From contig CM119384.1 in assembly GCA_051294905.1 (NCBI GenBank), forward strand, positions 24,738,001 through 24,802,000: a stretch of 64,000 bases of DNA. Reading direction: 5' to 3'. Positions 1 through 64,000 of this stretch are shown one piece after another; position 1 is the first letter of the stretch, and each line of letters begins with the position of its first letter. The translations under genes were made by a program, and so were the position numbers. The DNA is from Botryllus schlosseri. Lineage: Eukaryota. The notes beneath the pieces were generated by a model. The model was not told the DNA's origin, did no database searches, and saw nothing but the letters and a program-made list of their open reading frames with translations.

Positions 1-1035
1 GAATTCCGGTAATTTTTCATGTTACATATTGCGCATTAACCCACCATCGCTTCAATACTGTGTCAATATTTAATCAGCAAATGTGGAATTTTTATTGAAA
101 CGAATCGTAGTCTTTTCCGCCATAATATAAATGTTATCTCAAAAATCGATCAGAATTAATCGCAGACTATGCCAACAGAACCGTGCACCAAGCCCAACTG
201 ACCCCAAATGTATGCACCACGGATGAATCAATTCAAAATTATGAATCTCGTGATTGTCTGCAAGGAGTTGATTTAGTTGAGACTAGTAATTTATAGTGAT
301 GACTAAATTGATGTTACAAATTTGTAAATTTCGAAATGGCAATTTGTTAATTATTTTGAAAACTATTTCGACTATTCCACAATATCAAGCTTATACTACT
401 TCTGGGCTCGAACGCTCTTCAATAATCAATATCAGCATTAGGTTTCATGCCCAATGTAAGGTGCCGGTGACCAGTTCTCCCTCTGCAGCAAGCTATGATC
501 TGTTGTTGACTAAGATTCTTTTCAGTCTGTGCTGATCAAGTTACCGGCACGGCTCGCATATATGTTTCGGGGCTCAGTGCAATTTTTCTCAATTCATAAA
601 TCTCTTATCCTATATCCCTCCTAGATTATCTGAATTCTTTCAAGCACTGCTGTGCATACAAGTATGGATGAGCGTTGCTTGCATTTTATTCTCGGTAACT
701 GTGGCAGTGATATCAAAACAACGTGCAGAAAATTGTCAAGGATAGACTTATAAGAAATGAATCATGCCTCACGTACAGTGGATACAGACATGGTGTGTTA
801 TGCTGTTTGTTATCCTCGCCATAGCGCTATAAAAGCAATGCCGTGTTGGACTATATAGTGGGTTGCACTCGAGTGTTGCAAATAATTGTCTTGCTGAGGC
901 TGTGAAAATCGGTATTGCGTTTCTGATCCAAGGTCTCTTTTTTCTGTGCCGCTGCTTCATATGCTTTAAGCTAGGTTTTGGTGACTCGCCGATCTTGATT
1001 TGATATCTTGGATATCTTTTGCGATGTTTGGCACC

Positions 1036-1507
1036 CAGACTTGTACAAACTACAAACTAGTTTGTTGATGGACAATTACCTACTATTTTTTTGAGTAGTT
1101 CCAATTCTTCTTGTGAATTTGAAAACTAGAAAAACTCGAAAAAACGTGCCATCGTTTGGCGTGAATCGTTATTATTATATTATTTGGTGTGATGTTCTTG
1201 CAGCCATTGTTAGCTCAGAATCATCACTGCTTACATTGGGATAGCCAGGAGTGTTTGGGGGGTCGGAACCACTCCCATCTCAGCCGATTCCGATAAACTA
1301 AAATTAATGAGTTTCAGAATTGAATCTAGTAATTGTGTGTTAGGTAGCTGCGGATTTCTAAAGGCCATTTGTTCTAGTTGTGACTTTTGAAAAATGGGTA
1401 GTTGTAGTTGTAGTTGCAAGTCTTGAAATTTGAGTATAGTTGCGAGTTTTGAATAGCGAGTAGTTCTAGCTTAACATTTTTGAAATCCAGTGGTTTGTAC
1501 AAGTCTG
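1036..1507. mobile_element. Non-autonomous hAT-type MITE (CTAGAACTA/GTAGTT-rich family)
   Basis: TIRs cagacttgtacaaac (1036) and gtttgtacaagtctg (ends 1507). 8-bp TSD ttggcacc (1028-1035) / ttggcgcc (1508-1515), 1 mismatch. Confidence 0.75.
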
Positions 1508-1520
1508 TTGGCGCCTACAT

Positions 1521-2008
1521 CTACACAGATAGCTCTTGGTATTGTGTCTGACTATGGCAGGATTGTGACACGGTTCTCAGAAGATATCGATACAATTTGT
1601 CGTTTTTGTCATATTTACTCTTGAAGAGGAAGCAGCTAATTTTCTCCAGTGATCCAATCACTTTGGGTGCCAGAGCGGTTTGCTCCTTGTGCAGGAAGAT
1701 GGTTTTGTGCTTCATATTGGATCGGCGATGGTATTGCAGCAACAGCTGGAATTCAGTTGGTTCGTTTTGGTCGGCACCGCTAGACAGGTCTATGAACATC
1801 ACGATCACGTTGTTGTTGTTTTTGATGCTGTTTTGGAACCATTGCTGAAGCCCAGCGCTGACGATGGCCTTTGTATTGCTCCAACTGCTTCGAATTTGTA
1901 TTCCGAGTTCTCTGCTTAGCTGCTCCATGGAACTGTGGATCTCTTCCGTTTGTTTTTGGTCGATTGTGTTTGCTATCGCAATGATGGTTGTTTTATCATG
2001 TCCGGTGC
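1521..2008 (-). CDS. SEFIR-like cytoplasmic exon of paralogue Y
   Basis: Acceptor tttttcaag at 2010-2009, open 162 codons to TAG. LSRELGIQIRSSWSNTKAIVSAGLQQWFQNSIK..VIVMFI aligns with the X SEFIR exon and with the SEFIR core pattern (I..G...W...I...D.VIV). Confidence 0.75.
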
Positions 2009-5000
2009 CTTGAAAAATTTACAGCTGATATAAAATGTTTTCTAGCACTTTTAATCCTGGCACACGAACCGTTCTTAACACCACAGATGATGCAGATATT
2101 GATATAAAATAACAAGTCAGGCCATATTCACTGATGTCATGATTAGTTATTGTTTAATTTATTGCTTTGCTGGCTAGTGAATGTACGTTACCCAATTGAT
2201 ATAAAAGGTCTCTGATAAAAAAATAACACTGAAAATCTATCCTACAGATTTTTAGCCAATCAAAAACTACATCAAATTATCTTATTCGAACTAGATTTTA
2301 GTAATCCAGACTCTTCTTTGCGATATGGTATTGAGTCATGTCTTTGTAAAGTCAAAGTGCTCACCATTGGATTTTCTGCTCTTCCGTCTTTTTATAACTA
2401 ATACAGTGATCGCTAGCATTATCATTATCATCGCTAGCATTACAGTGAACACGCTTGTAATGATGACAATCGATTTCGATGTGTTCGATCCCAATGCAAT
2501 TTGGTTAGCTGCAAGTGAAAGAAGTATTTCATCCACAAAATATTAACTTGATATCATTTGTTCCATGTTCACTCAACTGTCTGTTGTTAGAGATTCCCAT
2601 GCTGTTGTTGCTGTTGTGCTATCATGACTGCCAATCTTATCTTTGCCATCTGCGAAGTAAAATTTAGGGGTTATGTTTCATTCTGTGTATGGGTATCAGC
2701 TTTTGTGTGAATAATGATTGCAGAAAGGACAGTAGCCTATGAATAAAAAAATCTTACTGTTTCTGGATGAGCTGACAGCTTCTGGTGCGTTTGGCTTCTT
2801 ACTTTGTGTCTTGGCAATCTTCTTCTTCCCTGTCCGATAAAAATCATAATTGGTTTGCTGACTCTCTTGTGATGTTTGTAAATCCTGTAATTTTACTGGT
2901 TTTTGATTTACGCTTCCCTGCTTTCATCTTCCTTGTCTCTCTTCCTACATGAAAGGGAGAGTGACATTTACCATAATGTGACTCAGCCTGGTGCAGGAAT
3001 TTCATGCCTCTCGTAAAAAATTTTACAAACGAAAAGTGCAGCTGATCGGCGACTGTGCTTGTTTTAATGTGGTCACAATGTGGTGTAGAACTCTTTACGC
3101 CAGATGTTGTTTTATCAAACTTCCATGTGCATTTTGGCATCTTAGACAGACTGTCCATTTTAGATTGATCAAATTCTGTTAGACACTATTGATTAATGCC
3201 CACAGTGTCAAACAGATCAAATTATCCTTGTTACTAACAAATGAAAACCTTCTAGCGGGCTTGTACTGGACTTTGATGTTGATTTGATATTTGCCTTTCT
3301 GAAATTTGACGTTTCATACCAAATTGCCTTTTGTACCTGGGATTTTGAAATTCTTTGTAGCGATTTGGTCATGATCGTACGCCTTCGGAAGAGGAAGCCC
3401 CTTGACTTCTATTCGGATGGAGTCATCGGATCTGAACGGTGTTCCACAGCGTATGAAATTGAAATGCAGGAATGAACTCTGTCACAAAAGAGCTGCAGTG
3501 ATTACGTTCGCATTCTTTTCAAGGATGGTTGACTTGTACAAACTACTGTAATCAAGTTAGTTGGCAGTCAATCAACTACTATTTTTTGAGTACCGTAATT
3601 TTCCGAATATAGTGCGCCCCCATGTATAATGCACACCCTTAAAATGGCGTGTAAATTCTGGGAAAAAGCCTGTACCCGTGTATAGTACGCACCCTGCATT
3701 CGCAGTACATGAATACTGAAGAGTTGTGTTTTAGTACACGATGTTGTTCTGTTTTGCGATGTCACTGTCGAACAATGATGACATAAACATCGCTAATAAT
3801 CATAATACAATTAACGGCATTGTCTCTTAACGAGAGTAGATAGTAGCCAAAGCCTGCGAGGCTGGCGACGCGATAGTTCAGGCTAGCGACACACGACATC
3901 TTGCGCACGAGGCCTATTACAATTACAGATGCGATTGCTCAGGCCAACGGTTATGTCGGGTCGCACCAGTCCTGTTGGAGATTATAGCTTAGGCACATGG
4001 CCTCTTGTGTATGCGATTGTTAAGGCATGCACATCCCCTCTTGTGTATGCGATTGTTAAGGCATGTCGGTTGCGCGATGAATCAGCAAGGATTGCTGTGC
4101 ATGCTTGTAGCAATCAGCGACTTAATTTCGCTCGCGTACAAACGGCAAACTAACTCAGCAAGACATCGCGTGCTGTGCAGACGACACTCATTAATTGGAA
4201 ACACGCTTTCCGTTAATTGGCAACACGCTTCTGTATTTGGCAGCACGTTTCACTCTATAATACGAATTACGGGGCACGTTGGCTAGAGGTGAGTGGCGAT
4301 GCGCGATTGGGAACAAACATGAAGAAAGGTGTGAATTCAAGTTTTTGGTCAAGGGAGATTTTTTTCAAGGCTTGCTGTACCCATGTATAATACGCACCCC
4401 CCTATTTTAGAGCAAAAAATTGGTAAAATTTTGTGCATTATACGTGGAAAATTACGGTAGTTCTAATTCTAGTTCTAGTTGCCCACTATGAAAATCTAGA
4501 AGTTTGTACAAGTCAAAATCAGACGGGTTACATGGTGGCTTGCAGACTTCCTAGGTACTGGTACCTGGCCTCCCGACGTGGTGTATTGCGTTTTGTTCGG
4601 CGTGATCTTGAATCGAGATTTGTATTTGATGTAAATCTCGTTGAATTCAAATCCGATGATGTAGCCCTCGATGTCTCCGCTTATAATATCCGATTCTGTA
4701 ACAACATATGAAACGTTGGTGGCAATGTGGAAAAATGCGTGTCTTGGTCTACAAGTTGAGTTGAGTTGGTCTACAAAATTTACAGCTTTTCAAAGTTTGA
4801 TTTGATGCAGCATTACACAGATTCTTCTCAACTTTTATTCCAAATTAGATTAGAATTGAAATTACAGAATTTGCCAAGAAAATACTACAGAAATCAGGCG
4901 CAGTTCGTATCAAATCTGAGATTGTTCATAAGCACGAGAATGACAAATGCCGGTACACCAATCTTGGGCTCGGTTCGAATTAGTCAGTTCTCCTATAACA

Positions 5001-8000
5001 TTTTCAGAAAACCACAAATTAGACTATTGCTGGTAAGGTTTATGTATTCACTGTCATCATTTAGTGCTGTCAAATCTTGCAATGGTACTCACCAAATATT
5101 TACCCCGATATGGTTAAAGATGAAAAACGGGCTTGGACCGAGCAGTTTTGATTTCACTTGGCATCATTTTTATAAATCACGCTATTGTGGTGGACATCTT
5201 ACCTCTCTGCTTCCATGAGATATTCATTTTGTTTTCGTGTCTGTTCCAATCAATTGACAAACCTTCTGGAGCGGGTGCTGGGGCTTTTGTGTGGTCGGTT
5301 TCCTCGTACTTTGTGTCATCTAAACAGTGTGAAAAGCACTATAATGATAGCCCTGTCTCTGATTGCATTTTCAATGATAAGCTGGTATCTATTGATTCTT
5401 TTATAGATTATAGGATGAGGACTATATTGACTACTCCGAATCTTTGTTACCAGTAACATAGATGGCTTTTCCTTTTATTGGCTATGGATAGTTCTAGTTA
5501 TCTTAATTTTAGTAATCCGCTACCATTTCCATCTTTTGAATTTTTTCAATTTCCATTAATTAAAAACACTTTCAGCCCGGTTCATATTTGCTCCCATTGT
5601 GATTGCTATATCAAAATTGGATTGCCAAAACAAGTAAAGACACCAGTAAATTTCCATTTGCTTTGAGGGAATTGTTTTCTTAACCAAAGCAATGCTGACT
5701 CGCATATGTGTCACTCTCCATTTTAATATGAGGTTAGGGTTCTTGCTAATGCTGGTAGAAATGTTGGTGGTTGCATTATCTTAACTGAGAATAAATATCT
5801 CGTTGTGGGTTTAGAATTCATGTTGATTTGTCATTTCCGAAAGATTACGATATCGCAATCCTATTGTGGCTCAGCCACGGAAGTCAATGTGATTTCCAAG
5901 TAGGAGAAATCATTAGGAAAGCCAGTCTCCAGGTACCAGTAGTTGTTTACACCTACAATAAATTTACTGATTCTGATTTGTGAAAGTGATTATCAATTTC
6001 TTTGGTGTAAATCCACATCAATTTGATATGGTTTCGCTTTCGTTGTGAATGGAAAATATGCTGATTCGAAGCAGTCCTTTTTCAGAATTACTTGAGTGAT
6101 GGATTTCAATCAAGTTTTTGTGATCGGTGACATTTATTACGCTGTGACACACTGGCATTGAGTGGTATTTTTTCACATTTGATGAATTTCATAATGATCC
6201 ATCCAAGATGGGTTCACATTTAATAACACTGGGCAACAATTTTAAACAAAAAATTTGTTGATTTCGATTTGGCACTTGATTTAGGCTAATTTTGGCGTGC
6301 TGATTCCAGAAATGCCACTGGTTTTCTTCTATCACACCAAGTTTTTGCTCTACGACATATCCCCAAAATATGCAAATTTTCACGGATTTAGTCATATCAC
6401 TTTTCCATGCCATATAAAAATCCACACTTTTACCATATAATAAGTTATCTAGCCAAGGGTTCAATTGAATTATTAAGAATAAAGGTAGTGGTATCGATCT
6501 AGTAGGCCAATGCTTTCTCCCATTTTTGGTTAGAGGATGCAACCATCCGATGATATTTCACAGCACACATATTTGATGCAAACTGCAGGAGATGGCAAGA
6601 AAAATAATCATTACATTTACTCTCAGCTATGGGTTCAATGCCCCATTCAGCTTATCCGGTGTACCGTAATTTTCCATGTATAATGCGCAAAATTTTCACG
6701 ATTTTTTTCCCTAAAATCGGGGGGTGCGTATTATACATGGGAACAACACGCTTGAAAAAAATGCCTCGATAAAAAACTTGAAATCACACCTATCTTCATT
6801 CTTCATGTTTGTTTCCAATCGCGCATCACTTTCAGCCATCGTGCGTAGTAATTAGTGGGAAGCGTGTATCCAATTAACGAGAGTCGTGTGCAAAAGCACG
6901 CGATCTCCTGCTGAGTTGGTTTGCCGTTTGTACGCGAGCGAAATTAGGTCACTAATAAGACACTCGTGCGTGGCAATTCTCGCCAATTCATCGCGTCAAC
7001 GACAGGCCCGAACAATCGCATACGCAATTTATACATACACAAGAGGCCATGTGCGCAAGATATAATCGCTTGCGTAATCAGTCGCATCTCCGACAGACCT
7101 GTTGCGCATGACATAACCGTTCGCCTAGGCGCAATCGCATCTATAATAGGCATCGTGCGCAAGATGTCGGTTCGTTGGCCTAAACTAACTCGCCGCCGGC
7201 CTCGCAGGCGTTGGCTGCTATCTACTATCGTTTAGAGATAATACCGTTAATTGTATAATGATTAGCAATCGCATCTGTAAAAGGTCTCCTCGTGCTCAAG
7301 ATGTCGTGTCGCTAGCCTGAACTATCGCACCGCCCGCCTCGCAGGCTTTGGCTGCTATCTACTATCGTTTAAAGACAATCACGCTAATTGTATAATGATT
7401 AGCGATCGTTGAGTAATGATTGTTCAAGAGTGACATCGCAAAACAGAATGACATCGTATACGAAATCGGAACTATTCATGTACTGAAATGCAGGGTGCGT
7501 ACTATACATGGGTACAGGCTTTTTCCCAAAATTTACATGCTATTTTAGGGGTGCGTATTATACATGGGGGCGTACTATACTTGGAAAATTGCGGTCACTT
7601 TAAACTGCTATATGCTCGATAATTTGGATCAAGATGAAGATCTTAGGGATAGCAGGCCTAATGATGTAGATTTTGAAATTGAAAATGATTCAGAATGTAG
7701 AGTAGTCCATCAACACTAATTATTGATCTGACATAGGCTTTGGGACTTGGCATAGAAATTTTCGGAACTTTTTACATCCTTACAAAGTGAGAAAAGATTG
7801 CTTGGCAAGGTAGAGAAGGTATCTCACTTTCGATCAAGAGAATCAGCCTTTTCTTCGTTGGCCTATTTTCGGTAGCTTTGATTGCTGTGATTCTGGTATT
7901 GGCATGATACTGTCACCATGGATTACTGGAGGAGTTAGGAATCCCCATTAAGAACTCAAGTCAATGACAAATGCCTATAGGCAGCTCAAGAGGATCCTAA

Positions 8001-9336
8001 AGTGTGGCATTCTCTAAAATGGCAACATCTTAAGTGCAGTAACAATTGCACACTCAGTGACTCTTCGTGAATAATACAGAAACATTGAGAACAATACAGA
8101 AACATAGAATTGTTGCAATATTAAGAGCACAATTGGATCGTATGTGTCAGCTTTGAAACATTGTGTTTTCTTTGTTTTTCGGACAATAAGGATGCACGGT
8201 ACATGCAGCCCTGATACACATGTGCCACTGGCTCACTGCCATATGTTTATGTCGGACAGCAGACATTAAAAAAAAACTAAAATATCTTGATAATTTCCCT
8301 GAAGACCTTGACATAGTCAGAGATGGCCAAGGAGAAAATGTCTCCCAACATCTGAAGATGATGGGGATAAGATACCAGAGTAGATTTGAGCTTACATATG
8401 TTAGCTGATTGTTGCTCGAGTATCAAACTAGACAACCTACAGAATTATGGGTTATTAGCGTGAATTTGGACCCTGAAACTCGCACTTTATTTGTCCTGTA
8501 CAAGCAATATCAGTTTAAATCAACCAAATAAAGCAGTGCAAATGTTTATTTGAAGTCTAATGATTTACTTTCGACTGGTTGTAGTTTTTGAAACGTTTTA
8601 TACAATAAACACAAAATATTAAATGTAGTGCTATCATGTGGGTTTTGAGGCAATGTGGGGGTACCTAACGCAAAAACTTGACGTGATAGAGAAAAACGGA
8701 AGTCATTTTTGAATTCAGCGCCCAAAAGTTAGTCACAATCGATTGCCTGATCAAATTCAACAAAAACTGTGTTGACAAGTGTAATCCGTTAAAATGTAGT
8801 TTTCTACAAAGATGCTGTGAGTTTACTTAACTCAAATGTATCTGGAATGCCAAATTAAATGTTGATTTTCGTCACATTCACAAATCTATGTTTTGCCTAT
8901 TTCTGTCACTACAGGAACTTTTGTTTTCACCTTGGGCTTGTAACTCAATACTGAAATTCAATCCATGTATGTAGGTCATAGCACCTCAACATATCGCTGT
9001 GATGGTGAACCAATTCAAAACTTCCTACTTCTAAGTAACATTCTAGTTGCATAGGACATAGTTATGTTGTGTAACGGAATAAATTCCGGTTAAATGCGAA
9101 GACCGTGATCTCAATTTTGATGCATAGTTAGTAAATGCAATACTTTATCTCAGTTTCTACATCCACCTGTAGTGATTTCAGTATCGGCACTTACAGTTCA
9201 CATCGCAGGTGAAGTAGCTCCCATCTTCGAGGATGACGGATTCTTCCCTTTTGTAGCATGATGAATCACATCTTACTGTGGCTGCGGGATTTAGAAAACT
9301 CAGCATAAGCACTATATTGGTGACTTGAAAGCTCAT
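1521..9336 (-). CDS. IL-17 receptor-like SEFIR-domain type I membrane protein, paralogue Y copy A (potentially intact, ~514 aa spliced model)
   Basis: Phase-compatible GT-AG exons: 9336-9195 (signal peptide MSFQVTNIVLMLSFLNPAAT + C-x3-C-x10-DG-x4-C-x-V), 5319-5203 (PEGLSIDW..NISWKQ, FnIII-like), 4695-4565 (GDIEGYIIGF), 3478-3337 (IRIEVKGLP), 3175-2972, 2944-2912, 2829-2758, 2649-2578 (basic/S-T stalk), 2508-2365 (TM + KRRK), 2008-1521 (SEFIR). No stop in this chain. The exon1-to-5319 join and the 3337/3175 boundaries are inferred. Confidence 0.6.
3529..4516. mobile_element. CTAGAACTA-family MITE interrupted by a Tc1/mariner-type MITE
   Basis: Ends ttgacttgtacaaact / agtttgtacaagtcaa match the 1036-1507 family. 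A remnant without the nested insert is present in unit B (~21530-21605). Confidence 0.55.
3593..4457. mobile_element. Tc1/mariner (pogo/Tigger-like) non-autonomous element
   Basis: TIRs ccgtaattttcc / ggaaaattacgg flanked by TA (3591-92, 4458-59). Empty site in unit B (~21545). Internal 36-bp tandem at 4001-4065. Second copy inverted at 6664-7594. Confidence 0.85.
6227..8781 (+). mobile_element. Chapaev3-like (CMC) DNA transposon relic with decayed transposase
   Basis: Ends cactgggcaac / gttgacaagtg, ~120-bp imperfect inverted termini, 3-bp TAA TSD (6224-26, 8782-84), absent from unit B (~23300). Broken transposase pieces SELFTSLQSEKRLL..VSHFRSRESAF, HGLLEELGIPI, RILKCGIL*NGN, YLDNFPEDL..DGQGE..QHLKMMGIRYQ. 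Superfamily call rests on the TWA TSD and remembered motifs. Confidence 0.75.
6664..7594. mobile_element. Tc1/mariner-type MITE nested in the Chapaev3-like element
   Basis: ta|ccgtaattttcc ... ggaaaattgcgg. Reverse-complement homologue of 3593-4457. Confidence 0.8.
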
Positions 9337-10945
9337 AATTACTAAATACCAGTCGGGAAATGAAGTCAGTATTTTACACTGTAGGCAAAAGTTATGTTAA
9401 TTATCGACCTCTAGTATTTATCTCTGAAATCTTGCCTCTTCGTCTGCAAACCAGTTAGTAATATTTGCTTCTCATTTCTTATTATTCTAGTATTTGAGAT
9501 ATTTCACCATTCTGTACTCTCTACCAAACCTGGTATAATAACTCAAGATGTGTGAGTCAGCACCTCAGACTCTCTTCTACGGCTGGCTGAGGCTTCTGAT
9601 ATCGCACAACAATTGGTAAAACAAGTATATCTACCGCCTTTTCTCTCTTGTATTTTCCTTCTTTGATATTTGCTCAGACCACAAAATTTTGGTTGATTGA
9701 AAAGCATTTGATGATAATTTTGACAGTGTGACACTTTAACCTCCATTGCTTGGCACGAAGGTAGTAGGTACATCTACAGGTGGCCGAATATAAACCATCA
9801 TTGGCAATTGGCATAACTCATAAATATTACTATTCGGTGACTTCAAACAAGGTTTTTCTCATAAATATTGGTAGCCGTGATACATGTATTATAGTTCAAT
9901 AATATCTTACCACTTTAGCCTATAGACTATAAAAGTATCTTCCTATTTTATTGACTTAGTCTTCATGAATTTTCGTCTACTTGGAACATTAAATTTCAAC
10001 CACACTTTTTCTGAAAATATTGATGGCATATTACATCTGATCTGATAAGTAAAGATAAATTTCCATTCGCAATTAGTCATGAGATTACCATTTCCGTTGT
10101 AACAACACATATTAATGCAGCCTGGTAGCATACGACTTGAGTTTATTCTCCTGTAAAGTCTGTGTTTTATTTATTCCATTGGTATAAATGCCCTGAGGCC
10201 TGATATAAATACCCCTGGTAGATCCCATCCCATTGCATTTTGTAAAAGAAAATTTAATTTACTCCTTCATTATAAAAGAAGCTAATCAAAGCAGTTGTGT
10301 ATTTAGTACAGTTGATTGTTATCCCTAGCATGTCAATGCATCAAATGAAATCATACACCCTCATACTGGATGATAAGTCTTGCTAGTGCAACGAATGCAA
10401 TGCACTAGCAACTAATGTACAATTGCACATTTCTCTCCCATATCTAAAATTGGATTAGGGAAGTGTCTGTAAATTATAAATGCATCTTTGCGAATATGAA
10501 ACATGAAGTCGTCTTGAGCAATTCAAAATCATCATTTTCTCAATGATCAGCAACTTTTTGCAAAACATAATGTAATAAACTTCACAGATTTTGCTGCCAA
10601 TATCTGAGATATTGCAAATACGCCGTGCTTTCATGAATGTCCACATTTTAACGTGGATGTAAATCCCGATTATTTTGTGTAACTTGAAGTCCTGTCATCA
10701 GCCGATGGAGTATTCCATAGAATTAGCTATTATTTTGAATTTTCGTTTCAACATTCTGAAATTTCTGTTGACATGCACAGTGCATGAGTGTTAGAAGGAA
10801 GGGAGACTTTTGAATGCTTATTAATTCACAGGGATTACCGGGTCTAATCCAGCCCGAATGCAATCACTCTTCTGACACCAATATCTCGGCAACTCTTGTT
10901 GTTGCTGTGTAGGACCCATTTACTTGGCTTATTGCACTTTCGTTT

Positions 10946-11460
10946 TCAACCACGTGACCTCTTCATGCAAAGTCTTTTTATGTACTGAAAAAAGTCATCT
11001 TCCTCCGTGTAATCACTCTTCAAAGCAAACATTGTGAAATTCTTGAGTGCTTTGTGATCATTTGGTGGCTTGCTTTTAGATGCTTGCAGTAAAATACTCG
11101 TCTTTTGATTGCTATGCCTGTGATTAAAAAAGTGATTCCAGAATACTTGAAATTCCGTCTCCTGATCTTGATTGATTTGTGTTAAGGAGATGAAAATGAT
11201 GATGTCAGCCCTTTGAATCTCTCTTTGAAACCAAGGCAGCGACCCTATGAGGCTTATTTGGTTTCGATCTCTCCAATTACTTCGCATTGTAAGCCCAAGA
11301 TGTTGTGACATGATTTCCATTGTTGTGTGATACCTTTGGACCTCGTCAGAGTCTTCCATGTTGGCTATGGCAAGGATTTCTTTCAGGCCTGCGAAAATAT
11401 GATAGTCGTGTGTGGATATCCATGATAACGGATAGGCTATTGAGATTTTGGGCTGTGAAC
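10946..11460 (-). CDS. SEFIR domain exon of paralogue X (copy A)
   Basis: Acceptor ttcttag, 171 open codons. PKISIAY ~ SEFIR box1 PKVFIVY. RDRNQISLIGSLPWFQREIQRADIIIFI ~ SEFIR core (NEIAEIGPVAWLERQIQEADKVIVV, recalled consensus). Confidence 0.82.
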
Positions 11461-14400
11461 CTAAGAAGAAGTAATGTAGAAATAACTTTATGGCTTTCAC
11501 TTGTCATCAGTATAAAATGATTTGATAACATCACTTCTTTAGACTAGCAGTTTTTATATACTAAAAACTCCCATCCAAGCTTATGCCATTGAATGAAATG
11601 AGGAAATAGGAATGCTTATCTTGAAATGGTTTCAGGGAGGCTTATGTACATTTAAGTAGACTCAGATTGATTTGAAATTGTGATAACATTGCCTCATTGC
11701 CTAAGGAAAGATATGTTTCCCACAGAAAAATATGTCATACTGTTAGTGTCAGAATCTGAGCCAAATTGTTCCCCAGCGATTGCTAATTTCATTAATTTTT
11801 TAGTTTTTGTCCAGCTATCAATGTTACTTGAAAAATAGCTGCATGCTTTAATTAATACTAGTATATATATCGTGATTGCAATTTTGTGAGTGATCGTACC
11901 TCTCTTCCGTTTCTTCCACATAATCACGGCCACTGTCACAGATATTGTTAGAGTGACTAGCAAAAACGATGCTACAACGGGAATCCCCAGGCCACCTGTA
12001 AAGGCATTGACAGAACTGTGATTTCATATCACCTGGTTTTGTTTCTCTAAGTTCACTTGCGAAGCCATGGCAATCTACTGTCTGGAGTGAAATCATTTGT
12101 CACAATAAGATCCTTACCATTACCTGTTTTTCGTCGTGTGATGGTGTTTGTATTGACTGGAAGATTTGCTGCAAAAGAATGTGAAGAGTGACCTTTCGAC
12201 CTCCCTACCAAGTCAATATGTCATGTGGTACATACTTGCTGTCGCAGTCCCAGTGCATTCTTCTATTTCTATAGAATGAAAGTAGTATCAGTTTGAGTTT
12301 GCCAGACAGGGAACAATAAGTAACCTCTGCAATGATTGTAAATATAGAAAATTTTCACCAGTCCAAAGTTGCAACAAAGCAACACAATGGTACGTGGAGA
12401 CAGATAAGAGATGGTAGATTATTTTTTGCTTTCCCGGAAGCTCCTGTTAACCAGTGCATTCTTCTTCAACCACCATGCAGAGCAAAGTAATTGTTACTTT
12501 TGTTGCAAGCTAAGTCACTCATTCAGTACTGAATCCACATCCTGCATTGAGGGAGAAAACTTATCTAAAATCTGTCAATTCACTCACGTGACCAGTGCTC
12601 TTTGCATTCCCTATACTTTGTTGTGTTGATGAATGCTAGCTGTCGTCCTGACTTGTCCGTGCATTCTGAAGTATTGCATTTAATTATGATGCGTCCATTC
12701 TCGGATAGGTTACTTTACATGGGTTAGATTTGTTGAATTCATGATAAACATGATATCAGTAGCATATTTTTGGTTTTGTAGCCACCATTAGAACAAATGC
12801 CGTTATGTCTGTGTTGTGGTCTGTTAAATGAGCATGTCTAGGTTGAAGTCTAAACATCACATACCCAGAACAATAACAATTCATTCAAAGGCTGTTGGAT
12901 AAAATGAAAAGCATTAATGACTTTTATACCAGAACACAATGAGTAGCAAAATACATTGTTGGCTCCATGATAACTGCGCTCTGCGCTTATATTCAAGTAA
13001 ATATGCACAAGCACAGGGGATGTTTTATGTATTGATTTGCAATTTTATCGTAATATTCTCGAGGTCTAATCGATATCATCGATTCATCATTACTAGTTCC
13101 AAATATGCCTGGTTGCTCTGAACAGGGCATGAAATTCTCCATAGATCATCAGTGCTATTTAAATATGAAACCCACTTGGTATTTTCACATCTGCACTTAT
13201 CCTTCCTATCTTATGATTCATGTCTGCTGGCGGAATGGAATCAATGGTGACTTGTCTCTGCTCTTTCGGATGCAGGTAGTCAAGTTGCGTGATTCCGTGG
13301 CACAGAAATTGGAAAGCTATGTAGTTGTACTGAAACAATGATAACAAAGCTACTTAAGATATGGGATATAATGACAACTACACTTGTAAGCTCAGCTATA
13401 ATAATCAAAATAGGTGGGAACGATATATGACAACATAGTTTATTTGTGTTTTTGTAATTTATGCGGATATACCTGGAAACTAATCAAGAAATTTTGACGA
13501 AGGCCATGTTACTTAATAGATACGTCAAACTGCAATCGAATAATGAGTTTTATGGTTCCTAAAAACATTTATTTCACCCCTCATGAACTGTTGCATATGA
13601 TGTACTGGACTTTATTCCTAATTTGACAGCAAAAGAAGTGAGCATTCAAAATCCAGATAAAAGTAAATATAGAATATTAAGGCTGGGCACAATTAGGCGC
13701 GTACCCTAATCTGAATTGAGAATTATTACGAATGATTTGAGTCAAGTAGTGAGGGATGATATTTTCGAGTACTGAAATTACACGCTCCTTGCCACAAATT
13801 TATCAACAAGAAATCATAGTTTCGGTGCTATTTTCCACTGTAAAACCTGGATTGGTCGTATCGTAGCATACTATGCCTGTAGTTCAATGAAAATAACATT
13901 TTTGTGAAGTTGTTATGACAGTTTGTCACGAAGTGCGATGAAATAAATATGGTTGAAACAATACCAAGTCATGAATGTGATGTAGAATTGATATTATATC
14001 CTTTGTCGCCTTGCATGAAAGCTTCATTTTGTCAATGCTGCATGTATGAAGAGGGCCACTAGCGCCACCTTGTTGTGACTCCAGGATGCATATTCTCTGA
14101 GCTACCAATATGACAATTGTCTTCATTCATTTGGTCTCACTTCTCTAAATTTAGGAATGTAAAGCTTGTACCTTAACTTTATCCCGTCTTCGAACTTCTT
14201 TGTGCCTTTTTCCCTTCTTCCGTACTCTCACCTTGTATCTCATCGTCATTTCACCCTTTATCACTGTGAGATAGTAACCACGCACATCTTCCATATCCCA
14301 TGCTGAAAAAGTTTGCTAACATTGGACATGGTTGAATTGAAAGTTGGTTACAGTCACAGAATTTCTGCCCTTCATGCAATTTCTCATGATGCTATGTTTT

Positions 14401-15407
14401 GATTACACTGCTTCCATTTGGAAATTTCGTCACTGAATCACACAAGTGAGATTTCCATTACTGAAAATGCCAGTCTGAGATTCTGGTTCGTTTACTTGGC
14501 AGAGCAGAAAATGTATGCAGAAGATGTACGTACAATTATTCTAGTCTCTAAAAATGTTTTCACCATGTTCACTGGGATTACATTCCTAATCTCATTTGGG
14601 TTGCCTGTCCAATTCGCATTGTTCAGTTTTCATAGCCAGACAGGTTAAATTTTGTACATCCTAAATGAATAATCCACCCACCTTTTTGCTTCCATGTTAT
14701 ATTGAGTGCTATGCTCTTGTTATTGTGGACATACCACATGTTGCCAGTAATTAGTTCTGGTTGAGGTGCTATGCCTTTCTTGTGTGCTCTGGGTGGTTTG
14801 TCTACCACTGTAATGCAAACATATGCCTCATCAGAGTGCAGTGGTGTTTCTTGGCAGCGCTATTGCACTGTTGGTTCTTGGCAGCGCTATTGCACTGTTG
14901 GTTCTACAAAAGTTTCTTGTAACCTTCCTTAAAATACTTAAACATTGACTGCTGTATCATTGGTATTTTAAGGAGTATAGTAAATCAAAGTAGGTAAGGT
15001 ATATGTTTCTTCAAGATGAATTCCAGAGTAACATGGCTTTGCTATAGCCTGCAGGAATGATGCTAATATGCATCCCTGTCCAGGATATGGCCCTTTAATT
15101 ATTGCACAGGAAACGTTCACAATTACAACAGTCAACGGCCCTAACCACTCAGGTGATCAGTGTAAATTCATGTTTGATACGGAGCTGGCTTTAACCTTAT
15201 GCTCAGGCCAGATTTCCCAACGAACTTTGTTATGAACTGAAAGAATTAATCCTTACTTGAAACATTGCAATAAAGCTTCCGCCCGTCATGCAATGGAATG
15301 TAATCTTTTTGTTCATGACACTCCGATCTGCATTGCAGTGTTTTCGTTACCAAAGCTTCACAATCCAACAGCACCAGGTAAATACACAGGGCGGTAAAAA
15401 ACTTCAT
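10946..15407 (-). pseudogene. IL-17 receptor-like paralogue X copy A (ectodomain disrupted, TM and SEFIR exons open)
   Basis: Signal exon from ATG 15407 (MKFFTALCIYLVLLDCEA + C-x3-C-x10-DG-x4-C-x-V), exon 14807-14682 (LNITWKQK), TM exon 11995-11900 (GLGIPVVASFLLVTLTISVTVAVIMWKKRKR), SEFIR exon 11460-10946. I could not find a stop-free exon chain through 14.5-12.1 kb. Confidence 0.55.
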
Positions 15408-17906
15408 TAGCTCCTCAGTTTCCCAGTATCTGACTCATTCAGGATATGTAAAATAAATTCCAGATATTGTCCAATACATAACTTACTAGATTTTGTATCT
15501 AAAGCTAAATGAATATAAAATTTTGTCACGTAAAACAGGCAAATACTCCAAAGTAACTAGGAATCCCTTAAAGTGAGTAAAATGCATCATACTTCTCGGG
15601 TCAGACAAAATGCACATAGTGAAGTTCTGGCAGATTGATTCAGGACACTCTAATGTAGATATGGAATATAACTATAAAGTTAGCTTAGTTATCTTGGCAT
15701 ACCAGCTTAGAAATGCTTTCGTTTTCTAGAAATTATTCTACCTGCTATCACCTTTCCAACCCAGTATTAGCTACAGGTATTAAAACTATCACAGATGAAA
15801 AACATAGTTCGATCTGATACTTGAAGTTTCATGAGTACCAGTAGGTAACTTGATCATAGCATTGATAAATAGGTTTACAAAATCGGATCGGTAATTCATA
15901 AAACCTATTGCACGTTTTCAATCCTTGTAACTTGAAGCTTATGTCTAGAAGGAAGTCCTTTCTTCCTTTAACTTTGTTCCTAGTGTTAAAATCCTCAGTT
16001 TTAGCACTTTGTCCTAACTACATATCTCTTAACTTTCTAAAAGTATACATTTATGGTTAGTTGAGTCGTAGGCGTGCTGATCTATATACTTAACTCAACT
16101 GTTTACCTATCCGTGGTACTTTAACATCCAAGGTGAAAGAGGGGATGTGAAAATAGGGGTAATATTCTTTACTGTTGGTTTAGAGATGGGGGACAAAAGA
16201 ATTGATTCTGTAAATATTTACAGAAGTGACTTTCAGATAAGTTTGGTTCTGTATTCCTGATATGGTTTGGATAATATGCCTTCACCTCTATGACATCATG
16301 GAGTCTGAGAGAGTGATTGTTCAGTCAAGTGGAGATATCCCATGTGTAGATATAATGTATCAAATGAGTCGAGTTACATATTAACTTTACTATAGTTGTA
16401 AGCTCGCTGCTATCATATTGTGATTCGAAAGAAAACAGTATTCCTTGTAGTGGGTCAATGTTTGACATGTTCAATGAGCAAGTCTCATCTTTCATCGAAG
16501 ATGGTCGGTTTTCTTTTTACTAAGCAGTAGAACATGAAATATATATGGTGGTGAAATGTTTATATTTTTTGCCAAATTCTGGAAAATATGCATCTCACTT
16601 CAAGGGAAAGACACACACCCACTGCAACTTTATGGCAAACCAACTGAATATAAAGTTGTAGAAACTGGTCTTTTGATAGATAAAGGACAAGGTCATCTAA
16701 TCCCATTTGATTTCCTGATCGGACAATCCTCCAGTTCAGAATAAGATAAAAAGTCTGTTAAATTCCGTGCTCTGATGAACGCATTTCGAGAAACAAATCT
16801 GTTGTTTTGGAGAATTCCAGTCGGATTAAAATCCTATTGTGTGTTGCTCAAATACTCTTCCGTGATAGCTAATTATGTTGAACGACTGCAATAAATTGAC
16901 AGCTCGAAAAGTGTATTGTAATATTAAACATTGTAGTAATGATAATGTATCAATGAACGAGCACACCAATCGAAATAATTAATTTTAGTACTGTTCATTT
17001 TGGCCAAACACGATTTTATCAAACCATTTTAAATGAAAACATATCTGATAACACCACGAGTGTTGATGAGTTTTGATAGGGATCTATCTACAAAAATAAT
17101 CAAGGAACTGCTGAAGCAGCTCAGTGAACCAACTAAATAATTGGAAAGAGATGTTACTAAACCTAGCTCAAATAATGGGCCTGCAATGCTACTCACTACA
17201 ACTGAATAAATCGTTTCGTCATAGCAAGAGAAGTTGACCATTAGCTCTATGCCATCTGCCGAAATGAACTTCATGACGCATGTTGGAATAAAAAGATGTC
17301 ACTATTGTAGATATGATGGTTGCGTACTCCAGATCGGGTTGTAACTGTGATGATGTTGCTGGGTCGTTATCATGATGACAATATCACATTTTGTAATACA
17401 TTCGGTAACTAATATATAAATAATACCAAGAACACTCTACTGTGATTTTATATTTGCTACAAATAAAATAGGAATTTCAACAAAGTTTTAGGTACTAATG
17501 TTCAATTCTCTGAAATCCTGTAACTATTTAATTCTGTTTTGTTTTTCCCGTAATATCCATGCCTCACCTGAAATCACTTCCTTCCTCGCTCTTACAAATT
17601 TTGAAAAATCATGTCAGGCTAGGTGCTGTAACCCGTAAAAATCTGACCTTAGCACTCCATGTTAATATTTGATTGCTAAACGGTAATAAAAGACAGATTT
17701 TGTTTCTTTATTGAACTGGGCAGCACTGGGCTATAAAAAATGGGGCTTTTCAGAGTAATGTTTGCTATCCATATGAAGCGGGCGACTGATATATAAGGCC
17801 ACATGTTTTCACTTTGTATTTTCGGATATCACTGATTTCGGTTTCAGCTCTGTCATAATATGTCTGTCACTTAAACTGGCAGTGAACCCGTATTGATAGT
17901 TTAGTC

Positions 17907-19260
17907 CAGTGCTTTTCAACCTTTTTGAGCTTCATTTGCACTTCTTTTGTAAAATAAATTTCATTCGCACAAACTAACCGAAAATTGTTACACAAAAAGA
18001 AGATGAAGATACTTAACAACATTTTGTTAAGATGTGCAACAAATTGGCTTAACTATGCAGCTTAAGCTATGAAATGTCTCGGTAAAAAGGCAACTTTTTT
18101 CGCTCGTTTTAATTTCAACTATATCACTAAAACCCTTCTCAGCCAAACAAGTTGTTGGGTTTTGTACAAGAACGTCTACTATTGCTTGGTTGGCCAGGTC
18201 TTGAAATCTGTTCTGCACACCTATCCAAAATGCAGCGTATTTTTGGCGAGTGAATGATGCTTGCTGGCAGAAATCGTTTTCGAAAGCTGACACAAAGGTC
18301 CCGGAGGCTCCAGTTTGTCTAAACGGTGAAAAACTCGCATGTTTGTGTTGAAACTTTTGCCGTCTATCTTGGAAAACAAGGTCCAAACGATCAATGAGAG
18401 TAGGCACATTAGAGCTCGCTACCTTATGATACGTTGCTCCAACTTGTTTTCTTTTTTTTGGATTTCACGGTTGTTCTACTGTAGCTACTGTCTACTCAGA
18501 TTGCAAGATGGGAAATATTTCATGCCAACAGCGGAGAATATCCTTATCAAAAGGTTTGACCATCCAGCAACAGTCATTTTTTGGCAAGGTTTTGTCGCCG
18601 CCTTTTACTAGCGGTTTGTTGGCCAAACTTTACGTCTTCATATGCAGAAGCGGTTGGCCTCGAAATGAATGAGTCTCATTGACCTGAACTTGCTCGTTGC
18701 ACACCCCTACATTAGTTCAACGCAACGGTATTCGACCATGTTTTCCAAAAAAAACAGTCGGACAAATGTTATGAATTCTCATGATGAAGCCATATTTTCT
18801 GCGTGACTCGCGCTAATCAAACAGTTGTTACGGAAATATGATGATTGATTAGCGAAAGAAAGCAGAAAATCAATTTGACATCATTTTTTCAGCCTGTCGC
18901 AGGCTCAGACAGGCTGATATACTGTATTTCAGCCACGACACCAGCTTCCAAACCAGGCTTTTGGTTACGTAATAATTATAGTGCGAAAATATTAAATCAC
19001 TTCGGCTTGTGAGATCTACGATTAGTAGTGCGTTGTAAGTTGCACAAGATTTTACAATTGCGTCTCAACTACAACAGTTACGCTGTCCTTGAATTTACTA
19101 TCAGGTTTATTTGAATTATTCCAGGTGAGAAAAATGAAAAATTATTCACTATTTTCATTCGCACTCGTCCGGGTTTTTCATTTGCACCACCATCGTCATT
19201 CGCACTGCATTATTTTTCATTCGCACAAGTGCGAATCGTCACACAGGTTGAAAAGCACTG
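17907..19260 (-). mobile_element. hAT (Buster/Charlie-like) deletion derivative with transposase C-terminal fragment
   Basis: Perfect 16-bp TIR cagtgcttttcaacct. TSD gtttagtc / gtttagac. ORF 18027-18407 has FWIGVQNRFQDLANQA..LVQNPTTCLAEKGFS..IKT (hAT dimerisation-domain pattern). Empty site in unit B (~35435). Confidence 0.9.
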
Positions 19261-19927
19261 GTTTAGACGAAGAGATCATAAATATATTTGTGTCGACTGG
19301 TAACCCAGTAAAAATACATGATAAATGTATATCTGTTTGAATAATTATTACGGCGAGGTAATTTTTTCCATGAAACAACATTTTATCTATGTGTACTTGG
19401 TCTTAAATACTATATAGCATGTTTTGGAATAATGATTCAAAAACGCTGTGTATTTGGTATAAAAAATTTATCATATTCAAGCACTGTAACTAAGATAAGA
19501 GATATAATAAAAATACTGTTACAGCAAGAAGCTACTTCTTGATCTTGAGTTTACTGTTTTTGTTGTGCTTTTAGATTCATTAATAGTAATATATTAACAT
19601 TTGACAAACGGTCATCCTTGCTAAAATAAAGTACTGTAAAAGTAGTCCCAAGCTTGGTTTCACATATTTACAGGACAAAATATGTAGGCCTATAACAATT
19701 TCATGTTTATTATGTGTTTTGTGTCTATCATTTTGTCATTCTAACTATTGGTTACTGTATAAACCATTTTTTTTTTATAATCAAGACAACGGTAGGCCTA
19801 CATATGTTTTCAAAAGGAATTTTCAAAGCAAACCACAATGTAAAATAAGCTAGAAACCCCAGCACTATTTTGTTAGCGAAATACTTGACCAGTTATGTCA
19901 TACTTGTCAATTCAGTGGGCCTTAAGA

Positions 19928-20223
19928 CAGGGTTGTAATGACTCGAATCATGATGAACTCAAGTTGCAATCTTATGCTGACTTGTACAGCTCTACTCGAG
20001 TCATTGAAAATGACTCAACCAAGTCATGTGACTCGACATATTCTATATTATATATTCAAGTTTCTTTTGGCAGGACCAATAATTGAAAAATGGACCCAGA
20101 AACTGTGTTGATATGTTTGTATAATCATGTTTAGAGTGAGAAAATGAGTATGTTATGAGTGCAAGGCTTTCGATATCACCCAACAGTTCCACAGTTAAGT
20201 GAGTTGAACCTCACTTGAACTCG
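19928..20223. mobile_element. GACTCGAGTC-rich MITE, truncated at the duplication junction
   Basis: Left end cagggttgtaatgactcg. Homologous to the complete copy 36017-36350, but similarity stops at ~20223. Confidence 0.72.
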
Positions 20224-20443
20224 ATACTAAACAGTAAACATTATTACTTGGATTACTTACCTAATTAATATGAAAGGTCCAGGGGCGACGAACTTTGATA
20301 AAAAAGAGCACTGAAAATCTATCCTACAGATTTTTAGCCAATCAAAAACTGCATCAAATTATCTTATTCGATTTAGATTTTAGCAATCCAGGCTCTTTGC
20401 GATATGGTATTTAGTCAAGTCTTTGTAAAGTCAAAGTGCTCAC

Positions 20444-23400
20444 CATTCGATTTTCTGCTCTTCTGTCTTTTTATAACTAATACAGTGATCGCTAGCATTA
20501 TCATTACAGTGAACACGCTTATAATGATGACAATCGATTTCGATGTATTCGATCCCAATGCAGTTTGGTTAGCTAAAAATGAAAGAACTATTTTATCCAC
20601 AAAATGTTGACTTGATATCAATGTTCACTCAACTGTCTGAAGTTAGAGATTCCCATGTTTTTGTTGTTGTTGTGCTATCATGACCACCAATCTTATCTTT
20701 GCCATCTGTGAAGTAAAATTTAGGGGTTATGTTACATTCTGTATATGGTTATCCGCTTTTGTGTGAATAATAATTGCAGAAATGACAGTAACCTATGAAT
20801 AAAAACATCTTACTGTTTCTGGATGAGCTGACAGCTTCTGATGGTGGCTTCTTACTTTGTGTCTTAGCAATCTTCTTCTTCCCTGTCCAATAAAAATCAT
20901 AATTGCTTTGCTGACTTTATTGTGATGTTTGTAAATCCTGTAATTTTACTGTTTTTTGATTTACGCTTTCCTGCTTTCATCTTCGTTGTCTCTCTTCCTA
21001 CATGAAAGGGAGAGCGACATTTACCATAATGTGACTCAGCCTGGTGCAGGAATTTCATGCCTCACTTAAAAAATTCTGACTGTGCTAGTTTTAATGTGGT
21101 CACAATGTGGTGTAGAACTCTTTACGCCAGATGTTGTTTTATCAAACATTCATGTACATTTTGGCGCCTTAGGCAGACTATCCAGTGTAGATTGATCAAA
21201 TTCTGTAAGGCACTATTGATTAATGCCAACAATGTCACACAGATCAAATTATCCTTGTTACTGACAAATGATAACCTTCTAGCGGGCTTCTGGACTGTGA
21301 TGTTGATTTGAGGTTTGCCTTTTTGAAATTTGATTTTTCAAACCGAATTACCTTTCGTACCTGGGATTCTGAAATTCGCTGTAGCGATTTGGTCATGATC
21401 GTACGCTTTTGGAAGAGGAAGCCCCTTGACTTCTATTCGTATGGAGTCATCGGGACTGAACGCTGTTCCGCAGCGTACGAAATTGAAATGCAGGAATGAA
21501 CTCTGTCAAAAAGGTGTTGGCAGTGATTAAGTACTATTATTTTTAGTAGGTCTAGTTCTAGTTTTACTTGCACATTTTTAGAATCCAGTAGTTTGTATAA
21601 GTCTGATTGGCTAGTTGCAAAATCAGACAGGCTACATGATGGATTACAGAACATACTTCCTATGTACTGGTACCTTGCCTCCTGACGTGGTGTGTTGCGT
21701 TTTGTTCGATGCGATTTTGAATCGAGATTTGTATTTGATGTAAATCTCGCGCAATTCAAATCCGATGATGTAGCCCTCGATGTCTCCGCTTATAATATCC
21801 GATTCTGTAACAGCATATGAAACGTTGGTGGCAATGTGGCAAAATGTAGGTCTTGGTAGCAGTGTTGGTCTGCTACAAAATTTACAGCTTATCAAAGTTT
21901 GATTTGATGTGGCATTATAGCAAAACAAAATCTTTTTGAAGTTTTCAAAGATGCTTCTCAACTTGTATTCCTGAATTTGCCAAAGAAATACCACAGAAAT
22001 GAAGTTCATAAGCGCGAGAATGGCAAATGCCCGATTGCCCGTGCACCAATTTTGGGCTTGGTTCGCACTATACAGTTCTTCTTCAACATCTCAAAAAAAA
22101 CCGTAACTTAGATTATTACTGGTATGGTATATGGGTTCACTGTTATCATTTAGTGCTGTCCAATCTTGCAGTGGTACTCACCAAATATTTACCCTGATAT
22201 GGTTAATGATGAAAAAACAGGCTTGGACCGAGCAGTTTGGATCTCACTTGGCATCATTTTTATAAATCACGCGATTGTGGTGGACATCTCACTTCTCTGC
22301 TTCCATGAGATATTCATTTTGTTTTCGTTTCCGTTCCAATCGATGGACAAACCTTCTGGAGCAGGTGCTGGGGATTTGGTGTGGTCGGTTTCCTCGTACT
22401 TTGTGTCATCTTAACGGTGTGAAACGCACTATAATGATAGCCCTGTCTCTGATTGCATTTTCAATGATAAGCTGTTAATTATTAATGTATAGGTCATAGG
22501 ATGAGCACCATATTGACTACTCTAAATCTTCGTTACCAGTAACATAGATGGCTTTTCCGTTTATGGGTTATGAGTGGTTCTAGTTAACTTAATTTTAGTA
22601 ATCCGGTATCATTTCCATCTTTTGAATTTTTGCAATTACCATTCATTAAAAATAATTTCGGCCAGGTTCATATTTGCTCCCAATGTGATGGCTATTTGAA
22701 AATTGGATTGCCAAAACCAGTAAAGACACCAGCAAATTTCCATTTGCTTTGAGGGAATTGTTTTCTCAACCAAAGGATTGCTGACTCACATATGTATCAC
22801 TGTGAGCTTAGGGTTCTTGCTAATGTTGGTAGAAATGTTGGTGGTTGCATTATCCTAACTGCGAATAAATATAATCTTTATGGGTTTAGAATTCATGTCG
22901 ATTTGTCATTTCCGAAAGATTGCGATATCGTAATCCCATTGTGGCTATTGTGGCCGCGGAAGTAGATATGATTTCCAAGTCTAAGAAATAATTTGGAATG
23001 ACAGTCTCGAGGTAGTTGTTTACACCTGCATTAAATTTCCTAATTCTGTTTTGTGAAAGTGATTATCAATTTCTGTGGTGTTAATCCACATCAATTTGAT
23101 ATAGTTTTTCTTTCGTTGTGGATGGAAAATGAGCTGATTTGACGCATTGCTTTTACAGAATTACTTTAGTGATGGATTTAATCAAGTTTTTGTGATCGGT
23201 GACATTTATTATGCTGTGACACACTGTCATTGAGTGGTATTTTTTCACATTTGATAAATTTCATAATGATCCATCCATCCAAGATGGGTTCACATTTAAT
23301 AATTACAGTAGTTAAAATGTAGTTTTCTACAAAGATGCTGTGAGTTTACATAACTCAAATGTAGTTGCAATGTCAAGTTAAGTGTTGCTTTTCGTCACAT

Positions 23401-23851
23401 TCACAAATCTATGTTTTGCCTATCTATCTGTCACTACAGCAACTTTTGTTTTCACCTGGGGCTTGTAACTCATTACCTAAATTCAATCCAATGTAGGTCA
23501 AAACACCTCAACATATCCCTGTGATGGTGAACCTACTATAAAGTTCCTACTTCTAAGTAACATTCTAGTTGCATAGTTATGTTGTGTAACGGAATGAATT
23601 CGGGTTAAATGCGAAGACTGTGATCTCAATTTCAATGCATCGTTGGTAAATGCAAAACTGCATATCAGTTTTTACATCCACCTGTAGTGATTTCAGTACC
23701 AGCACTTACAGTTCACATCACAGGTGAAGTAGCTCCCATCTTTGAAGATGACTGATTCTTCGCTTTTGTAGCATGATGAATCACATCTTATTGTGACTGT
23801 GGGATTTAGAAAACTCAGCATAAGCACTATACTGGTGACTTGAAAGCTCAT
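20444..23851 (-). pseudogene. IL-17 receptor-like paralogue Y copy B (truncated pseudogene, no SEFIR exon)
   Basis: Signal exon 23851-23710 and TM exon 20572-20444 are intact. TGG>TGA nonsense at 21152-21150 and a ~26-bp frameshifting deletion near 21075 relative to copy A. The unit ends ~190 bp past the TM exon, before the SEFIR exon. Confidence 0.78.
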
Positions 23852-24286
23852 AATTACCAAATACCAGTCAGGAAATGAAGTCAGTATTTTACACTGTAGG
23901 CAAAAGTAATGTTAATTGTCGACCACAAGTATTTATCTCTGAAATCTTGCCTCTTCGTCTGCAAACCATTTAGTAATAATTGCTTTTCATTTCTTATTAT
24001 TCTAGTATTTGTGATACTTTACCATTCTGTAGTCTCAACCAAACCTCGCATAATAACTCAAGATGTGTGAGTCAGCACCTCAGTGTCTCTGCCATGACTG
24101 GCTGAGGCTACTGATATCACACCACAATTGGTAAAACAAGTATAGCTACCGCCTTTTCTCTCTTGTATTTTCCTTTTCTGATATTTGCTCGGACTGCAAA
24201 ATTTTGTTTGATTGAAAAGCGTTTGATGATAATTTTGACAGTGTGACACTATAACCTCCATTGCTCGGCATGTAGGTAGTAGGTAC

Positions 24287-24725
24287 TAGTGGTCGACCGA
24301 TTATCGACAAGGCCGATATTTAGAGCTTTCCCGATATCGCGGCCGATATTTTATATTCGAAAATTCAATGCTCCGTGTTCTCAATCTCAAGAAATCGACG
24401 ACGCATAGGGCTATATATGACTGATTTACCCTCTCAGGACGAGTTTAGCTGGGTGATCATGCAGGGAAACTATGCTTCCTGCATATCCCAAATTTCATCG
24501 AATGTGCACAATTAAGCAATAATTCTTTTCAATTTCAGTTTTCTCGTTTGTTGTTCAGCTTTCTGTGGCATGTTCAAGTGCCATCTTGCCTAATATATAA
24601 TATTTTTGGTGAAATTGTTCTCTGCTCCTTCCATATTGATATCGGCCTATGATATCGGTATCGGCCTTGTCAGTGAGCCGATATATCGGTATCGGCCTGT
24701 AAAAATCAATATCGGTCGACCTCTA
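24287..24725. mobile_element. hAT-type MITE
   Basis: TIR tagtggtcgaccgat / atcggtcgacctcta. TSD gtaggtac / gtaggtat. Empty site in unit A (~9763). Confidence 0.85.
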
Positions 24726-25858
24726 GTAGGTATATCTCCAGGTGGGCGAATATAAACCATCATTGGCAATTCACATAACTCATAAATATTGGTAGCCTTG
24801 ATAAGCGTATTATAGTTCAATAATATCTTACCACTTTATAGACTTTGAAAATATCTTCCATTTTATTTACTTAGTCTTCATGAATTTTCGTCCACTTAAA
24901 ACAATAAATTACAACCACACTTGTTTGAAAATATTGATGGCATATTACATCTGATCTGATGAGTCAGGATGAATTTCTATTCACAATGAGTCTGTGAGAT
25001 ACCATTTCCATTGTATTAACAATACACATTAATGCAGCCTGGCAGCATACAACTTGAGTTTATTCTCCCTTAAAGCCTGTCTTTTATTTATTACATTTGT
25101 ATAAATGCTCCAAGGCCTGATATAAATACTCCTGGTAGATCCCATCCCGTAGCGTTTGTAAAAGAAAAATTAATTTACTCCTCCATTATAAAAGAAGCTA
25201 ATCAAAGCAGTTGTTTATTTAGTACAGTTGATTGTTATCCCTAACATATCAATGCATCAAATGAAATCATACTCTCTTATACTGGATGATAAGTCTTGCT
25301 AGTGCAATGAATGCAATGCACTAGCAACTAATGTACAATTGTACATTTCTCTCCCGTATCTAAAATTTGATTAGGGAAGTGTATATAAATTATGAATGCA
25401 TCTTCGCAAATACGAAACATAAAGTCGTCTTGAGCAATTCAAAATCATCATCTTCTCAATGATCAGCAACTTTTTGCAAAACATAATGTATGAAACTTCA
25501 CAGGTTTTGCTGCCAATGTCTGAGATATTGCAAATGCGCCATGCTTTCATGAATAACTGCTATTTGATGTGGATGTCAATCCTGATTACTGTGTGTGACT
25601 TCAGGTCCTGTCATCAGCCGATGGAGTATTCCATAAAATTAGCTATAGTTCGAATTTTCGTTTCAACATTCTGAAATTTATGTCGTGCATGCACAGTGCA
25701 TGAGTTTTCGAAGGGAGGTAGATATTTGAATGCTTATTAATTCACAGGCATTACCAGGTCTAATCCAGCTCAAATGCAATCGCTCTTCTGTCACCAATAT
25801 CTCAGCAACTCTTGTCACTCTGGAGGACCCCACTACTTGGATTCTTGCACTTTCGTTT

Positions 25859-26373
25859 TCAGCCACGTGACCTCTTCATGCAAAGTCTTTTTATGTGTTG
25901 AAAAAAGTCATCTTCCTCTGTGTAATCACTCTTCAACACAAACACTGTGAAATTCTTCAGTGTTTTGTAATCATTTGGTGGCTCCCTTTTAGATGCTTGC
26001 AGTAAAATACTTGTCTTTTGATTGCTATGCCTGTGATTGAAAAAGTGATTCCAGAATACTTGAAATTCCGTCTCCTTCTGATCTCGATTGATTTGTGTTA
26101 AGGAGATGAAAATGATGATGTCAGCCCTTTGAATCTCTCTTTGAAACCAAGGCAGAGACCCTATGCAGCTTATTTGGTTTCGATCCCTCCAATTACTTCG
26201 CATTGGTAGCCCGAGACGTTGTGACAGGATTTCCATTGTTATGTGATACTTTTGGACCTCATCAGAGTCTTCCATGTCGGCTATGGCAAGGATTTCTTTC
26301 AGGCCTGTGAAAAAATGATAGTGGTGTGTGGATATCCATAACAGATAGACTATTGAGCTTTTGGGCTGTGAAC
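25859..26373 (-). CDS. SEFIR domain exon of paralogue X (copy B)
   Basis: Acceptor ttctcag, 171 open codons. ~87% aa identity to the copy A exon, with two single-codon indels. Confidence 0.82.
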
Positions 26374-27218
26374 CTGAGAAGTAATGTAGAAATAACTTTA
26401 TCACTTTTGCTTGTCATCAGTATGAAATGATTAGATAACATGACTTCTTTCTACTAGCAGTTTTTATATACTAATAACTCCCATGTAAACTTATGCCATT
26501 GAATGAAATGAGGAAATAGGAATGCTTATCTTGAACTGGTTTTAGGGAGGTTTATGTACATATAAGCAGAGTCAGACTGATCTCGAAATTGTGATAACAT
26601 TGCCTAAGGAAAGATATGTGTCCCACAGAAAAATATGTTATACTCTTAGTGTAGGAATCTGAGCCAAATTGTACCCCAGTGATTGCTAATTTCATACATT
26701 TTTTAGTTTTTGTCCAGCTATCAATGTCACTGGTAAAAATAGATGCCTGCCTTAATAAATACTACTATATATCGGGATTGCAATTTTGTGAGTGATCGTA
26801 CCTCTCTTCCGTTTCTTCCATATAATTATGGCCACTGTCACGGATATCGTTAACGTGACCAGCGAAAACGATACTACAACGGGAATCCCCAAGCCACCTG
26901 TAAAGGCATTAACAGAACTGTCATTTCATGTGGAATTTTGCCTGGTCTTGTTTGTTTAAGTCCGTGGCAATCTATTGTCTGGTGTGAAGTCATTTGTCAC
27001 TATTAGATTCTTACCATTACCTGTTTTTCGTCTTGAGGTGGTTTTTGTATTGACTGCAAGATTTGCTGCAAAAGAATGTGAAAAGTGACCTTTCGACCTC
27101 CCTACCAAGTCAATATGTCATGTGGTACATACTTGCTGTCGCCATACTGGTGTATTCTTCAATTACTGTAGAGTGAAAGACTTGTTGGTTTGTTTTCCAG
27201 ACAGTGAACAATAGTTGA

Positions 27219-27266
27219 ATGGTTGTAAATATGGTTGTAAATATGGTTGTAAAAATGGTTGTAAAA
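27219..27266 (+). repeat. 12-bp minisatellite (atggttgtaaat) x4
   Basis: Four adjacent units, expanded only in unit B. Confidence 0.8.
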
Positions 27267-30200
27267 TATCTAAAATTTTCACCACAACCAAGTTGCCAAA
27301 AAGTAACACAATACGAGGCCAAGGTAATTTGAGACAGATATATGAGATTGTTGTTCATTTTTGCTTCCCTGGAAGCAGCTGTTTACCAGTCATTCTTCTT
27401 CACCACCACACTGAGCAAGGTATTGTTGCTTTCTGAGTCACTCATTTCTTCTATACTGAAGCCATGTCGGATATAGGGATAGGAATCCTAAGTTGATGGG
27501 TGTATAGGAATCTCCAGCGAGGCATATAAATATAAGCTAGTCCTACTCATCAATTTTTTTTCAAACAATCCAGTCTAGAACAAATGAACCCTACCAATAA
27601 GAGCCTGCATTGAGGGTAAAATTGATATCATACCAGTCAATTCGCCGCCTACATCACCAGTGCTCCTTGCATTGCCTCCACTCACGTTCTGTCCTGTTAA
27701 TGAATGATAGCTGTTGTCCTGACTTTTCCATGCATTCTAAAACATTGCTTCCAATCATGGTACATCTATGCTCAGATAGATTACTTTATATGGTTTGGAT
27801 TTTCATGCTAATCATGACATAGTAGCCTATTTTTAGTTTTATCGCCACCATTTGGGGAACAAATGCATTTCTTTCCGTGTTGAGCTATTTTAAGATGAGC
27901 ATATCTGTGTTCATGTCTAAATGTAGCATACCCAGACTAACAATATTCCATTTGAAAGCTGTCTGATAAAAGGGAAAGCATTGCTTTTATGCCAGAGCAT
28001 AATGAGCGGCAAAATGCATTTTTGTCCACATGATAACTGCTTATTCAAATAAATATGCACAGGGGGTGTTTTATGTTTTGCTTTCCAATTATAGCATCAC
28101 ATGATCGAGGTCTAATCGCTATCATCTATTCATCATTACTGGTTTCAAATATTCACCTCACATGGTCCCTCTGAATAGGACATGAAATTCGCCATAAATC
28201 ATCAGTGCTATTAAAATATGGAACGCACTTGGTATTTTCACGTCTGCAGCTATCCTTCCCATTCTATGATCCATGTCTGCTGGTGGAATGGAATCGATGG
28301 TGACTTGTCTCTGATCTTCTGGCTTCAGGTAGTCAAGGGTGAGTCCGTGGCAGAGAAATTGGAAAGCTATGTAGTCATACTAAAACAATGATAACAAAGT
28401 TATTCACGATATCATGGGATATAATGACAACTGCAACTTGTACGTCCAGCTATAATAATCAAAATAGGTGTAATGCCGTGTAAACGATATATGACAACAT
28501 TGTTTATTTGTGTTTTTGGTAATTTATGCTTATTTACAATCTCAGCAAGTGGAGAAATTTTGACGGAGGCCATGTTACATAATAAAGATGTCATACTGCA
28601 ACCAAATAATTAGTTTAATGGTTCTTGAAAACATTTATTTCACCCCCTCATGAACTGTTGCATATGCTGTACTTGACTTTATTATTAATTTGACTGCTAC
28701 AGAAGTAAGCCTTCAATATCCAGATAAAGGCAAATATAGAATATTTGGGCCGAGCACAATGATTCGCATACTCTAATATCAATTGATAATTATTACGAAC
28801 GATTTAAGTCGAGTAGTGAGGGATGATATTTTCGAGTACTGAAATTGCACGCTCCTTGCCACAAATTTATCAACGAGAAATCACAGTTTTGATGCTATTT
28901 TCCACTGTAAAACCTGGATTGGTCGTATCGCAGCATACGAAACCTGTAATTCAATGAAAATAACATTTTTGTGAAGTTGTTATGACAGTTTAGTGCGATG
29001 AAATAAATATAGTTGAAAAGATAACAAATAATCATGAATGTGATGTAGAATTGATATTATATTCTTTGTGGCCTTGCATGAAAGCTCCATTTTGTCAATG
29101 CTGCATTATGAAGAGGGCCACTAGCGCCACCTTGTTGTGGCTCCAGAATGCATATTTTCTGAGCTAGCAGTATGACAATTGTCTTTGTTCATTCCGTCTC
29201 ACTTCTCTAAATTTAGGAATGTAAAGCTTGTACCATAACTTCATCCCCTCTTAGAACTTCTTTGTGTCTTTTCCCCTTCGTCCGCACTTTCACATGGTAT
29301 CTCATCGTCATTTCACCCTTTATCACTGTGAGATAGTAACCTCGCACATCTTCCACATCCCTTGCTGAGAAAATTTCCTAACATTCAATGTGGTTAAATT
29401 GAAAGTTGATCACAGTCACAGAATTTCTGCCCTTCATGTAATTTCTCATGGTGTTATGTTTTGATTACGCAGCTTCCATTTGGAAATTTCTTAACTGAAT
29501 CACATAAGTGAGATTTCCATTACTGATAATGCCAGTCTGAGATTCTGGTTTTGGATTTTGTTTACTTGGCAGGGCACAAAATGTATGCAGAAGATGGGTA
29601 ATTATTCTAGTCTCTGGAAATTCTTTTCACCATGTTTAGGCTACTGGGAATACATTCCTAATCTCATTTGTGTTGGCTGTGAAATTCACATTGGTCAGTT
29701 TTCTTAGCCAGACAGGTTCGATTGAAGGATTGACTTGCATGGTCTACATCGTAAATGAATAATCCACCCACCTTTTTGCTTCCATGTTATGTTGAGTGCT
29801 ATGGTCTCATTATGGTGGACATACCACATGTTGTCGGTAATTAGTTCTGGTTGAGGTGCTATGCCCTTCTTGTGTGCTCTGGGTGGTCTTTTTGGCGCTA
29901 TAACGCAAACATGCCGTATCAGAGTACACTGGTATTTATCGGCCACACTATTGCTCTGCTGGTTCTACAAAAAAGTTTCTTGTAACCATCCTTACAATAC
30001 TTGAACATTGACTGCTGCTGCATTGGTATTTTAAAGAGTATGGTAAATCAAATTGGGTAATATCAGAGTAGCATGGTATTGCTATATTGCCTGCAGGATT
30101 GATGCTAATATCCATCCCTGTCCAGGATGTGGCCCACACGAAAACGTCACAATTACAACAGTCTACAGCCTTAATTACTCAGATGATCTGTTTAAATTCA

Positions 30201-30793
30201 TGTTTGATACGGAGCTAGCCTAACCTGATGCTCAGTCCGAATTTCCCAACGAACTTTGTTATGAACTGATAGAATTTAACCTTACATGAAACATTGCAAT
30301 AGAGCTTCCGTCCGTCTTGCAGTAGAATGTAATCTTCTTGTTTATGACACTCCGATATGCATTGTAGTGTTTTCGTCACCAAGGCTTCACAATCCAACAG
30401 CATTAGGTAAATACACAGGGTGGTAAAAAACTTCATTAGCTCCTCAGTTTCCCAATATCTGACTAGTATAGGATATGTAAAATAAATTCCAGATATTATT
30501 CATCACATAACGTACTAGATCTTGTATCTAAAGCTTAATGAATATACAATTTTGTCACACAAAACAGGCAAATACTCCAGAGTACCTAGTAATCCTTTAA
30601 AAGGAGTAAAATGCACATACTGAAGTTCTGGCAGATTGATTCAGGAAACTCTCATGTAGATATGGAATATAACTATAAAGTTAGTTTAGAAATGTTTGCG
30701 TTTTCTAGGAATTATTCTACCTGCTAGCACCTTTCCAACCCAGTATTAGCTACAGGTATTAAAACTATCGCAGATGGAAAACATAGTCCGATC

Positions 30794-33430
30794 CAGGCGC
30801 GTAGCCAGCCGAAAAATGAGGGGGGGGTTTCGATTTTTTCCGAATTTAGTAACGTAGCATTGACTCATTACGGTTAAGTACATGCGATGCGTAAATAACG
30901 ATTACACAACATCCCCGTGTTGGCGATTATAGGCGTACGATAAGCTTTTCGACGAGTCCGGAAGTGCTGTTAATTAGCGACTCCCTGATCTGTCGTGAAC
31001 AATGAAATACGCACGCGTCGAACATTTGAATACGAGCGCTTATCAACGCGCTGAACAATTAAATTCGCGCGCTTGTCAAAGCGTCCAACAATTAAATACG
31101 CCCGCTCATCAATGCGTCTTGCGTCTTACGTAGCCTCGGCGACGATTTAGGCAAGTAAAAATGTACGAGTTTTTATGGAATATGTGCTATAATGACGCCG
31201 ATTTCAGGTGGTTCAAACCTTTACCTCTTATAACTCAAGCCTACTGGACTATAGCTGAAGACTAGTGGAAATCAATTACGCATGTACGCACGCGTCGAAC
31301 ATGATTGCGGACATTCGATGTCATTCAGTTACGAGATGTAACTCTGTAATCACAATCGCTAATCAGCATATACTTGATAGCATTTTATCTAAGCCATCGA
31401 TAGGAGCCGAAGCATGGTAGGCCCAAGACGCGGTAGTTAGGCTAGCGATATCTTTAGTACGAGGCCTATTCCGGATGCGATTGTGTAGGCCTACCAAGAT
31501 ATCGTCCACACCAAGCCAATGCAGATGTGATTGTGAAGGCCAGTGACGATATCGCGCGCCGCGGGCCTATTGCAGATGTGATTATTCAAGCCAGCGGAAT
31601 TAGGCTTGTTGGAGACGCGGTAAATCAGGCTAGTAATGATTGCCGAGCGCGCGACAATGAATGACCTGATTTCGCCAATCATCTCAGCGGGAGATCGTGT
31701 CGCGTTACACTGTGCAGTAGGGTTGTTCAGATTTGAAAAATTGTCAGGAAACTTCGATGCTTGTGACCAACATGATGGTTTAGTACATAAAAACACTTTT
31801 ATGAGCAATTTTGGTCATCTTCATCGTGATCTTCTATCCCCGAAAACCCCCCAAAGATCCACGGGGCAATTCTCCTTACTACTGGATATGTAATGTTGAC
31901 CACGTCACCGGTTTATAGCTTTTGCGACGTTATCAGTTGAAAACGGCCGTGTAGAGATAATATATTGCAATAAAATAGCCATGTTCTCAAAATTGTACTT
32001 GAATGCAGTCCTATAAAGGCAGCGTGCATATCGATTTCACTCTGCACAACCTGTCTATTATGCTCATGGGAATCATGTATTGGTTGCACCATTGACATCG
32101 GGTTATTTTGGATCGTACATTGAAGAAACGCCGTTGCGTTGCAATTCGTGAAGAAACACCGATATTCCCAGCTAGTTTTCAGCCATAAGGTGTTATTCAA
32201 AGGTATGTAATGTCAGTAATACTTTTCTCAATTTCAAATCATCTGTAAAATACCGAGTTATCTTATTTTATGGTGGACTGCAATTTAGTTGCAGCAGAAT
32301 GTCTGAAACAAAGCGGATATGAGTTTTGCTGACCAACCATGAACAAGATTCAGGTCTGCCCACTATTTGGTCTGATATTCTGGTCACTATTCGGTGGGAT
32401 ATTTTTTTGAGTGTATTAGTCACTCCAAGTTACCGACTCTAGATGAGGTTCTACTATATCCGCCATATCTAAAAGAAAATTGCTCCGAAACTACCACAAC
32501 GCAGGACTGTGTCATTCTAACTGTTGAAGAGGTTGCCAACGTATGGAATATAACAAGAATACCTATAAGGCAAGCGCTGAACATTGTGTTGATGCATTGT
32601 TTCAGGCATTCTTCTTCAACTAAATTGCAGTCTACCATAAAATAAGATAACTCGGTATTTTACAGATGATTTGAAGTTGAGAAAAGTATTACTGACATTA
32701 CATACCTTTGAATAATACCTTATGGCTGAAAACTGGCTGGGAATATCAGTATTTGTTCACGAATTGCAATCCAACGGCGCTTCTTCAATGTGCGATGCAA
32801 AACAAGCCGATGTCAATGGTGCTACCAATACATGATTCCCATGAGCATGACAGACAGGTTTTTCTGAGCAAAACGGAGATGCATGTGGCCTTTACAGGAC
32901 GGCATTTAAATAAAATTATGAAACCATATCTATTTTATTGCAATATCTCGTCTCTACATGACCGTTTTCGAACGATAACGTCACAAAAGCTATAAACCGG
33001 TGACATGGTCAACACTACAGATCAAGCAGTAAGGAGAATTGCCCTGTGGATCTTTCGGGGCTTTTCGGGGATAGAAGATCACGACGAAGATGACCAAAAT
33101 TGCTCACAAAAGTGTTTTTATGCACTAAACCATCATTTGGGTCACAAGCATCGAAGTTTCCTGACAATTTTTTAAATCTGAACAACCCTACTGTGCAGTG
33201 CAATGCGCACAGACGAATCTCGCTAATTAGCAACACGTCTTTCGTTAATTGGCCGCGCCTTTCGTTAATTCGCCGCGCACAATACTAATAATATGACTTA
33301 TTGAATTGCAAACGAGTATTAGCGTCAGAGCGGCCATTTAAAAAGAGCAAGGTTTCGCGTTTAAGGAAGGGGTTCGCGTTTCTAAAGGAGGGGGTTTCGA
33401 CCCCCGAAACCCCCCCTGGCTACGCACCTG
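30794..33430. mobile_element. hAT-type non-autonomous element carrying a nested foldback insertion
   Basis: TIR caggcgcgtagccag / ctggctacgcacctg. Perfect 8-bp TSD gtccgatc (30786-93, 33431-38). Empty site in unit A (~15808). Sister copy at 38461-39633. Confidence 0.9.
31718..33190. mobile_element. Foldback element with ~600-bp inverted arms (hATm-like, tentative)
   Basis: Ends tagggttgttcagattt / aaatctgaacaacccta. Perfect TSD ctgtgcag (31710-17, 33191-98). Arms ~31718-32315 and ~32598-33190. Spacer encodes KLPTLDEVL..EVANVWNITRIPIRQ, resembling a transposase N-terminus. Absent from the sister element at 39390. Confidence 0.88.
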
Positions 33431-36016
33431 GTCCGATCTTATACTTTAAATTTCATGAGTAGGTAACTTGATCATAGCATTGATAAATCGGTTTACAAAA
33501 TCGGATCGGTAATTCATAAAACCTTTTGCACGTTTTCAATCCTTCTATCTTAGAGCATATGTCTCGAAGCAAGTCCTTTCTTAGTTTAACTTTTTTCCTA
33601 GTGTTATAATCCTTAGTTTCAGCACCTTGTCCCAACAATGTTGTATCTCTTAATATTGAGGCAAACTTTCTAAGAGTAGACATTTATGGTGAGTTAAGTC
33701 ATAGGCGTGCTAGTCTATATACTATACTCACTGTTTACCTTTCCATGGTACTTTAACATCCGAGGTGAAAGAGGGGATATGAAAGATGAATGAAAATTGG
33801 GGTAATGTTGTTTGCTGCTGGTTTAGAGATGGGAGACAAGAGAGTTAATTCCCTAAATATTTACTGAAGTGACTTTCTGATAAGTTCCGCTCTGTATTCT
33901 AGATATGGTCTGGAAAATATGCCCCTATGATATGGAGTATGAGAGAGTGATTATTCAGGCGAGTGGAGATATCCCATGTGTATTTATTATGCATCAAATG
34001 TGTAGAGTTACATATTAACTTAACTATAGTGTCAAGCATGATGTTATCATATTGTGATTCAAAAAAGTGTATTCCTTGTAGTGAGTCAATCTGTGACCAT
34101 GTTCAAAGAATAAGTCTCATCTCTCATTGAATATGTCTGGTTTTCTTTCAACTAAGCAGTAGAACCTGAAATATGATGGTGATCTGGACAATTAAACATC
34201 TCACTTGAAGCGCAAGAAACACACCTACTGCAACCTTATAGCAAACCAACTGGATATGAAGTCGTGAAACTGGTCTGTTGATAGATAACAGACAAGATGG
34301 TCGTTTTTCACTTGTCTAATCATAAGAAGTGTGTAGTGTGCTTGCATTCGATGCTCTGGTAATCACATTTTGTGAAATAAACCTGTTGATTTGGAGAATT
34401 CCGGTTGGATTAAAATCGTCTTGTGTTAAGCACGAATAACTAAATATATCGAAGGACTGCAATAAACTGACATTGCGAAAAGTGTATTTCATAAATGAAC
34501 ATAACAAGCACACCAATCAAAATATTGTGCCAAACACGATTTTGTCAAACCATTTTACGTGAAAACATATCTGATAACACCACTAGTGTTGATGAGTTTT
34601 GATAGGGATCTGTCTACAAAAATAGGCAGAGAACTGCTGAAGCAGCTCAGTGAAACAACCTAACTCAAATAAAGGAACTGCAACTCTACTCACTAAAACT
34701 GCATAAGTTGTTTCATCATAGCAGGATTAGTTGATGATTAGCTCTCCCGTTACCACTATGCCATCTGTTGAAATGAACTTCATGATAGCCTGCATGTCGG
34801 AATATCAAGTTTCCACTGATGTGGATATGGTGGTCCAGCTCGGGGGGGTCACTGTGAATATGTTGCTGGGTTGTTATTATGATGGCAGTGTCACAATTTG
34901 TAATACATTCGGTAACTAATATATAAATAATATCAAGAACACTCCACAACCCAATGCTTTCGTTTATGCTTGTAGTCCTGTGAATCTATATTTGGTTGAA
35001 ATAAAATGAAATTTCACCAAAGTTGTAACTACTAATTTTCAATGTTATGCAATCCTGTAAGTTTTCAATTCTATTTTGACTTTCCTGTAATATACAAGCC
35101 TCTGGTGGTCACGAAATCACTTCCGTCCTCGCTCTTACAAATTTCGAACAATCATGGCAGACTAGTTACTGTAACCATTAAAAATCTGACCTTAGCACTC
35201 TATGTAAATATTGACTGCTAAATGGTAATTAAAGACAATTTTTGTATCTTTTATTGAACTGGGCTATAAAAAATGGGGAATAATGTTTGCCATCCACGTG
35301 AAGGGGTAAAGGATATAATACCTGTATGAGGCCACATGTTTTCGCTTTGCATTTCCGGATATCCCCGATTATGGTTTCAGGTCTGTCATAATATGTTGGT
35401 CACGTAAACTGGCAGCACACCTGCGTTAATATTTCACACGAAGTGATCGTTAATTTAGTATATTTCTGTCGGCTAGTAACCCAGTAAAAACACATGATGA
35501 ATATGTACATATTTGAATAATTATTACAGCAAGGTAACATTTTCTATAAGACAACGTTTGATCTATTTGTACTTGTTCCTAAATACTACATAGCAAGTTT
35601 TGGAAGAATACTTCGAAAAATAGGAAATTTATCAGATCCAAGCACTGTAACACAGGAAAGAAATTGAAATTTAATAAAAAATACTATTACAGCAAGAAGC
35701 CACTTCTTGATCTTGAGTTTACCATTTTTGTTCAAACGATCACCCCTGCTAAAATAAAGTACTGTAAAAGTTGTCTCAAGATTGGTTTTGCATATTTACA
35801 TGACAAAATATGCATGTTTATTGTGTGTTTTCCGTCCATAATTTTGTCATTCCAACTACAGGATACTCTGTAAACCAATTTTTTTTATTTAAGATAACAG
35901 TACATATTTTTTTAAAAAGGAATTTTCAAAGCGAACAACAGTGTAAAGGCTAGGAACCCCCAGATTAGTGCGAAATACTTGATCAGGTATACTCGTCAAT
36001 TCAGTGGGCCTCACGC

Positions 36017-36350
36017 CAGGGTTGTAATGACTCGAGTCATGACTTGACTTGAGTTGAACTCAAGCTGCTATTTTACATTGACTCGACCAAGTCATATGAC
36101 AAAACATGTTCTATATTCAACTGTCTAATAGCAGAACCAATAATTGAAAAATAGGCACAGAAACTGCCTTTTATCTCTTTGTGTAATCATGTTTGAAGTG
36201 AGGACATGAGTATACTATCAGTGCGAGGCTTTCGATATCTCCCAAGAATTCCAGAGAAGAGGTTGAACCTGACTTGAATTCGGACTTGACTCGAGCCAAA
36301 ACTAGAAAAGTCAAATTGACTTGTGACGTTATGACTCGGTTGCAACCCTG
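36017..36350. mobile_element. GACTCGAGTC-rich hAT-type MITE
   Basis: TIR cagggttgtaa / ttgcaaccctg. Degenerate 8-bp flanks (cctcacgc / cattatgc). Same family as 51186-54587. Confidence 0.72.
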
Positions 36351-36371
36351 CATTATGCATTGCCCTTTCAG

Positions 36372-36665
36372 ATACCGTCCTCGAGTCGTATTTGGCACTA
36401 AGCTTATGCCGGGCGCTTTGGGGTAACTTGAAGAGCTCCGATTCGGAAGATGAAACATTGCCAGTCATGGAACAGAACCAGCCGTACATCAACGCAACAT
36501 GCCGGAAAGCAGCCTGCACCACGTGGTTGATTGACGCGATCAGTAAAAGCGACGTGGATCCGATGTTGGCCGATCCGAGTGACGAAACGGAATCGCTGCA
36601 GGAGATCTTCATGCATATGATCTCGGGGCGATTGGATAAAGCCGTGGAATCTGCTTTGAAATCAT
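36372..36665 (+). CDS. NUP98: Nup96 exon (LCRALWGNLK...SGRLDKAVESALKS)
   Basis: Acceptor ccctttcag, donor gtgagg, phase 1/1. Confidence 0.9.
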
Positions 36666-39600
36666 GTGAGGATGGTTTTTTGTGACTCGATTGTCGTCTT
36701 CACTTCCGGTCGACTTTGTTAACTTATTGCCCTAAGAAATGAATCTACTTTCATAATTTAAGTTGTGAGATGTGAATACATTAGTCTGTGAAAACTGCAA
36801 GTAGAAGTAGAAGTCTAATAACTACTACTTGAGTCACTGGTGCAGGTTGGGATAAGCAACATGTGTGCTCTAAACAAAATAGAGACTAGCGATCTACATG
36901 AGTAACGCTTATGAATAGTAGTGCTGCGCCACTGATCAACTCCATGTATACTACAATCCCTATTCTTCTGTTTCATGTCATCTATCTATAATTTCTGTCT
37001 TGATAACATGTGTGCTTTCAGCGAACCTACGATTGGCGCTGCTCATATCGCAGAGCAGAGGTTCCATGGCTGCGAGGATCGCGATATCGAAACAACTCAT
37101 CGAATGGGAAGACATGAAGGCAGATGAACACATGTCGCTAACGGCAATGAAGATTTATACGCTACTCGCAGGGAAGCCTGTACGTTTTCCGCACGGGTCT
37201 GGTGTCTCTGACGTCAGTTCTCCTTTACAAACAGTGGAGTGAAAAATGAAAAAAATAGAATTTCAAAGAGTGGTCTGGATGTACCTTGCCAAATATCAAA
37301 TAAATTACTTTCATCAAAATTAAATAGCTGGTTTGTGGTAGAGAACTTGAAGATAGCTTTCGATACAACATCCATTGTAGTAGAAAATATAATAAACTCA
37401 AAGACTTTTCGGGTGCCTCTTTTCAAGAGTTGATGGCACACTAAAGGGATTTAAACAGATTTAAAAGCAGAAAAGTCTTCGAGTTTAATAAATTTTCTGC
37501 TGCAATGGATGTTGTATTGAAAGCTATTTTATCATAATTTTAGTTTCACAATACCGTGGGTGAGATGTCAAAAGAATGTAATGGATTGATGTCTGTTAAC
37601 CACACCCCATTGATTAGAACTACTTTTATAAATTTACTGAAACAAATTAAGTCCCCCTCGGGGTCCGAACAGCCACTGATATAACTGCATATTGGAATGG
37701 CAGCTGCCAGCAGTATGACCTTGCGATATCAATAAATTTCAAACAGCATCCATCAATAGACTTGGACTTCTTATCATCATGCTGTTGTTTGTATCACCCT
37801 ACTCCAGATTGAAAACACAAACTAGTATAAGCGGTTATCAAGATATGGCAACATTACCTATTTTCGCCTCGTTCCGTGAAATTGCATGGCCACTAGAGGG
37901 TGCACGAACCCAAAATTATGATAGACGTAATTTATTTGATATTTGGCATCACATTTTGAAATTCAATTGTATTCATTTTCCACTTCACCCTACTTTACAA
38001 TCTGAAAATTTTCATTGATGTATACTGCTATGCATCTGTTCAAGTCTCTCCTTGCATTAGCGTATATAACTTCAATTCGCACCAGTTTTCCTTTTGATGA
38101 TTACTATGTAGTTAACTGGTACCGTTAACTTTTTCCAGCGTTATTTTTAAAATTACATACTTAGCTAAATAGGTTTTCATTTGAATGTATGTCGGTTTGT
38201 TTCTTTGCCTTGCAGTACACTTAGTTTAACAAACCAGCAATCGGGAAGGGTCAAAGTTGTCAGCATTACTACTCGAGTGGAAGGAGAACTATTGCCCTAA
38301 ATTTCTACTCAATTAAGAGCAGGTGTATTCATTTCATAGACATTCCAAAGCTACTTCAAGTGGAAGTTGACAATGGAAGCCCTGAACATTACTCAAGTAT
38401 TAGACACCGTGGTTAATTGTTGCTTTGCATCAGTTTTTTTGTCATTATTATGAGGTCTCTGAGGCGCGTAGCCAGCCGAAAAATAAGGGGGGGGTTTGAA
38501 ATAAAAGGGGGGGGTTCGATTTTTTCCGAATTTAGTAACGTATCATTGACTCATTAGGGTTAAGTACATGCGATGCGTAAATAACGATTACACAACATCC
38601 CCGTGTTGGCGATTATAGGCGTATGATAGGCTTGTCGACGAGTCTGGAAATGCCGTTAATTAGCGACTCCCTGATCTGTCGTGAACAATGAAATACGCAC
38701 GCGTCTACGTCGCTTATCAACGCGCTGAACGATTAAATTCGCGCGCTTGTCAAAGCGTCCAACAATTGAATACGCCCGTTCATCAATGCGTCTTGCGTCT
38801 TACGTAGCCTCGGCGACGATTTAGGCAAGTAAAAATGTACGAGTTTTAATGGAATATGTGCTATAATGACGCCGATTTCAGGTGGTACAAACCTTTACCT
38901 CTTATAACTCAAGCCTACAGGACTATCACTGAAGACTAGTGGAAATCAATTACGCATGTACGCACGCGTCGAACATGATTGCGGACATTCGTTGTCATTC
39001 AGTTACGAGATGTCACTCTTTAATCACAATCGCTAATCAGCATATACTTGATAGCATTTTATCTAAGCCGTCGAGAAATAGGAGCCAAAGCATGGTAGGC
39101 CCAAGACGCGGTAGTTAGGCTAGCGATATCTTTAGTACTAGGCCTATTCCAGATGCGATTGTGTAGGCCTACGAAGATATCGTGCACACCAAGCCAATGC
39201 AGATGTGATTGTGAAGGCCAGCAGTGACGGTATCGTGCGCCGCGGGCCTATTGCAGATGAGATTATTCAAGCCAGCGGAATTAGGCTTGTTGGAGACGCG
39301 GTAAATCAGGCTAGTAATGATTGCCGAACGCGCGACAATGAATGACCTGATTTCGCCAATCATCTCAGCAGGAGATCGTGTCGCGTTACATTGTGCAGTG
39401 CAATGCGCACAGACCAATCTCGCTAATTAGCAACACGTCTTTCGTTAATTGGCCGCGCCTTTCGTTAATACGCCGCGCGCAATACTGATAATATGACTTA
39501 TTGAATTGCAAACGAGTATTAGCGCCAGAGCGGTCATTTAAAAAGAGCAAGGTTTCGCGTTAAAGGAGGGGGTTTCGCGTTTCTAAAGGAGGGGGTTTCG

Positions 39601-42600
39601 ACCCCGAAACCCCCCCCCCTGGCTACGCGCCTGGGTCTCTCCTTCTCTGGATGATGGTTAGGCCTAATGACTAGGGCAAGTTTTTGTTGCACTAAAATCG
39701 CGAGAATGTTGCATTTAATTTTAACAAAAGTTGAAGAAAGAAGTTGCATTAATTATTTTTGTTGAATTATTATGAGTATGAGATATTCTACTCGAAAGGT
39801 TCCGTTGTATAACCTAGCTACAGTAGAGCTGTCAAATTTGTTACTTCGCCATTTAACAGTCTGACGAAACTGCCAAAAATTACATTTTTTTTCCCGGTAC
39901 ATTGCAAGGAAATAACACGATGCGGGAATAATTTCCCCCAAAAAGCCAAACAGCATATCGATAACCACCTCCCCCTAAATCAAAAAAATAACACACCCCA
40001 AACCCCCTAGGTCTGCAAACTTGACCCAAGGCATTGCAGAAAAACTCACTCTTGACGACTTTAACAAAATCAATAGCTTGAAAAAGGGGACCCAGTGAAA
40101 ATGTAATTTTCGGCGGTCTCGCCTGAGCGTTCGTTAAATAGGAAACTATTTCGAATTTAAAGGACAAAATTAATAAAGCGATCTATTTACACATTATTTA
40201 CAGTCGTGCTTGGCAGGGGGTGTTGAATTTCTCTCCATTATGTCATAGATAACAGTGAGATTCGACTAACCCAGTGGTTTCCAACCTTTTTCGACCTATC
40301 GCCCCCTTTTCAAGGTCAACACCGATCATCGCCCCCCAAATTTTGTGTACCGAAAATTGGGCATAGAAACTGTAATCACCGGCGAGTTGACTATTAAAAA
40401 AAAAGATCAAATTTTCAGCTCGATGTCTAATTTGACACACTTTTGTAACTAAATTTCCGTGGGTTGACTAGAAAAAGAAAAAAAAGGTCAGCCGTTTTAA
40501 CGCGTCATCGCCCCCTTCGCTATTTTCACCCGCCTTCGCTATTTTCGCCCCCCTGTCGCCCCCTTTGTCATTTTCGCCCCCTAGACCGCCAAATCGCCCA
40601 CGTTGGGAACCACTGGACTAACCCATCATATAGTTCTTTGTTATGCTTGAAGAGAGTAGAACCATGCTAGAAATAGTTTATAGCATGCTTTTAAATCACT
40701 CATTTACATTTTATGCAATATTTGACCAAAGTTGCAGTAAAAATTGGCTATGAAAAATAGAGAAAAGTTGTAGTATAAAATCCCTCCAAGCTGCTTTAAA
40801 CATCATAGTACATAGATTCTGAGTATCTACGAAGCTGTCGAAAGCTGTAAAAAAGTTGCAAAAACTTGCCCTAGTAATGACCCACATGTAACGTAGGCTA
40901 ATTTTTCAGGCAACTCTCTATAAATATGTACAGATGCTTGGTGAGTTTTTTATCAGCCCTGAGAGATATTATAAGTTAGTACTTTTCGTGTTCCATAGAG
41001 GCATCGTTGACTCAATACACACTGACAGCTTTTTCTCTCATCCATTGCTTGACGTCTGTGAGTTTGTCAAGGTTTCACGCTTGAAAATCAATCATGTACG
41101 GTTACCAGATAACAGGCTCATATCGGCGCATTACCCCCTACCAATGCAGTAGCCCTATTTATAACAATTGCTGACGTGATATATTATGTAATTTAGATCT
41201 GGCTATCCAACAAAGGACAAATTAATCCGTTTGACGGTCTTGACTGGAAAAGATGTCTTCTCATGCACCTCCTTTTCATCGCACCGTCCAATGCGTCTCT
41301 GCAGCATGCGTTTGCGTTGTATGAAGATGCCTGGCAGGTCAGCGCATTAGTGACTTTACTCCACTGCTGCTGCTCCTAATATCAATACCGGTCTAATCCT
41401 CTCGTCAACCGTGTAAGGCAGGAACATGTAGACATGTGCTTCTCAACTGCCAGTCTGTGTCTACCTTCCTGCCTGGCCTGTCAGATATATTACAATTATA
41501 TATCTCCATAGCAAGATGTGAGAAGAAGTTGTACATTTGTCCATTGATCAGAGAAACGAAAGATCACATTTTAATTTGACTTTGACAGTATCTTTCTGCA
41601 TCCTGTTTTAAAGTTAGTGGTCTACTTCAATCTCAAGGCTCTTTTAACAGTCATATGTGAATGCTAAGTAATATTTTTACACTAATTGCGGCAACTCTCG
41701 AGCCTATAATTTAGTGACATTTGGCAGCATAATGGAGGCCAGCAAAGAGCAAACTGGCAGTAATTTTTATGAGAAACCCAAAAAGCAGAATAAAGCTGAA
41801 CTTGGCCTTGCAGAAAGTTTAGTGGAATTGTGCATAACAAGCGAACTATCAAAAATGCAACTCCGAATTTCTTTTGAGCTGCATAGACATGGCGATTTTA
41901 CTGGTCTGTAAACTAGAGAGGTTGAGGAGCACTGATTTATAGCGTTCTATGATACATGAGACCTCATTTTTATTGAGTTTGTGATATTACGCTTTTCCAG
42001 GGAAAAACGGAATTTGGTGCGTTTTGCGCCGCACCGATGCCCTTGTACATGGAGAAGAAATCGAATCTTTTCGAATATCCTTCGGAAGAATTCGACACGT
42101 CCGACATTTGCTATCACGTCATGAAGTTGTACTGCGACAGGTACTCATGAAATTGTATGTCGTATCTGTGGATTCTGTGAAGTACGGTAAATCATGCGAA
42201 ATAACATTGGTTGAAATACCAACCGTGTCAATACTATACCAATAAAAAGTCATAATACGGGTTGCGTGGTTTATGCAGCAATTTTTCAACAGCCGTATCT
42301 TCGGTTCTATTTGATCGATTTTGGTAAAATTTGGTTTTCTGAAATCAAAATGAAAAGTTTTGTGAGCCTACCAATTTTGATTAAAATCAGAGATGGTGGG
42401 TTACATGGCCTGGATCAACTTACATGAAATGACCCATCCATAATACTAATTTCTTCACTCTGGCCCCATTTTTCAAGTACCAGTTCTGATCGACGAAATA
42501 CCATAAATTGTAGCAACTTTATACTATTATTCGAAGTTACAGTGTAAAGCCTGTCTTGGCTGTCCGAGTGTCGATTCCATGGAAAATCGCGACTCCAGGC

Positions 42601-45600
42601 ATTGAAACTGTGTGATGATCTTTTTAGTCATCAGGTAATTTTTTAGACATCAAATGCCCTAACAGAGATGACTTTTTTATGGCTTCTGAAGTTTTGGGGC
42701 ACACGCAACCAAGGGGTCCACGATGAAAAAAATGAAAGAACCCCTCTGTCCCAGCGACAGAGTTGCCCAATGTTCTCTATTATCGCAGATCGCATAACCT
42801 GGATATCATACTCAGCACAACATCATCAGTTCCGGACCCTCTTGACATGCGGGCTTCTTGGAAAGTGTTTTGTGCGTTATGCGCAGCGGGGTTTCGCACA
42901 CAGCTGCCAGATATCTTGAAGACTACGCTGCACGTGTCGTTTTCATGTCAGCTCGAGACGATGGGACTTTGGGACTATGCGGCAGTTTCTTTGATGCACG
43001 TTGAATCCTATTGGTACGGACGTATAGTGTAATTTCCTGCTTTTGAGACTGTAAAGCGATTTTTTTCATGTAGGGAAAGAGAGATTTACATCAAGAACTT
43101 GCTGAGTCGGCATGTGGCTGTCACCGAAAACGACAAGGTAATTTTTGATGAAGATCTGTACAAGGATAGTCGTCATAATGAAGAAAGCACTTTAGAGCCA
43201 TAAATTCCAGCGCCGATAACTGCGCAGAGTCGATACTAGGTAAAGCAGCGTGAATGAAATATGACATATATACAGTGTTAAAGGCATGCAAAATACCTTC
43301 ACTTGGTGAATTTGGAATTAGAAATGTAACAGCTACTATTGCAGTGAAAGCGATGCATCAATATTGTATTAGTGAATTCTAAAATGAATATTTCACTGAA
43401 CTTTAGCGGGAATTCAGGTGTACTGCACTTTGTCAATTCGCCACTAGACACTTGGTATGCATGTATTAATGATGGACTGCTATTTATTCTCCTTGCAAAA
43501 TGGGTTTATTATAGCGGTGTAAATCACAAAATACACGAAGAGATGCCTTATTTCAGTATCTTTTGCCTGCACATAATTCAGTGTGGTCTCAGTTCCTAAA
43601 CATAGCATGGCAATGATGTCATGTCCTTGTTTCGGACTTGAATCATTGGAAGGGGTTATGTTTTTTTATAACGTCATTTGTTGTAGTACATTATCAGGGT
43701 CAACTCACTAAATAGACCCCATTGTTACGGTTTACAGTGTGAAAGCTTAGCCAGAAGTCCACTGTTGTGCAGCATAATGGTGGTGTAACATCAAATATGC
43801 ATCTTCAGTAAGCTACTGTGTCACTGCAAACAACATCACATACTAATATTTTGTCCTTGAAAGTTTCATTGATGAAGTTAGCTGTATCACTTTCTGCAGC
43901 TACTATTCCTTTTAATTATGTCTCGACTTATAGACCTCCCTTGGCCTCTACGATCCAAGGGTACATATGCTCTAAATCAGAGGTCTCAAACACGCGGGCC
44001 GCATGCGGCCCGCAAGAGCATTTTGTGTGGCCCGCGACGGCATTTTGGAATTTCAAGTAATCTACAATATATTCAAGTGTCATATATCTTTTTTAGATAT
44101 GAGAACTTGAAGTTCACGCTAGCTATACTATATAAATCACTGAAATCCCAACAAAATTCACTAACACAACACATTTTAAAAGCTACCTTGCGGTAGATCA
44201 GCGATGACGTCAAATTTCTAGTTCATGATGATAAAACATGACCCGTTGATGATTCAGGACTGAAAATTGTGATTTAATTTGGTGTGACCTTCTCGTAAAA
44301 TTACTCGATTTCGGATTGACTGGGTGATTGAATAAAAAGGACTCGAGTTGGGTCGGGTCAAATGTTAAAATCGGAGAGGGACTTGCGACTCGGAGCGGTG
44401 ACTTGGTAATCCTACGGACGCAACAATCTATGAAACTGTCATGAGGAATAGTAATACATGAATAGGTAGTAGCTTGCGTTGCGTAATGTATATAGTTATC
44501 TAATCAGGTCAGTGTGACAACCATCGGTATTCTGGGACCCCCGTGACGTATAGGCCTTAGTTGGTTACATGCTGGGTGTTGTTTGTTATGTTTATCCATG
44601 TAATTATCGGTGGCGAGTAAGGTATAGTAGTAGACTCTACAGCTGTGACACCAATGAATTCTTCGCCGATTGGTCATTTCTATTACAGGGGTTCTTAACG
44701 ATGGTCCGTATAGGCTACCCCATCGGGGTACGAAGTACCACATCAGAGTGTACGATAAGCATTGTGGAATTAGGCCTATTGGCTGTGTAATATTTTATTG
44801 ACCAATTTATTCAACTGGAATTGAATTGTCTTCGCGCTACGCCCGATTTTATGTGAATGGACTTTCTGATTTAATATAGGTACCATCAGAAATTGTGTTG
44901 AAAATGGACAGGGGCTGCGAGAAAACTTATTGGAAGCGCAAAGGGTACAATCGCTAAACAGATAAAGAAGCAATGTTATTACTATGGCTCAATAATGATT
45001 ATATTTAAGTTGTTATTGATATGTTCCAATAATGGAAGGCAGAATCTAACGGTGATTTAATCTGACTTTGGCAAAGACAGTAACAATAGCCGATACTTAT
45101 CACGATTCACGACTATATCAAAACCAGAATTAGGCTACACCGCTCAAATGCACTGATATCAGCTCAATCGTCAGTAGATTGTAAAATAATCTACATAAAA
45201 TTGTGGCACGTCAAAGGTCAACTATAGCTGCAATATTATAACTCGGCAGTTTTACGATGTCATGATGCATCCTCTCGCATGATGTTTATAACTCATTAAT
45301 TAAAAAAAATTATGCCCGGCACAAAATCAATTTAATTCAATTGTGATTTTTTTCCGTATCAAGCGGCAATAGTACAATAGTAAATTACATTTCCATGATG
45401 TTTGTGGAATGCCTGTCCGCAAGGTCCCGTCAAATAAGGCCTACTTAGGAATTATACATTGAATATCCCTATTATTGATAGAGCGGCCCGCGACGTCAGC
45501 AAAACTAGGAAATTGGCCCGCGAGCACATTTGAGTTTGAGACCTCTGCTCTAAATCCACTAAAATTTGGGATTGATAATATTAAGGCTGTTTTATTTTAT

Positions 45601-48600
45601 GCTACTCGGTGTTCTACATGTTATATTGTCGTATTCTTATTTGTTATCTGCCTCATTGCGACTGCTTTTCTAGACTGGACTGTATGTCTGTGACACATAA
45701 CAACATAACATTTCATTTTTTCTACGACTTTTTCATTGGAATTTCAAATCAAGAAGCAGAAGCTTTTCTATGTTTTTAAACTGGTGCAACCTAGGAATAC
45801 TGGATTTTCAAGATACGCAACTTGAAGTAAGACTAGAACTACTCACTTTTCAAAGCTTGCTACTGGAATTGGAACTAGAACTAGCGACCTCAGAATACCC
45901 ACATCTAACGACCTACCTTCAATTCACACAACAGAACACTGGAATCACGATTCACGCCAAACGGTTTTCTAGTTGTTTGGCGAGAACTAACACTAGAACT
46001 AACAATGTCTGTGGTTGGGAATTTCAACTCTTTCTAAACTCAATCTGCTGATTTCGAGACCCATTGTTGTCACTACTAACCGTTGCATTGGCAGGCTAAA
46101 GAAGATTTTCTGACAGTCACACTGGGCATACCGCCATCTTGGATCAGCGAATGCAAAGCCCTTTATTCAAGATACCATGCGGATTTCAGATGCGAAGCCG
46201 AACAACTGGTCGCTGCCAAACAGTGGAAATGCGGTCACGACATGATCATGCGGCATATTGCGGCAGGTGAGATGGTATAGTTGATGAATGTCTCGATTGA
46301 TTACAGGCATTATTACTATCGAAAATGAGTGCTTTATATGTTCACTACATACCTAAACATGATCAACTACTGGATTTTACATGTTTATTTCAAGGTCGCA
46401 AATTCTATTCAAATATAGTTTGCTTGTAGTCTCTAATAGCCTGAAGAGATAGACCTTCAGTTGATCACAAGCACATAAGCCTGTAGAGCAGGGGTGGGCA
46501 AACTTTTGAGCTCGCGGGCCGCATTCAACATCTGAATCCATTCGCGGGCCGCACTATATAAAATTGAGATCATAAACCAAAACGCAATATTGCTAGTATT
46601 TGATTATATAGTGAGGACATGAAGATAATATGTATGCTTATTTGAAACAAACCAAACATTGCTATGATGATATCGTACACGCGCCAGAAACAATGGCGAG
46701 ATTTCCTAGGCTGGTCGACCTCAATAACCAATTTGTCAAAACTATGGAGATGAAAGTCTGTTGTCCCGATTCTTAGAACAGGATTGAAATTTAAATCTGT
46801 GAGCAGATCTACTAATTCCGCTTTGGGCTCAGTTCCAGGACACACAATGCTGACAGCATCATAACCATGTTAGCTTCAAACACGCTTCTACGATATGTGG
46901 AGATTTCGCGCCCCCTTATCGTCATATCGCAAAACGCAAACAGGATGCTATAGCAAACCTAACGGATAGTTTGGTGGCGTGGGAGGTTACGGTTATTGAT
47001 GAAAGATTTTAAAATATGAAATTCATAATAAATACAGAGCAATCATTATGAATTGGAAGTAAATCGCGCGAAGCGCGAAAAAATTTTCAGTTGAGCTCAG
47101 CTTCGAGATCCTCTTCAGATGCTTTCATGACCACAAGGGGCACGCGTCCCCCAGGTTGAGACCCACTGCCTTAGAATTATCATGGATCATGGTATCATAC
47201 TTAGAAAAAGTTTAATCAAGTTCCTGCATTAATTCGATTTTTAGTACGCATTTTATCAATATTTTTAATAAGTTTCTCTAGACTCTCGCGGGCCGCACAG
47301 AACGGTGTTGCGGGCCGCATGCGGCCCGCGGGCCGTAGTTTGCCCACCCCTGCTGTAGAGTCATTAGCCACTTTTAGCCTGAATCTTAACCCCTAGAATT
47401 TTGAGGGATTGAATTAGAAAAAAGAAGTGGTCAACTTTAAAAAGTTCCAGGTTTTTCAATTGCTATAACTTTAGTTGGAATAGGAACTAGGACAGGAGTA
47501 TAAAGTGAAATTAGCCGAGTAGCAGTGCTTTAAAATCAACTAGTTTTCGGCAATTCTGGTATGATGAAGTATATCAACAGTGTACGCTGTAGCCCAGGGC
47601 CGGCCAACCCGTGGTCCAACATGTGGCCCGCGAGAAGGTTTTGAGTGGCCCGCGAGGTAATTCCGAAATTTCTAATATCATGAAAATGGATTGCGCAGAT
47701 TGTGAACTTGCAAGGCCAACCAAAAATTTGATTAGTCTGGCTGCAACACTTGAGTTGTGATGACAAGAATATCAGTTCCGAAGCATTGACAGATCCTTCA
47801 GCCATTCACATATTGGTAGGTCTCCGTACAGTACAATAAAGCAGAATAATTTGCGATAAATTTATCAAAGTTGAAAATTTTGTACAAGCTTAGCGCAATA
47901 TGTTGTCAGTCGATTTCGTGTTTTTAATATTGTTGCCCTTTTGCGAAAACGGAAGAACACCCAGTGTATCAGATTAAGTCTAACTATATTCGCTATTACG
48001 AGACAAAGTGTCGTTCAACATAAGCGACCGTTCGTTTGCGCTCGCAGTAAGACTGTCGACAATGAAACATAGACACAATATGATTGACGCATGTTGGTCG
48101 CAGCTTTCGATATCGATGTGTCCATGCGCCGAATAGTGCAGTCCTCGCAAACTTAGCCCGGCGATATACAGCAGGTCCGCAATCTAGTCAAGTGGCAATA
48201 TTATTGACCTATGAACTTCGAAAAACTTTCGCGCTTTGCGCGGATAGTGGCCCGCGCATAAGTTCGTTAATCGAATGTGGCCCTTTGGCTAAAAAGGTTG
48301 GCCAGCCCTGCTATAGCCCAACTGATTTTTATCGTTTCTCCGATAATTTCAAGTCGATATCTCACTATTGGTATCGGCCATTAAAGGTAAAAAGATATGT
48401 TGAATTTTTTGTGAAGTCACAGCTAGGTTGTGATTATCAAACTCCTCTGTGTTTACATCTACCAGCTGTGAAGCTGTTGCCCAGCAAAGTGACCAGTTCT
48501 GATGTAGATTGTAGAAAATAGCTGCTTGTCGGTCTGTCCTGTTTGCAGGCTACCGATTTGGAAAGCAAATATATGTTTTCAATCAAATGTGCTCGGCGGT

Positions 48601-51600
48601 GTCTATGTTAACTGTGTCCATTCGATTCAGACGCTCTTATTGACGATGAGTTGCCATATCTGATGGAACTACTGAGGCCTTTTGAATCTGTGGACGTTTC
48701 CGTGTTGATCCCGAACTGGGAGATTGCCGGCAAGGTTTATCTCGACTACATGAAGATAAATGCCCAGATCGAAGTGATTCACGAGGTTAGCAGAATTTGG
48801 TATTGTATTTTGTCTTTTTAAAACTTTGTAAATATTGCCGTTCTTTGGTCAATGCGATGCACTTGGGGTCTTCGCACTCGGTCAGTGAGCAATCTACTCT
48901 TCGGGCGACATCGATACTGTAATCTACCGATTAATCTTCATCAATTCCAGTATAAACTACTGGTTTTAAAGAATCACAGCTAGAACTAGAACTTCTCAGA
49001 AAAACAATAGCCAGTTGACCGTAAACTAACATGGATGGTAGGCCTAGTTTGTAAAGGTGTCAGTAGCCTGCATTTGTTCAAAAATCAACTTGTATTCAGA
49101 TTTCACGTAGCCTACGACCCCGCGAAATTGTTACTTTGCCCTGAAAAAAAGCGCTAAATTTGGACCAATACCCACCCGAAGAAGCAAATTTATTTCACGA
49201 GAAAATTTTACATTTGAAACGACAGTATGCTTCTTACAATGGGATTTTCTGACCCTAACCAACCTGGTTTCACGGGGAGGTATTGAGCCAAATTTGTTGT
49301 CCAGCAAATCATAATTATTGTATTGCTGCTCATTCTCGCTGAATGATCTGAATCTTTGTCGCAGATACGGAGCCAATCATCCAACCCCCATTGATCTGCT
49401 GCACACAAAGTCATGTCCTAACAAGCCGAAGAGCAGGCTTTTGCACTTTTTTACACCTTTGGAGTTTGAAATTCCAGGAAAAATTAAAAAACCTAATGAA
49501 ATACTGGTTCATATGGTGATCACCTGTTAGATTGATAAAATGATAATAATACAACATACACTAATCATGACCGTTTGTTTATCAGTTATAAGATCTTAGT
49601 GTGATGGTTGAGCTTGTTTTTGCTCGGATAATGTGAGCGATGTGTTGGTTTGTTGGTGGAAAGAAAAACCTAATTCTTGATATAGAAGTCGCTATTGAAA
49701 TGAACACACCTCACTGATTCAGGTGGACACGGATTTATCGGAAATCAACTTCGAAGAACTGAAGCAATCCATCACCTCGTTGTGTCACAGAATTACCAGC
49801 CTAGAGACGAGGCACGCCAGGCACAGACTTGCTAAAGCAGGTATGGTATACCGTGATGTCTGGTCTCATTTCAGGCACTCGGCTGTGCGTTTTTGAACGG
49901 TTTTTGATTGTTTAATGAAGTAAGTAGAGAAAAGTAGTCAAGTTTTGTTCCCGTTACATCTCGAGCATTTTATCTCGTCAATTCTCCATTATTGTGGCGC
50001 TCTTTGCGGTGTCAGGTGATTATTGCTTTCTTTGGGATAAGGGCCGCGCTCCATGATTGGAGCACTTAAATCTGAATCGAGCATTGATTGTAATGCTCCA
50101 GTAACAGGAGAAGACTTTTTTGGGGTAATAAAACCAAACACTCCTTGCCCCTAACATGTAAGACAGGAGTGGCCAACCTATTTGGCCAAAGGGCCACATG
50201 AGAATCATGAACCACTGTGCGGGCCACTTGAATGTTGAAGTCCTTTTTTTAGTCGTCCGATAGCAGCTGGCCTGATTAGGTAATGTAGAAAAATAGGACT
50301 TATACACTACGCATCGAAATCGATAACAATTAGGACTTGAAGTCTCTGCGAAATTGTCCTAGCCGCTCCATGCGCGAAATATTTCAAAAATGAATGAATG
50401 ATTGAATTCAGAGAATAAAAATGTTAGCTGCATATATATTGCCGGCCGTCCCTGTACACCGCGGGCCTCATTTGGCCAGGACATGATTAATCTGCGCTTT
50501 GACATATCAATTTCGAAGATTTCAGTGAGCACGAGTTTATCATTTCGTGCAAATTTCAGGGGGGACACCATTATTAAAAGCAATAAATTGAGTGACAATA
50601 AATCGCGTCAAGTGCTAAGAAAAATATCAAGTCAACCAAATCTGCCACGGCATATTTTACTTCATGGTCATAAACGAAGATCTACGAAAATGTGGATTGC
50701 CCCTGACTACGCCAATGGGCCGGAACTGATATCTTCGTCATGAACATCCTAAAGTTCGCAGTAATGCTAATCAAATTTTCAGTTGGTCTTGCAAGTTCGC
50801 AATAAATTACTTGGGTGATTTATTTTTAATATTGTAACTAATTTCGAGAATTACCTAGCGGGCCAGTCGAAACCTTCTCGTGGGCCACGGTTGTAATACA
50901 TCAATGTCAATTATAGTTTTTATATTAGTTTCAATGTGCAATAGAATGTGGATTATCCGCAGCGTACAAAACGTATACAAAGCTAGGCACGCTAGTGGAA
51001 ATGACATGTCTCTCACGGTTACGCAATCCGCTGCATTGTCACAAAGAGCAATGAAATATCCTTGGTCGAAAACATATCAAGTCATCTTTAATGTAATGTA
51101 GCGCTGGCAATATACGCTTTTTTCGTAGTGTAAAAGGGAATAATCTTGATTTTCCCTATTTGGGATATTGATGATGAATTCAGAGCAGGGTTGTAACCAA
51201 TGTTCCCTCTAATTTTTCACGAGTCTGTGCAAACACGTCAACTCACTGCCTAGGCCCTTGGACAGCAGTGCGCAACCAACCTCCACCCCCATAGGGTGAT
51301 AAACGAACTCCCCCAGACCCGCCTCGGCATTTAGGTTTTTTTACCGATCATTATCATCTACATTGGGTCCCGTTTAATCGATGGGTGAAAAATTGATATG
51401 ACCCATGATTGCATTGGTCAATATCATCGGGAATTGCATATATATTGCTATCAATTTTTATCCTCTCCATGTTCACATAATCAGATTTACCGGTAGAGCT
51501 GATCGAGTGAGGTGTGTTGGGATAGATTGGCCCTTTGAATAATAATGACATCTACGGGCCTACTCGTAGGTATAATGACTTCGATACATGATGCTATTTC

Positions 51601-54600
51601 GTCACCTCCCATCTGCTGTGTCAAAAGATATGGAAATCGCCCAAACGTACTAAACCAAAAGACGTACACGATTTAAAATTGGCATTTCTTTACAAGAAAA
51701 TAATGTTCCCTCGATATGGCATTTGTCTTGCTGTGGGACTCGGATTGTCAAAACAGGAACATTCGGCACCAGCCATTTAGGCGCCTATGGACATGGACAA
51801 TTAACCCTTTGCGACCGGCTGTCCAGTATACTGGACCGCCACTGTTCAACACAGAGGAGTCGTTATTTAATCCAAGATAGCTAGACCTGTATTGGTCATA
51901 AACTGTTACAATCGTTTTATAAGGATAGCTCTTATGAATACGCATACATCGGACCATGTATAATCTATTATATCAATGTATATCCTATTTGAAATAAAGA
52001 TTGAACACGCAAAAACGTTTCCAGCAAAATTGAATTTGTAACGATGTTCGCTTGAATGAACGCCTGAAATGTAAACCATTGTAACTTCCGTTCTAGACGT
52101 CAACCAGTTACAGTTATCTTCCATGACTTGCTGTAGATTATACCATTGTATGAAAGCCCTTATATCGAAGATTAGCACGTGGAAGATGTTTCAAATTGTC
52201 GTGAAGAAAGCAATACCTTGCCACGTAAAAATCATGGCTGCGTAAAAGCACCTGGCTGGTTCCGGTTTCAGACAGATGTATAATTGCTTCAGGCAATTGC
52301 AAATTATACATATAGTTTGCCATTATCCTGGCAAATCCATCAATATCCCTATCGTGGAGCTTAGTTTTGTATAGGGCAACCGACACACGCCCTAAAACTG
52401 AACAAATAAGCGTGCGAGTTGGGCTATCTCGGTAGCCGAGCCTGTAATAACAACATCACATAGAGGCTGCCTATGTCTGTTTTAGATGGCACAGAAAGTT
52501 ATTGTTCAATTCTATGAATAGTGTTGTCGCGCTATAGAAGACAGTTCAAATGGATGTGAAATGAAGCAATACTGTATCGTGTAAAATGAATTCTCAAGCA
52601 CATATGGGCAGTGTCGAACAAGGATAAGCCAATATATGTTCACTTGGATTGCCTTATTGCAGTTACACACAATAACCAACTGAAGCTGAGAACACTTGAA
52701 TAGCAGGTAGATATATAACTTGAGCAATGTCGCCAGGGCAGTGCCTATTATGTATTATGTTACGTAGAACTGGACACGTGCGTTGCCTTCAGCGAGAATA
52801 CGCGATTGCGTAATGATTACTTATCAGCGGCGGCCACGTGAGTCATGCTTATCCTCTCTGTCTTTCCAATATCGTAGTGCTGGGCTATGAAGCGTTATAG
52901 TATCGTGTAATGGCTCGTTGTAACGTAGAGATTCATGCGGAGAACAATCAGGTGGTCATATACCAATAGAAGCCATATGAATGACATCAGGATAAATTGA
53001 AGAACAAAATTCTCTTCCATTTTCAAAAAATTGACAACATTTCCTCGCATAACGCCATTCCCTCTCGCGTCTGAGCCGTGCGAGTGTCTCAGTCCGCCAG
53101 GCGGCTACTTCAGGTTTACGGCAATATATTGGGCGTTGATTTAAGCCCTATGGATCGCATTTTATCGGTATTTTTATGGATGCAGTAAAATTTTGGTCGG
53201 TAGGCCGGCCGATCACAAAGAGTTAAACATATATATATTGAAGTTTTCGGTCAGCATATGGGCAGTCCTTTTCGACCAAGGTTTTCTCGTGGCTGATCGT
53301 TCTGGCGCACTTTTCAGAGTCGCATGTTACATAGCCTATAACTTTTTATGTCATGGTGTGGTAATGGCCGACGCCCAAGTGCCCATTTCTATAAAGTATG
53401 CGTATCTGACATTATTTAATCGCGCGTGGCGTGAAAAAAATTAATGAATTATCCCAAAAAATACACTATGATTTATGGTAATTCACGAAATAATTTTGGG
53501 CCCCCTTCGAGCTCGGTCCCTCCAAATTGGGGGTTTGGGGTGCGGCAGTTACGTTCCGGAGTAAATCTTACGCAATGTTCATGCCACGCGGAGAAGACTA
53601 CTCGTTAATTTCTCGCAGATTAACTTCGAGCTAGCCCATTGTTATTTATAACTTTGGTGAACCATGTTATTTGGGCATTCCCGAAAATTGCGCCATTGAA
53701 ATTATATCAGTATCGCTAACACGTATAAGACCATACGTTAAAAAATCTCTTCCGTGAGGCGTACGTGATTGTAAATTCTCATTTCTTCACGGAGCGTAAT
53801 ATTTACCTTTGCGGGCCACACTTGTACCTCGGTTTCAGACTTCAGTGATAACACTATTTGCCCGTGGCAATGCCCCATCTAATCTGTCACGAGTCTGCGT
53901 GCCAGCGTGGTCCATTGGACAACATTGCGCAACGACTAAAAAATACATCACCTCGAGTTTTTTGTGCGCAGCTTAGATTTTCTGTGCGCAGAGACCGTTT
54001 CAGCACTGCGCATTTGCGCACGTGCGCAGCTTAGAGGGAACATTGGTTGTAACCAAGTCACAAGGCTCCGAGTCACAAGTCATTCTCACTTTTATAGTTT
54101 TGACTCGAGTCAAGTCGAGTCATTTCAATTCACCATCGAGTCAAGTCCGAGTCCAAGTCAGCGAGCAGAGGGTCGAGTCCGAGTCATCGAATTATGACTC
54201 GAGTCCAAGTCATTGTATAGACTGCTAAGTTTCCAGTTGAAGTCTTGGTAAACACACTTTGTATAACTCTGTTTGGTGATATCGAATGTTTCGCATTTAT
54301 AATATACCGTTTTTCCTCACTTTTAGCGAGTTTCTGGTCGCATATTCGAGTGCCAGTACCCATAGACAAAATCCCAATAGTGTGTTGGCTTCGGAATTGC
54401 AATGAAACGTCGGTCTTGGCCGTCTGAGTCTCGAGTCAATGACTTGGATCGAGTCATGCGCAATGACTCGAGTCAAAGTCGAGTCAATACACAGATTGAC
54501 TCGAGTCGAGTCATTCCGTATTTTGAAAAATTGGCTCGAGTCAAATCGAGTCATCAGAAAATCGTGACTCGAGTCATTATAACCCTGATTCAGAGGCCCT

Positions 54601-56079
54601 TTTTTCTGTCACCAGCCAAATGCCTGTGATCTGTCGATTGAGTTTGGGTCAATCACACCCTATATACAAATATTTACATGGGTCGTGTGACAATTCTTGC
54701 TCTCTCTGTATCTCGACTTGTTAAGAATTGGTCAGAAATGATGCCCAATTTCCCAAAGTCCCGTGCGTCACGCATTCTCTTGCTTCTGAAAATATTGAAC
54801 TCTATTTAATGGTCCCGCAATTGTGTGCTGAACAATAGCAGGTTATGTTTGATGTTTCTTTAATCTCTCTAGCTCCCACTAGGGGATCTGAAAATAGCAT
54901 GCGTCACATCTATGCGTCTTGCCGACTCTTCGGTCGGTGAATCAGTATTGGGATGTCGTTATGTTATATGGTGATCAAGTATACCAAAAATTGTATTTGC
55001 ATGCCAAACACACTGCAGAAAGAGCTGGCTATACGCAATATGTATTATTTCTATATTCTCTAAAACTGTTTATTCTGCAGTGAATGTATTTTTATGGTTG
55101 TGTGGTTTACAGCGAATTTCTGGCTAATATCTGAAGCTTTACATCAATTGTCCGGGTGTTTTTATTTGGTAATGTCTGGCGTATTTGCCTAAAAATGTCG
55201 CGAAGAATGTGACTCAAACCAGTGGCTTGTCATGCATCAATATATATACAAGTCTCTGCCTAGAAGCCTACAAAAATACCTGATTACTAAAGGAAAGGTC
55301 TTTGCTTAGCATTTGAAATAAAATAACAAAACGCAAGTCAAGACAGATCTTATAAAATACAGTGTAGTTTTATAGTTGTAGTTTCAAAAGTGTCTTTTCA
55401 TGGACCCATGAAAGTAGTCCTGGGACCCCAGGTTGAGAAGCCCCGTTCTAGGCCAAAATAGGGTGTCTGATTAAAAAATTCTTGAGTCGTTTCGACTATT
55501 TCGTATCGCAATGTTGTGATGTTTTGAAATGATTAAATTATCTAAAAACTGTATTGATCGGAACAGTTTCTTCTCGTTGAACCATTACATTAGCAGACAC
55601 TCTTAGAGACATTCCAATAGTATATTAAACATATCAAAACAGCAAACCAAAATCGGCATTTTTTTTGACTAACAAATGTAAAACAAAAAATAATAGACCT
55701 AGTTATCAGGCTCGCAAACTTCTTGCTTATGGGATTCGAGCAAAAAATTAATGATATGTATACTATTCAATTGTATATTATATCCGCATGTATCATCTTG
55801 CCACTTCACCCGGACATTCTGCTGCTAACCTTTCGCCGAACCGTTACAGAGATGTCCAAGCAGATACTGAATCTCTACAAGGCGTTCGAAGTTCTGCAAA
55901 ATCAAGCCGATAACGACATGCGTCTGCCGACCAGGTCTGGGCACTCGCAACTGGAAGGGCTGACAGAGAGATTACGTTTGCCGGAAGACTACGCGCTGCA
56001 AGAGCTGGCTGCCACGGCTCGCGATCATTTGACTACGCTAGCGTTTAGGGACGTGTCTAGGATAAAGTACGCCGCGTGA
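36372..56079 (+). CDS. NUP98: Nuclear pore complex protein Nup98-Nup96 precursor, Nup96 C-terminal region (10 exons, 5' part not found in window)
   Basis: Exons 36372-36665, 37022-37179, 41197-41337, 42001-42140, 42789-43013, 43074-43137, 46095-46266, 48631-48785, 49723-49840, 55850-56079 are all GT-AG and phase-compatible (1697 nt). Motifs LCRALWGNLK, NLRLALLISQ..LLAGKP, LDWKRCLLMHL, DICYHVMKLYCDR, DPLDMRASW, LETMGLWDYA, WEIAGKVYLDY, LPEDYALQEL match vertebrate Nup96 in order. Confidence 0.95.
37022..37179 (+). CDS. NUP98: Nup96 exon (NLRLALLISQ...LLAGKP)
   Basis: Acceptor gctttcag, donor gtacgt. Confidence 0.92.
38461..39633. mobile_element. hAT-type non-autonomous element, sister of 30794-33430 without the foldback insert
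   Basis: Ends (g)aggcgcgtagccag / ctggctacgcgcctg, flanked by ggtctct on both sides. Near-identical to 30794-31717 plus 33199-33430. Confidence 0.85.
40272..40615. mobile_element. hAT (Charlie/Buster-like) MITE
   Basis: TIR cagtggtttccaac / gttgggaaccactg. Perfect TSD gactaacc. Confidence 0.88.
41197..41337 (+). CDS. NUP98: Nup96 exon (INPFDGLDWKRCLLMHLLF)
   Basis: Acceptor aatttag, donor gtcagc, phase 0/0. Confidence 0.92.
42001..42140 (+). CDS. NUP98: Nup96 exon (APMPLY...DICYHVMKLYCDR)
   Basis: Acceptor ttttccag, donor gtactc. Confidence 0.9.
42789..43013 (+). CDS. NUP98: Nup96 exon (DPLDMRASW...LWDYAAVSLMHV)
   Basis: Acceptor tatcgcag, donor gtacgg. Confidence 0.92.
43074..43137 (+). 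CDS. NUP98: Nup96 exon (EREIYIKNLLSRH)
   Basis: Acceptor ttttcatgtag, donor gtaatt, after a 60-nt intron. Confidence 0.85.
43978..45547. mobile_element. hAT (Charlie/Buster-like) non-autonomous element
   Basis: Perfect 14-bp TIR cagaggtctcaaac. Perfect TSD ctctaaat. Subterminal gcggcccgc arrays. Confidence 0.9.
45790..46065. repeat. CTAGAACTA-family MITE fragment (inverted relative to 1036-1507)
   Basis: gaactagaactag motifs, and gattcacgccaaacg is the reverse complement of cgtttggcgtgaatc at ~1153. Confidence 0.45.
46095..46266 (+). CDS. NUP98: Nup96 exon (AKEDFLTVTLGIPPSWISECKA)
   Basis: Acceptor ttggcag, donor gtgaga. Confidence 0.92.
46489..47352. mobile_element. hAT (Charlie/Buster-like) MITE
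   Basis: TIR caggggtgggcaaac / gtttgcccacccctg. Perfect TSD ctgtagag. Confidence 0.9.
47595..48310. mobile_element. hAT (Charlie/Buster-like) MITE
   Basis: TIR cagggccggccaacc / ggttggccagccctg. TSD ctgtagcc / ctatagcc. Confidence 0.85.
48631..48785 (+). CDS. NUP98: Nup96 exon (DALIDDELPYL...WEIAGKVYLDY)
   Basis: Acceptor cgattcag, donor gttagc. Confidence 0.92.
49723..49840 (+). CDS. NUP98: Nup96 exon (EELKQSITSLCHRI...HRLAKA)
   Basis: Acceptor ctgattcag, donor gtatgg. Confidence 0.9.
50164..50895. mobile_element. Probable Charlie-like MITE with damaged right end
   Basis: Left end caggagtggccaac plus gggccac subterminal repeats at both ends. No TSD found. Confidence 0.4.
51198..54045. 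mobile_element. Non-autonomous hAT element with internal cargo
   Basis: Perfect 15-bp TIR caatgttccctctaa / ttagagggaacattg. Perfect TSD gttgtaac (51190-97, 54046-53). Confidence 0.92.
51354..52727 (-). pseudogene. Decayed ORF of unknown identity inside the hAT element
   Basis: Six >=60-aa ORFs tile the minus strand in two alternating frames (52727, 52386, 52178, 51957, 51669, 51551), and none occur on the plus strand. The core from 52386 to 51354 joins into ~340 aa with three frameshifts and two stops. No transposase motif recognised. Confidence 0.45.
55850..56079 (+). CDS. NUP98: Nup96 terminal exon (EMSKQILNL...LPEDYALQEL...KYAA*)
   Basis: Acceptor ccgttacag, TGA at 56077-56079. Confidence 0.92.
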
Positions 56080-58195
56080 TGATCGATACTATATCTGAAC
56101 GAATGTATGGCGTTGGTCAATAGTATGCTGCAATTGGTTTGATGGAATTTTGTTCAACCTAGGATGGATGTGTGCACCCTCTCGTGAGGTCACTGAGGTC
56201 ACATACTTTAAGTATGACATAACAACTATTGATTTGCCTTGGCTTGCTCAGCGCAGTATCTGCTTTTTTCACAATGGGCGCGTAAACTACGCATTCCTCA
56301 TTACTTTGCAACTGAACGTCTTGAATATCCGCCACGTTTTGATATTTAGGCTACTTCATGTTTGGTATCGCTTATTTTGCAACTGTCTCATTTTTTCTAG
56401 ATTTAGACAATTTTGCTTGGCCACTTGTCGATTAAAATTTTGAGGGCAATATATCTTGGTTTGTAACGAGTTTTGAATTGGCGCTTGAGGACAAAGGTGA
56501 AGAACCACTGGTGAAAGCAATGCGATGGCGGATTAGCACTGAATTTTCATGCAAAATTACGCTGGCAATGACGAGGCGTGTTCAGAAAAACGTTGAATTA
56601 GATTGCGGGTATTTCGCTCTTAATTTAGTCAGAATAGGCATCTAGAATTATCTCGTTGTCCAAGTTTGCTACAAGTCTGCAGCAAAGACCGCGATTGGGA
56701 CACAGGGGAGCGAGAGTGAATGAAGAATGCTGAAATTCTCCGCCCGCACGAATGCGATCAGCAAGGTTTTCCGAACAAAATGCTATCCTAAAAATTGTGA
56801 TGCGCAAGGGCTGATAAGCGACACTGTGTTGTGCCTAATAATAATAATGGCATCGTCACCACGGGCAACGAAAGTTCTAGGCTACTTTTCGTGTATAATT
56901 ATAATTTTGTGGGGATTGAAGCAGGGGCAGCTCTGCATAGCGAAATCCTAAATGCCACAGGCCTTGTAAGAATGCAAATGTACTTTCAGACGTAATAACA
57001 AAACACAACCAATGCTTCTTCTTGATCGCGGTTGTAAAATGTAAAACATCAATATACAAATATTTATTGAATTTCATTGTAAATTCTCTCGTGTTTTTCC
57101 TCCCTGAACTTGTTCCGATAACATCTTCCTGATTACTCATCATTATGGCGTTTTTTTTTTGACATGTCAAAATTGTAGCGTTAGGTCAAAATTTGTCATT
57201 CATTAAGTCAAAAAAATTTTGACGTCTGCATTTCGTTTGCAACGTAGATTTTGCACTGTCGGTGAACTTATCATTTGTTATTTTACAGCTTGTAGCCTAT
57301 TTTATAGGCCTACTGTTGTAAACGGCTAATTGTCTGCTCATTGTGAATCATACACGGTCAAATGAAACAAGTAGGTAAACATGGTGTTATGGTCAACGTA
57401 CCGCAATATCCTAACTGAAGAAAGACTTCTTGCGCATTGCATCATTCTTATATGAAGAAGTGCATGATGAAAAATTGTGATGTCGACAACATCGTCAGAA
57501 TGAGCAACAACTGCTGTTGTTGAACGTCATTGGCAATCTTCTTAGTAAGGACATGCACTTTCTACCATAATACATATTGTAACCAACCACTGGAATTCTT
57601 CATAGGGCCAGATTTCGTTAAAATATTGTTTTTTTGTGTAAAAAGTTGAATTTTTCTAAGCCAAAAACGTTTTTTCAGCCCAAACAACTTCGTTAGGACA
57701 GTCAGTTCCGACCAGAAATGAAGATAATTGGTACAATTTTAACATTATGTGGGAAAACACCTAATTTGCATACGTTAGGTCGAAATTTGGTCAAAATTCA
57801 GTTTTTTTAGGTCAAAAAAAGTCAAAATTTTGATTTTTTAGGTCAAAATTTTCCTTTTTTTAGGTAAAAAAAAACCGCCCTACTCATCATATAATTTAGT
57901 TCGTATTTGGAACGATCTCTAACTAAATTATAAATACCGATGGTTTTCAGCCTTTTAAACGGACTTCCGTCAATATTCAGACGAAAGAACCTATATTGTC
58001 CACTCGCTGTCTCGTGTGAGCAGCATGGTGCGAACCCCAGAAAGGTTCTGGTTCGTGTGAACGCGAACCTTTTTAAAAGGTTCTATGTGATTTTGGACGT
58101 TAACACGAGCCTATGACGTCACTTGACGTCATATTGTTAATTCCAACCCAACATTTCCGTAATTAAAATGTACATCGCGTTTATGTAGCCTACAC

Positions 58196-58460
58196 TAGGG
58201 CTGTTCAAAAATCACTTTTTTTCTGGATTCCAGTCATTCGCTGATTAAACTGTCAGGTTACCCTAAAAAACGTTGCACACCAAATTTGGTTCAATTCGAA
58301 CAAGTATATAAGACTCAGCAGATCCAATAAAATGTATTAGAGAAAATTTAAAAAAAATCCAAATTTTTCTATCAATAACCCCATGAAATTGTTGAGCTGT
58401 CTTCAACGACGATGCAAAATAAATTTGACTCTATTCCAACTAGTAGAAGCGGAGTTGTTC
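58196..58460 (+). repeat. TAGGGCTGTTC-ended transposon terminus (copy 1)
   Basis: Direct homologue of 61811-62060. The end resembles that of the foldback 31718-33190. Partner end not found. Confidence 0.55.
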
Positions 58461-58745
58461 AGAAATTTGGCTCAATTCCAACCAGGCACTGCCTCACCTG
58501 CCTCATTGGACCGCACGTCTCTGGTAAAAGCTTATTGTGTTGGCGGTAAGGGATAATTACTGAGTGCATGGCCGTGCGCGTTTGTAATCATCATTCTTTC
58601 GTGTTCCAGAATTATCGCGTCATGTCACAGCTCAGCCCAGCGACGCATGCCGAGCGCGCGGCAATCGGTATCCTGATTTCGCAATTATGTCAGCGGGAGA
58701 TCGCGTCGTATAACATTGTGCGGGGAGGTTGGAAGGTATACACGC

Positions 58746-59657
58746 CAGTGTTGGGATCAAGTCACTAGCTTCGAGTCACGAGTCACTTCGAGTCATTGCA
58801 CATTTTGACTCGAGTCAAGTCAAGTCAATCGATTTTCGAAGGTGACTCGAGTCAAGTCAAGTTACTCGATATTTGGAGGTGACTCGAGTCAAGTCGAGTC
58901 AAGTCAAGTCGAGTCACGAGTCAAGTCACAATTCAAGTCAAATTGCCTTTTCGAAGTATGAGACATGATTGCGTCATTGCATTTTGTTAGCTGTCTGAAA
59001 TACAGATTGAGTGGTCATTGATTCTGAACACATGAACGCGTTGTATCGCTCACATACACGTAGAACTGTTAAACTACGTACGTAATTGCATAACCTCAGT
59101 TTATTATTACCAGCAAAAATAGAGAAGCGAATTGATAAGATGCAATACATTAACCATTTACCTATTGATATGATATAATTCGAGCCTGCCTAATGGTTGA
59201 GGAAGGTTAGGCCTATATAAACTATATTCGAATTCAATTTCAATAAAACAAGAGGTTTGGCTTAAGGTAAGAACAGATATCAGAAATGGATATTTTTACT
59301 ATTAAATTACTTTACTACTAGTTTACGAAAACGTAAGCTGTAAGCTTCGATAACTTCGTTTGTGGTCAATTTATTTGTGAAAGAACAATGGAGGCTCAGT
59401 AAAACACGCGATCATTGAATGATTGGTCGCTCTCGCGGGTCACACCAACGTTTCGCGAGCAATCCGAACATATGGAAGATACTAGCGACATCGATTGCTT
59501 GATGACTCGAAATTGACTCGTGAATTTTGCTCCGAGTCACGAGTCAATCCACATTTCTGATACGCCGAGTCAAGTCAAGTCAAGTCATTTTATCAGAGTG
59601 ACTCGAGTCAAGTTAAGTCATACGAAAAAGGTGACTCGAGTATGACTCGAGACACTG
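58746..59657. mobile_element. GACTCGAGTC/CAAGT-rich MITE
   Basis: cagtgt...acactg ends, dense gactcgagtcaagtc arrays in both terminal ~200 bp. No TSD match. Confidence 0.65.
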
Positions 59658-60729
59658 GGGTTACCACATATTCGTGACGCAAATCCCGGGCACTCTATAA
59701 CGCCCCCTAGCGCGTTTCAAAATGATGTATGAACACATAACACGTCACATCAGAAATGCCTTGCATATCGGTTTTACACGGGGCCACACGGGTGGATTTT
59801 TTAAACATAGGTCGTCAATAAACTGGATTCTTGAATATTCGGCCATCTCATATTTGAGCTCTGTTGATTCCCCGATCTGCAACAGACTTCTTCACGGGCC
59901 GGATGACATTGTCTGGCCCGCCAGCCGTGTGTTTGACAGCCCTGCTACAATGTTAGGTCGATACAGATATGTGGTTGGGTCTCGTAGACAAGACCGAAAC
60001 AACACTCCCTCCCCTAGCAACACTGGTCTGTGCCCACCATAGGGTGATTGATGCAACTTCTGGTGGGTTTAATATAAACATCTGGTTTTATGTGCATTTG
60101 ATTGTTGAATCTTGTGAATGAATTCTGTCAATATTATTGGTTCTTCCATATATCACTATCATTTTTATCCTCTCTCAGTCCGTGTGGTCAAAGTCATCGG
60201 TATAGAGCTGGCGGGGATCAGAACTTTGAAAATGCTGGCAACATAATTATTATTGCTGTCATGTTCATGTCACATGGATATAAAACTATTTATGATCCGG
60301 ATTGAAGGTACCCACCTGCAGCTTTCAGATACTGTGGTTTCCAACCTTTCATGGTCGCGAATCCATTTCCAATTTGAAAAGGTTCCGTGGCTCACCGCAG
60401 AATTTGGTAAGATGATTAGAGTAGTTCCGAATGCGCTTTAGCGCCGACTAGCGGATTTAAAACTGAGGTATGAGCACATTTTCCGTCAAGATGACCTCAC
60501 AATAGCAAAGCTACCAGAGCTGATCACGATCCGCTCAAGGGGTATGTGGTTGTGTTGTGACCAGGGCCGGAACCACATTTTTTCAGCCTCGATCCTTCCG
60601 CCCAAATATACACTGATCTTGGGCCCACCATATGTCAGCATCTTTACCCGGACTTGCTCACCGCTTATTTCAGAAAATGATTGTGGTAAACATCTTCGAC
60701 AACTCCAGAATAAAAGCAAACGACCCACA

Positions 60730-61645
60730 GGTTCAGAACCACTGTACTTGACTAAAGCATCTAAACGGACTTAACCGAATCTAGAAACATACCGTTCTCC
60801 TATAATTGCGATGACAATGATGATTATTTCAGTAAATGAAGGTTTTTTAAAAATTTATTTCTGATTGCACTTTTTGCGAGGGTTGTGATCCCCAAGTTAA
60901 AAGCAAAACACGCCACACTAAATCGTGCGCAGCGCGAAGAAAAATCTCATGTAGTATAAATCTGCCCAAAAATAAATTTGTTTAACTTGATTTACAAAAA
61001 AGTTAGGAGCCTACTTCAATCCTTCAAAATTCCGGACATTCAGACATATTCTTGAATTTACTCCCGGATGCATGCTAAACAGTGAAATTTTGGACATGTC
61101 TGGGAAATTCCGGACATATGACAACACTGGATTAGACTGATTACTAAACACATGGTCGCCAAACATTTCCAGTGCTCACGGCCTATGTTGGAAGATGAAT
61201 AAGTTCAACATCTTCGCGATTCCCAGAAAAGGGAAAAAGACCTAAGCCCGAAAACCACTATCTTTGACTAAAGCATCCAAACGGCCTTCTCGACACTACG
61301 AATACACCGTTCTCTTAAACTTGAGACCATATATAGTCTTACTACAATAATGAATGACAGTTAAATTAATTTATTTTTTATTGTAGGTTTTGCGAGGATA
61401 TAGGGTACCCATATTAAAATAAATATATGTGACAATAAATCGAGTGTAGCGCGAAGAAAAATTCAAGTAGCACAAATCTTCCCCAAAAAAATATATTGTT
61501 TATGTTTATTTAGGAAAAAATTTCAGCTCCCTTCAAGCATTCAAAATTCCGGAAATTGAAACATATTTCAATATTTCCTCCCGGACGCCGTTTAAACTCT
61601 GAAATTCTGGACATGTCCGGGAAATTCCGAACGTACGGCAATCCT
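60730..61645 (+). repeat. Two diverged ~520-bp tandem units (MITE right halves)
   Basis: gactaaagcatc.aaacgg, agcgcgaagaaaaat and aaattccggaca blocks each recur at a ~515-bp offset. Confidence 0.65.
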
Positions 61646-61810
61646 AATTTATTACCGCAATATAATTCCGAGTTAGGTTATGTATTTTTGTATCACCCTG
61701 TTCTGCAATTTGGGTATGAATAGGCAGTATTTTTGCTAAGAGTGTACGTATGGATGTGTCAAAAACCCAATGAAATGGTCAGCGCCGAAATGACAATGAT
61801 GCATCTGCAG

Positions 61811-62060
61811 TAGGGCTGTTCAAAAATAACTTTTTTTCGGATTCCAGCCATTCACTGATTAAATTGTCAGGTTACCATAAAAAAACGCTGCACACGAAAT
61901 TTGGTTCGATTCTAACAGGTAAAGGACTCCGCAGATTAAATTAAAATTTCTAATTTATTATAGAAAATCAATTCTGCCAACCCCATGAAACTGTTAAGCT
62001 GTCTTCAAAGACGTTGCAAAACAAATTTGAGTCAATTCCGACCAGTAGAAGCGGAGTTAT
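61811..62060 (+). repeat. TAGGGCTGTTC-ended transposon terminus (copy 2)
   Basis: Homologous to 58196-58460. Confidence 0.55.
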
Positions 62061-63065
62061 GTGAGTTTTTCGTTGATAAATCGCGGATTATCCACCGATC
62101 AAGGATAATCCGATGATTTTCATCACGTTCGAGTTTCGTTTGAAAAATAAGTGGACTGAAAATGTTGATAAAAATCCCTAATTCCCGAAATATGTGACTG
62201 GTGTGAATTTTTGAGAGGTGCCTCGCACTTCTAAAAAATGTCTCGTGGACCTAGAAGGATCGCAGACCACTGTGTTACAATGATGTGTAAAATAGTGATG
62301 GATAAAAAATGTTCACAGCTTTGCAGAACTTACCAAGGTTCGTTTGTGAACGCGAACCCACAAATTTCAGAGGTTCACGCACAGAACGCGAACGAATGAC
62401 CGTGAACCTCGCGTTCACATCATCCCTACAATAGATATATATCTCTTGTTTGTTTACGAGTCAGGAAAATGACTTCCGAGGCTACCGATTTCAGGCAGAC
62501 ATGTAAACTCCACACTTTGCGCGATATAAATTTCATTTGCATATAATATGAAGGGGTTTAGGGTTTTGTAAAGTATCGATCGTTTGCCCATCAAATGACG
62601 AAAGACAAACGCGTTTGCGATATCTATTCTGAGCAATATCAAAACGATGCGCAGCTATCACCTTCGTGTGTACCATTTATACGACACCAAATTACTTACA
62701 ACGCCGCCTTGTTACGCCCACCGAAGAGCTGGATCGTCATCTCATACGATTTTTGACAAGGTGACAGACATGTACATGTATCCCTGCAAAACATAATCGT
62801 TGAATCATCTGTAATTATTGTTTGCCTTAACTCGCTAGTACAATAGGGTAAATTCTACAATACTCGGTATCGATTAGGGGCGTAAAAGTGGCGTCATCAA
62901 TGCGAGTTAAATAAACAAAAGTGGGACTTAAAGTGCGTGACACAACCGCCCTAAAAGATGCTTGAGTCCAGCATCAAATCACTATTTGATTACAAATAGG
63001 CAAACTCGTCCTCAGATCTACTACATAAGGTGAAGCATATGTCTTTGTTTTAGTATGATTTTGTA

Positions 63066-63110
63066 TGACGTAATGTGTATCGTGCTGGTGCGATGCCATC
63101 AGTATAAAAG
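63066..63110 (+). promoter_or_regulatory. Candidate core promoter: CRE-like TGACGTAA and TATAAAAG
   Basis: TGACGTAA at 63066-73 and TATAAAAG at 63103-10, 75 nt upstream of an ATG in ccaacATGG context. Confidence 0.5.
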
Positions 63111-63184
63111 GAATGATAATGCACAACGAGATTCATCTTCTGTGATACTCAAATTTAGTGTGGCGCAGGCTTAACAAAACCAAC

Positions 63185-63515
63185 ATGGCTGGAAAATATC
63201 TAAGTATCATGCTAGTGATCAAAATGATTCTTATGGTGGAACCGGCGTTTTTCGGTGACCGTTTCGACTCGAAGCAAGCGCTGCATAAACTACATCTCGA
63301 TATTGACAGAGCCTTCGACATATACGTATGTGTTATCACCTCATCAACGTTAGTTATAGTACTATTATTTGATATTACCATTTCAGATTTCCAAAGAGAT
63401 GATGTGTATGCATCCAAATGGGTGTAAAAGAAACCCATCTCGACTGAGGCTGGATAATTTCCCGCGATGCAGCAGACCAGACGGCCTAAGTGAACGAAAC
63501 CACCTACCTGCAAAC
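63185..63515 (+). CDS. 5' exons of a small secreted-protein gene (possibly IL-17-like, possibly decayed downstream)
   Basis: MAGKYLSIMLVIKMILMVEPAFFG (signal-like), exon 63185-63325, a 61-nt gtatgt..tttcag intron, and in-frame exon 63387-63515 (ISKEMMCMHPNGC..NHLPAN). No clean continuation was found. Confidence 0.5.
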
Positions 63516-64000
63516 GTAAGGACATTTTGCTGACCCTCGTAATTCGTTATCTATCCATGTCGTATTGTACCGGTTATATATTTGTTTGGAACCTCCATTG
63601 GTCGCATCGCATCATCCGAAACATGTGGTGCAAATCTAGGCGCGTTAGTGGAAATGACCCATCCGTGACGTCGTGATCAAAACGCAGCATTGTCACAAAG
63701 TGCAATGAAATAGGCTTGGTTGAGAAGGAGTCAAATTCACTTTCATCGATGTAGAACAGGCAATAAATTGTTTGTGGTCGCATAAAGGTACATATTTAAA
63801 CTTTCAACATTTTTCATATTGCCATATTACGTCTTAATGAATGATACTGTGCTGGCCTCGATTTAAAATCGTATCAGCAGGTAATCGATTTTTCCCAGCC
63901 TTAATATCGACCAGGGTTGGGGTGAACGTGATATTCACGTTCGGGTTCTGCGTTCGAACCTCAGAAATTTAGAGGTTCACGTTCGCAAACGAACTTTGAT

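What the first reader, a model, noticed from the sequence alone, without database searches (positions are those of the whole stretch)
1521..36371. Tandem cluster of four IL-17-receptor-like (SEFIR) gene copies lying antisense within a probable >36-kb NUP98-96 intron
Seen: two paralogues (X, Y), each in two copies, with signal peptide, a shared C-x3-C-x10-DG-x4-C-x-V motif, an NIxWKQ exon and TM; three end in SEFIR exons (~30% identity X vs Y by eye). The first recognisable Nup96 exon (36372) starts mid-domain behind an acceptor, and no Nup exon was recognised upstream. Established: SEFIR domains define the IL-17R/SEF and Act1 families. Inference: an immune-receptor array undergoing birth-and-death evolution, nested in an essential housekeeping gene.
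Basis: partly seen in the sequence, partly recalled or inferred. Interest (0 to 1): 0.85.

Follow-up and report, generated by a model that had tools for sequence, protein, structure and literature searches.

The report
IL-17-receptor-like gene cluster inside NUP98-96 intron
Four copies of a very divergent, ascidian-specific IL-17-receptor-like gene lie antisense inside one 36-kb intron of the nuclear-pore gene NUP98-96; RNA contigs confirm the intron and show that one copy is expressed, making this a lineage-specific variant of a known receptor kind in an ordinary nested-gene arrangement.

Summary

**Duplication and copies.** An ~18-kb tandem segmental duplication (2210-20223 / 20293-36282) carries two minus-strand paralogues, which I call A and B. 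They are 30% identical, and each is present twice.

**The intron.** A spliced RNA contig joins the NUP98-96 exon ending at window base 8 directly to the exon starting at 36372. Bases 9-36371 are therefore one 36,363-nt intron that holds the whole cluster.

**State of each copy.**
- A1 is transcribed. Eight GT-AG junctions are supported by RNA, and the model gives an open 451-aa type I membrane protein.
- B1 and B2 give open 366-aa models with conserved splice sites (dN/dS 0.34).
- A2 keeps eight intact exons but lost its last exon at the duplication breakpoint.

**Domain identity.** The cytoplasmic domain misses the Pfam SEFIR cut-off (13.7 bits against 23). It folds confidently, however, and Foldseek ranks IL-17RB, RC, RD and RE SEFIR domains first. 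The ectodomain of the Styela clava homologue gives IL-17RB and IL-17RA ectodomains as its best matches. The proteins have a single FnIII-like domain and no second one.

**Distribution.** The family is confined to a few ascidian sequences. A third member lies on contig C3 near a Maestro-HEAT gene, as in S. clava.

**Not tested.** Immune function and ligand binding were not tested.

The parts
1..8 (+). Last 8 nt of a 121-nt NUP98-96 (Nup96 part) exon spanning window -112..8. The donor GT is at 9-10, phase 1.
   Evidence: RNA contig X6 record 8 covers exactly L024 489-609, which is window -112..8. Splice-site context is ttcag|GAC...TCCG|gtaatt.
9..36371 (+). Single NUP98-96 intron of 36,363 nt that hosts the whole receptor-like cluster.
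   Evidence: The loose end behind L024:609 reads ATACCGTCCTCGAGTCGTATTTGGCACTAA, which occurs once in the window, at 36372-36401, directly after ...ccctttcag. The phases fit: G+AT gives Asp.
36372..36665 (+). Next Nup96 exon (..LALSLCRALWGNL..). It aligns to human Nup96 residues ~391-470. The 3' end is predicted, not RNA-supported.
   Evidence: All PDB hits (three, E 0.13-0.48) are Nup96 / Nup98-Nup96 chains. The Pfam Nup96 domain follows at 37012-37194.
672..9336 (-). Gene A1, a 9-exon, 451-aa receptor-like gene that is transcribed. Exons: 9336-9195 (predicted), 5319-5203, 4695-4565, 3478-3337, 2944-2897, 2829-2758, 2649-2578, 2508-2365 (transmembrane), and 2008-1524 plus a 3'UTR reaching at least 672.
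   Evidence: Eight CT..AC (GT-AG on the minus strand) joints appear in RNA contigs of two studies, and a few raw RNA-seq reads support two of them. The reading frame is open and all splice sites are canonical.
1524..2008 (-). A1 last coding exon, encoding the SEFIR/TIR-like cytoplasmic domain.
   Evidence: 32% identical to the B copies. It matches S. clava P0006 residues 283-344. It is one of only three such exons in the genome.
10949..15407 (-). Gene B1, predicted minimal 6-exon model of 366 aa: 15407-15257, 14807-14682, 14302-14172, 13329-13176, 11995-11900 (transmembrane), 11388-10949.
   Evidence: The frame is open and every AG/GT site is conserved with B2. No RNA was laid on this gene.
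20444..23851 (-). Gene A2, a copy of A1 exons 1-8. All eight are intact, with in-frame deletions of 3 and 15 nt. The SEFIR-like exon is absent because the duplication starts at 20293, which corresponds to 2210 inside A1's last intron.
   Evidence: Reading through the last donor gives ..KSNGEHFDFTKT followed by a stop.
25862..30436 (-). Gene B2, predicted minimal 6-exon model of 366 aa: 30436-30286, 29897-29772, 29364-29234, 28379-28229, 26897-26802 (transmembrane), 26304-25862.
   Evidence: The last exon gives an AF2 model with pLDDT 82.8. The RNA-type runs X6, X8 and X10 hold 35-41% of this stretch's sampled words, which is only indirect evidence of expression.
2210..20223 (.). Tandem duplication unit 1.
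   Evidence: Self-BLAST of the window.
20293..36282 (.). Tandem duplication unit 2. It ends 90 bp before the Nup96 acceptor.
   Evidence: Self-BLAST of the window.
30795..33431 (.). Repeat or transposon-like insertion found only in unit 2. Its ends are 92-94% identical to a copy at 38462-39634 in a downstream Nup96 intron, and it has an internal inverted repeat.

Best explanation
The interval holds a lineage-specific (ascidian) subfamily of short IL-17-receptor-like type I membrane proteins.

Each protein has, in order: a signal peptide; a Cys-knotted N-terminal motif; one IL-17R D1-type fibronectin-III-like domain; a short or low-complexity stalk in place of the second FnIII domain; one transmembrane helix; and a very divergent SEFIR-type (STIR superfamily) cytoplasmic domain.

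An old A/B gene pair was duplicated again by an ~18-kb tandem segmental duplication. This gave A1-B1-A2-B2, all on the minus strand, entirely inside one 36,363-nt intron of the single-copy plus-strand NUP98-96 gene.

Shown:
- the intron, by a spliced RNA contig;
- transcription and splicing of A1;
- open frames and conserved splice sites in all four copies;
- loss of the signalling exon in A2 at the duplication breakpoint.

Inferred:
- A1, B1 and B2 bind some of this genome's many IL-17-like ligands through the D1 domain and signal through homotypic SEFIR-SEFIR contacts with an Act1-like adaptor, as vertebrate IL-17 receptors do;
- A2, if expressed, would be a membrane-tethered, signalling-dead decoy;
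- the intronic position is a by-product of insertion and duplication in a permissive large intron, not a functional coupling to NUP98-96.
For: **Nesting.** The PF04096 exons and all PF12110 exons occur only at this locus, on the + strand, on either side of the cluster. The upstream Nup96 exon matches PDB Nup96 chains at E 6e-9. The RNA contig joins window 8 to 36372.

**Gene models.** A1 has 8 RNA-supported GT-AG junctions and an open 451-aa frame. B1 and B2 have open 366-aa frames with all sites conserved. A2 exons 1-8 are intact. dN/dS is 0.34 for B1/B2 and 0.52 for A1/A2.

**Cytoplasmic domain.**
- The AF2 model has pLDDT 82.8 and pTM 0.81.
- The Foldseek top PDB hits are the IL-17RB SEFIR domain (3vbc, E 2e-4) and the IL-17RA/RB/ACT1 complex.
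- Swiss-Prot AFDB ranks 1-5 are the SEFIR regions of IL-17RB, RC and RD.
- hhalign against four bona fide SEFIR domains of the same genome gives E 1.5e-4.
- Pfam SEFIR gives sub-threshold hits in 3 of 7 family members, best E 0.0047.
- Language-model neighbours are TIR and SEFIR/TIR clusters.

**Ectodomain.**
- The S. clava homologue P0006 has a weak IL17R_fnIII_D1 hit and a weak SEFIR hit, in the right order.
- It has the same 9-exon layout as A1.
- Foldseek top PDB hits for its D1 model are IL-17RB and IL-17RA ectodomains, and IL-17RA residues 77-189 in AFDB.

**Ligand context.** The genome has at least 24 IL-17 domain matches above the Pfam cut-off.
Against: - No copy reaches the Pfam SEFIR gathering score (13.7 bits against 23). 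The genome scan with PF08357 missed them.
- hhalign probability is only 51%.
- VIA-align Z-scores (11-12.4) are tied among an IL-1RAcP TIR domain, SEFIR domains and generic flavodoxin-like enzymes.
- The ectodomain model has low confidence (pLDDT 57.5), belongs to the S. clava homologue, and gives E-values of only about 1e-3.
- There is no second FnIII domain.
- The B1, B2 and A2 models and A1 exon 1 are predictions without laid RNA. Small stalk exons in B may have been missed.
- Ligand binding, adaptor binding and immune expression were not tested.
Confidence: 0.72

Rival explanations
1. The cytoplasmic domain is a TIR-type (or other STIR/flavodoxin-like) domain rather than SEFIR. The genes would then be a new kind of TIR receptor that only resembles IL-17 receptors.
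For: - The top VIA-align hit is the IL-1RAcPb TIR domain (Z 12.4).
- The nearest named language-model clusters are mostly TIR_2.
- P0006 has a weak TIR_2 hit at E 0.021, equal to its SEFIR hit.
Against: - Foldseek (3Di+AA) ranks SEFIR domains first in both PDB and Swiss-Prot AFDB.
- SEFIR is the only Pfam family hit by several family members.
- hhalign aligns the domain to SEFIR domains of the same genome.
- The ectodomain's best structural and Pfam matches are IL-17R D1, not LRR or Ig as in TIR receptors.
Confidence: 0.12
2. The cluster is mostly decaying. Only remnants are transcribed and the copies are pseudogenes on their way out, which is the 'death' side of birth-and-death evolution.
For: - A2 has lost its signalling exon.
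- A1/A2 dN/dS of 0.52 is relaxed.
- A1 expression is low in raw RNA-seq, with only a few junction reads.
Against: - Every exon of all four copies keeps an open frame and its GT/AG sites despite 10-20% neutral divergence.
- All indels are in-frame.
- B1/B2 dN/dS is 0.34, and 0.26 in the transmembrane and SEFIR-like part.
- A1 is correctly spliced across 8 introns in two independent studies.
Confidence: 0.1
3. The antisense nesting is functional. Transcription of the receptor cluster and of NUP98-96 interfere with or co-regulate each other, for example through antisense pre-mRNA overlap.
For: - The A1 3'UTR (reaching at least window 672) ends within about 660 nt of a NUP98-96 exon.
- The related S. 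clava genes are also antisense inside a large host gene, a Maestro-HEAT gene.
Against: - Nested antisense genes are common in animal genomes without known coupling (established knowledge).
- The host differs between the two loci (Maestro-HEAT gene versus NUP98-96), which argues for opportunistic residence in large introns.
- Nothing here tests expression correlation.
Confidence: 0.08

Closest known systems
Vertebrate IL-17 receptors (IL-17RA, RB, RC, RD, RE)
   Same: Type I membrane topology. A D1-type FnIII-like domain with the 'I-x-W ... (E/R)G-x-x-L-x-V ... Y-x-V-x-V-x-x-LP' strand pattern; that pattern is recalled from memory, while the fold match rests. A cytoplasmic SEFIR-like alpha/beta domain follows directly after the transmembrane segment.
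   Different: - Only one FnIII-like domain. The second domain (D2) is replaced by a short stalk, which in A1 is basic and low-complexity.
- No SEFIR extension or C-terminal tail.
- Sequence similarity lies below Pfam thresholds for both domains.
- The proteins are 366-451 aa, against 500-870 aa in vertebrates.
Styela clava LOC120344280 (XP_039269349, 'uncharacterized protein') and its tandem paralogue
   Same: The same 9-exon layout, Cys motif, D1 motifs, transmembrane segment and SEFIR-like domain. They are arranged in tandem and lie antisense inside a large host gene.
   Different: Only 25-26% identical to A1 and B2. The host gene is a Maestro-HEAT (MROH) gene, not NUP98-96. The true orthologue in this genome lies on C3 at 17.82 Mb, near the Maestro-HEAT hits.
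Nested (intronic, antisense) genes in animal genomes
   Same: Whole genes with their own splicing lie inside one intron of a host gene on the opposite strand.
   Different: Here the guest is a four-gene tandem array that enlarged the intron to 36 kb, in a gene whose neighbouring introns are about 0.3-3 kb.

Membership tests
IL-17 receptor family | Cytoplasmic SEFIR domain (Pfam PF08357) at or above the curated score | tested here: not met
   - Best window copy: 13.7 bits, E 0.076, against a cut-off of 23.
- A1 and B1 give no hit.
- Best family member: E 0.0047.
- The genome scan with PF08357 lists 12 matches, none in the window.
IL-17 receptor family | SEFIR-type fold of the cytoplasmic domain | tested here: met
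   - AF2 model: pLDDT 82.8, five-stranded alpha/beta fold.
- Foldseek top hits: IL-17RB SEFIR (3vbc) and the IL-17RA/RB/ACT1 complex.
- AFDB Swiss-Prot ranks 1-5: SEFIR regions of IL-17RB, RC and RD.
- hhalign against SEFIR domains of the same genome: E 1.5e-4.
- Caveat: VIA-align Z-scores are tied with TIR and flavodoxin-like folds.
IL-17 receptor family | Extracellular IL-17R FnIII-like domain D1 (PF16556) | tested here: inconclusive
   - Pfam gives 14 bits against a cut-off of 26, and only in the S. clava homologue.
- Single window exons give nothing.
- The AF2 model of P0006:54-216 has low confidence (pLDDT 57.5), yet 9 of its 10 best PDB matches are IL-17RB or IL-17RA ectodomains, at E 1e-3 to 7e-3.
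IL-17 receptor family | Second FnIII-like domain (D2) between D1 and the membrane | tested here: not met
   In the RNA-supported A1 model, about 75 low-complexity, basic residues (three exons of 48, 72 and 72 nt, plus the start of the transmembrane exon) separate D1 from the transmembrane segment. In the B models D1 abuts the transmembrane segment.
IL-17 receptor family | Type I topology: signal peptide and a single transmembrane helix | tested here: met
   Hydropathy scan: one transmembrane segment (A1 residues 251-283, B2 residues 185-214), plus an N-terminal stretch of above-average hydropathy that reaches the 1.6 segment threshold in B2 (1.66) but not in A1 (mean 1.15). No dedicated signal-peptide predictor was available.
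IL-17 receptor family | Binds IL-17-fold ligands and recruits Act1/CIKS | not testable with these tools
   Context only: at least 24 IL-17 domains and several canonical SEFIR genes exist in the genome.
NUP98-96 (host gene) | Autoproteolytic domain, then the HF|SKYG cleavage site, then the Nup96 helical domain, in one transcript | tested here: met
   - PF04096 exons lie at window -9694..-7219.
- The exon at -6885..-6523 contains 'NHFSKYGL'.
- PDB Nup96 match at E 6e-9.
- PF12110 exons lie in the window.
- An RNA contig bridges -695 to -112 and 8 to 36372.

The most novel reading that the evidence does not exclude
A previously undescribed 'short' IL-17R subfamily, with a D1-only ectodomain and a minimal divergent SEFIR domain, has diversified in stolidobranch ascidians alongside a large IL-17 ligand expansion. 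It has repeatedly settled antisense in giant introns of housekeeping genes. The duplication breakpoint created A2 as a ready-made membrane-tethered decoy that modulates signalling by A1.
Probability: 0.15. Interest if true: 0.6.

Novelty: new variant of a known kind. Interest (0 to 1): 0.42.

Why it matters
These are uncharacterised ascidian genes; the only database relative with a name is labelled 'uncharacterized protein'. This work gives them a probable identity as minimal IL-17-receptor-like proteins, with an RNA-supported gene model for one copy.

Ascidians have many IL-17-like ligands but few recognised receptors. Divergent receptors that escape Pfam could fill part of that gap. They would also show how far the D1 and SEFIR modules can be reduced.

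The nesting itself is a well-documented example of a gene array inflating an intron of an essential gene more than ten-fold. It is not a new phenomenon.

Tried and rejected
- **Pfam on single ectodomain exons:** no hits.
- **phmmer of P0006 against PDB sequences:** only a transmembrane-helix artefact.
- **phmmer of the small Nup96 exons** (-898..-683 ORF, exon end -695; and -112..8) against PDB: no Nup96 hit. Their identity rests on the RNA contig instead.
- **The search for homologous proteins with P0005 and P0006:** returned only P0005, i.e. the same S. clava protein cluster. One call failed on a parameter limit.
- **Fragment alignments A4, A5 and A6** were misaligned and were not used. Only A7 was folded.
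- **Windowed B1/B2 identity** did not separate exons from introns.
- **PF23227 (HEAT_MROH2B_C)** found nothing in the genome, so I could not show that the C3 copy lies inside the Maestro-HEAT gene.
- **IL-17 ligand in the window:** no Pfam IL17 match at E <= 1 in the genome scan, and the ORFs at 62900-64000 show nothing obviously IL-17-like by eye.
- **P0004** is a TPR protein and a spurious hit.
- **P0002's contig** could not be fetched.
Full report
**Location and host gene**

The window is G000:C14:24738001-24802000, in a 495-Mb genome. The Nup96 Pfam domain (PF12110) matches only three exons in the whole genome, all inside the window on the + strand. The NUP98 autoproteolytic domain (PF04096) matches only two exons, 7-10 kb upstream of the window on the same strand. 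NUP98-96 is therefore single-copy.

I fetched 30 kb of upstream sequence and read the + strand frames. They show:
- the autoproteolytic-domain exons at window -9694..-9431 and -7503..-7219;
- an exon at -6885..-6523 containing 'NHFSKYGL', the HF|SKYG self-cleavage site, followed by the Nup96 N-terminus;
- an exon at -1919..-1647 containing 'SFRVGWGPNW', which matches Xenopus and human Nup96 chains at E 6e-9 to 2e-7 (Nup96 residues about 240-284);
- further open frames at -898..-683 and -118..70.

Nup96 coding exons thus lie on both sides of the cluster.

**The intron is proven by RNA**

I laid four runs on L024, which is window -600..5399. A 3093-nt contig of run X6 matches exactly L024 489-609, which is window -112..8.
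- Its unmatched continuation on the 3' side reads ATACCGTCCTCGAGTCGTATTTGGCACTAA. This string occurs once in the window, at 36372-36401, right after the acceptor ccctttcag.
- Its continuation on the 5' side matches window -724..-695 with one mismatch, and a GTAAGT donor follows directly.

The exon at -112..8 has canonical splice sites, and its phase-1 donor fits the acceptor at 36372. Bases 9-36371 are therefore a single intron of 36,363 nt. Neighbouring introns measure about 0.3-3 kb.

**Structure of the cluster**

Self-comparison shows a tandem segmental duplication: 2210-20223 against 20293-36282, in collinear blocks of 71-90% identity. Unit 2 carries an extra 2.6-kb repeat-like insertion at 30795-33431. 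Each unit holds two minus-strand genes, which I call A and B.

Translated comparison of A against B finds only two similar blocks:
- the Cys-motif exon;
- the last exon, at 31.5% identity over 92 aa.

**Gene models**

*A1.* The same read-laying run gave eight joints with CT..AC ends, which are GT-AG on the minus strand. They come from contigs of two studies (X6, X17), and a few raw reads of X23 support two of them. After the tool's stated one-base shifts, all eight are canonical. With a predicted first exon (GTAAGT donor), the nine exons give an open 451-aa frame. In order, the protein has:
- a leader peptide;
- the motif RCDSSCYKREESVILEDGSYFTCDV;
- '..MNISWKQR|ESDIISGDIEGYIIGF..' and '..FLHFNFIRCG..IRIEVKGLPLPK..NFKIPG';
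- three small exons encoding a basic, low-complexity stalk;
- a transmembrane helix followed by KRRKSRKSNG;
- a 160-aa C-terminal domain.

*A2.* It retains exons 1-8 with every splice site, an open frame and only in-frame indels. It has no last exon, because the duplication begins inside A1's last intron.

*B2 and B1.* I found a six-exon chain with canonical sites and compatible phases in B2, giving 366 aa. All of its sites and the frame are conserved in B1. Small stalk exons may be missing from these two models.

*Selection.* Nei-Gojobori dN/dS is 0.34 for B1/B2 (0.26 in the transmembrane plus C-terminal part) and 0.52 for A1/A2. dS is 0.12-0.21 and intron divergence about 0.09-0.15.

**What the proteins are**

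*By sequence, the C-terminal domain is nearly an orphan.*
- Pfam SEFIR scores only 13.7 bits, against a cut-off of 23.
- A PF08357 scan of the genome finds 12 other loci but not these.
- A profile search of 1.84 billion representative proteins returns five hits: three short fragments from public-run assemblies, one Styela clava protein (XP_039269349, 'uncharacterized') and one spurious TPR protein.

*Independent lines converge on SEFIR/STIR.*
- Language-model neighbours are TIR and SEFIR/TIR clusters.
- hhalign against four canonical SEFIR domains of this genome gives E 1.5e-4, probability 51%.
- A confident AF2 model (pLDDT 82.8, pTM 0.81, five-stranded alpha/beta fold) has the IL-17RB SEFIR crystal structure and the IL-17RA/RB/ACT1 assembly as its top PDB matches by Foldseek.
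- In Swiss-Prot AFDB, IL-17RB, RC, RD and RE SEFIR regions take 9 of the first 22 ranks, including ranks 1-5.
- VIA-align Z-scores (11.1-12.4) are tied among an IL-1RAcP TIR domain, SEFIR domains and flavodoxin-like enzymes. Geometry alone therefore cannot separate SEFIR from TIR.

*The ectodomain tips the balance.*
- The full-length S. clava homologue P0006 (453 aa) has sub-threshold hits to IL17R_fnIII_D1 and to SEFIR, in the right order.
- It has the same nine-exon layout as A1.
- A low-confidence AF2 model of its D1 region, aligned with the window's exons (pLDDT 57.5), has IL-17RB and IL-17RA ectodomains as 9 of its 10 best PDB matches. In AFDB it matches IL-17RA residues 77-189.

No second FnIII domain exists. 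I therefore describe these genes as IL-17R-like, working like a minimal IL-17 receptor. I do not call them certified family members, because two defining features (the Pfam-level SEFIR score and the D2 domain) were tested and not met.

**Distribution and origin**

- The A/B profile finds only the three window copies in this genome.
- Searching with P0006 reveals a third subtype at C3:17.820-17.826 Mb on the minus strand, with E4, transmembrane and SEFIR-like exons. It lies between the Maestro-HEAT Pfam hits at 17.78 Mb on the + strand and a canonical SEFIR exon at 17.87 Mb.
- In S. clava, P0006 and a tandem paralogue lie antisense inside a Maestro-HEAT gene, next to a gene with a Pfam SEFIR hit.
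- The C3 locus is thus probably the ancestral, syntenic one, and the NUP98-96 cluster a secondary locus.
- A 6-kb contig from another species (SRR23343704) carries a B-like last exon followed 2.6 kb later by an A-like first exon. The B-then-A pair therefore appears to predate the recent duplication.
- The genome has at least 24 IL-17 ligand domains above the Pfam cut-off, and none lies in the window.

**Mechanism**

*Shown:* antisense nesting in one intron; A1 transcription and splicing; intact frames in all copies; loss of the signalling exon in A2.

*Inferred, from established IL-17R biology:* ligand binding by the D1 domain; SEFIR-SEFIR recruitment of an Act1-like adaptor; A2 as a possible decoy.

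Nothing supports functional coupling to NUP98-96.

**Verdict**

Its novelty is moderate. It describes a divergent, lineage-specific short variant of a known receptor kind, in a nested-gene arrangement that is common in animal genomes.

Noticed in passing
G000:C3:17820838-17826334 (L026/L027): A third member of the family lies on another chromosome. It is the likely orthologue of Styela clava LOC120344280, on the minus strand, between the Maestro-HEAT Pfam hits (17.78 Mb, + strand) and a canonical SEFIR exon (17.87 Mb).
   Followed up: partly
window 3592-4459 and 6662-7595 (A1 intron 1): Inverted repeat copies of a repeat. RNA contigs pile up on 3600-4400 at word depths up to about 1000, which suggests a highly expressed or multi-copy transposon-like element.
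   Followed up: no
window 30795-33431 and 38462-39634: A 2.6-kb insertion found only in duplication unit 2. Its ends are 92-94% identical to a copy in a downstream Nup96 intron, and it has an internal inverted repeat (31701-32314 against 33207-32594). It is probably a recently active DNA transposon.
   Followed up: no
whole genome (G000), mainly C2:13.9, 16.7-16.8 and 21.7-21.85 Mb: A large expansion of IL-17 ligand domains: 24 matches over the Pfam cut-off, arranged in several tandem clusters.
   Followed up: no
The ORFs there show nothing obviously IL-17-like.
   Followed up: partly
L024 1529-1562 (window 928-961): A 32-nt stretch is replaced by a single A in RNA contigs and reads. It is probably an indel polymorphism in the region downstream of the A1 stop codon.
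   Followed up: no
window 36300-37300: Two short segments of this 1-kb query (its last ~65 nt, window ~37220-37300, and its first ~55 nt, window ~36300-36355) recur at 39 other places in the genome at 76-90% identity, so they are dispersed repeats.
   Followed up: no

What the first reader, a model, noticed from the sequence alone, without database searches (positions are those of the whole stretch)
1521..9336. Y-A may be a functional short receptor made by splicing out its own decayed ectodomain sequence
Past the signal exon, the read-through sequence still looks like coding: VPILKSLQVDVETEIKYCIY*LCIKIE aligns with RLGQLRIKHE reconstructed from the two X copies. It carries a frameshift shared by both Y copies, several stops and, in A, a 2.5-kb transposon. 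The codons TGT-AAG also form a gtaagt donor (phase 1), which joins in frame to the acceptor at 5319 and gives an unbroken ~514-aa ORF. All TE insertions in Y-A fall outside these exons. Inference: old exon sequence has become intron, producing a receptor with a shortened ectodomain.
Basis: partly seen in the sequence, partly recalled or inferred. Interest (0 to 1): 0.7.

Follow-up and report, generated by a model that had tools for sequence, protein, structure and literature searches.

The report
Ordinary intron in IL-17-receptor-like gene
The predicted splice is real and the sea-squirt gene looks intact and expressed, but the spliced-out stretch is an old, ordinary intron swollen by jumping genes, not a decayed piece of the receptor, so the finding is ordinary.

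Summary
Y-A (window 9336..1521, minus strand) is an intact multi-exon gene. It encodes a signal peptide, a Cys-containing N-terminus, an FN3-like region, a TM helix and a 161-aa alpha/beta tail that resembles SEFIR only remotely.

What held up:
- The gtaagt donor at 9194, the acceptor before 5319 and the phase-1 in-frame join are all there.
- One public contig (212 nt, run X1) joins exon 1, exon 2 and exon 3 at exactly these sites.
- GT-AG models give an unbroken ORF of 503-528 aa.
- All TE insertions lie in introns.
- Against Y-B, the exons show a synonymous excess and no frame-breaking indels (each p about 0.02).

What did not hold up is the central inference, that exon sequence decayed into intron and shortened the ectodomain:
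- Both X paralogues carry a GTAAG donor at the same aligned position and phase. They also have a phase-1 acceptor before the homologous exon 2.
- The spliced exon 1+2 products of X and Y align colinearly across the junction.
- The X/Y split is older than the split from another ascidian-like species.
- Y intron 1 and X intron 1 are no more alike than shuffled sequence, as DNA or translated.

Intron 1 is therefore ancestral, enlarged in Y-A by a 2.56-kb nested TE. Y-B is a copy that was truncated when it was duplicated. Other notes of this scan describe further IL-17R-like clusters in this genome.

The parts
9195..9336 (-). Y-A exon 1: ATG, signal peptide, Cys-containing N-terminal segment; ends in phase 1
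   Evidence: Sequence read. Its last 38 nt are joined to exon 2 in the X1 contig. Only two copies exist in the genome, Y-A and Y-B.
5320..9194 (-). Y-A intron 1 (3,875 nt; gtaagt...ag), an ancestral phase-1 intron
   Evidence: The donor is conserved in X-A and X-B at the same aligned position. No similarity to X intron 1 above shuffles. No contig depth in any run over 5320-6159.
6227..8787 (.). 2,561-bp TE-like insertion in intron 1, absent from Y-B; inverted ends 6236-6348 / 8670-8782; possible TAA target duplication
   Evidence: Contig depth is well above the flanks.
6662..7595 (.). Nested MITE-like element with short terminal inverted repeats (TACCGTAATTTTCC type)
   Evidence: Depth of 100-1200 in contig runs shows it is multi-copy.
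5203..5319 (-). Y-A exon 2 (phase 1 to 1), start of the FN3-like region
   Evidence: Both borders are used in the X1 contig. Homologous to X exon 2.
4565..4695 (-). Y-A exon 3 (phase 1 to 0)
   Evidence: The 4695/5203 joint is seen in X1 and X4. The X4 contig piece ends exactly at 4565.
3592..4459 (.). Second copy of the MITE-like element, in intron 3, absent from Y-B
3337..3478 (-). Y-A exon 4 (end of the FN3-like region). The donor is predicted at 3336; an alternative donor at 3319 would leave an impossible 21-nt intron.
   Evidence: Prediction only.
2758..3175 (-). Two predicted exons whose inner borders are ambiguous: 3175-3027 + 2884-2758, or 3175-2897 + 2829-2758
   Evidence: Both paths keep the frame open. 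No RNA evidence was obtained.
2578..2649 (-). Predicted Ser/Thr-rich stalk exon (phase 1 to 1)
   Evidence: Prediction only.
2365..2508 (-). Transmembrane exon: hydrophobic helix followed by KRRKSRK
   Evidence: Y-B has an in-frame 15-nt deletion here.
1521..2008 (-). Last exon: 161-aa alpha/beta cytoplasmic domain (remote SEFIR/TIR-like) and TAG stop
15257..15407 (-). X-A exon 1, ending in phase 1 before GTAAGG (donor G at 15256)
14682..14807 (-). X-A exon 2 (phase 1 to 1), homologue of Y exon 2
30286..30436 (-). X-B exon 1, ending in phase 1 before GTAAGG (donor G at 30285)
29772..29897 (-). X-B exon 2 (phase 1 to 1)
20293..23851 (-). Y-B: truncated duplicate of Y-A. It has exons 1-4 and the TM exon but no cytoplasmic exon, has lost one candidate acceptor, and has a 26-nt deletion.

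Best explanation
Y-A is an ordinary, intact and transcribed member of a small, fast-evolving ascidian family of IL-17-receptor-like type I membrane proteins. The parts are a signal peptide, a Cys-containing N-terminus, an FN3-like region, a stalk, a TM helix and a remote SEFIR/TIR-like tail.

Its first intron (9194-5320) is a phase-1 intron that was already present before the X and Y paralogues separated. In Y-A it grew from about 1.3 kb to 3.9 kb when a 2.56-kb nested transposon inserted. Splicing exon 1 to exon 2 is simply the normal structure of this gene family and removes nothing that relatives keep.

Shown: the splice junction, the open frame, donor and acceptor conservation in X, and the lack of intron similarity.

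Inferred: that the protein acts as a cytokine receptor signalling through its SEFIR-like tail.
For: - Splice sites and frame are as described.
- The X1 contig (212 nt) joins exon 1, exon 2 and exon 3 at 9195|5319 and 5203|4695. X4 also has the 5203|4695 joint, and its contig piece ends exactly at 4565.
- The contig is not a processed copy in DNA. Exon 1 occurs only at Y-A and Y-B in the 495-Mb genome. The extra exon 2 copies on C3 carry intron flanks.
- GTAAG is invariant across YA, YB, XA and XB at the same alignment column.
- X-A and X-B have phase-1 acceptors before exon 2, at 14807 and 29897.
- Spliced exon 1+2 of Y against X scores 104-120 in BLOSUM62, against a shuffle mean of 29 (sd 5). 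The alignment is colinear and the split codons face each other.
- The intron-to-intron comparison is at chance.
- The tree gives (YA, P0001, P0002) | (XA, XB, P0003) with 99/99 support. P0001 and P0003 come from one foreign sample, so X/Y is an old duplication.
- Y-A against Y-B: dN/dS is 0.43 with a synonymous excess (p=0.015). None of 19 frame-breaking indels falls in the confident exons (p=0.018).
- ORFs of 503 or 528 aa are open under GT-AG models.
- The tail folds at pLDDT 77 into a 5-stranded alpha/beta domain. IL-17RC, RB, RE and RD and the IL-17RA/RB/ACT1 complex are among the best fold matches. hhalign to bona fide SEFIR exons of the same genome gives probability 62%, E 7.6e-5.
Against: - The RNA evidence is a single low-depth contig (4.8) from a run whose RNA status is only guessed. 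One bulk RNA-seq run of raw reads (X17) gave almost no reads on the exons.
- The exon 1 end of that contig differs from the reference at 4 of 38 bases. I read this as an allele; 9196, 9205 and 9228 are shared with an X4 contig.
- Splicing of the X copies is inferred from sequence only.
- No orthologue from another species reaches exons 1-2; the contigs were too short.
- The exon 4 to exon 7 borders are not settled.
- SEFIR membership is not established. Pfam gives nothing for Y-A and only E 0.08-0.12 for X.
Confidence: 0.85

Rival explanations
1. In the Y lineage an ectodomain exon decayed, a fortuitous gtaagt inside TGT-AAG became a new donor, and the decayed sequence is now spliced out. The result would be a receptor with a shortened ectodomain.
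For: The donor overlaps in-frame codons and the junction is used. X-B happens to stay open for 23 codons past the site.
Against: - The same GTAAG donor, at the same position and phase, is present in both X copies. X-A has a stop four codons past it.
- X exon 2 has matching phase-1 acceptors.
- There is no gap at the junction in the Y/X alignment.
- Intron similarity to X is at chance.
- The Y-A/Y-B identity of the first 150 intron bases (90%, with gaps) is like that of the other introns.
Confidence: 0.03
2. Exon sequence turned into intron earlier, before the X/Y duplication, so all four copies share a derived intron that replaced an older N-terminal domain.
For: Nothing positive. It is only not excluded, because no relative outside X/Y could be examined at exons 1-2.
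Against: - No residual coding signal in any of the four introns.
- The architecture of a Cys-containing N-terminus running straight into the first FN3-like region resembles, from my own knowledge, what canonical IL-17 receptors have.
Confidence: 0.04
3. Y-A is a transcribed but non-functional relic. The open frame is a leftover and the spliced contig is background transcription.
For: - Very low expression.
- Its sister Y-B is clearly defective.
- The tail is too divergent for Pfam SEFIR.
Against: - A 9-exon frame of more than 500 codons is open with canonical sites.
- Synonymous excess and avoidance of indels in exons.
- Y-type tails are conserved in other species at 33% identity with 17 invariant columns.
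Confidence: 0.08

Closest known systems
Invertebrate 'degenerated' IL-17 receptors (double-FN3 / TM / SEFIR type I receptors; PMC11087794)
   Same: - Type I layout with a signal peptide, an FN3-like ectodomain, a single TM helix and a C-terminal alpha/beta tail.
- That paper reports that about half of the IL-17Rs in most subphyla have FN3 and often SEFIR domains too diverged for domain models, as seen here.
- Fold matches to IL-17RB, RC, RD and RE SEFIR.
   Different: - Pfam SEFIR is not reached.
- Only one FN3-like module is evident by eye, and the second ectodomain module is short and uncertain.
- Only three relatives were found among 1.84 billion representative proteins.
Intronization (exon sequence recruited as intron; described in the literature, cited from my own knowledge, not read here)
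   Same: A donor that overlaps codon-like sequence, and an in-frame join.
   Different: Every defining feature that could be tested failed: the donor is shared with old paralogues, the intron has no coding remnant, and no residues are missing at the junction.
TE-driven intron expansion and partial tandem gene duplication
   Same: - Intron 1 tripled in size through a nested DNA-transposon/MITE insertion.
- The X-Y pair was duplicated as a unit of about 16-18 kb with a breakpoint inside Y's last intron.
   Different: Nothing unusual.

Membership tests
IL-17 receptor family | Type I membrane protein: N-terminal signal peptide and a single TM helix followed by basic residues | tested here: met
   Read directly from the spliced ORF models: a hydrophobic N-terminus, then a 26-residue hydrophobic segment followed by KRRKSRK.
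IL-17 receptor family | Ectodomain of two FN3 domains | tested here: inconclusive
   Pfam on single-exon pieces gave no hit. The spliced ectodomain has no reference, so it was neither scanned nor folded. One FN3-like stretch is visible by eye only.
IL-17 receptor family | Cytoplasmic SEFIR domain | tested here: inconclusive
   - Pfam SEFIR: no hit for Y-A; X gives E 0.08-0.12, 13-14 bits against a cut-off of 23.
- hhalign to genuine SEFIR exons of the same genome: probability 62%, E 7.6e-5.
- The AF2 model (pLDDT 77) matches IL-17R SEFIRs at E 3e-4 to 3e-3 and TM 0.5-0.64, interleaved with other flavodoxin-like folds.
- Atlas features point to TIR/SEFIR clusters.
IL-17 receptor family | Binds an IL-17-type ligand and signals through a SEFIR adaptor | not testable with these tools
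   Needs a binding or signalling assay.
Intronization (exon turned into intron) | The homologous stretch is exonic in relatives outside the lineage | tested here: not met
   In X-A and X-B the homologous interval is also an intron (449 and 388 nt) closed by stops. No other species could be examined.
Intronization (exon turned into intron) | The splice sites are derived in the lineage | tested here: not met
   GTAAG is invariant at the same column in YA, YB, XA and XB. Phase-1 acceptors sit before exon 2 in all four.
Intronization (exon turned into intron) | A residual coding signal in the intron, and residues missing from the product at the junction | tested here: not met
   Intron against intron is at the shuffle level. 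The spliced Y and X products are colinear across the junction.
Functional (non-pseudogene) gene | Open frame, spliced transcript, purifying selection | tested here: met
   - The ORF is open under GT-AG models.
- One spliced contig covers exons 1, 2 and 3.
- dN/dS is 0.43 (p=0.015) and frame-breaking indels avoid the exons (p=0.018).
- The evidence is modest in amount.

The most novel reading that the evidence does not exclude
The shared phase-1 intron of the whole X/Y family arose by intronization of an older N-terminal ectodomain segment before X and Y separated. Under this reading these ascidian IL-17R-like receptors would be a lineage with a secondarily reduced ectodomain, perhaps a single FN3-like module. 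Nothing positive supports this. It is only not excluded, because no more distant relative could be examined at exons 1-2.
Probability: 0.04. Interest if true: 0.45.

Novelty: new member of a known kind. Interest (0 to 1): 0.12.

Why it matters
It matters mainly as a correction. The apparent 'exon turned intron' is the product of reading through a conserved donor site.

What remains is a correctly delimited, intact and weakly expressed member of a very divergent ascidian IL-17-receptor-like family, next to a copy that was truncated when it was duplicated. This is useful for annotating tunicate immune receptors. It fits published reports that invertebrate IL-17 receptors often diverge beyond domain-model detection. 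It opens no new question.

Tried and rejected
- Pfam on the Y-A tail and on single exons gave nothing useful.
- phmmer and hmmsearch against PDB sequences gave only chance-level hits.
- An exhaustive phmmer of the tail against 1.84 billion representatives gave only three short single-exon hits. Their contigs (907 nt, 4.5 kb without DNA, 6.2 kb) do not reach exons 1-2, so no cross-species test of the intron was possible.
- Raw reads of one bulk RNA-seq run (X17, about 6% read) gave almost no reads on the exons, so they neither support nor refute the junction.
- Gene models a and b, which use the donor at 3319, were rejected because they imply a 21-nt intron. Models c and d replace them.
- I considered a processed retrocopy as the source of the spliced contig and rejected it.
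- A DNA alignment of the four copies shows scattered matches past the donor. The shuffle tests show these are alignment noise.
Full report
**Layout of the window**

The window comes from a 495-Mb, 219-contig assembly (contig C14) that earlier notes of this scan call sea-squirt-like. Four related genes lie on the minus strand:

| gene | span |
|---|---|
| X-B | 30436..25862 |
| Y-B | 23851..about 20293 |
| X-A | 15407..10949 |
| Y-A | 9336..1521 |

They result from one tandem duplication of an X-Y unit, with 2210-20223 corresponding to 20293-36282. The breakpoint lies in Y's last intron. Y-B was therefore born without the cytoplasmic exon, which has no match elsewhere in the window.

**Check of the observation**

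- The ATG is at 9336. Exon 1 ends at 9195 and is followed by gtaagt. The acceptor ag is at 5321-5320 and exon 2 starts at 5319. The join is phase 1 and in frame.
- Relative to Y-B, Y-A carries 2,561 extra bases at 6227-8787. They have about 113-bp imperfect inverted ends. Nested inside is a 934-bp MITE-like element (6662-7595).
- A second copy of that element (3592-4459) lies in intron 3. Both insertions are intronic.
- My first models used a donor at 3319, which implies an impossible 21-nt intron. Using the CAG|GTACAA donor at 3336 instead gives two fully GT-AG models of 503 and 528 aa. Both have no internal stop and all introns are 67 nt or longer.
- The borders between exon 4 and the stalk exons remain predictions.

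I laid three contig runs and one raw RNA-seq run on 4480-9500.
- In run X1 a 212-nt contig (depth 4.8) holds 57 nt of exon 3, all 117 nt of exon 2 with one mismatch, and 38 nt of exon 1. The joints skip 4696-5202 and 5320-9194, that is at GT..AG on the gene strand.
- The tool places the second joint at 9199 with four letters in between. These four letters fit positions 9195-9198 with changes at 9196 and 9198. The 9196, 9205 and 9228 variants also occur in an unspliced X4 contig. I therefore read them as a non-reference allele.
- Run X4 has the 4695/5203 joint as well, and its contig piece ends exactly at 4565, the predicted exon 3 donor.
- The runs are only guessed to be RNA. However, a processed DNA copy is unlikely. 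Exon 1 occurs only at Y-A and Y-B in the genome, and the four extra exon 2 copies on contig C3 carry intron flanks.
- The raw RNA-seq run gave almost no reads on the exons, so expression there is low. No run shows depth over 5320-6159, so there is no sign of a hidden exon in intron 1.

**Is intron 1 decayed exon?**

- An alignment of the four exon 1 regions shows GTAAG invariant at one column: AACT|GTAAGT in Y, TCAA|GTAAGG in X-A and TCAT|GTAAGG in X-B.
- Upstream of the X homologue of exon 2 there are acceptors (ttacag in X-A, ttatag in X-B) that leave two bases before the first full codon, which is phase 1. X exon 2 also ends in phase 1, as Y's does.
- Joined in this way, X exons 1+2 are open. 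They align colinearly with Y exons 1+2, with the split codons facing each other and no gap at the junction. BLOSUM62 scores are 104-120 against 29 +/- 5 for shuffles.
- Read-through in X is closed. X-A stops four codons past the donor and X-B stops after 23 codons.
- The best local alignments of Y intron 1 (TE removed, 1,313 nt) with the X introns (449 and 388 nt) are at or below the shuffled controls, both as DNA (164-200 of 200 shuffles reach the score) and in three-frame translation (19-80 of 100).
- Between Y-A and Y-B, the first 150 intron bases are 90% identical with gaps, like the other introns.

**Age of the X/Y split**

- The Y-A tail found only three relatives among 1.84 billion representatives, all short single-exon calls.
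- A tree groups Y-A with P0001 and P0002, and the X copies with P0003, at 99/99 support.
- P0001 and P0003 come from the same foreign sample. X and Y therefore separated before that species split from this one, and the shared donor is at least that old.

**Is Y-A under constraint?**

- Over exons 1-4, Y-A and Y-B differ by 15 synonymous and 26 non-synonymous changes. This gives dN/dS 0.43, and the synonymous excess has p=0.015.
- Of 29 indel events in the gene body, only one falls in the confident exons, and it is an in-frame 15-nt deletion in Y-B. None of the 19 frame-breaking events falls in an exon (p=0.018).
- Y-B itself has lost a candidate acceptor (CAG to CAA) and has a 26-nt deletion in a predicted exon. 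Much of the constraint is therefore probably on Y-A.

**What the protein is**

- The tail has no Pfam match for Y-A. The X tails match SEFIR only at E 0.08-0.12.
- The genome has nine genuine SEFIR matches elsewhere and none in this window.
- A profile of the six tails against four of those genuine SEFIR exons gives hhalign probability 62% and E 7.6e-5 over 96 columns.
- An AlphaFold model (pLDDT 77, pTM 0.76) is a five-stranded alpha/beta domain. Its best matches include IL-17RC, RB, RE (TM 0.64) and RD, and the IL-17RA/RB/ACT1 assembly. These are mixed with receiver domains and other flavodoxin-like folds.
- Language-model features point to TIR/SEFIR clusters.
- Taken with the signal peptide, FN3-like region and TM helix, this fits the 'degenerated' IL-17 receptors described in PMC11087794. 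Membership is not proven.
- The ectodomain before the TM helix is about 285-310 residues in my models. From my own knowledge this is not short compared with canonical IL-17RA and IL-17RB. Only one FN3-like module is evident by eye, and I could not fold the spliced protein.

**Verdict**

The splice and the intact gene are real. The proposed origin by decay of exon into intron is not supported. Intron 1 is an ancestral phase-1 intron enlarged by transposons.

Noticed in passing
window 2210-20223 and 20293-36282: The X-Y pair was duplicated in tandem as a unit of about 16-18 kb (74-91% identity). The breakpoint lies inside Y's last intron, so Y-B never had the cytoplasmic exon.
   Followed up: partly
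window 20293-23851 (Y-B): Y-B keeps the exon 1 and exon 2 splice sites. It has CAG>CAA at a candidate acceptor (about 21323), a 26-nt deletion in a predicted exon (opposite Y-A 3050-3025) and a 15-nt in-frame deletion in the TM exon. It is probably a pseudogene.
   Followed up: partly
L006:7929-8133, L007:7902-8106, L008:6573-6790, L009:7905-8140 (G000 contig C3): A 207-bp piece of Y (exon 2 plus about 60 and 30 nt of flanking intron; window 5379-5173) occurs four times on contig C3 at 90-95% identity. It sits inside a repeated unit of more than 6.5-10 kb (L006 and L007 are 99.8% identical over 10 kb), directly next to an opposite-strand ORF with Kelch repeats. This looks like a gene fragment carried along by a large duplicated or mobile unit.
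   Followed up: partly
window 9195-9232: Public contigs carry a non-reference allele at the end of exon 1 (9196, 9198, 9205, 9228). Two of its states equal Y-B's, which suggests shared polymorphism or gene conversion between the copies. Codon 47 would change from Asn to Glu.
   Followed up: no
window 15407-14682 and 30436-29772 (X-A, X-B): Exons 1 and 2 of both X copies join in frame through canonical sites. The 'broken ectodomain' noted for X elsewhere in the scan may therefore, at least at this end, come from reading through introns.
   Followed up: partly
G000 contigs C1, C2, C3, C11, C12: Nine places in the genome match Pfam SEFIR above the cut-off, including four within 65 kb on C11. None is in this window.
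   Followed up: no
window 8747-9384 and 5042-5183: Run X4 has unspliced contigs over intron 1 and intron 2 at a depth similar to the exons.
   Followed up: no
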